A DNA stretch of 15,840 nt, from the IMG/VR virus record IMGVR_UViG_2737471850_000008, positions 1-15,840 of that record; one strand, written 5' to 3'. Numbering within the stretch: the first letter of the stretch is position 1; every line of letters begins with the position of its first letter. This DNA comes from a virus (lineage: Duplodnaviria > Heunggongvirae > Uroviricota > Caudoviricetes). The position numbers were made by a program, and so were the translations under genes. Of the stretch, positions 1 to 15,840 are shown piece after piece. A model generated the notes under the pieces. The model did no database searches. It saw nothing but the letters and a program-made list of their open reading frames with translations, and had not been told where the DNA came from.

Positions 1-678
1 CATACTCCAGTATCGCAATGGTTTATATCTTCATTACCATTTATATTCAATCCGCCTGGCGCTAACATCAATGGTGTATCGCTCCAGATTGCCACATCTG
101 GTGTGTTCTGGACGTTAGTCTGGGAATTACGCCTATACCTTGCAATTCCATTTTTATATCTGATAATGAAAAACATCAAATATAAAGAAGCATTTGTTAT
201 TTTTTTAATGGGATGTGTTTTATTATTCAAGTATTTTATAAACAATGAACAACACCTGAGTTATATAATGTATTTCCTTGCAGGATTTCTTGTCGCTACA
301 ATCAAGAGCAACAAGCGCCCATCAGATATAATCTGCGCTTTATTATTATTCGCAGCCATATATTTTACTCGACATGCTTACAACACTACAACTCCGCTTT
401 ATATGTTTATTGTTTTCTACACAATAAAGTGCGGATGTGATTACTTTGGCTTACTTACATCCCTGCCTGTAACTATGCTGGGAACCTGCAGTTTCTCCCT
501 TTATTTAGTTCATGGGATAACTCAAACAGTATCTAAACATTATTTATATAGTGCAGGAAACTATGTTTGGCAGATTTGTGCAATTATTGCGGCAGGTATC
601 ATTGCGCCGGTTATGTACAAATATGTCGAAAGTCGCAGCATCATACATAAGCGTCCTCAACTTCAGATTGCAAAGTAG
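1..678 (+). CDS. Acyltransferase family 3 membrane protein (OafA/Oac-like polysaccharide O-acetyltransferase), C-terminal part; 5' end lies outside the window
   Basis: Frame 1 is open from base 1 to TAG at 676-678. Contains acyltransferase-3-type motifs FWTLVWELRLY (cf. WSLxVE..FY) and SFSLYLVHG (cf. S-x-x-YLxH) and several hydrophobic TM-like segments. Strongly AT-rich compared with the phage genes. Confidence 0.7.
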   Translation, partial: HTPVSQWFISSLPFIFNPPGANINGVSLQIATSGVFWTLVWELRLYLAIPFLYLIMKNIKYKEAFVIFLMGCVLLFKYFINNEQHLSYIMYFLAGFLVATIKSNKRPSDIICALLLFAAIYFTRHAYNTTTPLYMFIVFYTIKCGCDYFGLLTSLPVTMLGTCSFSLYLVHGITQTVSKHYLYSAGNYVWQICAIIAAGIIAPVMYKYVESRSIIHKRPQLQIAK

Positions 679-685
679 AACATTT

Positions 686-705
686 GCGCCCCTGAACAGG
701 GGCGC
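686..705. terminator. GC-rich hairpin (8-bp perfect stem GCGCCCCT/AGGGGCGC, loop GAAC) just downstream of the acyltransferase stop; candidate terminator
   Basis: Perfect inverted repeat read directly at 686-693 and 698-705. There is no immediate U-tract, so terminator function is uncertain. Confidence 0.4.
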
Positions 706-773
706 TATCCCACCACGCTGTTAAAATTTTGTTTCGTCTTACTTAGCATTTTTAAGTTGCCCATCGGAAAAAC

Positions 774-1038
774 GTCACAACCATCACGCCCCACAAAAAA
801 AACCATTAACCATCTGATTATCATGAATAAATGTTGTGATGGTAAAACCATCACAAAACGTAACGTAAACCGTCACACCCTATAAATTCAGCGAGTTATA
901 AAACAGAGTTGTGATGTTTTAAGGCCGTCACACTGTGATGCTCTTGTGATGCTCTTGTGATGGTTTTCAATATATGAATTTACTTATACATATCATATAG
1001 ATAAATGATATTTTTTAAATCTGTGATGTTTGTGACGG
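774..1038. repeat. Iteron-like cluster: 12 copies of heptamer TGTGA(T/C)G or its complement in 265 bp of AT-rich DNA, in both orientations
   Basis: Copies at 774, 782, 835, 848, 871, 910, 926, 934, 945, 956, 1022, 1031. Perfect palindrome TGTGATGG-TAAAA-CCATCACA at 835-855. Tandem 11-bp unit TGTGATGCTCT at 934-962 (one helical turn apart). Confidence 0.55.
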
Positions 1039-1213
1039 TTTTCCGATGCTCCCCCTAAATTTTTGAAAAAATTAGAAGTGGTCAGAAATCACCCTGATTT
1101 GTTGGTGGTTTTGTATATATCTCTGTTAGTGATTTGAGCATTGGTGCAGTACGTTAATGTAGGTATGGCTATAGTTCAGGCTGTGCAAAGTATTTCAGTT
1201 CCGCATCTCACGG

Positions 1214-1738
1214 TCATTCCGCGCCAGAACACATCAAATAAGGCCTTGTCACTTTCTCCCGCTTACGTGATCCCGCTGCGGCCGTTACGTTAAAAGTCAC
1301 GTACTGGCGAATTATCTGGATCAGCAACTGCGTGTTGTCCGCAATCTGGCTGTCTGTCACGCGAACCAGTATCACGTCCCAGTCAATCCCCGGCTGGCGT
1401 TCCTGCAGCTCAACGTACCCAATTCCCAGCCGTTCAAAGATGTTGATAAACCCCTCAACGGAACCGGCATCCCGCGCATTGACAAAGGCATATGCCACGC
1501 GCTTACGGAACAATGCCAGCGGTTCACCGTCAAAGCGGGTAATATCGCGGTCATACGCCAGCAGGTTCAGTAATGCCGGCGTACACGTCAGCGGATCGAA
1601 CTGATTCACTGGCCACGTAACCCAGCCGTAAACCTCAGTCCAGAACCGCCGCGCCGTTTTCAGCAGCTTCGCCGGCTCGCCTTTGTTCATCCAGGAAGGA
1701 AGCACCATCCCGGCCAGCTTTTTCAGGAACTCACTCAT
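1214..1738 (-). CDS. I: P2 gpI-like baseplate protein (tail protein I family)
   Basis: ATG at 1738 (MSEFLKK...) overlaps the stop of the upstream J-like gene by 8 nt. Segment TCTPALLNLLAYDRDITRFD resembles the recalled gpI motif (TCPANLLPWLAWAFSVDRWD). 174 aa versus about 176 aa for P2 gpI. Identification from memory, not a search. Confidence 0.6.
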   Translation of the reverse strand: MSEFLKKLAGMVLPSWMNKGEPAKLLKTARRFWTEVYGWVTWPVNQFDPLTCTPALLNLLAYDRDITRFDGEPLALFRKRVAYAFVNARDAGSVEGFINIFERLGIGYVELQERQPGIDWDVILVRVTDSQIADNTQLLIQIIRQYVTFNVTAAAGSRKREKVTRPYLMCSGAE

Positions 1739-2639
1739 TTTCAACAACAACCGCAAGCGATTTCAGGCGTGGAACACTCAGTTCGCTGGTGATATCACCC
1801 AGTGAAAAAGACAGTGATTCCGTCTGAGCAAATGTCCTGTGGATCTCCCGCCCCAGCTGAGAAAAGGAAAAACGCGAATATGGCCACGTCTTCCTGACGT
1901 CATAATCAGCATTCTCACGAAAAGCACAGCGGATCATGTTCTCCACCCCGTCCTTCAGGGTTTTCCTGTCCTCATCGCTGAAATTGGCCAGATTTTTGAC
2001 ATAAACTGTGACGGACAGATCATGAAGCGTTTCCGGCATGGGATAGCACTGCATATCATCACCGTGGCCGTGATGCCCCTGCGTGTTGATATAGTCATTG
2101 ACGGCATCCACGAACGGCGAAGAAGCCACCCCGCTGTCCAGCAACAGATACGCGTTGGCGGTACCGGGTCCCCTCGGCGCTTCATGTTCAAAGAAAATCC
2201 GGTCAATACTCAGCCCTGCAACGCCGGCAATCATCGACCGGTAAACGGCGTCAGTGTGGTAATTCCCCACCAGATTGAACTGATTGCGGCAGCGTTCGCG
2301 CAGCTCGTCATCACTTTCTTCATCCGCGCCCGGTACGGTCAGCCAGTTTTCTTCGCTGGCCACGTGGCTGATACCGTCAACGGCAACCGGCAGAATGCGG
2401 TAATATCCCGGCGCAAGGTTATATGCGCCCCCGGTGCCGGTGGCTTTTACCGGCAGTAATGCGCAGGCCGTACCGGAAGCGATCACTACATCCTCACTGG
2501 TGGCCAGCTCATACACGCGACCGTTAATGCGCTCTGTCTGGATACTGCCCCAGCCCGGTGTCCCGCTGTGCCGGGATGAACGCGATCTCGTCCATCTGGC
2601 TGTCAAATCCCTGCATTGCCCGTCTGGGCATGTTCGCAA
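1731..2639 (-). CDS. J: P2 gpJ-like baseplate protein; 5' end anomalous (TTG start in ORF track, Arg/Ser-rich first ~35 codons; possibly frameshifted or truncated)
   Basis: Central region ESDDELRERCRNQF resembles recalled P2 gpJ (ESDTDYRLRIQQAF). Size matches gpJ (302 aa). An ATG-initiated 35-codon ORF in another frame (ATG at 2631, MPRRAMQGFDSQMDEIAF...) overlaps the annotated N-terminus. Stop TGA at 1731-1733. Confidence 0.55.
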   Translation of the reverse strand: MRTCPDGQCRDLTARWTRSRSSRHSGTPGWGSIQTERINGRVYELATSEDVVIASGTACALLPVKATGTGGAYNLAPGYYRILPVAVDGISHVASEENWLTVPGADEESDDELRERCRNQFNLVGNYHTDAVYRSMIAGVAGLSIDRIFFEHEAPRGPGTANAYLLLDSGVASSPFVDAVNDYINTQGHHGHGDDMQCYPMPETLHDLSVTVYVKNLANFSDEDRKTLKDGVENMIRCAFRENADYDVRKTWPYSRFSFSQLGREIHRTFAQTESLSFSLGDITSELSVPRLKSLAVVVENE

Positions 2640-2669
2640 TGAGAAAATCGGTTAATGCCGTTAACTGGC

Positions 2670-3122
2670 TCATATCATGGCCACCGTAATGCGTTTCAGC
2701 CCTTTGATGCGGCGTACTGCCAGTGTGGACTCTGCAATCAGGCTGGAGCGGGTTTCGTCACTTTCCTGCCCCGGATGGCTCTCACGGCGACCAACAGACG
2801 CAAATTCGCCCATCAAATCAGCTTTGGCACGTGCATATACCGCTTTGCGATAACGGGCGCACAACAGATTTTCGCCGTCAATTTCCACGCCCGAAACGTC
2901 CGCCGCGCGCTCATGGCCAGCATTGCGATACCTTGCCGCCACACTGACCAGATCATCATTGATTTCGCCGGCTGCAGTCAGCAGTGCCTGGCGGATGGTG
3001 GCCGCATCAATATCGGCCGGAATGGTGCGCTGGGACTGAAAATCTTTCACGCTCAGGTCAGGCCAGAAGCCATCATTCGTCAGAGTGGCATCGTCAAAAT
3101 CAATTGAAGTTCCGCTGAACAT
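2670..3122 (-). CDS. L: P2 gpL-like head completion/stabilisation protein
   Basis: ATG at 3122 preceded by GGAG (SD); the track ORF starts at an upstream GTG (3161). C-terminal pattern ADVSGVEIDGENLLCARYRKAVYARAKADLMGEF resembles recalled gpL. It follows the M gene as in P2. Confidence 0.75.
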   Translation of the reverse strand: MFSGTSIDFDDATLTNDGFWPDLSVKDFQSQRTIPADIDAATIRQALLTAAGEINDDLVSVAARYRNAGHERAADVSGVEIDGENLLCARYRKAVYARAKADLMGEFASVGRRESHPGQESDETRSSLIAESTLAVRRIKGLKRITVAMI

Positions 3123-3215
3123 CCTGTTTCTCCGGAAAAAAGCGGGCTGGCCGGTTTCCACGGGCGATACGCTTATGCGATCCCCTCCACCGCGCCCGCT
3201 TTCGGGTCGGTAGTC

Positions 3216-3407
3216 TTACTCGCCGCGTTTTGCGGCCTGAATCTCACCTTCTTCAAACCACGCATCAGATGCGCGGCCGTCAGCAGTCTGATAGTGGATC
3301 AGATACTGATTGCAGCTGTTGGTGTACTCCGCACGGGCTTTGATATGCCCCTCTTCGCCGCTAATGGAAACTTCAACAACCTGGCCTAACTCATGCTTAA
3401 ACGACAT
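3216..3407 (-). CDS. Hypothetical 63-aa acidic protein inserted between small terminase and head completion genes
   Basis: ATG at 3407 lies 1 nt after the TGA of gene M (TGATATG coupling) and is preceded by GGGAG. No P2 gene occupies this position. No family recognised. Confidence 0.5.
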   Translation of the reverse strand: MSFKHELGQVVEVSISGEEGHIKARAEYTNSCNQYLIHYQTADGRASDAWFEEGEIQAAKRGE

Positions 3408-3408
3408 A

Positions 3409-4122
3409 TCAAACTCCCGTAGACTCTTTTTTCAGCGCCCGCAGACGCGCAGCAATACGCTGCAACATCGTGCCAACACCACATTTAGGGTCGAATCCCT
3501 TCGCCTGCTCCAGCAGTTCCTTAGCCCGGAGCAATACTTCCCTGTCTTCCGTTGCCGCTGCGCGTGGCTCTCCGTTTTCATCGCGTAGCAGGTGCAGACC
3601 GGCAAACTTCAGGTATTTGGCCTTAATGACCTCATACACATTCCAGTGCTGCGTCACGTTTTCCAGCGTACGGCCAAAATACGGCTCCACATCATGCCCC
3701 TGTACGGCTTCCGCTTCCGCCCAGGACAACACCGTATCCGCCACAAACACCGGGAACGTACTGCCGAACGCGGCCGGGGTTTCCTGCCCCCGCTGGATTG
3801 CCACATCCGCCCAGTCCAGCGCCTGGTCAAACTGGCCTGTATCAAACAGCCAGACGACACACCAGGCAAAAACAGGATTCTGTTGCACACTGTCACCTTC
3901 CAGCCAGGATTGCGCGGTTGGCATCCAGCGCGGTAACAGCACATCACGCTTAAATTCCATTCGCTCAGCGCGGCTTTCAATCGCTGCAGCTGCGGCGACA
4001 TCTTTCTCCAGCGCGACAATCTGAATATGCAGGCTGGTTTCCGTGTCCAGAGACTGCTGCTGTCGCAGTAACCGCTCCGCTTCAATTCGTGCGCTGTGGC
4101 GCTGTGCCGGTGACAGTTGCAT
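3409..4122 (-). CDS. M: P2 gpM-like terminase small (endonuclease) subunit
   Basis: 237 aa; ATG with AAGGGGGAT SD; positioned between N and L as in P2; sequence character consistent with the gpM family (from memory). Confidence 0.8.
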   Translation of the reverse strand: MQLSPAQRHSARIEAERLLRQQQSLDTETSLHIQIVALEKDVAAAAAIESRAERMEFKRDVLLPRWMPTAQSWLEGDSVQQNPVFAWCVVWLFDTGQFDQALDWADVAIQRGQETPAAFGSTFPVFVADTVLSWAEAEAVQGHDVEPYFGRTLENVTQHWNVYEVIKAKYLKFAGLHLLRDENGEPRAAATEDREVLLRAKELLEQAKGFDPKCGVGTMLQRIAARLRALKKESTGV

Positions 4123-4132
4123 TAAATCCCCC

Positions 4133-5161
4133 TTACTCGCCTGCCGGAGGCGCGACAGGTGCCCCGATAGCTACCGCACTTTCATCAAACGCGGCGTACA
4201 GTTCCGGATACTCAACCGCATAACCTTCGTTACGCAGGTATTTGTTTTCGTACTGTTTACGGTCTTCCACAAACTCCGCTTTACGCTGACGCGTGCCGCG
4301 CTGGGTGTAGATGTGCAGGTTTGGCAGTGTCGTAACAATCATGCGTTTGCCTGGCATAAACGGCGGTACGTAAGCCGTGCGGCCGGCGATGCTGTCAGAC
4401 AGCAGTTGCGCGGCGATCTTCTCCGTGGGTTTGTCTGCTTTCTGATACAGACGGAACGACTCCGCCGCGACCAGATCAGCGCCGACAAGAACCACCAGGC
4501 GTGGATCATTACGGTACTGTGCCGGGATTTTGGCGTTGATAAGGTCGGAGGCCATTGCATCCAGCGACACGTAATCGCCTTTCCCGTCACCGTCAAGCAC
4601 CACCGCATCAGTGATGATCTGCTGGCCGTCCTTCCACTCTTTGACGATCTGATGCCAGCCCTTGTTCACATCCTCGCCGTTCGGGTTGGTTTCCGCGTTC
4701 GTGGTCTCGGCCACTTTGGTACCGTTAAAGCCGATACGCAGCATATCCAGCGCAAACGCCTGATTGGTGAACTCCTGAACACGCTGGAAAAACTCGTTTT
4801 CATCGCCGGCGTTCGCCCAGACAGAAAGCAACTGCCAGGTGAGTGCGGCGCATGAGTCGGTCTCGACCAGACTGTAATCATTACCACTCACGCCCACTTT
4901 CTTACGGAAGCGGCCATCCAGTACACGCCCGGTATACAGGCCAGAGCTGCCAACCGGAACCACCTGCCCCTGCAGCTGATCGACATCGGCAACGGTGATC
5001 AGATTCAGGAAATCAGACTGCTCCATCAGCGCATTGCGCAGCTGGGTTTCTTTGGGGTCGGTGAGTGCAAACCAGCGTTCGCTGTCGGTCGCCCCGTAGG
5101 ATTCACGCAGCCCGGTGTGATACTGAAGCAGAAACTCACGGGCTTTCGCATTTAATTGCAT
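4133..5161 (-). CDS. N: P2 gpN-like major capsid protein
   Basis: 342 aa; ATG with AAGGA SD; C-terminal region (DPRLVVLVGADL...YVPPFMPGK...) resembles recalled P2 N (DPDLVVIVGRQLL...VPYFPAD); lies in O-N-M order. Confidence 0.85.
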   Translation of the reverse strand: MQLNAKAREFLLQYHTGLRESYGATDSERWFALTDPKETQLRNALMEQSDFLNLITVADVDQLQGQVVPVGSSGLYTGRVLDGRFRKKVGVSGNDYSLVETDSCAALTWQLLSVWANAGDENEFFQRVQEFTNQAFALDMLRIGFNGTKVAETTNAETNPNGEDVNKGWHQIVKEWKDGQQIITDAVVLDGDGKGDYVSLDAMASDLINAKIPAQYRNDPRLVVLVGADLVAAESFRLYQKADKPTEKIAAQLLSDSIAGRTAYVPPFMPGKRMIVTTLPNLHIYTQRGTRQRKAEFVEDRKQYENKYLRNEGYAVEYPELYAAFDESAVAIGAPVAPPAGE

Positions 5162-5195
5162 ATTCTTTTTCCTTAAAGAAAAGTAGTGTTATCCC

Positions 5196-6035
5196 TTACA
5201 GGAAATTGAAGCCTTTTTTGCCCTTGCTGAATTTCTTGTCCGGCAGTTGAGTAACTTTGTTATTCAGCTTGCTGAAGTTTTTCACCAGCTCCGGCAGGTT
5301 CCCCACCAGACGCGCAAAATCTTCGGTGTCCACTACTTCCTTCACGGTGTCCACATCGTCCTGCACATCAGATACCGCTTCTTCCGCCTCACCCAGACGG
5401 GTTTCAATAGCAGATACGCGCTTATCAATGGCATCCAGCGCTTCAGCCAGCGCCTGTAAGGCATCAGACTGTGAAGGTTCCTGCTCCGGGGTCTGCTCCG
5501 GTTCTTCGATACTGAAAAAATGGCGCCAGCCCTTTTTCGCTGTCTTTGACATTCCCTTTTCCTTTTTAAATTCCCTGACTTCATCAAACGCCAGCGGCTT
5601 GTATGGTCCGATGCGTTTTCCCCTGGTGCGGCTGAAACGTAACCGTGTGGTGCTTACCCCGGCCGGACTGTCAGTAATGGCCAGTCCCTCAAGATAGGTT
5701 TTCCCGGTATTTCTGAAATTGCCGTCCGGTGTAAACTCCGGTGATAAAAATAAAAGCTGACCGTCTGCATTTGCCTGTAGCAATGAAATCGCCGGACAGA
5801 GGCGGGCATATAAACGAAGAATACCTTCATCATCCCGCTCGGCTTTTACTTCCAGCACCTCCCCCATATTCCCGAAATTACGGGAATGTTCCGGCCATAA
5901 CAGCGCGGTATACAAAGAGGGGTCATATAATTCAGCGGCATCAAGCAACCATTGTTCTTCAATAAATCGCTTATCAACCGTTTCACCCGCAGTGGCGATA
6001 CAAATCCAGTTTGTTGCCAGTTGTGAACCTGACAT
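5196..6035 (-). CDS. O: P2 gpO-like capsid scaffolding protein/protease
   Basis: ATG at 6035 (MSGSQLATNW...) preceded by GGAGG; the track ORF extends to 6095. N-terminal WICIATAGETVDKRFI...GEVLEVKAE resembles recalled gpO (FFRIGVEGDTCDGRVI...GDVAELKAE). Acidic C-terminal half typical of scaffolds. Confidence 0.8.
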   Translation of the reverse strand: MSGSQLATNWICIATAGETVDKRFIEEQWLLDAAELYDPSLYTALLWPEHSRNFGNMGEVLEVKAERDDEGILRLYARLCPAISLLQANADGQLLFLSPEFTPDGNFRNTGKTYLEGLAITDSPAGVSTTRLRFSRTRGKRIGPYKPLAFDEVREFKKEKGMSKTAKKGWRHFFSIEEPEQTPEQEPSQSDALQALAEALDAIDKRVSAIETRLGEAEEAVSDVQDDVDTVKEVVDTEDFARLVGNLPELVKNFSKLNNKVTQLPDKKFSKGKKGFNFL

Positions 6036-6163
6036 ATTGCCTCCGTTCATGCTGCGGTTTTCAGTATCGCCAATAAAATTAACCGCCGCATTCACTTCAT
6101 TTCGGATATAGGCTATTAGCCGAACACATCAGAAATAAAGCGGGATTTAATATACAAACGCCC
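6036..6163. promoter_or_regulatory. Divergent intergenic region between O and P; expected location of late promoters
   Basis: Position between divergently transcribed head operons, as for P2 PO/PP. No canonical TGT-N12-ACA Ogr box was found by eye, so promoter elements are not defined. Confidence 0.35.
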
Positions 6164-7960
6164 GTGCATAATGTGTGCATGGCTAAATATTCAGAAGAAT
6201 TAAAAGGCGTTGCGCGGGCGCTTTATTTAAAACGCTATACCCCGCAGGAAATTGCCAGCGAACTTAATCTGCCTAACAGACGCATTGTCTATTACTGGGC
6301 GGAGAAATATTGCTGGGCGGAATTACTCAGTCATGAATCCACCGAAGATGCATTAAACCGTCGCATTCAGTCACTGACATTACGTGAAGGGAAATCGGAG
6401 CTGGAGCTGCGGGAGCTGGACAGTCTCGTTTCTCACCTGGTGAAACTACGTGCACAGCACAATAAGCATCAGGAAAAGCTGGCAGAAATTAAACACAGTG
6501 AAAATGATGCGCCGGCGCGTCAGTCCGGTGGCGACGAAAAGCCCCGGAAACGTGGCAAGTACAAAAAGAACGACATCAGCGGACTGACACAGGAAGATTT
6601 TGACCGGTTCGCGCTGGAGCACCTTTTCGGTTACCAGAAACACCTTCGCGCTAATCTTCATCAGCAAATCAGGAACATCCTGAAAAGCCGCCAGATTGGT
6701 GCAACCTGGTATTTCTCAATAGAAGCCTTTGAGAATGCGGTCATGACAGGCGATCCGCAAATCTTCCTGTCCGCATCAAAGGCTCAGGCGGAAGTATTCC
6801 GCAGCTATATCGTCAACATTGCGGAGCAGTATTTCGGCGTGGAGCTGACGGGAAACCCCATCCGCCTCTCCAACGGCGCGGAGATGCGATTCCTGTCCAC
6901 CAACAAGAACACCGCCCAGTCATACAGCGGCCATCTGTACTGCGATGAATATTTCTGGGTACCCAACTTTGCAAAATTAAACGAAGTGGCCAGCGCGATG
7001 GCCACACACGACAAATGGCGAACCACCTACTTTTCCACCCCCAGCAGCAAAACGCACCAGGCGTACCCGTTCTGGACTGGTGAAGAATGGAAGCGCGGTG
7101 ACAAAAAACGCGCGCGCGTACAATTTCCCACGGAGAAGGAGCTGCGCGACGGTGGACGGTTATGTCCTGATGGGCAGTGGCGCTACATCATCACAATGGA
7201 AGACGCGATCGCAGGCGGGTTTAATCTCGCCAGCATCGGGAAGCTGCGCAACCGCTACAACCGCGACACTTTCAACATGCTGTATATGTGCGTGTTCGTG
7301 GACAGCAAGGACAGCGTATTTTCGTTCTCTCACGTAGAACGCTGCTGTGTAGATCCGGATATCTGGGAGGATCATGACGAAAACCTGCCCCGGCCGTTCG
7401 GCAACCGTGAAGTGTGGGCGGGTTATGACCCGGCTCGCAGCGGAGACACCTCCACCTTCGTGATCATCGCGCCGCCGATAGTGGCCGGCGAAAAATTTCG
7501 GGTACTGCGTGTATTCCACTGGCAGGGGATGAACTGGAAGTGGCAGGCGGCACAGATTAAGAAGCTGTTTGGCCAGTACAACATGACCTACATCGGCATT
7601 GATATCACTGGACTGGGTAGCGGTGTCTTTGAAGACGTTCAGCACTTTGCCATGCGTCAGGCAGTGGCGATCCGCTACGGCGTCGAGACCAAAAATCGTC
7701 TGGTGATGAAGATGATCGACGTTATCGAAGACGGCCGCGTGGAATGGGATAAGGAGAAGACCGAAATCGCCGCCAGCTTTATGACCATCCGCCGTACGTC
7801 CACGGCCAGCGGCAACGCAATGACTTTCGTCGCCGATCGCACAGCAGAAACAGGACACGCAGACAGTTTCTGGGCTATCGCCCATGCCATTGACAACGAG
7901 CCATTAAACTTTGAAAACCAGCGAAAATCACGCTGGGGTAACTTAGGGAAAGCAGCATGA
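6164..7960 (+). CDS. P: P2 gpP-like terminase large (ATPase) subunit
   Basis: About 593-598 aa; the track start is GTG at 6164 and the first ATG is at 6179 (MAKYSEELKG). Size and position match P2 P. Stop overlaps the Q start (ATGA at 7957-7960). Confidence 0.85.
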   Translation: MHNVCMAKYSEELKGVARALYLKRYTPQEIASELNLPNRRIVYYWAEKYCWAELLSHESTEDALNRRIQSLTLREGKSELELRELDSLVSHLVKLRAQHNKHQEKLAEIKHSENDAPARQSGGDEKPRKRGKYKKNDISGLTQEDFDRFALEHLFGYQKHLRANLHQQIRNILKSRQIGATWYFSIEAFENAVMTGDPQIFLSASKAQAEVFRSYIVNIAEQYFGVELTGNPIRLSNGAEMRFLSTNKNTAQSYSGHLYCDEYFWVPNFAKLNEVASAMATHDKWRTTYFSTPSSKTHQAYPFWTGEEWKRGDKKRARVQFPTEKELRDGGRLCPDGQWRYIITMEDAIAGGFNLASIGKLRNRYNRDTFNMLYMCVFVDSKDSVFSFSHVERCCVDPDIWEDHDENLPRPFGNREVWAGYDPARSGDTSTFVIIAPPIVAGEKFRVLRVFHWQGMNWKWQAAQIKKLFGQYNMTYIGIDITGLGSGVFEDVQHFAMRQAVAIRYGVETKNRLVMKMIDVIEDGRVEWDKEKTEIAASFMTIRRTSTASGNAMTFVADRTAETGHADSFWAIAHAIDNEPLNFENQRKSRWGNLGKAA

Positions 7961-8976
7961 AAAAACGGAAATACAGGGAACGCCGCACCGCCAGCAAGCC
8001 GCGCCATATGAGCCTTATTACCCTGGGTAAACCGGAACCCATTCTGACGACCGGCACAAACTACACAGACGTCTGGTATGACAATGAAGCGGAACACTGG
8101 ACGCTCCCGATTGACCGGCTGGCGCTGGCGCAACTGGTGAACCTGAACGCGCAGCACGGCGGTGTGCTGTATGCCCGTCGCAATATGGTGACGGCAAACT
8201 ATAAAGACGGCGGACTGACGCATGAACAGCTTGGTGCAGCCGTGTTCGACTGGCTGACCTTCGGTGATGTGGCCATTCTGAAAGTGCGTAACGGCTGGGG
8301 GGATGTGGTGGCACTGTACCCGCTGCCGGCACTCTATACCCGCCAGCGTAAGACCGGGGAGTTTGTGGTACTGCAGCAGGGTGAACCGATGATTTATCCG
8401 CCTGAAGATATTATTTTTCTCAGGCAGTACGATCCGCAACAGGCGATTTATGGTCTGCCGGATTATATCAGCGGTATCCATTCTGCCCTGCTTAACGGTG
8501 AGGCAACAATTTTTCGTCGGCGTTACTACCATAACGGCGGACACACAGGTGGCATGATCTACTGTAACGACCCAAATATGACTGATGAAGTGGAAGAAGA
8601 AATTATTCAGAAGCTGGAGCAGTCAAAGGGGATCGGGAACTTCAGCACCATGTTTGTGAACATCCCCAAAGGCGATCCGGACGGCATCAAATTTATCCCG
8701 ATTGGGGATATCAGCGCCAAAGATGAGTTTCAGAACATCAAGAGCATCAGCGCCCAGGACGTACTGACCGCGCATCGATTCCCGGCAGGACTGGCGGGGA
8801 TTATCCCGACGAACGGCGCAGTAATGGGAGATGTTGAGAAAGCGTCCAAAACCTACCGCAAAGCAGAAATTTTGCCCATTCAGCGCATGTTTACCGCCGC
8901 AGTGGAACAGGAAAGTGATGTACCGCCCCACCTGTACCTTAATTTCCTGAAAGACAGTGAGCTGGAAGGTGATTAA
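7957..8976 (+). CDS. Q: P2 gpQ-like portal protein
   Basis: 339 aa versus about 344 aa for P2 Q; translationally coupled to P; family identification from memory. Confidence 0.85.
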   Translation: MKKRKYRERRTASKPRHMSLITLGKPEPILTTGTNYTDVWYDNEAEHWTLPIDRLALAQLVNLNAQHGGVLYARRNMVTANYKDGGLTHEQLGAAVFDWLTFGDVAILKVRNGWGDVVALYPLPALYTRQRKTGEFVVLQQGEPMIYPPEDIIFLRQYDPQQAIYGLPDYISGIHSALLNGEATIFRRRYYHNGGHTGGMIYCNDPNMTDEVEEEIIQKLEQSKGIGNFSTMFVNIPKGDPDGIKFIPIGDISAKDEFQNIKSISAQDVLTAHRFPAGLAGIIPTNGAVMGDVEKASKTYRKAEILPIQRMFTAAVEQESDVPPHLYLNFLKDSELEGD

Positions 8977-9029
8977 TGTTCGCAAAAAGGCTAAAATATC
9001 ATCGTTTTCCAACTTCCGGAGCGATGGAT

Positions 9030-9305
9030 ATGCGGGTAATGAAGGTTTACTGTCCGGTATGTGAGGCAAGGGCTGTTATCAAAAAAACAGCCCGAAAACA
9101 CAAGGAACTGTCGGATTTATATTGCGCGTGTACCGATGTTGAATGTGGTCACACTTTTGTGATGAATATGACATTCTCACATACCATCAGCCCCAGCGCC
9201 AAATCCAGCGATGCGTTGATCGCCACTATCTGTAACAGCCTTGATATCCAGCAAAAGCAGCTGATGTTAAAGTTTCTGAGTCAGGACGGCACTGCTGCCG
9301 CATAG
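9030..9305 (+). CDS. ogr: Ogr/Delta-family zinc-finger late transcription activator, with a C-terminal extension relative to P2 Ogr
   Basis: CPVC...(22 aa)...CACTDVEC four-cysteine arrangement, as in Ogr/Delta. GGAG 9 nt upstream of the ATG at 9030; alternative starts at 9024 and 9042; the track ORF begins at 8976. Confidence 0.75.
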   Translation: MRVMKVYCPVCEARAVIKKTARKHKELSDLYCACTDVECGHTFVMNMTFSHTISPSAKSSDALIATICNSLDIQQKQLMLKFLSQDGTAAA

Positions 9306-9306
9306 A

Positions 9307-9337
9307 AAAAAGCACCGCTACCGGTGCTTTTATTTTC
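9307..9337 (+). terminator. Rho-independent terminator after ogr
   Basis: Stem AGCACCG / CGGTGCT (9311-9317 and 9322-9328), loop CTAC, followed by TTTTATTTT; A-run upstream. Confidence 0.75.
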
Positions 9338-9383
9338 TGAGATGTAACAGATTCCCATCTATCAACGTCGATGAATGACCAAG

Positions 9384-9444
9384 TGATTAATAGTCCCCCC
9401 CTCCTAAACATGATATTATCTTTCCAAATTTTGGGAGGCATCTT
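9384..9444 (+). promoter_or_regulatory. Putative promoter and RBS of the glycosyltransferase moron, containing a C7 homopolymer
   Basis: TATTAT (9414-9419) as candidate -10; TTAATA/TGATTA about 21-24 bp upstream as candidate -35; C7 run at 9395-9401 lies between them; strong SD GGGAGG at 9432-9437. Confidence 0.3.
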
Positions 9445-10164
9445 ATGTTAATAGTCTCAGTTCTTAAATGTAGTAAAGAGTTTACCCCTAAACACGCCCA
9501 ATGGCTTCATCGTCAGTTCAAAGATATTCCATCTATATGTTTAACCGATGCAGATAATATTCCTGGAGTTAACACAACCCCTTTGCTTTATAACTGGCCG
9601 GGATGGTGGTCTAAAATTGAACTATTTAATCCTAATCACCCAGTCCTTGGAGACCAAGATTTACTCTATTTTGACGTAGATGTTGTGGTCACGGGAGATA
9701 TTCATATTTTCGAAGGTGCGAAGAAATTTACAATGCTTCGGGAGTTTAACCATGCCTCAAGAGTAAACTCATCAATAATGATGATTCCGGCGTCGATTAA
9801 AAAGACGATTTGGGAACAATTCATTATTGATCCTGAGAAAATTATGCGCAATTGTCAGACTGAAGACAAATGGGGTGATCAGGGATTTCTCGGTAGCATC
9901 ATAAAACCAGCCCTATGGCAGGATATCATTCCTGGCTCAATTGTTAGTTATAAATGTGACATCGCCACCCCCTCGATGATTGGCTTCAATGCAAATTTAG
10001 CCTCTGAGGCTGCGACAGGGAAAGTCCCTGATAATGTGGCGGTTGTTTGCTTTCATGGCAGTCCACGCCCCTGGCGTACTGGTTTTGATTGGGTTCCTTC
10101 GTTTTCCCTGCGGGATACTCTGTACGGTAAATTAAAGAACTTTAAAATAAGAATGAAGCAATAA
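9445..10164 (+). CDS. GT8-family-like (glycogenin/LgtC/RfaJ-type, DxD) glycosyltransferase; AT-rich moron
   Basis: Motifs in GT8 order and spacing: DxD (LLYFDVDVVV), NSS (cf. FNSGV), WGDQGFL (cf. GGDQGILN), CFHGSPRPW (cf. HFxGxxKPW). AT-rich compared with the flanking phage genes. Strong SD and ATG. Confidence 0.6.
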   Translation: MLIVSVLKCSKEFTPKHAQWLHRQFKDIPSICLTDADNIPGVNTTPLLYNWPGWWSKIELFNPNHPVLGDQDLLYFDVDVVVTGDIHIFEGAKKFTMLREFNHASRVNSSIMMIPASIKKTIWEQFIIDPEKIMRNCQTEDKWGDQGFLGSIIKPALWQDIIPGSIVSYKCDIATPSMIGFNANLASEAATGKVPDNVAVVCFHGSPRPWRTGFDWVPSFSLRDTLYGKLKNFKIRMKQ

Positions 10165-10201
10165 AGATAACGCCCCTATTGCTTCAATGTTCGCTCCTTC
10201 C

Positions 10202-10219
10202 CCTAACAATAAAGTTAGG
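10202..10219. terminator. Hairpin CCTAAC-AATAAA-GTTAGG between the convergent glycosyltransferase and primase-helicase genes; possible bidirectional terminator
   Basis: 6-bp perfect inverted repeat read directly; AT-rich stem, so weak. Confidence 0.3.
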
Positions 10220-10232
10220 CACTAGTGAACCG

Positions 10233-12890
10233 TTACTTTTCCCGGCCAAATATCCAGCAGCGGAATGTTTCCGGCATCCGTTGCATATCCCCTTTACCAC
10301 GATTATGGCGCTCACTTACCGCGCTGCGCGTGGTGCTTTGTCTGATAAACCGGCGCTCATTGCCGTTTTTAAGCAGCTTTTTAATTTCCGTTAACGTGAA
10401 CGGAATACGCTGCCGGTGTGCTGCGGCGACCTCTTCCATGTGATTGAAATTAACCGCGATTTCATTTTCATCTGATGAATGATTGATGCCATAAGGTGCC
10501 AGTTCATCCAAGTAATCAAACAGCTCCCAGAACTCCTGCACCAGAGGATGATCCTTTTTAAGTGCCTGACAACGTTCAACGGCCAGCGCGGTGATGGCTT
10601 CACGCGTTTTTTCTATACGTTCAACCGGCACCGGTACAACAAGTGCAAGCGCCTCCAGCAAGCCCACAAGCTGCGCGTGATTCTTTGCAATACGGATATG
10701 GCGAATACTGCTATTAGACTCCAGCTCATTCCTAGCTCGCTCGTACCCCCTGCCGAACGTCTGCATGATTTCTTTTTCGCGCATGGTGGCCAGTAATGTG
10801 AATCCGGATACCTGGCTAACGGGGAGTTGTTCAAGTCGTTCTGCAGCGTGGCGCGTCTGAATGGACTGGCCGCGCTTGTCGGTATAGATGTGGATGATAC
10901 GCTCCAGAAACGCCTTGCTGCCGTCTGTGTCGGCATTTTGCGCTATCACAATACTTCCCCTGAACGGCGGCTCATACGTCTCGTTATTGTTCGATTTGAT
11001 ACCCACGGCGCGGGAGGCACGACCGTTATACAGTGATTTCAGCTCGTCCCAGTCAAAAGCGCGTTGCTTGGCGTTATCGGTAGTACGGTCGCCCTCAATC
11101 AGCACAACCGGCAGATTACCGACCTGGGCGAAGTTACGGCCACGCGCGGCGGCGGTAGATTTAGATGGGTCAAACCCTTCGTATTCCTCACGGCCGGCGA
11201 GCTTCCAGAGAAATTCTATCAGCGTGGATTTACCTGTCCCCGGCTCGCCCACGATTTCCAGAAACGGAAATGACTTGTCACGCTCGCGGATTTGTTCGGC
11301 AAACAGCGACCCCAGCCAGAACGCCAGCGCCACATACCCTTTTTCACCAAATGCCGTCCAGATATCGTCTACCCAACCCGTAGTAAACTCGTTCAGCTTC
11401 GGATTCAGATCCAGCGCCGGCGTGAGGCTCAGGCTCTTAACGCTGGCACTGTTGATTTCGAAGTAATCCTCGTCGTTCATCTCATACAGCCGGCCATCGC
11501 AAACGGCCACGCGGTTAAACAACCAGGCGGCATAATCCTTGTTATAGCCGATGAAATTCTGCGTCTTTACCTCTTTGATTTCAGGGAGGCGCATCTGGAT
11601 GAACTTATCCAGCTGTTTGGTGCTGCCTGTGTACACCGCCCCTTTGGCGATGTGCAGCAGACGCTTTTTGAACTCGGCGGAGCTGGTGAGCTGATTAGCC
11701 GTGAAAGTATCTTTCACGGCTGGCCGGTTAGGCATACTGACTTTCACGTAATACCAGGACTCGTCCGTAGGTTCAGACCGCTGAAAGTAAAGCGGCGTCA
11801 GCCAGCAGTTAGCTATTTCGGTCACGCCGCCTGACTCTTTAACCGCCCGTTCTTTGGCCTCCCACTCCATCACCACTTCGGTACCGGTATTGGTGATGCG
11901 CTCATAGGCTCGCATATACCTGTCCAGATCCAGCTCAAACCAGTACATGCGGGAGTTATGCTCAAAGTAGAACGAGTGCCACTCGTTATGCTGATGCATG
12001 AGCAGCGCTTTCTCAGTCGGGCTTTTTGCCAGAAGGAGATCGCCATAGTAGCGATAATTTTTAATGTCCGACTTACTGAACCGGTTACGTAACAACAGGT
12101 CATTCCAGTCCAGCGATGCCGATGATTTCACCGGCTGCGCGGCACGAGTTTTCCATCCTGCAGCATCACTACGGGCAGCGAACGCCAGTGTGTGCTTTGT
12201 GCCGGCTTTATCGCCGTCAAACGCCCATACAAGACGTGGACGTGGTTTTTCACCCAGTTCTTTGGCCAGCGTATCCAGTGCGGCCAGCGGATAGTTGTTA
12301 CTGCTCAGTGTGGCAACTGCAGGTAACCCTACCTGGCACAGACTCAGCGCGTTGAAGATTCCCTCAGTGATCCAGATTTCGTTCACTTCCTGCAGGTTGA
12401 TAAAGGGAGGAACCCACCAGTGACCGACATAGCTTCCCCTGATGTTGGCTTTCTGCTTACCGAAGCGCTGCGGCTGGTCAATGATGCGCTCCCATGTTGC
12501 ACCGCATGACAGCGAAAATCTGACCGTTGCCGACCCCATGCCATCTTTCACGAATGCACCCTGGGTAAAACAGCCTTTTAATGGCTCAGTCTCCAGCCCT
12601 CTGGCCTCGCGCAGATACGCCTCAGCTACTGCATGGGGGTTATCTTCTGTGGTCTGGTAACGTTTTGACCAGTCTTCAAAGATATCCGGATACAGCTCTT
12701 TCACGACAATCTGATGTGCGCAGTTATTTTCACGGCCACATTTCAGAATCCAGGGCTTTTCTATGCTGGTAAATAATTCGCGCTTACGACAGGCAGGGCA
12801 AACGCCCTGCTGCAAATACTTATCCCGCTCTTTAAATTCAAAGTCCCGAACAAGACGGCGCACAACGTCCTGTTGTATCGTTTCGTTCAT
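10233..12890 (-). CDS. Primase-helicase of the P4 alpha type (zinc-binding N-terminus, Toprim primase, P-loop NTPase)
   Basis: ATG at 12890 (MNETIQQ); the track ORF starts at TTG 12926. CPACRK...(16 aa)...CGRENNC zinc motif; Toprim-like ITEG and FDGDKAG; Walker A GEPGTGKS and Walker B-like VVLIEGD. Confidence 0.8.
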   Translation of the reverse strand: MNETIQQDVVRRLVRDFEFKERDKYLQQGVCPACRKRELFTSIEKPWILKCGRENNCAHQIVVKELYPDIFEDWSKRYQTTEDNPHAVAEAYLREARGLETEPLKGCFTQGAFVKDGMGSATVRFSLSCGATWERIIDQPQRFGKQKANIRGSYVGHWWVPPFINLQEVNEIWITEGIFNALSLCQVGLPAVATLSSNNYPLAALDTLAKELGEKPRPRLVWAFDGDKAGTKHTLAFAARSDAAGWKTRAAQPVKSSASLDWNDLLLRNRFSKSDIKNYRYYGDLLLAKSPTEKALLMHQHNEWHSFYFEHNSRMYWFELDLDRYMRAYERITNTGTEVVMEWEAKERAVKESGGVTEIANCWLTPLYFQRSEPTDESWYYVKVSMPNRPAVKDTFTANQLTSSAEFKKRLLHIAKGAVYTGSTKQLDKFIQMRLPEIKEVKTQNFIGYNKDYAAWLFNRVAVCDGRLYEMNDEDYFEINSASVKSLSLTPALDLNPKLNEFTTGWVDDIWTAFGEKGYVALAFWLGSLFAEQIRERDKSFPFLEIVGEPGTGKSTLIEFLWKLAGREEYEGFDPSKSTAAARGRNFAQVGNLPVVLIEGDRTTDNAKQRAFDWDELKSLYNGRASRAVGIKSNNNETYEPPFRGSIVIAQNADTDGSKAFLERIIHIYTDKRGQSIQTRHAAERLEQLPVSQVSGFTLLATMREKEIMQTFGRGYERARNELESNSSIRHIRIAKNHAQLVGLLEALALVVPVPVERIEKTREAITALAVERCQALKKDHPLVQEFWELFDYLDELAPYGINHSSDENEIAVNFNHMEEVAAAHRQRIPFTLTEIKKLLKNGNERRFIRQSTTRSAVSERHNRGKGDMQRMPETFRCWIFGREK

Positions 12891-12929
12891 AAATAATCCA
12901 GATGTGAAATAATGGGTAAAAGGCAAAAA

Positions 12930-13148
12930 CTATATTCTGTACTGCTTGTTATATCGCTCATGTGTCATTAGTTCCCAGCTTCTGCCCTTATCCTTACTCA
13001 GTAATCGCCAGTGATAAGAAACATGAACAGAGAAATAATGTTTTGGCTTAATAACCTGATATACCTTTTTGCCGTTGTAATATTCTGTCAGCACTGAAAA
13101 TGCCTTGTGAATGACACTTTCACTTGCATGAGAGGTCACTGTAAGCAT
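12930..13148 (-). CDS. Hypothetical 72-aa protein
   Basis: ORF between the exonuclease and primase genes with ATG 2 nt after the exonuclease stop; weak SD; AT-rich; no recognised motifs. Could instead be non-coding regulatory DNA. Confidence 0.35.
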   Translation of the reverse strand: MLTVTSHASESVIHKAFSVLTEYYNGKKVYQVIKPKHYFSVHVSYHWRLLSKDKGRSWELMTHERYNKQYRI

Positions 13149-13150
13149 CG

Positions 13151-13720
13151 TTATTTCACACTGGCTATTTTTACAAGATACATCCAGACATAAGAAACAA
13201 CTTTAGCCTGATGAATGGCATCATATAAAGCGTGATGTTTAACACCATCAAACTTAATAATATTACGAACATTCAGCCCAAGTGTTTTTGACAGTTCAAC
13301 AACCGTTCTTACATCACGGTCATTCCAGTAGTACCAAAGTGGATCGGCAAACCCGCATTTCTCTGATGCATTACGTAAAATAACATTGTCGAACGCTGCA
13401 CTATTCCCCCATACCTGTACTTTAGATGGGTCAGAATGCTCAGTAATAAAAGCTTCCAGATTAGCTAACGTCAGAGGCAAGTCCAGACAATCGTCATTAA
13501 GCAGCTCGCTACGCGCTTCGGCATCCTGACGCATCCACCATAATACGGTTTCTGACCCCATAGTGAGACCGTGGCCTACACAGCTGCCCAGGCTGACACG
13601 TTGATAAAACTGTTCACCCATTTCGCCAGTTTCAGGGTCAAAGAATACAGCACCGATAGAAGCAATCGCAGAAGTCGGTTTATTATCCATTGTTTCAAGG
13701 TCAATCATTAAATGTTTCAT
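13151..13720 (-). CDS. DEDDh-family (DnaQ/RNase T-like) 3'-5' exonuclease
   Basis: Exo I MIDLETMD (D-x-E), Exo II WGNSAAFD, Exo III HHALYDAIH (H-x4-D). ATG with AAGGAA SD. AT-rich. Confidence 0.8.
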   Translation of the reverse strand: MKHLMIDLETMDNKPTSAIASIGAVFFDPETGEMGEQFYQRVSLGSCVGHGLTMGSETVLWWMRQDAEARSELLNDDCLDLPLTLANLEAFITEHSDPSKVQVWGNSAAFDNVILRNASEKCGFADPLWYYWNDRDVRTVVELSKTLGLNVRNIIKFDGVKHHALYDAIHQAKVVSYVWMYLVKIASVK

Positions 13721-13729
13721 ATCGGTTCC

Positions 13730-14065
13730 TTAACGTTGGGAAGCTGCAACAGATTTAAGATGCGAGTTATTACTTTTTAACGCTGTGGTAGCCAGCGACA
13801 TAAGACCGGAAATGTTATTTTCAGTTGGTATATTTCCGCCAAATACCATAAGCGTGATTTTGTGCAGTTCTTCAAAATCATCACTATCATTATTAAAGCG
13901 AGCAGTGGAGGTTATACCCTCAAGGCATTTTGCAAGCTGAATGTTTAATTCCATTAACTGCAAGCCATCGCTATGTACAGAGAATGTTTCTTTATCAATG
14001 GTTTTTGCCTGAGCGTGATAGTTTTGCAACAGACTACGAATCAGCGTGGCATATTTAGTCTTCAT
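13730..14065 (-). CDS. Hypothetical protein (about 111 aa) in the early operon
   Basis: ATG at 14065 with GGGGAT SD (track start is TTG at 14077); 26 bp downstream of cox; AT-rich; no recognised domain. Confidence 0.5.
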   Translation of the reverse strand: MKTKYATLIRSLLQNYHAQAKTIDKETFSVHSDGLQLMELNIQLAKCLEGITSTARFNNDSDDFEELHKITLMVFGGNIPTENNISGLMSLATTALKSNNSHLKSVAASQR

Positions 14066-14091
14066 GATAATCCCCAATAATATTTAGTTTA

Positions 14092-14373
14092 CTAACGAGC
14101 ACTTTTATCTTTCGTGAATAAACGGTTCTTCCAGTCATGCCATTCAGGCGGGGCAATTTGAGCCAAATGAATGGCATAAGCATCCCATTCCCCCCGATGG
14201 ATATAGATTTCCCCACCTTTTTTTGATGGATTTAGAGGGTCTTTCATGCGGATTACCGGCAGTTTTCCAGCCGTGGCCATTTTGCGAATTGCAGCAGGCG
14301 TTTTGCCTATATATTCGGCAAAAAGCTCAGGGGTCACCAACTCTGAAAGCGCCTTTTCTGCTGGTTCCTTCAT
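14092..14373 (-). CDS. cox: P2 Cox-like excisionase / transcriptional regulator
   Basis: 93 aa; segment ELFAEYIGKTPAAIRKMATAGKLPVIRMKDP resembles recalled P2 Cox (QEFAKLIGKSTGAVRRMIDKGKLPVIDMTDP). Divergent from C. SD AAGGAT. Confidence 0.8.
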   Translation of the reverse strand: MKEPAEKALSELVTPELFAEYIGKTPAAIRKMATAGKLPVIRMKDPLNPSKKGGEIYIHRGEWDAYAIHLAQIAPPEWHDWKNRLFTKDKSAR

Positions 14374-14481
14374 CTGTGGTATCCTTCGTTAGTTTGGGTT
14401 CCTAGGGCGCTTTAAGTCGTTCTAGGGTTCTTTTGTCAAGGTTCTTTTGTAAGAACCAACAATAGTTGCGATACAAGAACC
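14374..14481. promoter_or_regulatory. cox-C switch region with candidate operator repeats (face-to-face Pe/Pc promoters expected by analogy with P2)
   Basis: Direct repeats TTC(C)TAGGG at 14399-14407 and 14420-14427, about 21 bp apart. Tandem GGTTCTTTTGT at 14426-14436 and 14440-14450. Inverted GGTTCTT...AAGAACC at 14440-14457, and another AAGAACC at 14475-14481. Confidence 0.6.
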
Positions 14482-14781
14482 ATGTCAAGAAATTATGCGG
14501 AGAAACTCCGGCAGATCCGGAAAGCTGAAGGGTTAACTCAAAAAGATTTTTCAGAGCTTACTGGGGTAGCTCTTGGAACAATAAAAAAGTACGAAACTGG
14601 CCATCAGCCAGCTCGTGCAGAAGTCTTAGAAAGTGTTATAGAGGTACATATGTTTGAAAAATATACACTCTGGTTAATGACAGATAAGACGGCACCAATT
14701 GCGGGGCAGGTGTCCCCGTCTCTCTCCCCTGATGGGCAAGACAACATAACATCATCCCGTTCCACCCGGAAAATTGGCTAA
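14482..14781 (+). CDS. C: P2 C-like immunity repressor
   Basis: 99 aa (same as P2 C). LTQKDFSELTGVALGTIKKYETG helix-turn-helix and KYTLWLMTDKTAPIAGQVSP closely resemble recalled P2 C (KYTLWFMTNQIAPESGQIAP). Confidence 0.85.
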   Translation: MSRNYAEKLRQIRKAEGLTQKDFSELTGVALGTIKKYETGHQPARAEVLESVIEVHMFEKYTLWLMTDKTAPIAGQVSPSLSPDGQDNITSSRSTRKIG

Positions 14782-14847
14782 ACATCTGGTTTTTCTATGC
14801 GTTAGCGCAAAATTTACATAATGATTCATACATCGGAGGGCTTCGCT

Positions 14848-15840
14848 ATGTCGATTAAGAAGCTTGATGATGGTCGTTTTGAAGTGGACGTTAGACCGCG
14901 CGGAACCTCAGGAAGAAGGATTCGACGCAAATTTGACAGAAAGGCGGAAGCACAGGCATACGAGCGGTATGTACTGACAAACTTTCACGATAAAGAATGG
15001 CAGGATAAACCCGCAGACAGGAGGCTTGTATCCGAGTTAATTTCTTTATGGTGGAGCTACCATGGAAAGAATCACAACTATGGTGACTCATATAAAAAGC
15101 GTTTGGAAAAAATCAACCGAGAAATGGCGGAACCCAGAGTGTACGAGCTTACCCGCAACTTTCTGATGAAATATCGTGCAGAACGACTTCATAGTGGAGT
15201 ATCTGCTGGCACGGTAAACAGGGATTTCTGTTCCATGTCCAGCATGTTCAGTTTGCTGATAGATATGGAAGAATTTCATCACGAAAACCCGTTTCGCGCC
15301 GTGAAGAAGTTACGTCTGGAAAACACAGAAATGTCATTTCTGTCCGAAGAAGAGATCCACCATTTGCTGAATGCCCTTACAGGGGATGATCGCAGAGTTG
15401 TCGTTCTTTGCCTGAATACAGGAGCACGATGGGGTGAAGCCAGTAATCTTAAAGCTGAAAACGTGATAAGTAACCGTGTGACCTTTGTTAAGACCAAAAC
15501 CGGCCCAGCTCGTACTGTTCCGATATCGAAGGAAATCGCGGACTACATCCTTACACGCAAATCGGGGAAATTGTTCGATACCAACTATGAGCGAGTTCGC
15601 GATGTTCTTCGTAAGATTAAGCCAGACTTGCCGAAAGGTCAGGCACTGCATGTTTTACGCCATACCTTCGCAACACATTTCATGATCAACGGCGGGAATA
15701 TCATCACGCTACAGCGTATTTTGGGTCATACAACAATCGAGCAAACAATGACATATGCTCACTTCGCCCCAGATTATCTGACTGATGCCATACGATTTAA
15801 CCCTATGCGTGGGAGTGTCCACATAATGTCCACCGACTAG
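14848..15840 (+). CDS. int: P2-type tyrosine integrase
   Basis: ATG at 14848 with GGAGGG SD (track ORF starts at 14821). MSIKKLDDGRFEVDVRPRGTSGRRIRRKFDRK closely resembles recalled P2 Int (MAIKKLDDGRYEVDIRP...RIRRKFDKK). C-terminal HVLRHTFA...H...Y catalytic-type residues. Stop TAG at the window end. Confidence 0.9.
   Translation: MSIKKLDDGRFEVDVRPRGTSGRRIRRKFDRKAEAQAYERYVLTNFHDKEWQDKPADRRLVSELISLWWSYHGKNHNYGDSYKKRLEKINREMAEPRVYELTRNFLMKYRAERLHSGVSAGTVNRDFCSMSSMFSLLIDMEEFHHENPFRAVKKLRLENTEMSFLSEEEIHHLLNALTGDDRRVVVLCLNTGARWGEASNLKAENVISNRVTFVKTKTGPARTVPISKEIADYILTRKSGKLFDTNYERVRDVLRKIKPDLPKGQALHVLRHTFATHFMINGGNIITLQRILGHTTIEQTMTYAHFAPDYLTDAIRFNPMRGSVHIMSTD

Follow-up and report, generated by a model that had tools for sequence, protein, structure and literature searches.

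Does the acyltransferase gene that fills the first 678 bases of this stretch of DNA belong to the phage beside it, to the host chromosome or to a neighbouring island, and what might its product modify? The stretch, here called the window, comprises 15,840 bp (positions 1 to 15,840 of IMG/VR virus record IMGVR_UViG_2737471850_000008). Below we establish that the gene is phage cargo, neither a host gene nor part of a separate island, and that a temperate P2-family phage (Peduoviridae, Evevirus-like) carries it as an accessory (‘moron’) gene. Its product, already annotated in public records as acyltransferase or O-acetyltransferase, is an uncharacterised member of a well-known class, the phage-borne AT3 O-acetyltransferases. 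The locus is probably an ordinary example of temperate phages altering the host surface, in which the gene survives in a decayed P2-family prophage of E. coli. The features of the window on which the argument draws are as follows.

1–678, + strand: 3′ part of an AT3-only membrane O-acyltransferase gene (ORF translation, Pfam, PHROG)
679–1303, no strand: AT-rich spacer without coding sequence, separating the acyltransferase from the phage late genes (composition)
686–705, + strand: GC-rich hairpin with an 8-bp stem and a 4-nt loop, starting 8 nt past the stop codon (fold −17.1 kcal/mol)
773–1037, no strand: 12 GTGAYG/CRTCAC repeats facing either way, among them 11-bp tandem units at 933–965
1214–2639, − strand: remnants of a gpI-like tail protein (1214–1756) and baseplate J (1731–2639) (Pfam Tail_P2_I and Baseplate_J; mapping to locus L001)
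1300–1303, no strand: junction of deletion 1, 5.65 kb, with a 4-nt overlap (mapping to L001 and L001 annotation)
2543–2544, no strand: junction of deletion 2, 6.86 kb, with a 2-nt overlap (mapping to L001 and annotation)
14821–15840, + strand: tyrosine integrase at the opposite prophage end (Pfam Int_N and Phage_integrase)

The acyltransferase and its family

The reading frame (frame 1), open at the 5′ end of the window, extends from base 1 as far as a TAG at 676–678, its 225 codons corresponding to residues 143–367 plus the stop of a 367-aa acyltransferase. The full-length sequence and its neighbours were recovered from genomes identical over window positions 1–700, with the N-terminal 142 codons assumed to be intact in the source strain; in these genomes the gene lies between raiA/attL and the phage, and the stretch 426–630 bp upstream of the window holds the start of the gene, its R-X10-H and RXXR motifs and the attL core. 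A longer annotated start (395 aa, its ATG within the upstream hairpin) was dropped for the MKYIF start (367 aa), because homology to phage ESSI2_ev239 and to Citrobacter copies begins ~70 nt upstream of MKYIF and most homologues measure 366–377 aa (range 349–405 aa).

A prior reading of the letters alone (the sequence-only reading) had assigned the fragment to the family-3 acyltransferases, and the profiles bear this out: the window fragment by itself matches PF01757 (Acyl_transf_3) with 47.2 bits against a curated gathering cut-off of 31 (E 2e-12, profile positions 90–322 of 326), and the full 367-aa protein with 101.6 bits against the same cut-off (E 5.9e-29, positions 2–322 of 326). The full protein also matches PHROG 3333, ‘O-acetyltransferase’ (E 2e-40). 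AT3 is the one Pfam domain in the 367 residues, its match being followed by 7 residues and a short tail, and a Pfam scan of the full protein found no SGNH domain, which makes this an AT3-only protein of the Oac type and not of the two-domain OafA/OafB type. Of the earlier label ‘OafA/Oac type’, the Oac half is thus retained and the OafA half given up.

The family motifs of AT3 proteins are R/K-X10-H in the first transmembrane helix and RXXR in the first cytoplasmic loop (PMC9558356). Alignment with Sf6 Oac and Sf101 OacB reveals invariant R41-X10-H52 and R116-F-M-R119, both upstream of the window, and also keeps P122, W179-T180-x-x-x-E184, Y310 and E352; W179, T180, E184, Y310 and E352 fall inside the window part. 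AT3 proteins are polytopic inner-membrane proteins with about 10 transmembrane helices, and a Kyte-Doolittle scan, as a crude guide only, marks six strongly hydrophobic 19-residue segments in this one. A PDB sequence search with the acyltransferase returned no relative, no NCBIfam equivalog model matched at its cut-off (the sole match, SucT, scored 15.4 bits against 1275), and the PADLOC defence models gave no match. Among phage-borne orthologues, dN/dS is 0.04–0.20 for pairs with unsaturated synonymous sites, and the family is under purifying selection across phages.

Integration site and cargo status

The window is placed between raiA and pheL of E. coli, always in the chromosome. A 22-bp att core, AACGC[G/A]CCTTCGGGCGCGTTTT, coincides with the raiA terminator and occurs as a single copy in K-12, between raiA and pheL, while lysogens hold two cores, one between raiA and the acyltransferase and the other between int and pheL. 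In locus L002, where window positions 12683–15840 correspond to 23432–26590, these cores are at 14371–14392 (after raiA) and 26674–26695 (int/pheL); in window coordinates, the attL core precedes base 1 by ~610–630 bp, and the attR core begins 84 bp after base 15840. Joining the sequences that flank the two lysogen cores gives the K-12 sequence. Repeats of the CGTCCACA type stand on both sides of the att core, as expected of integrase arm sites, and repeats akin to them surround the attP region of phage ev239. A search of the window and L002, allowing up to 3 mismatches, turned up no third core separating the acyltransferase from the phage genes. Two cores enclosing both gene and phage, with no third between them, make the acyltransferase part of the integrated unit, at the far end from int.

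In K-12, this att site, the raiA intrinsic terminator, also forms the 3′ end of an annotated sRNA, RaiZ. The attL copy restores the terminator hairpin, with the T-run after it shortened from TTTTTT to TTTTATTT, and the attR copy has a G-to-A change in the stem.

Comparison with strains that lack the element bears on whether this could instead be a host core gene of the raiA–pheL region. The gene does lie directly downstream of raiA and in the same direction of transcription. Against this, it is carried by 22 of 5426 complete E. coli genomes and missing from the other 5404, and K-12 and the swine strain 210221272 both have an empty site, a 103-bp raiA–pheL spacer with a single att core. Strain 210221272 has a wzy 99.8% identical to that of carrier AP023286, with identical flanking proteins, and its raiA–pheL interval is empty. 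These empty sites refute a host origin, the probability of which we regard as practically nil.

Base composition raises the other possibility, that the gene is part of a separate genomic island adjoining the prophage. GC content is 0.35 over window positions 1–600 (0.364 for the whole acyltransferase gene) and 0.33–0.41 in the repeat region at 700–1200, against 0.52–0.60 in the phage genes at 1200–5000, and the AT-rich stretch runs on through the repeat region to about 1130. The sequence-only reading was correct that the gene resembles the repeat region in composition and contrasts with the P2-like genes, and both this contrast (36% against 52–60% in the late genes) and the 1 kb of non-coding repeat region separating the gene from the late genes would fit an island. 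Low GC (36–37%) is retained in the Citrobacter and Enterobacter copies; being kept across genera, the composition is a property of the gene family and not the marker of a particular donor. The island reading is contradicted by the two att cores that enclose gene and phage together, by the occurrence of the acyltransferase in an isolated phage genome and its linkage to the same phage type elsewhere in Citrobacter, and by the lack of any integrase or mobility gene that would belong to such an island. Moreover, a site with the gene and without phage DNA was found in none of the 5426 genomes, even where only 16–21% of the window was matched. With no third att copy, and with the gene accompanying this type of phage at other att sites and in other species, a separate island is highly improbable.

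The other option entertained at the outset, phage cargo, is what the locus displays: the gene is inside the att-bounded insertion, missing from empty sites, and present in an isolated phage beside int/attP. In the circular phage genome, the acyltransferase would adjoin attP, with int on the other side of attP, and would converge on the end of the tail operon; integration into the raiA terminator would then bring it to the raiA-proximal end of the prophage.

Prophage architecture and internal deletions

Mapped onto the genomes that match it best, the entire window falls into three pieces that span ~28.4 kb of P2-family prophage, with window positions 1–1303 equal to L001 20001–21303, 1300–2544 to L001 26957–28201 and 2543–8781 to L001 35062–41300. 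Deletion 1 removed three hypothetical late genes, the tail-fibre assembly and tail-fibre genes and part of the gpI-like tail protein, and deletion 2 the rest of baseplate J, a DUF2590 gene, the tape measure, chaperones, lysis genes, tube and sheath. The acyltransferase is on the + strand and the neighbouring tail and baseplate remnants are on the − strand, so the gene indeed converges on the element, as had been read from the window. It was further supposed that the cargo occupies the place where tail-fibre genes normally sit. The intact prophage shows otherwise: tail-fibre genes lie there between the acyltransferase and the baseplate genes, and they are missing from the window because of the two internal deletions.

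The window's prophage is unable to make virions. The visible part of the acyltransferase reading frame is nonetheless undisrupted in this defective element, which raises the question of whether, in this lineage, the gene is simply carried along neutrally by a prophage in decay, intact by chance and with no effect on its present hosts. Prophages are partly deleted in 10 of the 22 carriers, with patterns that vary between carriers, the window's own copy has two deletions, and the O-type differs from carrier to carrier; furthermore, copies within E. coli are 99.9–100% identical, so that selection within the lineage is not measurable. Yet all 22 carriers, whose match to window positions 1–1300 is at least 99.2% identical, keep the gene at 99.9–100% identity over positions 1–700, none with a pseudogene annotation, and it is retained even where just 16–21% of the window's phage DNA is left. 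Together with the purifying selection seen across phages, this complete retention makes a neutral passenger improbable.

The same gene in other phages

The temperate phage ESSI2_ev239 (NC_049392.1, Peduoviridae, Evevirus) encodes a 96.5% identical protein, gp35 ‘O-acetyltransferase’, at 27190–28293, with int (25751–26734) immediately ahead of it and the end of the tail operon following. It is one of four ESSI2-like temperate phages from a study whose temperate phages were isolated from infant faecal viromes, and the word ‘acetyltransferase’ is absent from the main text of the paper on these isolates (PMC6969025). The window phage is of the same type: positions 1–13205 match ev239 at ~91% overall, the gene and spacer (1–1136) correspond in one block to 27616–28751 of ev239 at 95.0% identity (blastn; ev239 locus L004), and the order int, attP, acyltransferase, repeat region, tail operon end is shared. 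The two differ in that ev239 is complete and plaque-forming, whereas the window copy is a deleted prophage, and in that the integrase/attP module of ev239 is unlike that of the window phage; the raiA-terminator core is absent from ev239. Because these modules differ and the homology starts only ~70 nt upstream of the MKYIF start, the cassette is common to phages of different integration specificities. As a direct template for the attP of the window phage, ev239 was ruled out by its different attP.

Only one of the four ESSI2-like isolates carries the acyltransferase, and in a related E. coli prophage near mntR, a DUF6338 gene and hypotheticals occupy the same slot. Homologues, all in the convergent position, are found in an Evevirus-like prophage of Citrobacter amalonaticus at another locus (80% identical), in a different P2-type prophage of Citrobacter (77%, after the tail-fibre assembly gene) and in Enterobacter prophages (52%, convergent to a tailspike gene and beside int); the 52–77% identical Enterobacter and Citrobacter loci are L016, L017 7001–8104 and L018 7001–8104. 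Judging from these arrangements, the cassette moves between unrelated phage types while keeping its position beside receptor-binding genes. Around the Kosakonia (70%) and Salmonella (52%) homologues, no prophage was visible.

Characterised relatives

The best characterised match is OacB of Shigella phage Sf101 (27% identity over 307 residues, E 1e-20, BLASTP), and Sf101 has the same tail-oac-int arrangement as found here. OacB is a distant relative, and its 3/4-O-acetylation of the S. flexneri backbone rhamnose is not transferable to the O5-family, O81-family and fucose-type O-antigens of E. coli. Oac (OacA) of Shigella phage Sf6 is likewise AT3-only and has the R-X10-H, RXXR and WTLxxE motifs in common with our protein; its gene, as here, is flanked by int/attP and by the tail(spike) gene, on which it converges. 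It differs in its 28% identity over the N-terminal half only (E 1e-9, BLASTP), and Sf6 is a P22-like podovirus whereas the phage here is a P2-family myovirus. Identity to the characterised O-antigen acetylases is thus only 27–28%.

Sf6 Oac acetylates the O-antigen rhamnose and blocks superinfection, and an oac homologue of PhiV10, a temperate phage of E. coli O157:H7, modifies the host O-antigen and renders the host immune to the phage (PMC9558356). Like the acyltransferase here, the PhiV10 enzyme is an O-acetyltransferase encoded by a temperate coliphage, though of a different phage family; it was not among the tblastn matches at E ≤ 1e-3, which makes it at best a very distant relative. In Salmonella, OafA / OafB (GtrC family II) acetylate the O-antigen and affect phage sensitivity (PMC7448272, PMC9558356). 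They share the AT3 domain and the same TM1 and RXXR motifs, and they differ in being two-domain AT3–SGNH proteins, the protein here consisting of AT3 alone.

Proposed function and target

The sections above show which family the gene belongs to, that its motifs are conserved, that it is cargo, where it sits and that it is under purifying selection; the donor, acceptor and phenotype we infer from relatives and from position. AT3 proteins are proposed to acetylate sugars outside the cytoplasm with acetyl groups that they carry over the membrane from a donor on the cytoplasmic side (PMC9558356, PMC7448272, PMC9833829). On this model, the acyltransferase, as an AT3-only and probably integral inner-membrane protein, would draw the acetyl group from cytoplasmic acetyl-CoA, translocate it through the inner membrane and transfer it to a sugar residue of an extracytoplasmic glycan, both transfer steps being performed by the single AT3 domain, as is thought for AT3-only proteins. 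The most likely acceptor would be the LPS O-antigen, which is favoured because of the relatives and because of the position beside tail-fibre and tailspike genes; O-acetylation would then change a surface epitope and hinder the adsorption of glycan-using phages. By analogy with characterised AT3 proteins, we consider it fairly likely that the gene encodes a phage-borne, AT3-only, Oac-type acetyltransferase that O-acetylates the LPS O-antigen.

AT3 proteins act on many glycans (PMC9558356), and with acceptors this diverse the substrate is not readable from sequence. The O-antigen loci of the carriers add to this point. Three carriers were examined, and they have three O-antigen clusters, of a fucose type (Wzx/Wzy with gmd-fcl-gmm-manC-manB), the O5 family and the O81 family, located as follows.

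L012 13213–25724: O-antigen cluster of a carrier
L013 1–8733: O-antigen cluster of a carrier
L014 11017–20235: O-antigen cluster of a carrier

With at least three O-antigen clusters among carriers, the target is uncertain, and a single O-unit-specific target can't explain retention in all of them. The variety reflects either O-antigen switching within the lineage or spread of the phage across O-types, and possible readings of it are a shared target, an enzyme active in some hosts only, or a passenger gene. A tie to one O-serotype was considered and rejected: the wzy of carrier AP023286 occurs in 4 genomes only, none of them another carrier, and the two other carriers are of the O5 and O81 families.

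The cargo might alternatively acylate another glycan, such as the LPS core, enterobacterial common antigen, colanic acid or capsule, periplasmic glucans or peptidoglycan. Each of these classes is a documented target of AT3 proteins (PMC9558356), and at least three unrelated O-antigen clusters would fit a target common to all carriers. However, the nearest characterised relatives found are phage O-antigen acetylases, none of the NCBIfam equivalog models of named enzymes reached its cut-off, and the recurring adjacency to tail-fibre or tailspike genes matches known O-antigen-modifying morons; peptidoglycan enzymes, like those of the Salmonella OafA type, have an SGNH domain, which is absent here. 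Taken together, these observations leave another glycan as the less probable, minority reading. A rather unlikely variant, slightly less probable again, is that the enzyme acts on a sugar or glycan common to varied O-types, be it a shared O-unit residue, the LPS core or enterobacterial common antigen. If true, this would amount to a broad, serotype-independent surface change, portable by phages across O-types and even genera, and would account for near-identical copies that have persisted in hosts of the O5 family, the O81 family and the fucose type even as the prophage around them decayed.

Returning to O-antigen acetylation as the favoured reading, an active enzyme would alter a surface glycan of E. 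coli in livestock- and human-associated carriers, changing antigenicity and phage sensitivity, with bearing on serotyping and on the choice of phages in therapy. Serotype-converting phages are mostly P22-like or lambdoid, and this locus would add a P2-family (Evevirus) example to them. Conceptually nothing is new, as the gene class, the placement between attP and tail genes and the likely role are established in other phages.

Flanking signals and the repeat region

Bases 679–720 are non-coding and contain the hairpin at 686–705, which is more stable than expected (z −2.74; none of 200 shuffled sequences was equally stable). A terminator scan did not report it, and with no T-run behind it the hairpin is not a canonical intrinsic terminator. 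Upstream of the gene, each locus has a hairpin of its own just past the arm repeats, at a shared position and not in a conserved sequence. A TGnTAAnAT element stands ~30 nt before the ATG and is conserved in an alignment of four loci, and a candidate promoter element, TGTTAACAT, precedes the MKYIF start. The upstream hairpin and the TGnTAAnAT element look like insulation from read-through combined with a putative extended −10 promoter, from which the gene could be expressed; insulation by a hairpin and an own promoter are the usual moron layout. A consensus sigma-70 scan around the gene found 8 promoters where 6.8 were expected from shuffled sequence, a number not above background. Dam-dependent phase variation is seen for oafB, and a Dam/OxyR-type switch was discarded as a candidate for the acyltransferase, the ~180 nt upstream of the gene containing no GATC.

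The repeat cluster at 773–1037 concentrates 12 of the 36 motif matches of the window within 265 bp, and TGTGAYGG is observed 7 times against 1.0 expected. The cluster is found in ev239 (95% conserved) and in L008, and is absent from L005, a related prophage whose replication endonuclease is of the P2 A type. It is also absent from the Citrobacter locus L007, which has the acyltransferase; a gene without repeats shows that the two are separable, and the idea that the repeats belong to the acyltransferase cassette was given up. The repeats are not part of the upstream control region of the acyltransferase, and they may instead be an iteron or origin array for the 897-aa toprim primase encoded at window positions 10233–12926.

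A second AT-rich, accessory-looking reading frame lies between ogr and the primase (9445–10164, + strand, 239 aa, GC about 0.38–0.40). It had no Pfam match; it does match PHROG 1962, ‘glycosyltransferase’ of the moron category (E 6e-81), and is ~40% identical to P1 PmgQ and P7 HdmD. At its position, ev239 has other small genes.

Follow-up and report, generated by a model that had tools for sequence, protein, structure and literature searches.

A viral genome fragment of 15,840 bp (the whole stretch analysed here, hereafter the window) carries a dense cluster of short repeats between an acyltransferase gene and the remainder of a phage genome, and the question is what these repeats do. The initial annotation, made from the sequence alone, took them for an iteron origin or cis replication region used by a primase-helicase encoded in the same element, with two alternatives: an array that controls the acyltransferase gene, or a mark of the element boundary. 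Our comparisons favour the first reading: segment 762-1048 probably acts in cis as the origin from which an Evevirus-like P2-family prophage replicates, as judged from its co-occurrence with one type of primase-helicase, its adjacency to the gene of this protein in relatives, its absence from a relative that uses gpA, and the co-variation of its word with the protein.

The array and its prophage

The window is a decayed P2-family (Evevirus-like) prophage inserted between raiA and pheL of Escherichia coli; its sequenced virion counterpart is phage ESSI2_ev239 (Peduoviridae, Evevirus; hereafter ev239). The initial annotation counted twelve TGTGA(T/C)G heptamers in both orientations, and the cluster is real: 773-1037 contains 11 exact copies of TGTGAYG, seven on the plus strand (835-841, 910-916, 934-940, 945-951, 956-962, 1022-1028 and 1031-1037) and four on the minus strand (773-779, 849-855, 871-877 and 926-932), plus a twelfth copy, CATCACG at 782-788 (minus strand), with one mismatch. 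With the local sequence (679-1213) as the basis of a first-order Markov model, 265 bp should contain 0.10 copies (Poisson P(>=11) = 2.7e-19). The whole window has 14 copies, 11 of them in 773-1037, against a mean of 4.5 in dinucleotide shuffles of the whole window. The iteron word has an extended form, TGTGAYGGTTTT. As annotated, the block is AT-rich and non-coding: its GC content is 0.34 vs 0.49 for the window (only 0.15 in 963-1021), and no ORF of at least 50 aa overlaps 725-1140. An 18-nt inverted repeat bounds the array on both sides, CATCGGAAAA(A/C)CGTCACA (762-779 and 1031-1048, 17/18 positions complementary), which makes the element 287 bp long (762-1048), slightly bigger than first noted. 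The features referred to below are as follows (window coordinates; strand where one applies).

686-705 (plus): GC-rich hairpin GCGCCCC-TGAACA-GGGGCGC, just past the acyltransferase stop codon, between this cargo gene and the array
762-1048: whole element, iteron array with 18-nt terminal inverted repeat; candidate replication origin
773-788 (minus): left end pair, CGTCACA (773-779) and degenerate CATCACG (782-788), 9 bp start to start
789-834: left spacer, A-rich, GC ~0.32, in the position of the left AT-rich spacer of L026, L021, L022 and phi3
834-856: perfect palindrome TTGTGATGG-TAAAA-CCATCACAA, two inverted iterons
871-877 (minus): single iteron, CGTCACA
910-932: inverted iteron pair, TGTGATG (910-916) and CGTCACA (926-932)
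934-962 (plus): direct iteron triplet with 11-bp phasing (934, 945, 956); relatives have equivalent inner runs of 2-4 copies at 10-11 bp
963-1021: 59-bp spacer, GC 0.15, candidate DNA unwinding element; a 45-60-bp spacer between triplet and end pair is kept in relatives
1022-1037 (plus): right end pair, TGTGATG and TGTGACG, 9 bp start to start
1300-1303: deletion junction, 5.65 kb missing relative to the intact prophage, including cos
10233-12890 (minus): primase-helicase gene, toprim and DUF5906/SF3-like helicase, phiCTX orf37 family; proposed initiator
10236-10463 (minus): C-terminal ~75 residues of the primase-helicase, modelled winged-helix-like domain and proposed iteron reader; includes residues 862 and 886-887, which co-vary with the word

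The substructures of the array were also described correctly in the initial annotation: the inverted copies at 910-932, the three direct copies 11 bp apart at 934-962 and the two direct copies 9 bp apart at 1022-1037 are all present, and the 8+5+8 palindrome at 835-855 (TGTGATGG-TAAAA-CCATCACA) extends to 834-856. The spacer 963-1021 sits between the triplet and the right end pair, and the two end pairs are mutually inverted. In ev239 both copies of the left end pair are exact, the counterpart of CATCACG included. A structured RNA or a small gene was considered and dropped: Rfam gave no match to the array, promoter-like sites are not in excess in it, and the ORF search mentioned above was likewise empty.

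Were the block a host intergenic feature, it would occur in strains lacking the element. We found block 679-1213 in 22 out of 5426 complete E. coli genomes, as a single and always chromosomal copy, and it lies within the prophage in every case whose annotation was examined (12 of the 22 genomes carry the full-length prophage). The raiA terminator serves as the att core, AACGC(G/A)CCTTCGGGCGCGTTTT, which is present beside raiA and again beside int. Because the att core is the raiA terminator, the acyltransferase gene and the array both lie inside the prophage, at its int-distal end, and the host feature reading was dropped. Nor does the array mark the boundary of the element, as had been suggested: the att core in the raiA terminator is located more than 1 kb outside the start of the window.

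The gene order of the prophage is int, HTH repressor, Cox, two small genes, exonuclease, a ParE-like ORF, the toprim/DUF5906 primase-helicase, a 239-aa ORF, Ogr, portal, terminase, scaffold, capsid, gpM, tail genes, cos, the array and the acyltransferase gene. A comparison with the intact copy in NZ_AP023286.1 shows that the window has undergone two internal deletions (junctions 1300-1303 and 2543-2544), by which tail genes and cos are gone; the int, cox and primase-helicase genes are still intact. The candidate origin thus belongs to a defective element, because the window prophage is without cos and tail genes. Both ends of the ev239 record break within CCGCAGGCGGGTGCGGTGTAGCG, and therefore, in the intact phage, array and cos are ~480 bp apart, with cos on the right. 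In the window phage the array does not adjoin the primase-helicase gene, a point against the origin reading: ~9 kb separate the two in the deleted copy, ~22 kb when the prophage is intact and ~5 kb along the excised circle.

The array is flanked by two convergent transcription units, and the end of the acyltransferase gene faces it. This convergence means that it is no promoter array of the acyltransferase gene, and a variant of the window element (L209, 85% identical), in which the array adjoins attR/raiA, carries the array without the acyltransferase gene; the control of this gene proposed as an alternative in the initial annotation is contradicted on both counts. More generally, the array could be an operator for a transcription factor (repressor, Cox, Ogr or CRP), acting on the acyltransferase or on a small unannotated gene: short words in both orientations are typical of regulator-binding arrays, and TGTGA is a CRP half-site. 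We consider this highly improbable. Besides the convergent genes, the lack of excess promoter-like sites and the array of L209, the CRP dyad TGTGA-N6-TCACA is absent (the dyads present have spacings of N11 at 835-855 and N13 at 910-932), the C-cox control region (14374-14481) has other repeats but no TGTGA, the words do not fit the Ogr consensus, TGT-N12-ACA, and the geometry of the array stays constant among phages while its word changes (see below). CRP, Ogr, repressor and Cox sites were dropped on the basis of spacing and of the missing word in the C-cox control region.

Arrays in phages with related primase-helicases

We scanned for the most clustered short word per genome (an unbiased k-mer cluster scan) in seven complete genomes with an orf37-type primase-helicase: ev239, phiCTX, RSY1, Smp131, phi3, Halomonas phage vB_HboP_4908 and UFJF_PfPro (Bacillus phage vB_BpuM-ZY1 was left out, its record being trimmed at gene boundaries). 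In all seven, a single array of 8-15 words, ~270-310 bp long and locally AT-rich, ranks first or second among the short-word clusters of the genome. The scan recovers crr and ori of P4 (positive control), and finds no comparable array in P2. The arrays of the relatives of ev239 are listed here with the coordinates of their own records.

phiCTX: GGTAAT x12, 35107-35380; 'R3 repeats' with IHF sites in GenBank, between attP and cosR
RSY1: GGTAAY, 16-292
Smp131: GGTAAC, 33053-33330
Halomonas phage vB_HboP_4908: GGTAAY, 192-466
UFJF_PfPro: CTGACA x10, 814-1086
phi3: GGAACA x15-16, 7404-7718, starting 75 bp past the primase stop codon

Among 80 viral contigs encoding relatives, the seven with 51-55% identity and downstream sequence present all carry an array 0.2-1.3 kb downstream from the primase gene (words TGTAAC, TGTAAG or TGTGAC; local GC 0.27-0.33). 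Taken together, arrays are found in 14 out of 14 relatives in which the primase and the relevant region are present (seven complete genomes and seven contigs). The initial annotation had proposed to search related elements for the same heptamer near their replication genes; the position holds, since eight of them (L021-L024, L026-L028 and phi3) have the array on the downstream side of the primase gene, at a distance of 0.07-1.3 kb, but the word differs by lineage. A collection scan for the window spacing TGTGATG-N4-TGTGATG gave mostly chance matches, with true arrays only in L201 (identical to the window) and L209.

The arrays share more than a clustered word. Each covers ~265-310 bp. In nearly every case both ends consist of two direct copies, as a rule spaced by 9 bp, and one end is inverted relative to the other. 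On the inner side of an end pair comes a spacer of 45-60 bp that tends to be AT-rich, and direct copies in runs of 2-4, at 10-11 bp, occupy the interior. A GGAAA(A) motif is found immediately outside the outermost word. The window follows this plan, with the 773/782 pair (minus), a spacer, mixed copies, the 934/945/956 triplet (plus), the 59-bp spacer and the 1022/1031 pair (plus). The words are TGTGAY, TGTGAC, TGTAAC, TGTAAG, GGTAAY, CTGACA and GGAACA in the different lineages, and some of them form a graded series when written in the orientation AAAGGTnACA: AAAACCRTCACA in the window, AAAGGTCACA in L026, GGTTACA in L022 and AAAGGTAATT in phiCTX. Between close relatives the words change less than their surroundings. 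Over 773-1037 the identity with L209 is 98% within words and 76% outside (Fisher p = 1.9e-6), and with ev239 it is 98% within and 87% outside (Fisher p = 0.004); the changes within words in these two comparisons are C/T switches at the Y position and nothing else. By these alignments, the words are constrained more strongly than the spacers.

The positions of the arrays bear on two further readings. One is a cosB-like packaging accessory site, bound by the small terminase subunit and/or IHF. The array is indeed 170-730 bp from cos in the window phage, phiCTX, RSY1, Smp131 and the Halomonas phages (six phages with such a short distance), and IHF sites are found in array spacers: strict consensus sites are present in the spacers of L021, L026-L028, phiCTX, RSY1 and Smp131, and the phiCTX record annotates IHF sites at the array (the window array has no strict IHF consensus site). 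A cosB-type site should travel with the terminase and cos module, however, and the array does not. Prophage L004 (NZ_LR778142.1) shares the cos sequence of the window phage, with a homologous terminase and structural module (head and tail genes at ~80% nucleotide identity), but its early region is another one, encoding a gpA replication endonuclease together with CII and repressor of the 186 type; neither TGTGAYG nor any other word is comparably clustered in this prophage, and P2 lacks such a cluster too. It follows from L004 that the array does not travel with the packaging module. Moreover, the word differs among phages with similar cos sequences, the L022 array is 3.3 kb from cos, and the phi3 array is several genes from the portal region, both abutting the primase gene. 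A packaging role is thus improbable.

The other reading, integrase arm-type or excisionase sites of an attP intasome, draws on the fact that the array adjoins attP in phiCTX, L026, RSY1 and the Halomonas phage. We regard it as extremely unlikely: the repeated word near att is not that of the array (it is GTCCACA, with six copies by attP in ev239), the acyltransferase gene separates the window array from attP, the L022 and phi3 arrays are on the side of the early operon opposite to int, and the array does not have the arrangement of arm-type sites, with the same word on both arms around the att core. Against each of the three readings (packaging, intasome and operator) there is thus at least one contrary comparison.

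L022 has the order int, C, cox, small genes, primase, array, C5-methylase, HEPN protein, GmrSD protein, cos (GGCGTGGCGGGGTCACGA) and portal. Its array starts 190 bp past the primase stop codon, far from int. Because this array stays by the primase, away from both cos and attP, the constant partner of the array is the primase gene rather than cos or attP. In 43 high-GC viral contigs from more distant relatives, the 10-kb flanks of the primase gene contain no array; their arrays may be located beyond these flanks, as in the window phage. Because of these 43 contigs, and because the gpA-type negative controls are two only (L004 and P2), we call the origin reading probable and go no further.

The primase-helicase and its C-terminal domain

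Among DNA-handling proteins, the primase-helicase is the one left that every phage with an array encodes (upstream of the phi3 array there are just repressor, Cox and primase). In the window its ORF reaches a TTG at 12926, and the RefSeq start is an ATG that gives 885 aa. It is 41-47% identical to phiCTX orf37 and its homologues in RSY1, Smp131 and Halomonas phage vB_HboP_4908 (~41% to the phiCTX protein itself), and 30% identical to the phi3 protein. The initial annotation called it alpha-type. This is appropriate for the architecture, a toprim primase joined to an SF3/D5-like helicase, but not for the homology: the protein is a homologue of phiCTX orf37, and BLASTP against P4 alpha gives marginal local similarity alone (E = 0.003 for toprim, E = 0.002 for Walker A). 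Searches against PDB chains with the single sequence and with a profile gave weak toprim matches only, and none for the C-terminal domain.

The C-terminal ~75 residues were modelled as a winged-helix-like domain. The best specific fold matches of the model are Cch and SaPI Rep, and they are modest (the top Foldseek match is Cch, E = 0.026, probability 0.95); the origin-binding domain of P4 alpha was not recovered. This domain is the most variable part of the protein. A comparison of L026 with L027 and L028 only did not localise specificity determinants, because the C-terminus is variable in general; adding a second clade gave a sharper signal. Four phages with the word TGTAACC, from two clades with a mutual identity of only 52%, share 431 identical alignment columns. 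L026, with the word TGTGACC, departs at five of the 431, and three of these five are in the last ~75 residues (hypergeometric P ~9e-4, with the domain boundary picked after viewing the data and the co-variation amounting to few events). Residue 887 (window numbering) is Thr in both phages with a TGTGA word and Val in all six with a TGTAA word, and the co-varying residues map to two strands of the modelled wing. These alignments suggest that a one-base change of the word tracks substitutions in the C-terminal winged-helix-like domain of the helicase, and this domain would be the one that reads the iteron word.

Known origins and a possible mode of initiation

The element has several features expected of an iteron origin of a self-loading initiator-helicase; what is added here is the architecture conserved across the family. 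One short word is clustered beyond chance in both orientations, an AT-rich segment (963-1021) lies between oppositely oriented iterons, and the array is linked to the putative initiator gene across 14 relatives and is absent from the gpA-type L004 and P2. The layout (inverted end pairs, AT-rich spacers and phased inner copies) suggests, by analogy with known origins, a scheme of assembly and melting. The C-terminal winged-helix-like domain would bind the iterons; helicase hexamers would then assemble on the iteron clusters (the end pairs and the inner triplets) and melt the AT-rich spacer(s); and bidirectional theta replication, primed by the toprim primase of the same protein, would start without DnaA.

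P4 offers a close parallel in design. Its ori and crr likewise consist of short words, 8 bp long in P4, that point both ways and number 6-10 in each cluster of ~100-300 bp, with 9-bp word pairs (the 9-bp spacing occurs in each crr repeat) and 10-11-bp runs; P4 alpha likewise combines, in a single polypeptide, a toprim primase and an SF3-type helicase with a DNA-binding domain at the C-terminus (a putative one in the window protein); and crr has attP on one side and the 3' end of the initiator gene on the other, like the array in L026 and phiCTX. P4 replication is DnaA-independent, and, in line with this, no DnaA box with up to one mismatch is found in any array of the window or the relatives. 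The IHF consensus sites in the spacers of several relatives are likewise taken as favouring an origin. The differences are that the P4 word is TGTTCACC, that P4 has two separate clusters vs one in the window phage, and that the pseudo-palindromic design of the end pairs is foreign to the P4 layout. Strict membership of the P4 alpha/type I iteron group was rejected, given the marginal BLASTP similarity and a word that is not TGTTCACC.

The two-cluster organization of P4, which requires both ori and crr, raises the possibility that the array, though bound by the primase-helicase, is an accessory cis element comparable to the crr enhancer, with initiation at another site. The 9-bp word pairs of crr, and its place between attP and the end of the alpha gene, are in keeping with this. 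However, the complete ev239 genome has a single word cluster and each other complete genome has one dominant cluster, and the array has very AT-rich spacers of its own that are candidates for unwinding. We therefore think an accessory role unlikely, and prefer the array as the origin itself.

SaPI origins resemble the array in other respects. They have 6-12 iterons of 5-6 nt directly downstream of the initiator gene and an AT-rich centre, with at least two iterons per side in opposite directions (PMC9371898). SaPI Rep is a self-loading helicase whose C-terminal winged-helix domain reads the iterons, and in SaPI5 pri and rep are fused (PMC9371898). It is to the folds of SaPI Rep (or PriRep) and SCCmec Cch that the modelled C-terminal region is similar, although no relationship was detected at the sequence level and the hosts here are Gram-negative. 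The element here is also bigger (~270-290 bp); two AT-rich spacers are usual in it, its inner runs consist of 2-4 direct copies, and in the window phage it is detached from the initiator gene. Inverted short words around AT-rich DNA, on which an SF3 initiator-helicase assembles as two hexamers, are also the design of the SV40 large T antigen and papillomavirus E1 origins; these are eukaryotic, much more compact and without a fused primase, so that the likeness is one of analogy only.

The 'R3 repeats' of phiCTX (NC_003278) are a homologous element, with a span of 35107-35380, 9-bp end pairs and the same position relative to cos, but with the word GGTAAT instead of TGTGAYG. The NC_003278 annotation gives them without a function, and our reading of the array proposes one. 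The Smp131 and RsoM1USA genome papers mention neither array nor origin, and a literature search found no origin assigned in phiCTX-like phages; the original phiCTX papers lie outside its coverage and may contain an earlier suggestion. P2-family phages in which a phiCTX-type primase-helicase replaces the gpA rolling-circle nickase are widespread, including the cytotoxin-converting phiCTX and prophages of Ralstonia, Stenotrophomonas, Halomonas and E. coli.

More tentatively, and perhaps with less chance of being right than wrong, one conserved origin module of ~270 bp (end pair, AT-rich spacer, phased inner iterons and their mirror image) might serve the whole orf37-type primase-helicase clade of P2-family phages in Gamma- and Betaproteobacteria. 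Its word specificity would be reset by very few substitutions in the C-terminal wing (e.g. Val/Thr 887 tracking A/G at word position 4), resulting in a replicon-specific 'immunity'; the module would have moved around the genome; and the interval adjoining it (array to cos or attP) would be a hotspot for cargo such as ctx, the acyltransferase, a VgrG cluster or defence genes. The candidate module is a directly testable replicon, consisting of a 290-bp fragment and one gene, and the word series is a natural set for studying how a self-loading helicase shifts its DNA specificity. For the annotation of the window, the block should be described as phage DNA with a probable role in replication, not as a host regulatory region, and the array may also mark where cargo genes tend to insert.

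Cargo next to the array and its conserved right flank

The interval between the array and cos or attP carries cargo that varies by lineage, from an acyltransferase in the window to a ctx toxin or a VgrG cluster elsewhere, and in L209 (the 85%-identical variant of the window element) it holds no cargo at all. This interval looks like a hotspot for moron or defence genes.

Cargo in the array-adjacent interval
Window 1-678: acyltransferase
Locus L005, 362-1222: ctx toxin
Locus L006, 546-7582: VgrG cluster
L022 (an array-bearing relative), 7028-9938: C5-methylase, HEPN and GmrSD proteins
Locus L212, 30942-32036: glycosyltransferase

In phage ESSI2_ev239 (ev239) and in L209, about 70 bp on the right of the array (window 1040-1110; ccgatgctccccctaaatttttgaaaaaattagaagtggtcagaaatcaccctgattt) show stronger conservation than the spacers inside the array.

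Deletions and the attachment site

Comparison with NZ_AP023286.1, an E. coli genome with an intact copy of the prophage, shows that the window prophage is degraded by two internal deletions. The same prophage is present in further E. coli genomes as other deletion variants.

Deletions in the window prophage
Junction at window 1300-1303: ~5.65 kb lost (tail-fibre genes and the cos site), 4-bp junction overlap
Junction at window 2543-2544: ~6.86 kb lost (tail, lysis and sheath genes), 2-bp junction overlap

The raiA transcription terminator, AACGC(G/A)CCTTCGGGCGCGTTTT, forms the attachment core, and attP is flanked by GTCCACA repeats (six in ev239), which are probably arm-type sites of the integrase. 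Core and repeat loci are at 18693-18714 of L001, at the int-proximal end in L002 (just past window 15840) and at 26742-26959 of ev239.

Probable C-cox operators and two ORFs around the primase-helicase gene

The C-cox intergenic region (window 14374-14481) has separate repeats of its own, GGTTCCTAGGG, GTTCTAGGGTTCTTTTGT and AAGGTTCTTTTGTAAGAACC, which are unrelated to the array word and are probably the operators of the repressor and Cox. In phage phi3, two copies of a putative C-cox operator, TGGTTCCGTnTGGGTAC, are found at 4300-4398; these have a GGAAC core in common with the phi3 array word CCGGAACA (array at 7404-7718), a likeness that may be due to chance or may reflect a link between repression and replication.

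Two ORFs are located near the primase-helicase gene of the window:

9445-10164, + strand: 239-aa ORF, flanked by ogr and the primase gene
12930-13148, - strand: 72-aa ORF directly upstream of the primase-helicase gene, matching a ParE-like toxin domain in Pfam (PF24732, E = 1e-16)

A Pfam search with the 239-aa ORF gave no match, and in ev239 its position is occupied by two small unrelated ORFs.

Irregularities in two phage records

The record of 'Bacillus phage vB_BpuM-ZY1' (OR820920.1) lacks the attP, array and cos region because it was trimmed at gene boundaries. Its gene order is almost identical to that of Halomonas phage vB_HboP_4908, its primase shares 44% identity with the window primase, and the assignment of Bacillus as its host looks doubtful. 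The RefSeq record of ev239 (NC_049392.1) starts with ~116 nt (positions 1-116) that have no match to the prophage and terminates in Nextera adapter sequence and poly-A (29141-29203); both breaks are situated within the cos sequence.

Follow-up and report, generated by a model that had tools for sequence, protein, structure and literature searches.

A head-only P2-family element at the raiA-pheL locus of Escherichia coli as a probable deletion remnant of an Evevirus-like prophage

Gene content of the window

The stretch of DNA considered here, referred to as the window, comprises all 15,840 nucleotides at positions 1 to 15,840 of the virus record IMGVR_UViG_2737471850_000008; its features are collected in Table 1. 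Pfam and PHROG profile searches confirmed that the P2-type head module recognised in an earlier sequence-only reading is real and intact, and with it the terminase genes, Ogr, the primase-helicase, the C/Cox switch and the integrase. Two surface-modification morons are also still present. The same reading had noted the absence of lysis and tail genes, and indeed no holin, endolysin, spanin, sheath, tube, tape-measure or fibre gene lies within the window. The O-acetyltransferase gene is also annotated in phage ev239, where it adjoins attP, and the 239-aa glycosyltransferase-like moron, for which neither Pfam nor PADLOC gave a match, is missing from that phage. The 72-aa ORF at 12930-13148, considered as a candidate Ogr, was rejected as such, being ParE-like by Pfam.

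Table 1. Features of the window, including the two deletion junctions (L001, a full-length copy of the prophage)
Feature	Position	Strand	Basis or remark
O-acetyltransferase moron, 3' part, beside attR	1..678	+	Pfam Acyl_transf_3; G+C 0.37 (low)
Non-coding prophage DNA; predicted cos ~200 bp further on in the full-length prophage	679..1299		L001 match
I', truncated gpI-like baseplate gene	1214..1738	-	Pfam Tail_P2_I; PHROG 1228 match only over profile 2-144 of 193
Junction A, 4-bp microhomology (CGTA)	1300..1303		blastn against full-length prophage and junction sequences
'J, baseplate J without first 124 of 394 codons and without its own start	1731..2544	-	PHROG 6 match from profile position 194 on
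R', 43-codon stub of gpR-like tail terminator gene	2524..2673	-	L001 gene 18710-19192 with PF06891 P2_Phage_GpR
Junction B, 2-bp microhomology (TA)	2543..2544		comparison with L001
gpL head completion / head-tail adaptor, intact	2670..3122	-	Pfam Phage_GPL 6.9e-46; identical to L001
63-aa conserved phage ORF between M and L, no assigned function	3216..3407	-	PHROG 8618, 1.2e-35
gpM small terminase subunit, intact	3409..4122	-	Pfam Phage_term_smal 1.1e-38; identical to L001
P2-family major capsid protein, intact	4133..5161	-	Pfam Phage_cap_P2 1.1e-97; identical to L001
GPO scaffold/protease, intact	5196..6035	-	Pfam Phage_GPO 1.6e-33; identical to L001
gpP large terminase, intact	6179..7960	+	Pfam Terminase_5, Terminase_6N, Terminase_6C; one substitution vs L001
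gpQ portal, intact	7957..8976	+	Pfam Phage_portal; identical to L001
Ogr/Delta zinc-finger late activator	8976..9305	+	Pfam Ogr_Delta 1.1e-15
Glycosyltransferase-like moron, 239 aa, low G+C	9445..10164	+	PHROG 1962 glycosyltransferase 5.8e-81
Toprim primase + P-loop helicase replication protein	10233..12890	-	Pfam Toprim_2, Toprim_3, DUF5906; PHROG 1139 full length
ParE-like ORF, 72 aa	12930..13148	-	Pfam ParE_like 1.3e-16
3'-5' exonuclease (Rv2179c-like)	13151..13720	-	Pfam 1.1e-67
111-aa conserved phage ORF, no assigned function	13730..14065	-	PHROG 7058
Cox (excisionase / lytic-switch repressor)	14092..14373	-	Pfam Phage_Cox 7.7e-25
C-type HTH immunity repressor, divergent from cox	14482..14781	+	Pfam HTH_3, HTH_31
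Tyrosine integrase	14848..15840	+	Pfam Int_N, Phage_integrase

The element had also been described as a P2/P4 hybrid with a P4-alpha-type primase-helicase. A primase-helicase is present, but its likeness to P4 alpha is weak and remote only (BLASTP E 0.002-0.003, over two short collinear segments covering the Toprim and Walker-A regions); as Evevirus phages carry this Toprim primase natively, the hybrid description does not hold.

The prophage occupies the raiA terminator, in the interval between raiA and pheL, with a 16-bp repeat, CCTTCGGGCGCGTTTT, on either side. Both att cores lie outside the window, that of attL ~90 bp past its end and just before pheL. The element does not begin at 1214, where its start had been placed, as bases 1-1213 are also prophage (the O-acetyltransferase moron and non-coding DNA).

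Two deletions and the loss of the predicted cos

All of the window is found in 12 complete E. coli genomes at 99.9% identity, spread there across 28.36 kb in three collinear blocks, and the extra DNA of these full-length copies includes a lysis cassette and a full tail module. By blastn, window 1-1303 corresponds to L001 4001-5303 (100% identity), window 1300-2544 to L001 10957-12201, and window 2543-15840 to L001 19062-32358. Each head, replication and regulatory protein still encoded either matches its counterpart in the full-length prophage exactly or differs by a single residue. Both missing segments, of 5.66 kb and 6.86 kb, are annotated in the full-length prophage. Deletion A (5,657 bp, L001 5304-10960) took the predicted cos and truncated the I-like gene at its 3' end; also lost were a 1.7-kb baseplate gene, two hypothetical tail genes, and the genes for the tail fibre and for fibre assembly. 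Deletion B (6,862 bp, L001 12202-19063) took from the tail module the 5' end of J, DUF2590, the tape measure, DUF6890, the tail chaperone, the tube, the sheath (DUF2586), a gpS-like gene and all but a stub of the gpR-like gene, and from the lysis genes a LysC-like gene, an Rz-like spanin, an M15 endolysin and the holin.

Both junctions cut inside genes, namely I, J and R. Although every frame except the J 5' end had been read as intact, the I-like gene, 195 aa in L001, has lost its last 50 of 195 codons, so that I' consists of 145 native codons (1304-1738) followed by 29 foreign codons read through junction A; J (L001 11388-12572 in full) lacks its first 124 of 394 codons; and a gpR-like stub is present. 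The R' frame enters J out of frame and stops after 6 further codons, giving a 49-aa chimeric protein. The 30-bp gap reported between L and J is an artefact of mechanical ORFs that span the deletion junction, since the 43-codon gpR-like stub sits between these two genes. Across prophage copies, deletion endpoints reuse the same bases and lie almost always at G-(G/A)-T-A.

The position of cos was predicted from record termini and sequence conservation. The ESSI-2 record has the same sequence, GCGGGTGCGGTGTAG, at its start and its end, and the adapter-terminated ends of the ev239 contig flank this same sequence. Around the predicted cos a ~28-nt block is kept in three genera while the flanks have diverged. 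The exact cos 16-mer lies at L001 5503-5518, within deletion A, and a search of the window allowing up to 3 mismatches did not find it. On this placement, deletion A removed the predicted cos; the terminase of the element would then have nothing to cut in cis, and without cos the element would be unable to package itself.

Origin of the head-only form

We consider it very probable that the window covers the interior of a defective prophage, derived by deletion from a ~29.07-kb Evevirus-like parent of the P2 family (Peduoviridae). Two illegitimate, microhomology-mediated deletions would have reduced this parent to ~16.55 kb: deletion B would have removed the whole lysis cassette together with the tail module from gpR through the 5' third of J, and deletion A the remaining baseplate and fibre module plus the cohesive-end site. 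A prophage deletion remnant was the fallback of the sequence-only reading, and the base-by-base mapping onto the full-length prophage bears it out. The window differs from its closest full-length copy by 1 SNP in ~10.6 kb, and SNP typing places it beside the full-length copy GCA_018052165; these figures point to recent deletions, and the head genes would look intact because the deletions are very recent. The remnant, a repressed element, probably still provides immunity and serotype-type conversion, and it may have kept the ability to excise and replicate; we infer that it can neither lyse its host nor produce tails, and that its own terminase cannot cut and package it.

How widely the arrangement occurs bears on its origin. 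The chimeric I' protein is present in 36 assembly blocks and the 49-aa R' protein in 38, the latter with identical neighbours every time; the two sets have an equal contig-size profile, neighbours and locus. The two junctions co-occur in ~36-38 assembly blocks, always at raiA-pheL. Recurrence of the L-J junction had been proposed as favouring a satellite; it does recur, yet at one locus and in one lineage, and the comparison argues for a single origin of the arrangement. The exact gpL protein of the prophage, by comparison, is found in 845 blocks, and in most of them the complete tail and lysis module comes next. Left of base 1, contigs with the same arrangement carry no lysis or tail genes, the order being acyltransferase, raiA, bamD; the leftward extension that had been suggested is in this sense negative, but full-length copies elsewhere do carry these genes. 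The same locus carries at least seven other forms with deletions or IS disruptions, each 99.9% identical or more: PK5/CUPF12, a decay form; HZ13, with an ISKpn26 insertion and an internal stop in int; PSJ-12/23CRST024, with four deletions and an int frameshift; YPE10, with two deletions and an internal stop in the primase gene; E89, with IS100 in int; and BY63/BY68 and I3, with IS1. Confinement to one strain and obvious pseudogenes in related copies had been named as signs of decay, and this is largely what we find: one lineage only, and obvious pseudogenes. Most of the sister decay forms have lost head genes, so nothing suggests that a head-only form is being selected.

The remnant might in addition be held under host selection for its immunity, its acetyltransferase/glycosyltransferase morons or its ParE-like gene, with the head genes as passengers. 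Such domestication goes together with deletion from a full-length prophage and does not oppose it; we regard it as unlikely. Nearly all decay forms retain the repressor, the two morons and the ParE-like ORF, and the lineage persists; however, recency alone predicts equal retention, most of these genes are lost in BY63 and I3, and divergence is far too low for measuring selection.

Much less probable still is the headline of the sequence-only reading, a helper-dependent satellite, there built from P2/P4 parts, that replicates, packages itself into P2-type heads of its own making and depends on a helper for tails and lysis in the manner of cf-PICIs. The intact head module, both terminase subunits, portal, Ogr, primase-helicase, Cox/C switch and integrase fit it, tail-less capsid-encoding satellites do exist in the form of cf-PICIs (10.1101/2025.02.11.637232), and the form is stably inherited in ~36-38 assemblies with a few internal SNPs among window-type copies, as a functional element would be. 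Against this, the conserved predicted cos block is deleted, the boundaries are microhomology junctions within genes that leave the R', 'J and I' stubs, the form has one origin at one locus and ~99.9% identity to full-length prophages, and in the prophage's other deletion forms the heads do not survive. By arithmetic, the 16.5-kb element has 57% of the length of the parental genome and its dimer would have 114%, which may affect packaging. We hence refuse the satellite reading in favour of a deletion remnant, a verdict drawn from sequence comparison. Two mis-joins in one draft assembly of a strain with the full prophage are barely credible: neither junction occurs in any complete RefSeq genome (0 of 5,426 complete genomes), but public assemblies yield the two chimeric proteins in 36 and 38 independent blocks, a 151-kb metagenome scaffold crosses the element into chromosomal DNA on both sides, and window-type copies differ mutually by a few SNPs.

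Comparison with known phages, satellites and cryptic prophages

The parent is of an already known type, and the window is an ordinary decaying prophage of E. coli from which two recent deletions stripped the tail genes, the lysis genes and the packaging site. Escherichia phage ESSI2_ev239 (Evevirus, Peduoviridae, 29.2 kb) matches the window at 90.8% identity over 75% of its length and has the same gene order. This parent type is a real phage, as the four ESSI-2-related isolates are temperate coliphages from infant faecal viromes (PMC6969025). In ESSI2_ev239 and in the full-length raiA-pheL prophages (for example, the NZ_CP162185.1 1162294-1191400 region), gene order and proteins match the window for head, terminase, portal, Ogr, primase, exonuclease and Cox, and the O-acetyltransferase moron is common to all. 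Set against these, the window is short of 12.5 kb, comprising the lysis cassette, cos and almost the entire tail module. Its integrase, immunity and att module differs from that of ev239, compared with which the glycosyltransferase moron is extra. Cronobacter phage ESSI-2 (Seongnamvirus) and Yersinia phage vB_YenM_324 share the P2-type head module, the tail/lysis gene order and an identical cos core, GGCGGGTGCGGTGTAG, but they are complete phages and have a gpA-type nicking replication protein in place of the Toprim primase-helicase.

On paper, cf-PICIs resemble the window, with capsid, portal and terminase genes and neither tail nor lysis genes. They form families that are widespread and conserved, with cleanly bounded genes and a packaging specificity of their own (10.1101/2025.02.11.637232 and general background), whereas the window is without its packaging site, bears truncated genes at the deletion junctions and has a single recent origin. 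Satellite phage P4 has a primase-helicase in the same Toprim-then-Walker-A order, although the similarity of its alpha protein to the window primase is marginal, and an Ogr/Delta-type zinc-finger activator; sid, psu, epsilon and the P4-type integrase family gave no match in the window. P4 keeps cos and encodes no capsid, and the window is the reverse. With the cryptic or defective prophages of E. coli the window shares a process, in which internal deletions and IS hits accumulate and immunity and moron genes survive. Unlike a typical cryptic prophage, however, it has been caught unusually early, with its remaining genes still identical to those of the functional parent or one residue off.

The full-length prophage and its two deletions

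Among 5,426 complete E. coli genomes searched with the window by megablast, 12 hold 100% of it at 99.9% identity, as three collinear pieces across 28.36 kb. In the best match, NZ_CP162185.1 (the locus record L001), these pieces lie between raiA and pheL in an annotated complete P2-family prophage, and direct blastn equated window 1-1303 with L001 4001-5303, window 1300-2544 with L001 10957-12201 and window 2543-15840 with L001 19062-32358. The window thus corresponds to the full prophage with two internal segments removed. Deletion A (5,657 bp; microhomology CGTA at window 1300-1303) shortens the gpI-like gene by its final 50 codons and takes out a baseplate gene of 1.7 kb, two hypothetical tail genes, the genes for fibre assembly and the tail fibre, and the non-coding stretch bearing the putative cos discussed below. 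Deletion B (6,862 bp; microhomology TA at window 2543-2544) strips J of its initial 124 codons and the gpR-like gene of all but 43, and takes out the genes for DUF2590, the tape measure, DUF6890, the tail chaperone, a LysC-like protein, an Rz-like spanin, an M15 endolysin, the holin, the tube, the sheath (DUF2586) and a gpS-like protein. The complete contractile-tail and lysis modules are thus absent by deletion, with the fragments R', 'J and I' left at the junctions. PHROG alignments establish the truncation of two of these stubs independently: I' spans profile positions 2-144 of 193, and 'J begins at profile position 194. What had been described as L abutting J with a 30-bp gap is a chance open frame running across junction B.

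The window is an Evevirus-like prophage that became defective recently, which is a familiar type of element. The sequence-only reading was largely right in what it observed, a head module without tail and lysis genes, and the full-length siblings together with the two mapped microhomology deletions bear out its fallback interpretation, a deletion remnant of a prophage; its headline, a capsid-encoding satellite, is not supported.

The attachment site was located by k-mer comparison of the two prophage flanks. The core is a 16-bp direct repeat, CCTTCGGGCGCGTTTT, at L001 3377-3392 and 32448-32463, both copies lying beyond the window ends, which gives a length of ~29.07 kb for the full prophage and ~16.55 kb for the window form. 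It consists of the raiA terminator stem (hairpin) and T-run, and because it is duplicated on integration, raiA and the prophage end each retain a terminator. Bases 1-1213, left out of the element as first delimited, are also prophage DNA.

Gene content, phage group and probable packaging site

Genes were called from mechanical ORFs with Pfam, PHROG and NCBIfam searches, and these profile searches mostly upheld the initial gene calls (see the table). The repressor, Cox, Int, primase, Ogr and head genes are all intact, and the Pfam matches of the head genes all exceed curated cut-offs. No lysis or tail-shaft genes were found in the window among these ORFs and profile matches. A tRNA search of the window returned none, an Rfam scan matched no family, PADLOC on the ORFs of no known role found no defence family (only a weak generic DEDDh match), and a promoter/terminator scan near the junctions gave nothing exceeding shuffled expectation.

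Features of the window, with strand and supporting searches
Feature	Position	Strand	Support or remark
gpL head completion	2670-3122	-	Pfam/PHROG
Conserved 63-aa ORF	between gpM and gpL	-	
gpM small terminase	3409-4122	-	Pfam/PHROG
P2-family capsid	4133-5161	-	Pfam/PHROG
GPO scaffold	5196-6035	-	Pfam/PHROG
Large terminase (gpP)	6179-7960	+	Pfam/PHROG; divergent from scaffold-to-gpL genes
Portal (gpQ)	7957-8976	+	Pfam/PHROG
Ogr/Delta zinc-finger protein	8976-9305	+	Pfam Ogr_Delta
Glycosyltransferase-like moron, low G+C	9445-10164	+	PHROG 1962
Toprim primase-helicase	10233-12890	-	Profile searches
ParE-like ORF, 72 aa	12930-13148	-	PF24732
3'-5' exonuclease, Rv2179c-type	after ParE-like ORF	-	
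111-aa ORF	between exonuclease and Cox	-	
Cox	14092-14373	-	Pfam Phage_Cox
HTH repressor	14482-14781	+	Pfam HTH_3
Tyrosine integrase	ends at window's last base	+	Pfam Phage_integrase

Among phage records, Escherichia phage ESSI2_ev239 (Evevirus ev239, Peduoviridae, 29.2 kb) comes closest; it shares 90.8% nucleotide identity across 75% of the window and differs at the integrase/immunity end; its head, tail, lysis, primase and switch genes stand in the same order as in the full-length prophage. The divergent Q-P | O-N-M-L layout of the head genes is identical in order in ev239 and ESSI-2, and the C/Cox switch, tyrosine integrase and Ogr-type late activator expected of Peduoviridae are present in the window. 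Four ESSI-2-related isolates have been described as temperate coliphages from infant faecal viromes (PMC6969025). The Ogr/Delta gene here lies directly 3' of the portal gene, unlike P2, where it stands at the end of the tail operon; its start overlaps the portal stop codon (109-aa form), and a start farther in, giving 91 aa, is often called instead.

The primase-helicase is a native part of the genus Evevirus. Its likeness to P4 alpha consists of two short collinear BLASTP matches, covering Toprim and Walker A, in the same domain order and of marginal similarity (E ~0.002-0.003 over ~60-100 aa), and a PDB sequence search with it found no match. Because the gene belongs to the genus and the P4 alpha match is so short, the proposed description as a P2/P4 hybrid is not apt. 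The Pfam and PHROG matches in the window include no family of the P4-type genes sid/psu, epsilon or delta.

A few accessory genes call for comment. The glycosyltransferase-like protein (239 aa) has no Pfam match, and ev239 has two small unrelated ORFs in its place. The O-acetyltransferase gene (window 1-678, plus strand), part of the DNA initially left out, is low in G+C and adjoins attR; ev239 also carries an O-acetyltransferase gene beside its attP, from which the core CCTTCGGGCGCGTTTT is absent because the integrase module differs. These two cargo genes suggest lysogenic conversion of surface polysaccharide. The ParE-like ORF lies between the exonuclease and primase genes and has no evident antitoxin partner; RefSeq annotation includes it in some copies and omits it in others, e.g. 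STK78-E.

With up to 3 mismatches allowed, the window holds no match to the P2 cos 19-mer, and the ESSI-2/Evevirus group probably uses a cos other than that of P2. The ESSI-2 record (L023) begins with GCGGGTGCGGTGTAG (1-15) and ends with GGCGGGTGCGGTGTAG (28750-28765); such a terminal repeat is typical of cohesive-end genomes. Both ev239 contig ends map to one point, one of them apparently entering Nextera adapter. In the full-length E. coli prophage the exact 16-mer is found a single time (L001 5503-5518); it also stands at the ESSI-2 record end and in Yersinia phage vB_YenM_324 (L024 27803-27818), and it sits in a ~28-nt conserved block with diverged flanks (L001 5495-5525). Since record termini, ev239 contig ends, shared 16-mer and conserved block agree, the block is probably the cos of the ESSI-2, Evevirus and YenM_324 group. 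The block, GCAGGCGGGTGCGGTGTAG(C/T)GCCGTTT, coincides with the ESSI-2 terminal repeat and the ev239 contig ends, and is unannotated as cos in the phage-group records compared. As to the ev239 record itself (L006; NC_049392.1 / LR597637.1; positions 1-116 and 29127-29203), it ends in CTGTCTCTTATACACATCTCCGAGCCCACGAGAC, then an index, then ATCTCGTATGCCGTCTTCTGCTTG and poly-A, which we take to be untrimmed Illumina Nextera adapter, and its first 116 nt match the fibre region elsewhere at 83% identity.

Deletion A takes in this putative cos, and a 23-mer search of the window does not find it even with 3 mismatches. An element with terminase, portal and capsid and without a cos cannot package its own DNA, so that its loss would remove the core of the satellite idea.

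Recurrence, decay at the locus and deletion breakpoints

A 1.55-kb query across both junctions found neither junction in any of the 5,426 complete genomes (0/5,426). Exact look-up of the chimeric proteins in a public assembly index returned 36 blocks for I' (174 aa) and 38 for R' (49 aa); the two agree in contig-size profile and in neighbours, which are always acyltransferase, raiA and bamD. This recurrence of both proteins at one locus disposes of an assembly error as the source of the window form. The exact gpL protein of the prophage occurs in 845 index blocks; in nearly all of the contexts listed, the genes after it are those for gpR, gpS, sheath, tube, holin and endolysin, and then tape measure, J, I and fibre. 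By SNP typing the window stands next to the full-length copy GCA_018052165, with one SNP over the shared 10.6 kb, and window-type copies are ~3 SNPs apart from each other. The window form is real, of one origin, vertically inherited and a small minority of copies.

Other copies at the same locus, at ≥99.9% identity, form a decay series. PK5 and CUPF12 have a single 14.2-kb deletion fusing the baseplate gene to the capsid gene; HZ13 has an ISKpn26 insertion with 9.8 kb deleted, and its int contains an internal stop; in PSJ-12 and 23CRST024 int is frameshifted and four deletions affect tail, capsid, terminase-portal and primase; YPE10 has two deletions, and an internal stop interrupts its primase gene; E89 has a 21-kb deletion and IS100 in int; and BY63/BY68 and I3 have losses associated with IS1. 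Further forms in draft genomes are an I-fibre fusion, a capsid gene cut short and one more IS insertion. Only in the window form is the head module whole, so the series gives no sign of selection for a head-only architecture. The sequence-only reading had held that an arrangement unique to one strain, with obvious pseudogenes in related copies, would tell against a satellite, and a single lineage among damaged related copies is largely what we find. With an intact copy and at least eight independently damaged derivatives of this 29-kb Evevirus-like prophage in closely related E. coli genomes, the locus offers a clean, well-dated case of prophage decay seen early.

Among 11 microhomology deletion junctions mapped in near-identical prophage copies, 9 contain TA within the microhomology; for random junctions whose microhomology is 2 bp or longer the figure is 5.1%. 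Of the 11, 8 also have a G no more than 2 nt upstream of TA at both ends (1.1% expected); binomial P is <1e-8, also after collapsing events that share breakpoints, for a motif defined post hoc. The signal lies in just four bases, G-(G/A)-T-A, for the most part on the plus strand of the window. The endpoints, which almost always fall at this motif, are window 1300-1303 and 2543-2544, and L001 5165, 5303, 7053, 7246, 10960, 12201, 19063, 20696, 21455, 21897, 23881, 24598, 28249 and 29203. No motif was found beyond 4 nt around the breakpoints, which argues against a classical site-specific recombinase.

Four endpoints are reused base-exactly: L001 5165 in the YPE10 and PSJ-12 deletions, 12201 in window deletion B and YPE10, 19063 in window deletion B and PSJ-12, and 28249 in E89 and PSJ-12. 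The large PSJ-12 deletion equals, to the base, the YPE10 deletion plus window deletion B. Shared ancestry does not account for this reuse, the window, PSJ-12 and YPE10 each having private SNPs and the window grouping with a full-length copy, and homologous recombination between variants cannot yield the combined PSJ-12 deletion. At least one exact recurrence must therefore be independent.

We think it unlikely that the deletions, instead of being random microhomology events, reflect sequence-directed break-and-rejoin at 5'-G-(G/A)-T-A-3' with the same sites reused in independent lineages. Candidate causes would be a type II topoisomerase cutting with a four-base stagger, abortive in-situ replication in which templates are switched where the prophage's own primase-helicase primes on tetranucleotides, or perhaps some nuclease not yet known. 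The classical gyrase consensus fits G-R-T-A breakpoints poorly. The text of the Topo-Seq paper offers nothing of use as a central motif other than “cleavage before G.” We set gyrase aside as the source, as unproven and not as disproven. The signature leaves the remnant verdict unchanged; should it and the endpoint reuse reflect a defined mechanism, they would bear on prophage inactivation, and they are the sole point of wider interest here.

Remaining function and comparison with satellites

By analogy with established P2-family biology, the remnant should still confer immunity and express its two surface-modification morons. Upon derepression it may excise and replicate and could assemble procapsids, and it would presumably be unable to cleave or package DNA of its own, to join on tails or to bring about lysis.

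The reading as a capsid-forming satellite fails on the loss of the putative cos, on junctions inside genes and on the single locus. Set beside capsid-forming PICIs, the window shares superficially the possession of capsid and packaging genes without tail or lysis genes, here as a deletion outcome; its own putative packaging signal has been deleted, and in place of a recurrent, gene-respecting architecture there is one locus with identical junctions inside genes. A head-only gene set is thus insufficient for calling a capsid-forming satellite, a useful negative, and boundary gene stubs, the packaging site and full-length siblings need to be checked besides. A P4-like satellite has no capsid gene of its own, whereas the window encodes a full capsid module.

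Follow-up and report, generated by a model that had tools for sequence, protein, structure and literature searches.

A probable R–J deletion fusion in a P2-related prophage remnant of Escherichia coli, with breakpoints that recur in other strains

Genes at the L–J junction

The window considered here is the whole 15,840-nucleotide stretch of IMG/VR record IMGVR_UViG_2737471850_000008 that was analysed. Within it, the gpL-like head completion gene (2670..3122, minus strand) is intact and ends with a stop codon at 2670-2672. It encodes 150 amino acids, as annotated in relatives, matches PF05926 with an E-value of 6.9e-46, and corresponds to WP_077760539.1 of the intact prophage described below. 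Overlapping its stop codon in an ATGA motif is the start codon of a 49-residue chimeric ORF (2524..2673, minus strand). The greater part of this ORF is the 5′ remnant of a gpR-like tail completion or terminator gene (2545..2673, minus strand), comprising codons 1-43 and the first bases of codon 44. All of the 44 N-terminal residues (44/44) are identical to those of a 160-residue intact protein; these are followed by the residues PDRAH and a stop codon, which are read out of frame from the DNA of gene J. The intact 160-residue protein matches PF06891 with 84.9 bits (E 6.9e-24), whereas the 49-residue ORF scores 17.7 bits (E 0.004) over profile positions 1-41 of 133, below the Pfam gathering cut-off of 25. 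Judged from these sequence comparisons, the 49-residue ORF is a fragment of a gpR family member and not a functional member. A first-pass annotation of this DNA had opened the same frame (MPRRAMQGF...PDRAH) at an ATG at position 2631. Its stop at 2524-2526 was placed correctly, but the true opening ATG lies at 2673-2671, and the 35 protein-like codons that were ascribed to J in another frame belong to the gpR-like gene.

The next feature on this strand is the 3′ part of the baseplate gene J (1731..2543, minus strand), which holds codons 125-394 and the stop codon without a start codon of its own. This fragment is 100% identical to residues 125-394 of the 394-residue intact J protein, and matches PF04865 over profile positions 47-239 of 255 (70.1 bits, E 2.3e-19). 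Residues 1-124 of J are absent in every frame of the window. An ORF that opens with TTG extends from 2639 to 1731 and encodes 302 amino acids, but only its residues 33-302 match the J protein. Its first 32 codons (2545..2639, minus strand) come from the R gene, read in the frame of J, and it is because this DNA is read in the wrong frame that the start of the ORF is rich in Arg, Ser and Trp. The coordinates first given for the L stop and for this TTG-initiated, J-like ORF thus all stand, with the match to J beginning at residue 33. What remains at the junction is a translationally coupled 49-residue R′ stub and a promoterless, start-less J fragment.

Further to the left lies a gpI-like tail or baseplate gene (1301..1738, minus strand; PF09684, Tail_P2_I), of which codons 1-146 of 195 are retained. 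It too is part of a fusion ORF, designated I′, whose 174 residues comprise 146 that are identical to I and 28 that are novel. The left end of the prophage is occupied by the 3′ part of an O-acetyltransferase cargo gene (1..678, plus strand). In all relatives its product bears the annotation acyltransferase family protein, and in phage ESSI2_ev239 that of O-acetyltransferase.

The layout of the head and packaging genes is of the P2 type. The scaffold O, capsid N, small terminase M and head completion L genes belong to P2-type families by Pfam (PF05929, PF05125, PF05944 and PF05926) and lie on the minus strand, and the large terminase and portal genes are divergent from them, on the plus strand. 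An Ogr/Delta late activator (PF04606), Cox (PF10743) and an HTH repressor (HTH_3) are also present, as is a tyrosine integrase by annotation. The other ORFs of the window, comprising the head and packaging genes, Ogr, an 885-residue Toprim primase/helicase, a ParE-like ORF, an exonuclease, Cox, the HTH repressor and the integrase, are open and match their families. The remnant contains no further pseudogenes and carries at most 12 SNPs in 13.3 kb. By these signs, and with every remaining ORF open and matched to its family, it is very young.

The intact prophage and the two deletions

When the whole window was searched by megablast in 5,426 complete E. coli genomes, an intact prophage came up in 12 of them, integrated between raiA and pheL, to which the window matches at 99.9-100% in three colinear pieces across 28.36 kb (about 28.4 kb). 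The locus in NZ_AP023286, referred to here as L002, served as the intact reference, and is a present-day relative rather than the actual ancestor of the window allele. Positions 1-1303 of the window correspond to L002 1501-2803 (100% identity), 1300-2544 to L002 8457-9701 (100%), and 2543-15840 to L002 16562-29858 (99.90%), such that neighbouring blocks overlap by 2 bp and 4 bp in the alignment to L002. A 22-bp repeat bounds the prophage at L002 871-892 and 29942-29963, both outside the window. The intact arrangement is also found in phage ESSI2_ev239 and in further assemblies.

In the intact copy, L is followed by R with the same ATGA overlap as in the window. The order after L is the 160-residue gpR-like protein, an S-like protein, a DUF2586 protein (the sheath, by the ev239 annotation), an HP1-Orf24 family protein, a holin and an M15 endolysin, and then two small lysis ORFs, a tail chaperone, DUF6890, the tape measure, DUF2590 and the 394-residue J. 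In the window, the stretch L002 9702-16561 is missing at a junction designated D1 (window 2543..2544), which amounts to a deletion of 6,862 bp. The frame switch falls exactly at 2543/2544, the meeting point of two blocks whose matches (100% and 99.9% identity) lie far apart in the intact prophage; R codon 44 is there joined to J codon 125 out of frame. Lost in the deletion are the remainder of R, the S-like gene, the sheath, tube, holin, endolysin, spanin, chaperone, tape measure and DUF2590 genes, and J codons 1-124. The left parental site reads ...TGTCTGGA-TA-ACCGTCC... and the right parental site ...AATACGG-TA-CTGCCCC..., and the only sequence common to these two sites, termed d and e, is the dinucleotide TA.

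The second scar, D2 (1300..1303), lies 1.2 kb from the first, between the window 1-1303 and 1300-2544 blocks of the L002 alignment. Its parental sites, b and c, share CGTA, and 5,657 bp are missing, which has cost the prophage the 3′ end of I, a tail fibre gene, a fibre assembly gene and three further genes. With the two deletions together, the window lacks 12.5 kb of the intact genome.

Taken at the locus, the window is very probably a defective copy of a ~29-kb P2-related (Peduoviridae, Evevirus/ESSI-2-like) E. coli prophage, in which an illegitimate 6,862-bp deletion has fused R to J out of frame. The contractile-tail and lysis module downstream of L is absent from the window and present in L002 (99.9-100% identical) and ev239, and the window is thus a defective derivative and not a complete member of the group. 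The element should no longer be able to make tails or to lyse the cell. The annotation proper for the locus would be a defective Evevirus-like prophage with an R′::′J deletion fusion, consisting of two pseudogene fragments and a 49-residue chimeric ORF.

A deletion scar or recombination junction with a disrupted 5′ end of J was among the possibilities first raised for this region, and it is the one borne out, as an illegitimate junction from which J codons 1-124 are gone. The 5-6 kb that had been expected between L and J comes close to the true 6,862 bp, but the missing genes are not those of P2. The P2 order X-Y-K-lysA/B-R-S-V-W, on which that expectation was built, does not apply to the lineage of the window, and the genes lost are of the ESSI-2/HP1 type. 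Among the relatives, none carries J directly after L.

Distribution of the allele and alternative readings of the junction

The exact 49-residue protein was found in 38 index blocks of public assemblies and was seen on 20 contigs, the longest of 152 kb. The 174-residue I′ fusion likewise occurs on 20 contigs, and a 251-residue J fragment on 15. The 152-kb ENA scaffold (L005) is colinear with window positions 1-12673 at 99.98% identity, with both scars included. The window allele is real, and it is inherited, given that the same chimeric ORF recurs on about 20 public contigs. The D1 junction is in no complete genome of the collection searched, and the exact junction 30-mer had no match in a collection holding one genome per species. 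No intermediate with D1 or D2 alone was seen, and both chimeric ORFs are equal in count, which is consistent with either order of deletion or with a single multi-break event.

Several other explanations of the locus have to be set against these data. Two overlapping frames that switch near 2524-2544 are what would be expected were J a single gene with a frameshift, whether from a sequencing or assembly indel or from a real 1-2-bp mutation, with both frames belonging to J. This reading, which the first-pass annotation had also entertained, is next to inconceivable: the upstream frame is identical at 44/44 residues to the N-terminus of a different, gpR-like protein, the alignment to the intact prophage makes a 6,862-bp jump with no indel, codons 125-394 of J are 100% identical to the intact gene without an internal indel, J residues 1-124 are in no frame, and the same sequence stands on about 20 independent contigs. 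Equally far-fetched is a misassembly, that is, a chimeric contig made of two parts of an intact prophage. Nothing besides the abruptness of the junction speaks for it, and the identical junction protein is present in both Logan and ENA assemblies on contigs of up to 152 kb, the ENA scaffold carries both scars in a colinear context, and analogous clean scars are found in the finished genomes of other strains.

A functional alternative would be that the tail-less and lysis-less element is a selected, satellite-like entity that borrows tails from a helper phage, as do the capsid-forming PICIs. The head, terminase, portal, Ogr, replication, Cox, repressor and integrase ORFs are indeed all open, and both deletions are confined to tail, fibre and lysis genes. 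However, the element is 99.9-100% identical to an intact phage, and R, J and I persist in it as dead fragments, where a cf-PICI-like element would be expected to have a dedicated gene set free of relic tail genes and to form a conserved lineage that stands apart. Sister alleles also lose head or primase segments, which resembles undirected decay. Neither a cos site nor any sign of mobilisation came to light, and the P2 cos 19-mer is absent. A selected satellite is therefore highly improbable, and the locus is better read as a decaying prophage.

Comparison with related phages and remnants

The closest named relative is ESSI2_ev239 (Peduoviridae, Evevirus ev239; NC_049392; 29.2 kb), whose gene order is the same as that of the intact allele. 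Both run from the O-acetyltransferase through baseplate and fibre genes, I, J, DUF2590, the tape measure, chaperone, spanin, endolysin, holin, tube, sheath, Neck1/S and terminator/R to L, M, N, O, P and Q, and then to Ogr, the primase, Cox, the repressor and the integrase. The 8.9-kb tail module of L002 has 96.2% nucleotide identity to ev239 and 76% to Cronobacter phage ESSI-2. The window differs from ev239 by its two deletions, which leave it 12.5 kb shorter, and is a chromosomal remnant rather than a virion genome.

The resemblance to P2 itself lies in the Phage_GPL, P2_Phage_GpR, Baseplate_J and Tail_P2_I families and in the P2-type capsid, scaffold and terminase genes. Unlike in P2, R follows L directly in the lineage of the window, S is separated from the tape measure by the sheath, tube and lysis genes in an arrangement of the HP1/ESSI-2 type, and the replication gene is a Toprim primase/helicase.

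Cryptic prophages of enterobacteria have likewise lost structural and lysis modules while keeping fragments, and show several independent decay alleles per attachment site, some of them IS-mediated. The present remnant differs from these in being very young, and in that its IS-free scars re-use base positions across strains. The scar itself is of a known kind, an ordinary product of decay of a P2-like prophage, apart from breakpoints that recur, at single-base precision, in other strains.

Decay alleles with shared breakpoints

In total, 14 IS-free junctions were mapped, in the window, PSJ-12, YPE10, PK5, E89 and GCA_054792755, all within a single prophage family. IS-linked decay alleles of the same prophage occur in HZ13, BY63, I3 and E89. 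Sister alleles in other strains also lack capsid, terminase, portal or primase segments.

The microhomology at these junctions contains TA in 10 of the 14, namely TA itself four times, and GGTA, CGTA, TAT, TAC, CGGTATA and TACCGC. With TA making up 4.4% of dinucleotides, about 5% of overlaps of at least 2 bp would be expected to contain it, and the excess has a binomial P of ~4e-9 over the nine junctions that were counted by script. The four junctions without TA in the overlap (AT, T, CA and TTCCGTC) indicate that any specificity is loose; one of these falls inside a re-used GGTATA site, one base off.

Endpoints common to different alleles to the base were observed five times among the 28 ends, as compared to 0.10 expected (Poisson P ~8e-8), and both ends of D1 are among these five re-used breakpoints. 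At site d, the left side survives in the window and the right side in YPE10, which has kept precisely J codons 1-124. Site e is used by the window and by PSJ-12, which retains the same 44 R codons in an ORF that is present on 23 contigs. Site a (GTAGG-TA-TGG; 1164..1165) is intact in the window, and is an endpoint in both YPE10 and PSJ-12. Also intact in the window is site f (CCGGT-TA-GGC; 11729..11730), within the primase/helicase gene, where PSJ-12 keeps the left side and E89 the right side. The fifth, at L002 4746, is shared by PK5 and GCA_054792755. Across their junctions, no sequence is shared among the alleles a::d, d::e and a::e, so that to turn one into another by descent or by homologous recombination the DNA would have to be broken afresh at the same base.

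Many of the ends read GGTA, GG(A/T)TA or CGTA, and several lie in GTAC or GTAT. Of the first 14 distinct ends, 8 have GGTA or its complement TACC, as compared to 15% of all TA sites, for a motif that was picked once the data had been seen. At all four informative junctions (4/4), the bases up to the TA are those of the left partner and the bases after it those of the right partner. A 2-bp exchange predicts this pattern; a 4-bp stagger predicts it in ~1/16 of cases, and fits (as GNTA) only if the product of the same strand is always recovered. No extended motif was found at sites a, d, e and f, which share no 8-mer and have fewer 7-mers in common than random TA sites. Similarly, the pairing potential between deletion ends and their flanks revealed no stem or repeat, and duplex energies were unremarkable.

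Searches for additional alleles returned intact copies. A 38-mer anchor to the right of site e retrieved four viral and two metagenome contigs, all of them intact at e and none a new allele, and a search among primase/helicase homologues for truncated alleles returned full-length relatives only. In PSJ-16, a remnant of a different Evevirus-like prophage at the mntR-mntS locus, R is broken at about codon 50, beside a GGTAAC, and in the absence of an identical intact reference this junction is unplaceable.

Possible origins of the shared breakpoints

The conventional account of such scars would be an ordinary, non-recurrent event at a random position, whether illegitimate recombination or slippage during replication, with the TA and the coincidences due to chance or to hidden common descent. 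Two-base microhomology is common at spontaneous deletions, some of the junctions are conventional in appearance (for example TTCCGTC, of 7 bp, and CA), and the prophage copies are only a few SNPs apart, so that lineages are hard to separate. Against this stand the five base-level coincidences and the preponderance of TA in the overlaps, both far above expectation, as well as the three alleles that cannot be interconverted without a new break at the same base and the want of stem or repeat potential between the ends. The conventional account is therefore very improbable. Instead, the re-use of breakpoints suggests preferred break sites.

By the route proposed here, for which we would put the chances at about even, DNA would break at preferred (G/C)GTA-type sites, and either the terminal TA or microhomology over a few bases would serve to rejoin the ends, unlike breakage at random positions or slippage between repeats. 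We infer that breaks are preferential at such sites, the ends then being joined directly or with microhomology of a few bases. A strict site-specific recombinase seems less likely. The dinucleotide at a 2-bp crossover, as expected of a serine-type recombinase, is identical (TA) at sites d and e, and no conserved dyad-symmetric recognition sequence was found across the sites. Within the prophage, no cognate recombinase gene was found beyond the tyrosine integrase.

A bolder proposition, and a rather doubtful one, is that the scar is one product of a putative sequence-preferring breakage and rejoining activity in E. coli, encoded by the host, a plasmid or a prophage, that would cut (G/C)GTA-type sites and reseal them through the terminal TA. 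Candidates for such an activity may include a topoisomerase-like, nuclease-like or recombinase-like enzyme. Of known enzymes, DNA gyrase is a candidate for the breakage. One E. coli gyrase G-segment is reported to be centred on the TA of GTAC (PMC13284261), and scission before G is reported to be stimulated by quinolones (PMC6379681). Gyrase-mediated illegitimate recombination at preferred cleavage sites likewise has recurrent endpoints with little or no homology; the difference is that the junctions described here seem, in their composition, closer to a 2-bp exchange than to a 4-bp stagger.

A further parallel is provided by the excision of internal eliminated sequences in ciliates. In Paramecium, where this depends on PiggyMac, a TA bounds the eliminated segment on both sides and one TA is left behind (PMC6143343). 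As with these sequences and with the TA targets of Tc1/mariner and IS630 elements, the segments lost from the prophage are TA-bounded with one TA remaining, a likeness that is one of resemblance only. Unlike in TA-bounded elimination, no transposase, terminal inverted repeat or end consensus was found, 4 of the 14 junctions break the rule, and there is no evidence of programmed excision. Nothing relevant on illegitimate recombination with a TA bias in E. coli emerged from the literature searched.

Two other candidates were considered and set aside. Deletion at secondary sites by the integrase, or at the att core, does not account for the junctions, as the 22-bp att core contains no TA and is unrelated to the sites. 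The ParE-like toxin ORF appeared at first to be linked to decay, with a nonsense codon in L002 and an intact ORF in the first decayed alleles, but other intact prophages carry an intact ORF, and one decayed prophage has no call for this gene.

Significance for prophage decay

The base-precise re-use of TA-centred breakpoints is the single feature of this locus that a specialist would not expect. To our knowledge, hot-spot illegitimate recombination has not been described from natural populations for the decay of prophages. With 14 junctions from one prophage family, the re-use of TA-centred breakpoints is a lead worth a systematic survey and not an established phenomenon.

This prophage supplies more than a dozen very young and cleanly mappable decay alleles together with an intact reference, and their deletion endpoints are not random. 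Were a sequence-preferring breakage and rejoining activity indeed at work, prophage decay would proceed via a few base-precise hot sites (a, d, e, f and L002 4746) that are used repeatedly in independent lineages. If confirmed on thousands of draft genomes, such alleles would constitute a natural assay of what breaks and rejoins bacterial DNA during the domestication of prophages, and shared deletion endpoints would not be safe as proof of common descent.

A second deletion scar and re-used endpoints

The window carries a second deletion scar at 1300-1303 (with 1214-1756, minus strand), where 5,657 bp are absent and the flanks share the 4-bp overlap CGTA. The gpI-like tail gene runs to codon 146 before this scar and then continues into 28 novel codons, while the J'-I' block of 1,245 bp is left isolated with one deletion on each side. 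In the intact copy of the prophage (L002), the tail-fibre gene contains three tandem 27-nt units that are 74-81% alike (L002 6800-6880), and these fall within the segment lost in the second deletion.

Among the 28 ends of the 14 IS-free junctions of this prophage, base-exact re-use of an endpoint across different E. coli strains was found as five coincidences. The re-used endpoints lie at L002 positions 2665, 4746, 9701, 16563 and 25749, and in window coordinates at 1164-1165, 2543-2544 and 11729-11730. TA lies within the microhomology of 10 of the 14 junctions, frequently as GGTA or CGTA.

A different Evevirus-like prophage remnant occurs at the mntR-mntS locus of E. coli PSJ-16 (L028 7055-7284), and it likewise retains just part of L and approximately 50 codons of the gpR-like tail completion gene. 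The gpR-like piece is joined to a baseplate-gene fragment between ...CTGGTAAC and CGCC..., and this breakpoint does not correspond to site e, one of the endpoints joined at window 2543-2544.

Retained genes and prophage boundaries

Three conserved ORFs without a Pfam match, of 239 aa (window 9445-10164, plus strand), about 111 aa (13730-14077, minus) and 63 aa (3216-3407, minus), are kept wherever their region survives in all alleles examined. Between an exonuclease gene and a primase gene, a 72-aa ORF (12930-13148, minus) encodes a ParE-like toxin domain (PF24732, 1.3e-16), for which no obvious antitoxin partner was present among the gene calls. The window copy carries R46H and the L002 copy a nonsense codon at W47; the status of this ORF did not track prophage decay.

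A 22-bp direct repeat, AACGC[G/A]CCTTCGGGCGCGTTTT (L002 871-892 and 29942-29963), flanks the prophage on both sides, beyond the limits of the window, and resembles the raiA terminator hairpin. This repeat is probably the att core.

Follow-up and report, generated by a model that had tools for sequence, protein, structure and literature searches.

Comparative evidence for an optional and mobile small gene, and for a conserved structured RNA beside it, between the M and L genes of a P2-like prophage derivative

Phage P2 carries its small terminase gene M and its head completion gene L side by side. Why, then, does a related element carry an additional small acidic open reading frame between the two, and is that ORF a component of the head, a piece of cargo, or an accident of annotation? 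The window analyzed here, a stretch of 15,840 nucleotides from a tailed-phage record in IMG/VR (IMGVR_UViG_2737471850_000008), contains such an ORF, which we call orf63. The first-pass annotation had described it as a small acidic ORF with its own Shine-Dalgarno (SD) sequence, translationally coupled to M and followed by a 93-bp gap; had suggested either a capsid accessory (a decoration or size-determination-like factor) or a moron, of special interest if the element were a satellite; and had proposed that homologs, the corresponding junction of related phages, and a predicted structure would be informative. We have followed these leads, and conclude that orf63 is best regarded as an optional and mobile gene whose insertion site is bounded by an older structured RNA.

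The M-L junction and its parent prophage

The features of the locus are:

3216..3407, minus strand: orf63, an accessory gene for a 63-residue acidic protein predicted to be a single-domain SH3-like (HspQ/YccV-like) beta-barrel; PHROG 8618/1935
3408..3425, minus strand: junction carried with the cassette, comprising the last five M codons (ESTGV), TGA, the GGGAG SD, and a 1-nt spacer
3409..4122, minus strand: M, small terminase subunit (PF05944, phrog_74), which is the partner on the upstream side within the late O-N-M operon
3123..3215, minus strand: structured intergenic RNA element of the phage backbone, consisting of a hairpin in three tiers, then a U-run and the ribosome-binding site of L
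2670..3122, minus strand: L, head completion protein or head-tail adaptor (PF05926, phrog_71), starting at ATG 3122

The extra ORF, its SD, and its coupling to the M stop are all borne out by the sequence. On the minus strand, orf63 begins with ATG (3407-3405) and ends with TAA (3218-3216), and the 63-residue product, MSFKHELGQVVEVSISGEEGHIKARAEYTNSCNQYLIHYQTADGRASDAWFEEGEIQAAKRGE, is acidic (computed pI 5.05, 7.07 kDa, net charge about -5). At the M/orf63 junction, ...GGGAGTTTGAtATG, the M stop TGA (3411-3409) is followed by a single base and then by the orf63 initiation codon (TGAtATG), with a GGGAG SD located 6 nt upstream of the ATG. The flanking genes are identified by strong matches of M to PF05944 (E 1e-38) and phrog_74 (E 2e-71), and of L to PF05926 (E 5e-46, from L residue 14 onward in ATG 3122 numbering). 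M and L are indeed adjacent in P2, as had been stated, and no orf63 intervenes; the P2 genes (M 5157-5900, L 6000-6509) are nevertheless separated by a 99-bp spacer. The distance of 93 bp between the orf63 stop and L is likewise correct if L starts at ATG 3122, but the gap is present with or without the ORF and is not a consequence of the insertion.

Between positions 2600 and 4200 the window is 98.4% identical to Escherichia phage ESSI2_ev239 (NC_049392; Peduoviridae, Evevirus), whose complete 29.2-kb genome encodes orf63 as HYP19_gp20, a 'hypothetical protein', and the locus recurs at an identity of at least 99.7% in 14 of 5,426 complete E. coli genomes. Compared with ev239, the window lacks two blocks: i) ev239 6807-13668 (~6.9 kb), which encodes baseplate, tape measure, lysis, tube, sheath, and tail completion functions; and ii) ev239 28918 through the end of the record to 5563 (~5.8 kb), which encodes fibres and baseplate. 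Deletion is confirmed by the baseplate-wedge gene next to L (1731-2639), which is truncated and covers only profile positions 171-430 of 548. Besides M, orf63, and L, the genes for integrase, repressor/cox, and primase remain, as do ogr, Q, P, O, and N; portal, terminase, scaffold, and capsid genes are among those left intact. Judged by gene content, the window is a tail-less and lysis-less deletion derivative of an ESSI2_ev239-type prophage. We therefore rejected the reading of the window as a satellite, since the truncated tail genes mark a deletion derivative; nor is orf63 specific to satellites, because the same gene is present in the intact 29-kb phage.

Two further observations concern the element as a whole. 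A more eroded copy lies between pheL and raiA in E. coli PSJ-12. Window positions 9202-10230 have no counterpart in ev239 and hence represent a second cargo insertion; a 239-aa ORF on the plus strand (9445-10164), flanked by ogr (8976-9305) and the primase gene, gives a match at E 6e-81 to phrog_1962 ('glycosyltransferase', in the moron/host-takeover category) and none in PADLOC.

An optional insertion and a covarying RNA

We examined the M-L junction in the 80 IMG/VR contigs encoding the closest relatives of the window M, 79 of which have both genes. An equivalent of orf63 occupies the junction in 12 of these 79 P2-like contigs; the junction is an empty spacer of 93-128 bp in 66; and a single contig (L122, 3212-3460) has an unrelated 82-aa ORF instead. 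The 96-bp M-L spacer of Cronobacter phage ESSI-2 also lacks orf63. One empty-site contig (L054) has an M 89% identical to that of the window and a nearly identical spacer without orf63, and alignment of the two reveals a clean ~200-bp indel. By this comparison, the cassette takes in the five final codons of M, where the orf63 SD resides, and ends with the orf63 stop, directly beside the conserved 'GACTACCG', the first motif of the spacer; the L054 M ends five codons earlier than the window M. Placement of the insertion is consistent across P2-type loci, the orf63 start falling -11 to +18 nt from the M stop in 16 of 17. An apparent in-frame fusion of M and orf63 in IMG/VR contigs L049-L053, which would have tied orf63 to TerS, was discarded, because a TAG lies 18 nt ahead of the ATG, a stop that the tblastn alignment had run across. 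On the strength of this distribution, orf63 is an optional gene and not part of the P2-type head module.

Cargo of other kinds also occupies this site, including the 82-aa ORF of L122 and, in the Citrobacter sp. FP75 prophage (L023, 4670-4988), an extra ~80-aa strongly hydrophobic (membrane) ORF located between M and orf63. After the extra ORF in L023, the 'GCTACCGCAAGCC' motif found at the start of the RNA element is partly repeated, and this motif may serve as a recombination joint. To our knowledge, the M-L junction is not among the described P2 cargo hotspots.

Conservation of the spacer at the nucleotide level exceeds that of the flanking proteins, whether or not orf63 is present. When window 3123-3215 (minus strand) is aligned with 58 related sequences (alignment A7, 59 distinct sequences), the spacer forms a three-tier hairpin with 19 base pairs in four helices; compensatory changes are found in 14 of the 19 pairs, and 97.7% of cells are paired. 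None of 500 column shuffles reached the observed value for cells paired, for pairs and cells changed on both sides, or for the covariation score, and 3 of 500 did so for further pair types; sliding the 3′ partners of the stems reduces pairing to 30-48%. Behind the outer stem, AAGCGGGCG...CAGCCCGCUU, 50 of the 59 sequences have four or more U residues in a row, and the ribosome-binding site of L comes directly after. Searches with a covariance model detect the element exactly once in each genome, at the M-L junction, and do not find it in the lambdoid carriers of orf63 homologs (phiP27, OS31, and pECO-b75). P2 has a different and strongly structured hairpin at the same site (z -3.65); this analogue aside, single-sequence fold z-scores are unremarkable (-0.3 to -1.7), and only covariation revealed the element. 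A search of the window against Rfam left the element unmatched, a simple terminator scan does not call the hairpin because of its long loop, and we were unable to find either the element or orf63 in the literature on P2 M-L intergenic structure, ESSI2_ev239, and P2-like diversity.

Because the hairpin is also present at empty sites, together with its U-run, it belongs to the phage backbone, and we could reject the possibility that it is an intrinsic terminator brought in by the cassette. We conclude from the pattern of covariation and from the empty sites that the RNA element is real, conserved, and older than the orf63 insertion. By inference only, it would function as a leaky intrinsic terminator or as a processing/stability element, and it may be an attenuator or a processing site.

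The element also bears on where L begins. RefSeq starts L at GTG 3161 in phage ev239, and the RefSeq L genes of ESSI2_ev239 and ev015 both begin at an upstream GTG/ATG (163-167 aa) within the conserved RNA stem, whereas PGAP uses ATG in E. coli PSJ-12. ATG 3122 has a GGAG SD 7 nt upstream and yields a product of 150 aa; because GTG 3161 falls inside the conserved stem, ATG 3122 is the more likely start.

The orf63 family and its genomic settings

orf63 is conserved well beyond the P2-like phages. It matches PHROG 8618 over nearly the entire profile (E 1.2e-35, residues 1-60 on profile positions 1-60 of 61), as does a lambdoid copy (L154, E 1e-37), and it also matches PHROG 1935 (E 2e-20) and PHROG 16275 (E 7e-9). 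A word-indexed search found 54 close relatives across Enterobacterales, and 954 cluster representatives scored E<=1e-3 in an exhaustive profile search (205 of them E<=1e-10), most being stand-alone proteins of 55-100 aa; matches to very large repeat proteins (P0059 and similar) resemble compositional or repeat artefacts. Eleven residues are invariant in 40 close homologs, and dN/dS among P2-context copies is 0.05-0.15, with dS at or near saturation. By these measures orf63 is a real gene under purifying selection.

PHROGs 8618, 1935, and 16275 are all annotated as function unknown and database names are all 'hypothetical'; orf63 has no match in Pfam (E<=1) or NCBIfam, nor among PADLOC defence-system models at E<=0.01; a PDB sequence search with orf63 returned nothing informative; and no informative Pfam domains (fusions) were found in the longer family members. 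With these three PHROGs, whose type example is L33 of phiP27 (NP_543085), orf63 has in common a full-length HMM match and the core FKFxLxQxV...SGExG...RAEY...NxY..Y.AADGR...WF.E; RefSeq names the ESSI2_ev015 copy 'L33' after the phiP27 protein. The window orf63 represents the minimal form (61-65 aa), whereas phiP27 L33 and the phage-plasmid copies are extended both N- and C-terminally (115-136 aa). As a conserved, optional small phage gene, already in RefSeq as 'hypothetical' and catalogued in PHROGs, orf63 is in itself quite ordinary.

The gene also occurs outside the P2 late operon. Among the 80 closest IMG/VR homologs (at least 70% identity), i) 16 occupy the P2-type M-orf-L position; ii) 49 have a lambda-type TerL (phrog_15) ~1 kb downstream and, ~300 nt after the orf and ahead of TerL, a Nu1-like TerS (phrog_141); iii) 8 precede a P22-type TerS/TerL; and iv) one precedes an HK97-type module. 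The L33 gene of phiP27 lies two genes before the cos site and TerS, the homolog in Serratia OS31 lies between Rz and HNH/TerS, and further homologs are found in the records of Yersinia vB_YpM_44, Burkholderia Bcep176, PhiJL001, and other phages. Among 35 genome loci, six have the M-orf-L order and about 14 have an Rz spanin gene immediately upstream and packaging genes downstream; in 41 E. coli phage-plasmids of ~48 kb (~47-51 kb), the homolog is found between lysis genes or a methyltransferase and ParB-like/TerL genes. Distant members (30-50% identity) occur in early regions, beside exonuclease/RecT (Pseudovibrio prophages), a primase, or a dNMP kinase.

One such E. coli plasmid, pECO-b75 (L128, NZ_CP009861; related to Yersinia phage vB_YpM_44), encodes a 136-aa homolog at 4889-5299; homologs of this type are flanked on one side by an MT-A70 methyltransferase and small ORFs, and on the other by three ParB/Srx-domain genes and then the large terminase.

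The window orf63 is 80-85% identical to copies in lambdoid prophages compared with 61-76% to other P2-like copies, and we therefore take the cassette to have been transferred between phage families. Contigs also disagree in their M and orf63 identities (98% for the orf where M is 92%, 76% where M is 90%), which again indicates exchange of the cassette. These identities and settings show that orf63 is a horizontally mobile gene of temperate proteobacterial phages, shared by P2-like and lambdoid phages.

Predicted fold and candidate functions

AlphaFold2, given the family alignment, predicts a five-stranded barrel (pLDDT 86) which superposes on HspQ as an SH3-like beta-barrel; in a Foldseek search of the whole PDB, HspQ (5ycq) is the top match (E 1.3e-3, TM 0.83), ~ten-fold better than the next, and all matches in a BFVD viral fold search are to uncharacterised proteins. 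By hhalign, a profile of 78 family members matches the single E. coli HspQ sequence with a probability of 39% and a shallow 22-sequence HspQ profile with a probability of 77% (E 2e-5), in register across the full domain. The likeness to the HspQ/YccV-like domain (PF08755) resides in the SH3-like barrel, and the differences are as follows: i) identity is 17%, and the PF08755 HMM, on which E. coli HspQ itself scores 74 bits, detects neither orf63 (E<=1) nor the 78 family members (E<=5); ii) a 15-residue gap falls opposite HspQ 31-46, orf63 lacking the ~15-residue insertion between strands beta2 and beta3; iii) orf63 ends at about HspQ residue 80 of 105 with no counterpart of the ~30-residue C-terminal tail, which in HspQ carries the Lon degron; and iv) HspQ is chromosomal and orf63 phage-encoded. 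Structure prediction, as proposed on first pass, thus yields an SH3-like barrel with HspQ/YccV as best match, and it is probable but unproven that this closest known fold reflects remote homology.

Domains of the YccV-like type, which are SH3-like barrels, serve as docking modules for AAA+ protease machinery (Lon, ClpS, and ClpX): HspQ activates Lon and, when acetylated, inhibits ClpS; PDIP38's YccV-like domain docks on the zinc-binding domain of ClpX; and plant ClpF, a YccV-like domain protein, pairs with ClpS1 (PMC7647994; PMC6719616).

Our best explanation as a whole, to which we would give slightly less than an even chance, is that orf63 is a mobile, late-coupled gene for a host-directed HspQ-like binder. 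The cassette would have been dropped precisely between the M stop and the pre-existing RNA element in one ESSI-2/Evevirus-type P2-like lineage; orf63 would be made late from the O-N-M transcript, through translational coupling to M; the product would most likely act purely by binding; and the partner would be a component shared by the hosts (Enterobacterales) and not a capsid or terminase protein of P2, because copies with 70-85% identity serve phages with four unrelated terminase/head systems. Taken by itself, the proposition that orf63 is a host-directed binder and not a part of the capsid has about an even chance of being right. The product could then be a minimal phage HspQ-like decoy or modulator, retuning host proteolysis late in infection; this would be the likeliest specific mechanism because the YccV/HspQ domains characterised so far all dock on AAA+ protease machinery (Lon, ClpS-ClpAP, or ClpX). 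We wish to stress, however, that an AAA+ protease as the target is speculative and fairly unlikely, and that the fullest version of the idea, in which orf63 would be the founding phage-encoded minimal HspQ/YccV-like domain, a 7-kDa late decoy on Lon, ClpS, or ClpX, is quite unlikely. Against our best explanation stand the failure of the PF08755 HMM to detect orf63 or its family members, the lack of both the HspQ insertion and tail, the recurrence beside small-terminase genes of four families, which could mean a packaging role, and late expression, which is unusual for a host-takeover or anti-defence factor.

Could orf63 instead be a head or packaging accessory, whether a terminase cofactor or, as the first-pass annotation had proposed, a factor for capsid decoration/stabilisation or size? 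Translational coupling to M places the gene inside the head operon, and 74 of the 80 closest homologs have packaging genes nearby, at distances from a few hundred bases up to ~3 kb, typically as orf - ~300 nt - Nu1-like TerS - TerL or as Rz - orf - P22-type TerS, with phiP27 L33 just two genes before cos/TerS. The lysis-to-terminase junction of lambdoid phages is, however, a generic cargo slot, and proximity is countered by distribution: 66 of 79 close P2-like relatives do without orf63, among them one whose M is 89% identical, and the gene is thus dispensable for assembly; and it adjoins TerS genes of four unrelated families (PHROG 74, 141, 51, and the HK97 type) while remaining 70-85% identical, so that a specific protein-protein fit is hard to reconcile. 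Far from being tied to one capsid family, the gene is found with lambda-, P22-, HK97-, and P2-type modules as well as in early regions, where distant members sit beside exo/RecT, primase, or dNMP-kinase genes. Nor does the fold help, as neither the PDB and BFVD fold matches nor the PDB sequence matches include any protein known to decorate capsids or set their size (P4 Psu/Sid, lambda gpD type); the sole likeness to these proteins is that orf63 too is a small protein expressed with head genes, and it differs from them in having no fixed capsid family and in being absent from most relatives. We consider a head or packaging role unlikely, and the capsid-accessory or size-determination reading in particular poorly supported and very unlikely.

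A nucleic-acid-binding regulator, in which the SH3/KOW/Tudor-like barrel would bind DNA (for example, hemimethylated) or RNA, is decidedly unlikely. Pfam does call the YccV-like family 'hemimethylated DNA-binding', an activity first reported for YccV; the orf63 fold has KOW/Tudor neighbors; a DNA adenine methyltransferase is encoded nearby in many lambdoid carriers; and orf63 lies directly upstream of a conserved structured RNA. But the protein is acidic (pI 5.0, charge about -5) with no basic patch in its sequence, the ev239 genome has no annotated methyltransferase, and RNA and gene do not travel together, since 66 contigs have the RNA without orf63 and the carriers phiP27, OS31, and pECO-b75 have orf63 homologs without the RNA.

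The other suggestion made on first pass, a moron, is broadly right insofar as orf63 is an optional inserted gene. Like the morons of lambdoid and P2-like phages (the P2 cargo sites old, tin, and Z/fun), it lies between two genes that are adjacent in relatives, the positional hallmark of a moron, and shows signs of exchange between unrelated phages. It differs in having no promoter or terminator of its own and in being coupled translationally to a gene of a late structural operon: no promoter-like (sigma-70-like) site was found in window 2400-6400, the downstream hairpin is backbone and not cassette, and at nearly every locus the orf63 start touches or overlaps the M stop, which makes expression dependent on the late operon. 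The GC content of orf63 (0.52) is not distinct from that of its neighbors (0.49-0.57), and no defence-system model matches it. Lacking its own promoter and terminator, orf63 is not a classical moron (sensu Hendrix and colleagues), and a prophage-expressed, host-benefiting gene of lysogenic conversion is highly improbable. There is virtually no chance that orf63 is a functionless chance ORF or annotation artefact, as its mere 63 codons and want of a Pfam or NCBIfam family might suggest, because the conservation data rule this out (strong PHROG matches, 954 family representatives with 205 at E<=1e-10, 11 invariant residues over 40 sequences, and dN/dS of 0.05-0.15 with saturated dS) and the fold prediction is confident.

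What might these findings mean for the phages concerned? The interval from the M stop to the conserved RNA element constitutes a precise and recurrent cargo site in P2-like late operons. The ~95-nt covarying hairpin would, if the assignment is true, be an undescribed regulatory RNA motif of these operons, independent of orf63, and it probably sets the ratio of the abundant head proteins (O, N, and M) to L and the tail genes. T4 PinA and T7 Gp4.5 target Lon, and Gp4.5 defeats a Lon-dependent toxin-antitoxin abortive-infection system; if orf63 were indeed a host-directed decoy for a protease, it would protect late phage proteins or block protease-triggered abortive-infection or toxin-antitoxin responses. 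With about 1,000 clusters at 50% identity, the orf63 family is large, and it stands beside packaging genes of four unrelated types; its predicted fold, which points to the protease-docking domain of HspQ/YccV, provides a cheap and testable hypothesis for a widespread ORFan.

Follow-up and report, generated by a model that had tools for sequence, protein, structure and literature searches.

The DNA analysed here (the window, 15,840 nucleotides) belongs to a P2-like prophage that is integrated in the raiA/pheL interval of E. coli and has decayed, with two internal deletions. Its genes lie in the order terminase, portal, Ogr/Delta and glycosyltransferase (GT), followed by a convergent gene for a Toprim/DUF5906 primase-helicase. 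The GT gene (9445-10164, + strand) is a real open reading frame of 239 amino acids with 602 detectable homologs. Profile, fold and homolog evidence identify its product as a GT8-like glycosyltransferase of the GT-A fold, a member of the PmgQ/PHROG 1962 family that falls into a stand-alone, "basic-tail" clade. An earlier note on this DNA had described a single AT-rich gene, and this is confirmed, with a GC content of 41.0% as compared to 53.5% for window positions 1300-9300 and 52.1% for the primase gene, in a phage backbone of 52-54% GC. The gene was found in 18 of 5,426 complete E. coli genomes, and its sequence is 100% identical across these 18 genomes and one IMG/VR contig.

The terminase-portal-ogr operon is closed by an intrinsic terminator (9308-9337, + strand), in which a stem-loop at 9308-9331 (10-bp GC-rich stem, 4-nt loop) is followed by the T-run ATTTT. 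This upstream terminator, which the earlier note had also called, folds at -16.2 kcal/mol (z -4.5; none of 200 shuffles folded equally well) and insulates the GT gene from late transcription. The hairpin noted downstream (10154-10186, - strand), which spans the GT stop codon, is likewise real (z -6.0 on the + strand, -5.5 on the - strand) but is chiefly a feature of the opposite strand. Read on the + strand it lacks a U-tract, whereas on the - strand its 14 pairs are followed by the U-run UUCUUAUUU, and for this reason it likely terminates the convergent primase operon rather than the GT gene, possibly working in both directions. A second small hairpin, CCTAAC-N6-GTTAGG, lies at about 10202-10219, within the 68-bp spacer that precedes the stop codon of the primase gene (10233). 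The GT gene has its own strong Shine-Dalgarno sequence, as claimed, with GGGAGG (9433-9438, + strand) placed 6 nt ahead of the ATG. The claim of a promoter of its own proved the weakest: a putative extended -10 element, TGATATTAT (9411-9419, + strand), is present, but it is weak and has no recognisable -35, and a consensus scan of the + strand found no full sigma-70 site. A promoter travelling with the gene was considered and rejected, as the upstream regions of close homologs are unrelated to one another and carry -10/-35-like elements of their own.

The DxD, GDQG and HGxxRPW motifs that had been read from the sequence are all present and coincide with the conserved positions across 86 homologs. 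The DxD motif, D77-V-D79 (9673-9681, + strand), is a predicted metal and nucleotide-sugar binding site; it is invariant in these homologs and aligns with the D-A-D of glycogenin in the family profile alignment. By conservation and alignment, the GDQG motif at residues 144-147 (9874-9885, + strand) is the counterpart of the glycogenin active-site GDQG, with G144 and D145 invariant, Q146 at least 90% conserved and the motif aligned to GGDQGLL of glycogenin; the LgtC equivalent would be D188-Q189. HGSPRPW, at residues 204-210 (10054-10074, + strand), is a putative counterpart of the H...KPW metal/diphosphate motif of GT8. Here H204, G205 and P207 are invariant, with conservation of 90% or more at P209 and W210, while in the HMM alignment R208-P-W pairs with the glycogenin K-P-W and H204 lies two residues off the glycogenin histidine.

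The AlphaFold2 model (pLDDT 96.7) consists of one globular GT-A domain. The top Foldseek matches were LgtC, glycogenin, GT8 entry 3tzt, Gat1 and GlyE, with TM-scores of only 0.5-0.6 and sequence identities of 10-16%. When the family profile was searched against the PDB, GT8 chains alone were returned (Gat1 at 2.4e-8, glycogenins at about 4e-6, and GlyE). The single GT protein sequence, by comparison, matched nothing in the PDB, nothing in NCBIfam and nothing in Pfam even at E values up to 10, and only 9 of the 86 family members touched PF01501 at E < 0.1 (best E 0.0059), so that the informative family assignment came from PHROGs and the family profile only. The GT8 assignment of the earlier note thus stands in part: by both profile and fold the protein is a GT8-like GT-A enzyme, but it falls under the Pfam GT8 threshold, and on this sequence and model evidence it is best called GT8-like and not a proven member of GT8. 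As the earlier note said, the protein is free of transmembrane segments, the maximum 19-residue Kyte-Doolittle mean being 1.0. LPS/LOS core alpha-hexosyltransferases such as LgtC belong to GT8, as do the LPS core enzymes WaaO, WaaJ, WaaR and WaaT. As compared to LgtC, glycogenin, Gat1 and GlyE, the window protein is shorter and has a different N-terminal motif, VLRSGGxY.

The gene had been suggested to be unrecognised, which is not the case. Residues 1-223 of the protein match positions 1-224 of the 230 in PHROG 1962 ("glycosyltransferase") at an E value of 5.8e-81, and this already annotated family is that of P1 PmgQ and P7 HdmD. PmgQ is 40% identical to the window protein over 92% of its length, and the two have WPGWWSK, DxD, GDQG and FHGxPRPW motifs in common. 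Their settings differ. In P1, pmgQ closes the C1-repressed lytic operon pmgN-pmgO-pmgP-ppp-pmgQ, has two MptE-like partners and encodes a protein with an acidic C-terminus, whereas the window gene is AT-rich, stands alone and partnerless behind a terminator and encodes a basic tail. P1 pmgQ is non-essential for lytic growth, and its knock-down leaves plaque formation intact (PMC10695390).

The same split runs through the family. Short homologs belong to lytic or morphogenesis operons of phages, where most adjoin an MptE/DUF115-like partner or are fused to one: a PmgO-like gene was found upstream on the same strand for 48 of 65 short homologs, and four more are fused to such a domain. No PmgO-like partner was found at any of 13 basic-tail loci or within the window. 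The tail that marks the stand-alone clade is a C-terminal basic helix (residues 222-239; 10108-10161, + strand) with a net charge of +5 in the window protein. In homologs at or above 47% identity this charge runs from +5 to +11, P0034 (+3) being the one exception. P1/phiNP-type homologs lack the tail or have an acidic one, and a basic tail occurs independently in two other homologs, P0049 and the Halomonas protein P0054. No amphipathic membrane anchor is claimed, as the tail is basic but has only a modest helical hydrophobic moment (muH 0.21 across its 18 residues and 0.53 in the best 11-residue stretch). The helix is modelled with high confidence, for which reason it may instead pack on the domain. 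For the partners, Pfam MptE-like matches of PmgO and PmgP were below threshold, and a PDB search with these proteins gave nothing significant (E 0.07 or worse, including the Cst-II sialyltransferase and entry 5mu5). A relationship of PmgO/PmgP to WaaZ, the KdoIII transferase, was not accepted, hhalign giving a probability of just 28-35% over about 70 columns, which is a hint only. In the literature, we found no functional study of PmgQ, PmgO, PmgP or HdmD, none of a prophage GT8-like LPS-core enzyme, and no paper assigning a substrate to any family member.

The earlier note had placed the gene at the P2 tin/old position, that is, in the gpA-gpQ accessory and defence hotspot defined by Rousset et al. 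2022 (PMC9122126). As a topological equivalent this holds: as in P2, the slot falls in the interval from portal gene Q to the replication gene, is transcriptionally insulated and varies among close relatives. There are also differences. The replication gene encodes an 897-aa Toprim + DUF5906 primase-helicase with no Phage_GPA domain in place of gpA, an ogr-like gene intervenes between Q and the slot, and the slot carries a glycosyltransferase in place of any recognised defence system (no PADLOC-DB family was matched at E values up to 1). Among 18-19 E. coli genomes the prophage is almost clonal, which makes slot variability within the species uninformative, and it was therefore judged from relatives in other genera. 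These were six related prophages (L002-L007) with primases 86-94% identical and portals 93-94% identical in five and 47% identical in the sixth (L007). Between ogr and primase they carry other genes or nothing, and never this GT: a DUF2528 gene plus an 83-aa gene, a 335-aa transmembrane/coiled-coil protein, small ORFs, or only 27 bp. With the window included, all seven slot states are different, and because the content differs in this way the GT gene is variable cargo, in line with the earlier call of an accessory rather than a core gene. No conserved non-coding element common to all relatives was found in the slot. The 19-nt P2 cos has no match with four or fewer mismatches in the window or L002-L007; five-mismatch matches exist, none of them inside the slot. 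A C-rich 19-mer at 9394-9412 was rejected as a cos candidate, as L003 is the only relative that shares it, L002 and L004-L007 being without it.

Across the clade, the genes stand alone, are AT-rich and occupy prophage ends or hotspots in five or more phage backbones, decayed prophages included. The GT gene has 37-42% GC against flanks of 47-58% in most contexts checked, the gap being small or nil at L106 and L107. Homologs of at least 50% identity, all single genes, were found at the opposite end of a prophage of the same type (L008), in a Mu-like prophage adjoining a hexapeptide acetyltransferase (L011), after the tail fibre and TAP genes of classical P2-like prophages (L012-L017, with GT4 fragments in L013), in another myovirus type (L016), in a lambdoid remnant (L105) and in a Klebsiella prophage (L107). 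Three degraded prophages, namely the window, L104 and L105, have kept the gene intact. The sole LPS-linked neighbourhood is that of the Halomonas homolog, which adjoins a WaaZ_KDO_III-family gene and a UDP-glucose dehydrogenase gene. At its other end (window 1-678), the prophage of the window carries an Acyl_transf_3 moron, where a Citrobacter relative has the GT instead. Among the short homologs, one lies in a siphovirus head-tail operon beside an FkbM methyltransferase, that of phiNP follows the lysis genes, and that of an Ewingella P2-like prophage comes directly after the portal gene, the GT module being followed by defence-like cargo (HicB, TumE, SLFN/AlbA_2). A true gpA is present at the Ewingella locus L023.

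Taken alone, the reading of the window gene as an active GT8-like moron is highly probable. That it specifies a soluble retaining-type hexosyltransferase which modifies a host envelope glycolipid, resulting in lysogenic conversion or receptor masking, is our preferred account, although we put its chance slightly short of even. The gene is self-contained, horizontally acquired cargo in the portal/ogr-replication slot, and its product would be a soluble Mn2+/DxD-dependent GT-A enzyme that presumably retains configuration and transfers a hexose from a UDP-sugar. Its clade would have left the lytic glycosylation module of its phage relatives (pmgO-pmgP-pmgQ in P1), losing the MptE/DUF115-like partner and gaining the basic C-terminal tail. 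We infer that the gene is expressed from the prophage and that the enzyme works at the cytoplasmic face of the inner membrane, where the acceptor would be a host lipid-linked envelope glycan, most likely the LPS core or alternatively an O-unit or ECA intermediate. Such a surface change would amount to lysogenic conversion, and its likely benefit would be to mask receptors from other phages. Of the roles proposed in the earlier note, LPS core modification or a single-gene defence effector, the gene's context speaks circumstantially for an envelope-glycan target and not at all for a known defence system. The pointers to such a target are the WaaZ-family and Ugd neighbours in Halomonas, the acetyltransferase or GT4 cargo elsewhere, the Acyl_transf_3 moron at the other end of the same prophage, and LgtC being among the top structural matches. 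The fold itself does not favour a lipid acceptor, since its neighbours include the protein-directed enzymes Gat1 (Skp1), glycogenin and GlyE (adhesin).

Known seroconversion morons include gtrABC of P22/SfV-type phages and oac of Sf6. Gtr comprises three membrane proteins that use Und-P-glucose in the periplasm, and the acyltransferase Oac is likewise integral to the membrane. The window gene resembles these as prophage-borne, AT-rich, sugar-modifying cargo found at prophage ends and often near receptor-binding-protein genes, and the expected outcome would also be similar, a changed surface from which other phages are excluded. In contrast to them, its product is a single soluble GT-A enzyme, and with no transmembrane segment it would be confined to the cytoplasmic side; the Acyl_transf_3 gene, which is of the Oac kind, is separate from it. 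A broader proposal, that the basic-tail clade as a whole represents one-enzyme, cytoplasmic-side lysogenic conversion, in which a sugar added to the LPS core and not to the O-antigen blocks core-binding phages and the one-gene cassette moves among P2-like, Mu-like, lambdoid and other prophages, is possible but rather doubtful.

Glycosylation may instead be aimed at the phage itself, with the capsid or tail decorated during lytic growth, in keeping with the "putative morphogenetic function" of P1 PmgQ. Relatives in the C1-controlled operon of P1, in phiNP and in the siphovirus operon point this way, as short homologs sit within late or structural operons (head-tail in the siphovirus, post-portal in Ewingella, post-lysis in phiNP); many stand-alone homologs also adjoin tail-fibre and tail-fibre-assembly genes, and the window gene lies downstream of the portal-ogr operon on the same strand. 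However, a strong terminator cuts the gene off from that late operon, it is AT-rich foreign DNA without the partner enzyme of the operon-embedded homologs, and in other prophages its orientation opposes the structural genes. The gene also stays intact in degraded prophages, remnants short of most virion genes, and P1 forms plaques normally when pmgQ is knocked down. The terminator, the intact copies and the dispensability of pmgQ point to a benefit to the host over a virion function, which we consider improbable. We hold it equally improbable that a host protein (a surface appendage, adhesin or regulator) is glycosylated, altering physiology or blocking phages. Several of the closest solved GT8 structures do act on proteins or protein-linked glycans (Gat1, glycogenin, GlyE), and the usual partner of the family is MptE/DUF115-like, a superfamily that includes the flagellin-glycosylating Maf proteins. 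Yet the stand-alone clade has no MptE-like partner, no candidate acceptor is encoded nearby, and the neighbouring cargo, where there is any, is of polysaccharide type (hexapeptide acetyltransferase, GT4 fragments, a WaaZ-like gene, Ugd).

The correspondence of the slot to the P2 gpA-gpQ defence hotspot (PMC9122126) raises an intracellular anti-phage effector, which would glycosylate incoming phage DNA or proteins or deplete UDP-sugar. A 2026 survey in which many unknown P2/P4 hotspot genes were predicted or shown to be defensive (PMC13586616) counts in its favour, as do the HicB, TumE and SLFN/AlbA_2 genes that follow the GT module in Ewingella and a basic tail that could bind nucleic acid. 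Against it, PADLOC gave no match, and most clade members are found at prophage termini near tail-fibre genes, outside the Q-A hotspot. For phage GT-A DNA glycosyltransferases, the nearest relatives are reported to be TarP and JGT, the base-J glucosyltransferase (10.1101/2023.12.21.572611), neither of which is among the matches listed for the GT model; neither the scanned proteins nor the annotated prophage showed any gene of an hmC/hmU pathway, and DNA glycosylation was rejected on these grounds. An effector of this kind is unlikely. The decay of the prophage through two internal deletions and the rarity of the gene among complete E. coli genomes would fit an inactive passenger in a dying remnant, but the full-length ORF keeps every invariant catalytic residue, its sequence does not vary across the 18 genomes and the IMG/VR contig, the model is highly confident and the homologs in other remnants are intact as well, making loss of function very improbable.

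At present, the gene is plausibly annotated as a glycosyltransferase moron, a useful but unsurprising result. If the inferred role is true, it would offer a compact and mobile means, a single soluble enzyme, by which the enterobacterial LPS core is rewritten, which would bear on the host range of phages, on susceptibility to phage therapy and possibly on recognition by serum or the immune system. On the LPS-core reading it would also represent a receptor-masking defence of a kind absent from current defence catalogues; with no Pfam or PADLOC match and a replication gene that is not gpA, it would be missed by defence-finding pipelines and keyword-based hotspot surveys. The family pattern, a lytic module with an MptE-like partner on one side and a basic-tailed, stand-alone moron on the other, would provide a testable entry to the long-unassigned "pmg" genes of P1.

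The 239-aa glycosyltransferase-like ORF (GT; window 9445-10164, + strand) is a GT-A enzyme of a GT8-like clade with its active-site signature intact. As a single query, it had no match in Pfam (E up to 10), NCBIfam, PADLOC or the PDB, and it matched PHROG 1962 ("glycosyltransferase", moron category) over its full length (E 5.8e-81). Identity was 75% to an Escherichia phage Chlobot gene, 43% to a Citrobacter phage phiNP gene and 40% to PmgQ of phage P1 and HdmD of P7, with 602 homologs detectable in the protein collection and at least 578 in IMG/VR. When a profile of 86 homologs was searched against the PDB, the only significant matches were GT8 chains: Gat1 (2.4e-8), glycogenin-1 and -2 (3.5e-6 to 1e-4) and GlyE (1e-3). 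The motifs that the earlier note had called GT8-like (DxD, GDQG and HGxxRPW) are present and conserved, and in these alignments D77xD79 pairs with the glycogenin DxD, GDQG with GGDQG and R208-P-W with K-P-W; W54, K57, D77, D79, G144, D145, P163, S168, K170, H204, G205 and P207 are invariant across the 86 homologs. An AlphaFold2 model built with the homolog alignment (pLDDT 96.7, pTM 0.93) ranked LgtC, glycogenin, the GT8 entry 3tzt, Gat1 and GlyE at the top of a Foldseek search of the PDB. While profile and structure both support the proposed GT8-like assignment, Pfam PF01501 was touched, weakly, by just 9 of the 86 members, and these proteins are a family of their own rather than scored GT8 members. 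The gene family already has annotations, as PHROG 1962 and under the RefSeq name "glycosyltransferase" for P1 PmgQ; a literature search found no substrate for any PHROG 1962/PmgQ family member. What is new is modest: confirmation of the GT8-like fold and motifs, demonstration of the gene's status as variable cargo, and a split of the family between a lytic module that depends on a partner and a moron clade whose members stand alone and carry a basic tail.

The window derives from a P2-like prophage of E. coli. A first block on the - strand (small terminase, P2-family capsid, GPO scaffold) is followed on the + strand by large terminase, portal, Ogr/Delta and then GT, after which come, on the - strand, an 897-aa Toprim/DUF5906 primase-helicase, an Rv2179c-like exonuclease and a Cox-like gene (so labeled in the annotation of L001, the intact E. 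coli copy), with the repressor and integrase last. The portal to Ogr/Delta-like stretch spans 7957-9305, and the 109-aa Ogr/Delta-like gene begins at the portal stop codon (8976), whereas in P2 it lies near att. Of 5,426 complete E. coli genomes, 18-19 have an intact copy between raiA and pheL, and these copies are near-identical to one another. Two internal deletions have reduced the window copy to a remnant; their junctions lie near 1300 and 2544 (window 1300-2544 corresponds to L001 5539-6783, and window 2543-15840 to L001 13644-26941), and the tail-fibre and baseplate-to-sheath blocks are lost. Window 1-678 is occupied by the 3' portion of an Acyl_transf_3 (OafA/Oac-like) gene that is rich in AT (listed ORF part 103-678), and ~600 bp of non-coding DNA, also AT-rich, follow; intact copies carry this gene as cargo at the raiA-side prophage end.

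The GT gene is variable cargo and not a conserved core gene, since the segment from the ogr stop to the primase stop has different content in each of six related prophages from other genera (L002-L007). Their primases are 86-94% identical to that of the window, as are the portals of five (93-94%; 47% in L007). The slot holds a DUF2528 gene plus an 83-aa gene in L002 (10696-11344), the 83-aa gene alone in L006, a 335-aa protein with TM segments and a long coiled coil in L004 (10799-11806), small ORFs within about 200-340 bp in L003 and L005, and 27 bp in L007. The genes carried there by L002-L006 are uncharacterised candidates for hotspot functions. The earlier note had placed GT at the P2 tin/old position, and the slot does correspond topologically to the P2 gpA-gpQ (old/tin) hotspot as defined by Rousset et al. 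(PMC9122126); this lineage has its own version of a known hotspot. The adjoining replication gene (10233-12926), however, is the Toprim/DUF5906 primase-helicase and not gpA, and surveys keyed to gpA would therefore miss this P2-like lineage.

GT is the single ORF within 9306-10232, at 41.0% GC as compared to 53.5% for the structural genes on its left and 52.1% for the convergent primase gene on its right. A canonical intrinsic terminator (9308-9331, then a T-run; -16.2 kcal/mol, z -4.5) directly follows the Ogr/Delta-like stop, and a Shine-Dalgarno sequence, GGGAGG, lies 6 nt 5' of the ATG, confirming the AT-rich, terminator-preceded single gene with a strong ribosome-binding site noted previously. 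Two other predicted signals held up in part. An extended -10-like element, TGATATTAT (9411-9419), is the sole promoter candidate, but a consensus scan of the + strand found no sigma-70 promoter. The downstream hairpin (10154-10186) is present and overlaps the GT stop codon, but it has no U-tract on the + strand and on the - strand forms 14 pairs followed by UUCUUAUUU, and it is therefore best read as a putative terminator of the convergent primase operon. Within 9420-9438, CTTTCC-N7-GGGAGG is able to pair, the GT Shine-Dalgarno included. Speculatively, this pairing could sequester the Shine-Dalgarno in late-operon read-through transcripts, and a transcript begun after the putative -10 would leave it free. 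Judged by its sequence, the gene is catalytically intact, insulated from late transcription and foreign in composition.

Homologs at least 50% identical to GT are single genes and, in most contexts checked, have 37-42% GC within flanks of 47-58% GC; the gap is small or absent in two loci (L106 and L107). In a Citrobacter prophage of the same type, inserted at a different site, the homolog lies at the opposite end, in place of the E. coli acyltransferase. Elsewhere, a Mu-like Salmonella prophage has it amid its tail-fibre genes, with a hexapeptide acetyltransferase gene next in line; classical P2-like prophages of E. albertii and others carry it at their end, after tail-fibre and assembly genes (once with GT4 fragments); it is also at the end of another myovirus prophage and of a Klebsiella prophage; and, in one case, it lies on a Vitreoscilla chromosome away from any phage genes. 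About half of such IMG/VR loci lie within about 350 bp of a predicted prophage contig end. Intact homologs with a DNA identity of about 70-73% persist in heavily decayed prophages of E. coli Combat13F7 and SW070917 (L104 and L105), one a remnant between mntR and mntS and the other a lambdoid remnant at bioA-ybhB with IS1, where the homolog is at the ybhB end. This suggests that the gene outlasts the death of the phage. In all, GT has moved among at least five prophage backbones and is intact in three degraded prophages.

Comparison of 80 IMG/VR loci divided the family in two, with partner-dependent members in a lytic module on one side and stand-alone morons with a basic tail on the other. In the window's clade, all 13 complete proteins (238-242 aa) have a C-terminal extension with a net charge of +5 to +8, and none of the 13 has a PmgO-like neighbour. 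The 65 shorter homologs (about 190-210 aa) match their flanks in GC and lack the basic tail. A PmgO-like gene on the same strand is present within 3 kb of 48 of them, lying upstream with one exception, and four are fused to a PmgO-like domain; truncated flanks leave partner presence not assessable in some of the rest. PmgO and PmgP are paralogous (hhalign 97%) and weakly resemble MptE/DUF115 (Pfam, below threshold), and GT8 plus MptE-like fusions are among the best viral structural neighbours of the GT model. The conserved module comprises one or two MptE/DUF115-like proteins (PmgO, PmgP) and the GT8-like PmgQ. It occurs as pmgO-pmgP-pmgQ under a C1 operator in P1 (L018, 79.5-82.2 kb) and after the lysis genes in lambdoid phiNP (L019, 5882-7666). 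An Ewingella P2-like prophage (L023, 5342-7663) carries it at the true gpQ-gpA hotspot, immediately 3' of portal and together with an additional 190-aa DxD protein. In a siphovirus (L021, 5851-7606), the head-tail operon includes PmgO-like, FkbM methyltransferase and GT genes. P1 pmgQ, pmgO and pmgP are dispensable for plaque formation (PMC10695390).

GT is very probably an active GT8-like moron. Expressed in the lysogen, it would alter an envelope glycan from the cytoplasmic side to the gain of the host-prophage pair, and the basic tail specific to its clade could attach to the anionic inner membrane. LOS/LPS core alpha-hexosyltransferases are GT8 members, and LgtC, a top structural match of the model, is believed to bind the membrane via a basic C-terminus. 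The other pointers are likewise circumstantial: co-cargo, where present, is of polysaccharide type (acetyltransferase or GT4); the slots of GT and of the Acyl_transf_3 gene are interchangeable in this phage lineage; and GT homologs lie at prophage ends next to receptor-binding-protein genes, as do gtrABC and oac in P22- and Sf6-type phages. A cellular homolog on the Halomonas binhaiensis chromosome (L020, 7001-10087), with its own independently acquired basic C-terminal tail, adjoins a WaaZ_KDO_III-family gene (47% GC; genome 57% GC) and a UDP-glucose dehydrogenase. Against an envelope role, this is the one LPS-core-type neighbourhood among the contexts examined, several of the nearest GT8 structures act on proteins, the basic tail is not strongly amphipathic (muH 0.21), and virion glycosylation would fit the operon contexts of the short clade. 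For GT itself, envelope-glycan modification leading to lysogenic conversion is a tentative proposal, to which we give slightly less than even credence.

Just 5' of GT lies a C-rich 19-mer, TCCCCCCCTCCTAAACATG (9394-9412). Its sequence is not that of P2 cos, and it was not found in L002 or L004-L007. A counterpart matching at 16 of 19 nt is present at the equivalent place in L003, a Salmonella relative without GT (~10842, - strand), and the 19-mer might be an insertion scar.

Follow-up and report, generated by a model that had tools for sequence, protein, structure and literature searches.

A three-gene block with a DexA/Rv2179c-family exonuclease in the predicted early operon of an Evevirus-type P2-family prophage

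By sequence, the solved structure closest to the exonuclease described here is T4 DexA (PDB 8KEL/8KEN; E 2e-9, about 31% identity), an enzyme of a virulent phage with hmC DNA, and the founder of its Pfam family PF16473 is Rv2179c from Mycobacterium tuberculosis, an exoribonuclease by family name. EcD, the sole family member from E. coli to have been studied experimentally, degrades T4 DNA but not unmodified dsDNA in vitro and protects E. coli from T4 when expressed from a plasmid, the one form of expression for which protection is reported; an acidic residue (DexA D169, EcD E145) is held to be necessary for 5hmC recognition, and EcD is presented as a bacterial defence gene, with no mention of a prophage (PMC12153337). 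Among P2-family phages, 186 has a DEDDh exonuclease gene, orf82 (CP82), between the regulatory and replication genes of its early operon, which the database record lists as "unknown function; not essential", and P2 has orf78, B and orf80-83 between cox and the replication gene. Our literature search returned no functional account of PF24732, PF16473 or Rv2179c in connection with phage, and nothing functional on DEDDh proteins in phage defence or on HigB-like proteins with phage.

The DNA analysed here (the window) is a stretch of 15,840 nucleotides, positions 1 to 15,840 of IMG/VR record IMGVR_UViG_2737471850_000008. It comes from an Evevirus-type, P2-family prophage of E. coli, an element type found in 19 of 5426 genomes, and is a deletion remnant that is collinear with phage ESSI2_ev239 except for two deletions. 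Its virion genes include the P2-family capsid, scaffold, both terminase subunits, portal and gpL, together with ogr. A phage satellite, either P4-like or otherwise helper-dependent, was considered and rejected on the basis of these genes and the ESSI2_ev239 collinearity with its two internal deletions; the initial annotation, which had envisaged deletion analysis during helper-phage infection, was mistaken in that framing. The features of the early region are:

10233..12890, minus strand: toprim primase/DUF5906 helicase-type replication gene (phrog_1139, 1239 bits; Toprim_3 and DUF5906)
12930..13148, minus strand: 72-aa basic (pI 9.8) solitary ParE_like protein (PF24732, E 1e-16; phrog_1525, E 4e-31)
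13151..13720, minus strand: 189-aa DEDDh 3'-5' exonuclease of the DexA/Rv2179c family, a catalytically complete allele (PF16473, E 1e-67; phrog_255)
13730..14065, minus strand: 111-aa all-helical protein, divergent DUF4754-like (phrog_7058; hhalign to a DUF4754-containing alignment)
14092..14373, minus strand: cox (excisionase/repressor), gene 1 of the early operon (PF10743 Phage_Cox, E 8e-25)
14459..14488, minus strand: Pe-like early promoter, TTGACA-18-TATTGT (10 of 12 consensus positions)
14482..14781, plus strand: C-type immunity repressor, HTH_3, divergent from the early operon (PF01381, E 1e-9; phrog_147, E 4e-34)

Three genes in tight minus-strand series lie between cox and the toprim primase-helicase gene, downstream of the Pe-like promoter, with gaps of 26, 9, 2 and 39 nt from cox through the block to the primase. 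Their boundaries are as first annotated, except that 14077, given as the upper end of the 111-aa gene, is an upstream in-frame TTG that would yield 115 aa; the ATG at 14065 has GGGGA upstream and gives the 111 aa of the RefSeq annotation. The slot is, as initially stated, the early-operon position of P2 orf78, B and orf80-83. We take the three ORFs as real genes and not chance ones because each protein has many homologues, the gene order is conserved and the exonuclease evolves at a dN/dS of about 0.1. The block has a GC content of 40.7% (38.7, 42.3 and 38.4% for the 111-aa, 189-aa and 72-aa genes), compared with 46.8% for cox, 52.4% for the primase, 52.9% for the terminase and portal genes, 56.4% for the capsid gene and 49.4% for the whole window, which bears out its description as AT-rich relative to cox and the head genes. 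Below-average GC is also seen in the repressor and integrase genes (45-46%) and in orf239 (41%).

The Pe-like promoter is the only strong match in a consensus scan of 12700-14850, and there is an overlap between its -35 element and the beginning of the divergent repressor gene, an arrangement also seen in P2. It is predicted that this promoter should drive cox and the whole block. Consensus scanning found no minus-strand terminator-like site between cox and the primase gene and no internal promoter in the block above shuffle expectation, and the primase-helicase (885 aa from the RefSeq start) is the next gene after the block in the same operon. We infer that the block most likely shares a transcript with cox and the primase-helicase, made only on infection or once repression by C has been relieved.

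The conservation survey proposed at the outset gave a uniform picture, with the order cox, 111-aa gene, exonuclease, ParE-like gene and primase in 30 of 30 complete Evevirus-like IMG/VR loci. The same five-gene order was also found in Salmonella and Cedecea genomes, and one Klebsiella contig shows it with the exonuclease gene truncated and the ParE-like gene not called. A cognate trio, in which a DUF4754-like gene is followed by an exonuclease-like gene and then a ParE-like gene, occurs in Reipivirus-type phages of Klebsiella and in an E. coli P2-like prophage at the dmsA site, both lineages having an A-type nickase in place of the primase. Each block protein is a member of a family already seen in P2-family phages. 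The initial annotation had held that its suggestions would fall if all three proteins were conserved core early genes of P2 relatives with a defined replication role; they are conserved core early genes of the P2-like lineage, but no defined replication role was found for them. At 80% identity the exonucleases fall into seven classes, the 111-aa genes into six, the ParE-like genes into three and the primases into two; alleles of the block genes recombine freely, and their distance correlations fall off with map distance. Both small genes are missing nearby in 72 of the 80 loci gathered by exonuclease similarity, and elsewhere, in other temperate and lytic phages, the ParE-like gene adjoins methyltransferases, ParB-like genes or hypotheticals. 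The small proteins, first described as partners of the exonuclease, are therefore not demonstrable partners, and the exonuclease and the ParE-like protein as an obligate pair were likewise rejected, given the loci without a ParE-like gene and the reassortment of alleles. It is proposed, at what we judge to be roughly even chances, that the block is a conserved accessory middle part of the Pe early lytic operon, consisting of independent, dispensable genes kept in ancestral order. It is probably not one machine, nor a toxin-antitoxin pair, nor a defence expressed in the lysogen.

The two small genes had been called unknown; small they are, but neither is an orphan, one belonging to PF24732 and the other being a divergent relative of DUF4754, and the suggested profile searches placed all three proteins by way of PF16473, PF24732 and hhalign, with no NCBIfam model matched by any of them. 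The 111-aa protein has no direct Pfam match at E <= 1, PF15946 included. Its assignment to a divergent branch of DUF4754 comes from profile-profile alignment: hhalign against an alignment whose first sequence matches PF15946 at E 1e-15 gave a probability of 96.4% and E 1e-9 over 87 columns. The protein has in common with DUF4754 (PF15946) the N-terminal M-K-x-x-Y...L-L-Q-x-Y-H and G-(D/N)-I-P motifs, and DUF4754 genes of P2-like prophages occupy this same part of the operon, with cox on one side and the exonuclease on the other; the window protein is 30 residues longer and has a disordered tail. It belongs to a narrow family that comprises 43 clusters at 90% identity and has about 4 representatives in a set of 1.84 billion proteins. 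Structure prediction, likewise suggested at first, gave an AF2 model of this protein in which three helices form a bundle and the tail is disordered (pLDDT 74.7); for the 72-aa protein the low-quality model has one helix and a beta-hairpin (pLDDT 57).

The 72-aa protein matches PF24732 ParE_like with 60.7 bits against a cut-off of 24.4, carries the invariant family motif RWRLLSK..G..W.LMTHE.YN and is named "ParE family toxin-like" in RefSeq; other annotators label homologues HigB-like or mRNA interferase. Like the RelE/ParE/HigB toxins it is basic, and its C-terminal LMTHERYN resembles VMTHKEYD of E. coli HigB, whereas those toxins are about 90-105 aa long. With an E. coli HigB query that matched a genome at 100%, hhalign against the ParE-like profile aligned 9 residues at a probability of 4.6%. 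Foldseek with the poor 72-aa model returned no match at E <= 0.001, and PDB searches with profiles of both small proteins yielded nothing credible. A RelE/ParE fold is putative, its basis being the Pfam family name only. The PF24732 match and the RefSeq name, together with a start 2 nt after the exonuclease stop, could be read as a toxin-antitoxin or addiction pair in which the ParE-like protein is the toxin and the exonuclease-fold or 111-aa protein the antitoxin, and the adjacency of exonuclease-like and ParE-like genes in three lineages at 27-39% identity, even with a dead exonuclease, is in keeping with it. The gene has no conserved neighbour across phages, however, the upstream gene being variously an exonuclease, a Dam methylase, a ParB-like protein, a 66-aa coiled-coil protein or a hypothetical, which suggests that the ParE-like protein has no cognate antitoxin. 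Virulent phages carry it too, there is free reassortment between exonuclease and ParE-like alleles, and a repressed lytic operon, the predicted setting of the pair, is ill-suited to addiction; we consider such a pair highly improbable.

The 189-aa protein is, by family and intact active site, a DexA/Rv2179c-family DEDDh exonuclease in our sequence comparison, as first annotated. The PF16473 match (227.6 bits, cut-off 27) covers protein residues 2-179 and profile positions 1-177 and so spans the Rv2179c family in full length. All five catalytic residues are in place, D7, E9, D111, H162 and D167 aligning with D7, E9, D119, H186 and D191 of DexA, which is the only chain that phmmer reached in the PDB at E <= 0.01. 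None of the five is lost from the window allele or from 21 further Evevirus loci, and in an alignment of the 118 closest homologues each residue is retained by 115-117. About 40% of Evevirus alleles, that of the type phage ESSI2_ev239 included, and every Reipivirus-type allele lack two or three of the catalytic residues. The changes are D111>H/R/N, H162>R/N/G and D167>H/Q/K in 15 Evevirus-type loci, and E9>I, D111>K and H162>R/C in 38 of 38 Reipivirus-type alleles from Klebsiella. Catalytic residues have been lost more than once with length, position and purifying selection kept: dN/dS is 0.08-0.12 in the degenerate alleles and about 0.1 in the complete ones, rough values with dS near saturation for several pairs. 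Occupancy of the slot therefore does not always depend on nuclease chemistry. One possibility is that the exonuclease-fold slot is selected for a nuclease-independent role: the protein would bind, as a dimer, 3' ends, a host protein of replication or repair, or a small nucleic-acid ligand, and the window allele would have kept catalysis as an extra. This would accommodate the repeated losses and the fact that conservation is highest in the N-terminal ~45 residues and in the C-terminal helix, in active and degenerate alleles alike. It is quite unlikely in our estimation, since the complete alleles and their homologues keep the catalytic residues at a dN/dS of about 0.1 and catalysis is therefore under selection in this class. 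Complete and degenerate alleles in one slot form a natural series that could show a role of the DEDDh fold beyond cutting nucleic acid.

Under the accessory-gene reading, the exonuclease would most likely degrade DNA from free 3' ends in a DexA-like manner. Its candidate substrates are oligonucleotides, single-stranded DNA and DNA in a specific state of modification, and within minutes of the onset of lytic growth it would serve to salvage nucleotides, to process ends or to attack non-self DNA. It could also be RNA rather than DNA that is degraded, because PF16473 is named for the exoribonuclease Rv2179c. The ParE-like protein would most likely be a takeover factor hitting host translation or gyrase, and the DUF4754-like protein may be a small protein-binding adaptor. 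The initial annotation named a replication or recombination accessory, anti-defence and superinfection exclusion as conceivable roles and favoured none of them; all three are still candidates. In a reading of the block as an anti-defence module, an immune signal or effector made of nucleic acid (linear oligonucleotide messengers, for instance, or retron or guide DNA) would be cleared by the exonuclease, and the small proteins would inhibit other host defences. Early timing, the AT-rich, small and fast-diversifying genes and the recurrence of the ParE-like gene among the accessory early genes of many unrelated phages, both temperate and lytic, are what such a module might look like. The block proteins show no similarity to described defence or anti-defence proteins save for a weak PADLOC match of the exonuclease to a generic CRISPR-associated DEDDh model (E 1.6e-5), PADLOC giving no other defence-system match, and DEDDh enzymes (DnaQ-like superfamily) require a free 3' end, so that cyclic oligonucleotides are poor substrates. 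We regard the anti-defence module as very unlikely.

A gene was located that matches EcD exactly in the 17-nt forward primer, in A78 and, save for a 1-nt indel, in the reverse primer; EcD (HAK9828821.1), mapped in this way via primers and A78 and not by its deposited sequence, appears from its neighbours to occupy the same P2-like prophage early-operon slot as the window exonuclease. The reverse primer as printed gave 0 hits in one search and one chance hit in the other, and the 120 homologues nearest to the window exonuclease do not include EcD. This precedent of T4 DNA degradation and plasmid-borne protection raises the prospect that the exonuclease is an HREX-type inter-phage weapon against the modified DNA (5hmC or other) of superinfecting T-even-like phages, with either the lysogen or a cell supporting growth of the P2-like phage as the beneficiary; P2 itself has anti-T-even genes, e.g. 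tin. Two HREX features are present in the window protein, the tryptophan equivalent to DexA W152 (W132) and L83 in place of the tetramer residue D90, whose absence goes with the dimer-only state. The acidic 5hmC-reading residue, by contrast, is missing: none is found in 143-148, where K145-T146 stands against E145-S146 of EcD and R168-D169 of DexA in a loop whose alignment is uncertain by 1-2 columns. Among active Evevirus alleles the DexA D169 column holds T, D, A, N or V, a variability that fits the expectation for a specificity position. The gene also lies within an early operon that is predicted to be repressed, and the consensus scan gave it no separate promoter, whereas in P2 the known exclusion genes are active in the prophage state; for EcD the evidence comes solely from plasmid-borne expression, and many alleles in the same slot are catalytically dead. 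We hold an HREX-type weapon to be unlikely, while giving it some weight.

If the DUF4754-like, exonuclease-fold and ParE-like genes were an ancestral early cassette of a large P2-like branch with a nuclease-independent core function, which we consider rather unlikely, that function might be, for example, a binder of 3' ends or of a host protein joined with a small ribosome- or gyrase-directed toxin for cell takeover. Active alleles such as those of the window and EcD would then be secondary specialisations in which modification is read via variable residue 146, and what was published as a "bacterial HREX defence" would turn out to be an early-lytic gene of a prophage.

In comparison with known systems, the window exonuclease has the DEDDh pentad and the tryptophan in common with T4 DexA and differs in length (189 versus 227 aa, DexA having extra loops), in having D80 and L83 where DexA forms its temperature-dependent tetramer via S87 and D90, and in T146 at the position of D169. 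Phage 186 orf82 is similar in operon position but belongs to another subfamily, PF00929 RNase_T, and reaches the window protein only at E 0.022 in BLASTP; a 285-aa RNase_T-type gene directly follows a ParE-like gene in one locus (L045). P2 orf78, B and orf80-83 have no detectable homology to the block, neither small protein matching any of them, and P2 has no exonuclease or ParE-like gene here. The block alone would be routine phage annotation. An experimental parallel is EcD, which shows about 35% identity to the window exonuclease, is of the same family and about the same length, and has a DUF4754 gene before it and a ParE-like gene directly after it, in a prophage that differs in having an A-type nickase, carrying Dam and adjoining dmsA. 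Its apparent placement in a P2-like early lytic operon changes how the defence claim would be tested, bringing in native regulation, lysogens and induction.

The AT-rich block is securely placed as an accessory section of the P2-family early operon, where members of its three gene families recur. As the initial annotation proposed, it lies between cox and the replication gene and is poor in GC (40.7%; cox has 46.8%, the primase 52.4%, terminase and portal 52.9% and the capsid gene 56.4%). The interval 12930-14077 assigned to it there does hold three ORFs, arranged head to tail with spacings of 9 nt and then 2 nt, but its upper limit has to be corrected, 14077 being an in-frame TTG upstream of the ATG of the 111-aa ORF.

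14488..14459, minus strand: promoter-like site, TTGACA-18-TATTGT, the sole strong match in 12700-14850
14482..14781, plus strand: C-type repressor gene, divergent from the block, as is the integrase gene
14373..14092, minus strand: cox (PF10743), upstream neighbour of the block
14065..13730, minus strand: 111-aa ORF, ATG start with GGGGA in front
13720..13151, minus strand: 189-aa ORF, PF16473 exonuclease
13283-13285: codon T146 of the exonuclease, aligned with T4 DexA D169, the proposed 5hmC-reading residue
13148..12930, minus strand: 72-aa ORF, PF24732
12890..10233, minus strand: toprim/DUF5906 primase-helicase, 885 aa, downstream neighbour of the block
9445-10164, plus strand: 239-aa ORF, 41% GC, between ogr and the primase
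103-678, plus strand: acyltransferase-type ORF, Acyl_transf_3 match to the C-terminal part only (profile 125-322)

The repressor, integrase and 239-aa ORF also fall below the window mean of 49.4% GC. The -35 element of the promoter-like site overlaps the start of the repressor gene, the same arrangement as in the P2 Pe promoter; within the block, consensus scanning gave no promoter above shuffle expectation and no minus-strand terminator. We infer that cox, the block and the primase would share one transcript, starting at this repressor-controlled early promoter.

Of 5426 complete E. coli genomes, 19 have a chromosomal copy of the 1.8 kb surrounding the block at more than 99% identity. The copy examined, in strain HZ13, belongs to a prophage beside pheL-pheA that shares about 85% identity with Escherichia phage ESSI2_ev239 (Peduoviridae, Evevirus). 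The window holds P2-family capsid, scaffold, small and large terminase, portal, gpL and ogr genes, and lacks ESSI2_ev239 307-5563 (tail-fibre and baseplate genes) and 6807-13668 (tape measure, lysis, tube, sheath and tail-completion genes), with junctions near 1300 and 2544 (segments 1300-2544 and 2543-8027). On account of these two missing segments the window is a defective prophage remnant; virion genes and deletions together rule out the satellite implied by the earlier reference to helper-phage infection. The baseplate J gene is cut off and abuts gpL. A search of complete E. coli genomes met this exact deletion pattern nowhere; HZ13 carries an IS5-associated deletion in its place. The 239-aa ORF has no Pfam or PADLOC match, and its slot is variable, with two small minus-strand genes in ESSI2_ev239 and a 432-aa gene in the Klebsiella contig L012; the locus may serve for cargo or lysogenic conversion. 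The acyltransferase-type ORF is the counterpart of an O-acetyltransferase that lies beyond the integrase in ESSI2_ev239, whereas in the window it sits at the other end of the remnant, beside the truncated tail genes.

The 189-aa protein matches PF16473 (Rv2179c-like) over its full length (E 1e-67) as well as phrog_255, in a large family (993 clusters found, nearly all of about 185-195 aa) whose members nearly all go by the name 3'-5' exonuclease or exoribonuclease. Its closest solved structure is T4 exonuclease A, DexA (8KEL/8KEN, E 2e-9), to whose catalytic residues D7, E9, D111, H162 and D167 align, bearing out the DEDDh call. A 2025 paper (PMC12153337) reports that DexA alternates between dimer and tetramer, that its action on 5hmC DNA requires W152 and D169, and that an E. 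coli homologue, EcD, cleaves T4 DNA while sparing unmodified dsDNA and, expressed from a plasmid, guards cells against T4. The window protein keeps the tryptophan (W132), but the tetramer residue D90 is replaced by L83, and K145-T146 stands where EcD has E145-S146 and DexA R168-D169. In the middle of the gene, 13205-13590 has no detectable nucleotide similarity to ESSI2_ev239, while both ends are 83-88% identical; an allele boundary therefore lies inside the exonuclease gene, making it an intragenic mosaic.

That paper gives no EcD sequence; a candidate gene was located through the forward primer in its supplement, which matches six IMG/VR contigs exactly. These encode an Rv2179c-like protein beginning MIDTET at an internal Met, with Ala at position 78, in agreement with PMC12153337, and the gene ends at the reverse primer site save for a 1-nt indel.

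L117:4152-4979 and L126:6510-7328 (E. coli G1/2): candidate EcD locus, by primer and residue matching

This candidate is carried by 31 of the 5426 E. coli genomes. The G1/2 copy, the one examined, lies in a P2-like prophage adjoining dmsA, in the order int, repressor, cox-like gene, DUF4761, DUF4754, small ORFs, exonuclease, ParE family toxin-like gene, Dam, further genes and replication endonuclease. If the identification holds, EcD would fill this slot in a sister lineage, at about 35% identity to the window protein, and the published 'bacterial' anti-T4 nuclease appears to belong to the early operon of a P2-like prophage, a context that PMC12153337 does not mention and that is worth passing on. 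The window exonuclease may likewise act in EcD-type defence, a reading weakened on three counts: it lacks the acidic residue, its gene sits in an operon that is probably repressed, and the published work relies on plasmid expression.

Residue alignment puts the window allele, with 21 further loci, in a catalytically complete class. Among loci L013-L044, the catalytically complete Evevirus alleles have T, D, A, N or V at the column of DexA D169 and retain the basic residue preceding it. At 15 Evevirus-type loci, the type phage ESSI2_ev239 included, the slot is occupied by a 186-aa version in which D111 is changed to H/R/N, H162 to R/N/G, D167 to H/Q/K and W132 to Gly; all 38 of 38 Reipivirus-type loci have E9 changed to I, D111 to K and H162 to R/C.

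L002:6450-7010: degenerate allele, ESSI2_ev239 gp30
L004:2914-3480: degenerate allele, Klebsiella phage ST16-OXA48phi5.4 gp09

These degenerate alleles (15 + 38 IMG/VR loci), short of two or three of the five catalytic residues, keep length, position and intact reading frames, and dN/dS is about 0.1 in every class, active or degenerate, with dS near saturation for several pairs. They show that the slot can stay occupied for something besides catalysis, which suggests a nuclease-independent function in those phages; the allele series also deserves passing on.

The 111-aa protein has no direct match in Pfam, NCBIfam or PADLOC and no homology to P2 orf78, B or orf80-83. It belongs to phrog_7058, and its close family is restricted to prophages of Enterobacterales, with 43 clusters at 90% identity and, among 1.84 billion proteins, about four representatives at 50%. 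The family HMM picks up weak relatives of 125 aa in Reipivirus-type phages and of 90 aa in another P2-like contig group, encoded in the corresponding part of the operon. The 80-aa counterpart in the candidate EcD prophage is a genuine DUF4754 member (PF15946, E 1e-15), and profile-profile comparison of the two alignments (probability 96.4%, E 1e-9, 87 columns) makes the 111-aa protein a divergent DUF4754 relative.

The 72-aa protein is basic (pI 9.8) and matches the PF24732 'ParE-like toxin domain' (E 1e-16) and phrog_1525, sharing with its relatives the motif RWRLLSK-x2-G-x2-W-x-LMTHE-x-YN. Its putative RelE/ParE fold rests on Pfam curation and other annotators' HHpred-based labels: the structure model scores poorly (pLDDT 57), comparison with solved toxins by fold and by profile yielded no significant match, and likeness to E. 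coli HigB is limited to a 9-residue C-terminal motif. Relatives occur in many phages with neighbours that differ case by case: exo-like > ParE-like > methyltransferase > A in Klebsiella Reipivirus-type phages, two flanking methyltransferases in Salmonella phage SI7, an upstream ParB-like gene in Serratia OS31, and hypothetical genes in lambdoid early-left operons; virulent Sortsnevirus phages have them too. Since the neighbours are never constant, there is no cognate antitoxin, and a toxin-antitoxin reading of the block, prompted by the domain match, has little positive support.

The order cox > 111 aa > exo > ParE-like > primase is kept in 30 of 30 complete Evevirus-like IMG/VR loci and in Salmonella and Cedecea chromosomes, so the trio is a core part of the Evevirus-type early operon. 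One lineage may show decay of the block: in L012 the exonuclease ORF (5340-5978) is shortened to 136 aa, and the 228-nt gap ahead of the primase contains no called ParE-like gene. Despite the fixed order, alleles reassort: at 80% identity the repressor falls into 15 classes, the 111-aa gene into 6, the exonuclease into 7, the ParE-like gene into 3 and the primase into 2, and pairwise-distance correlations drop with map distance (exo-ParE 0.47, ParE-primase 0.61, 111-exo 0.32). Among 80 loci gathered by exonuclease similarity alone, a ParE-like or DUF4754-like gene lay within 3.5 kb in 8, all P2-like, and neither in 72. Given this reassortment and the many loci without the small genes, the three thus look like independent accessory genes in an inherited order. 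A precedent is found in phage 186, whose early-operon gene orf82 encodes an RNase_T-type DEDDh exonuclease recorded as 'unknown function; not essential'.

The most economical reading is that they help in early lytic growth and are expressed along with the replication gene: the exonuclease, DexA-like and of 3'-5' polarity, would attack free 3' ends, the solitary ParE/RelE-like protein would target something in the host, and the 111-aa protein may be a small helical adaptor. The anti-defence role also raised by the initial annotation, such as degradation of short nucleic-acid signals, has little positive support. Public databases already contain the three families, their gene order and the phage genus.
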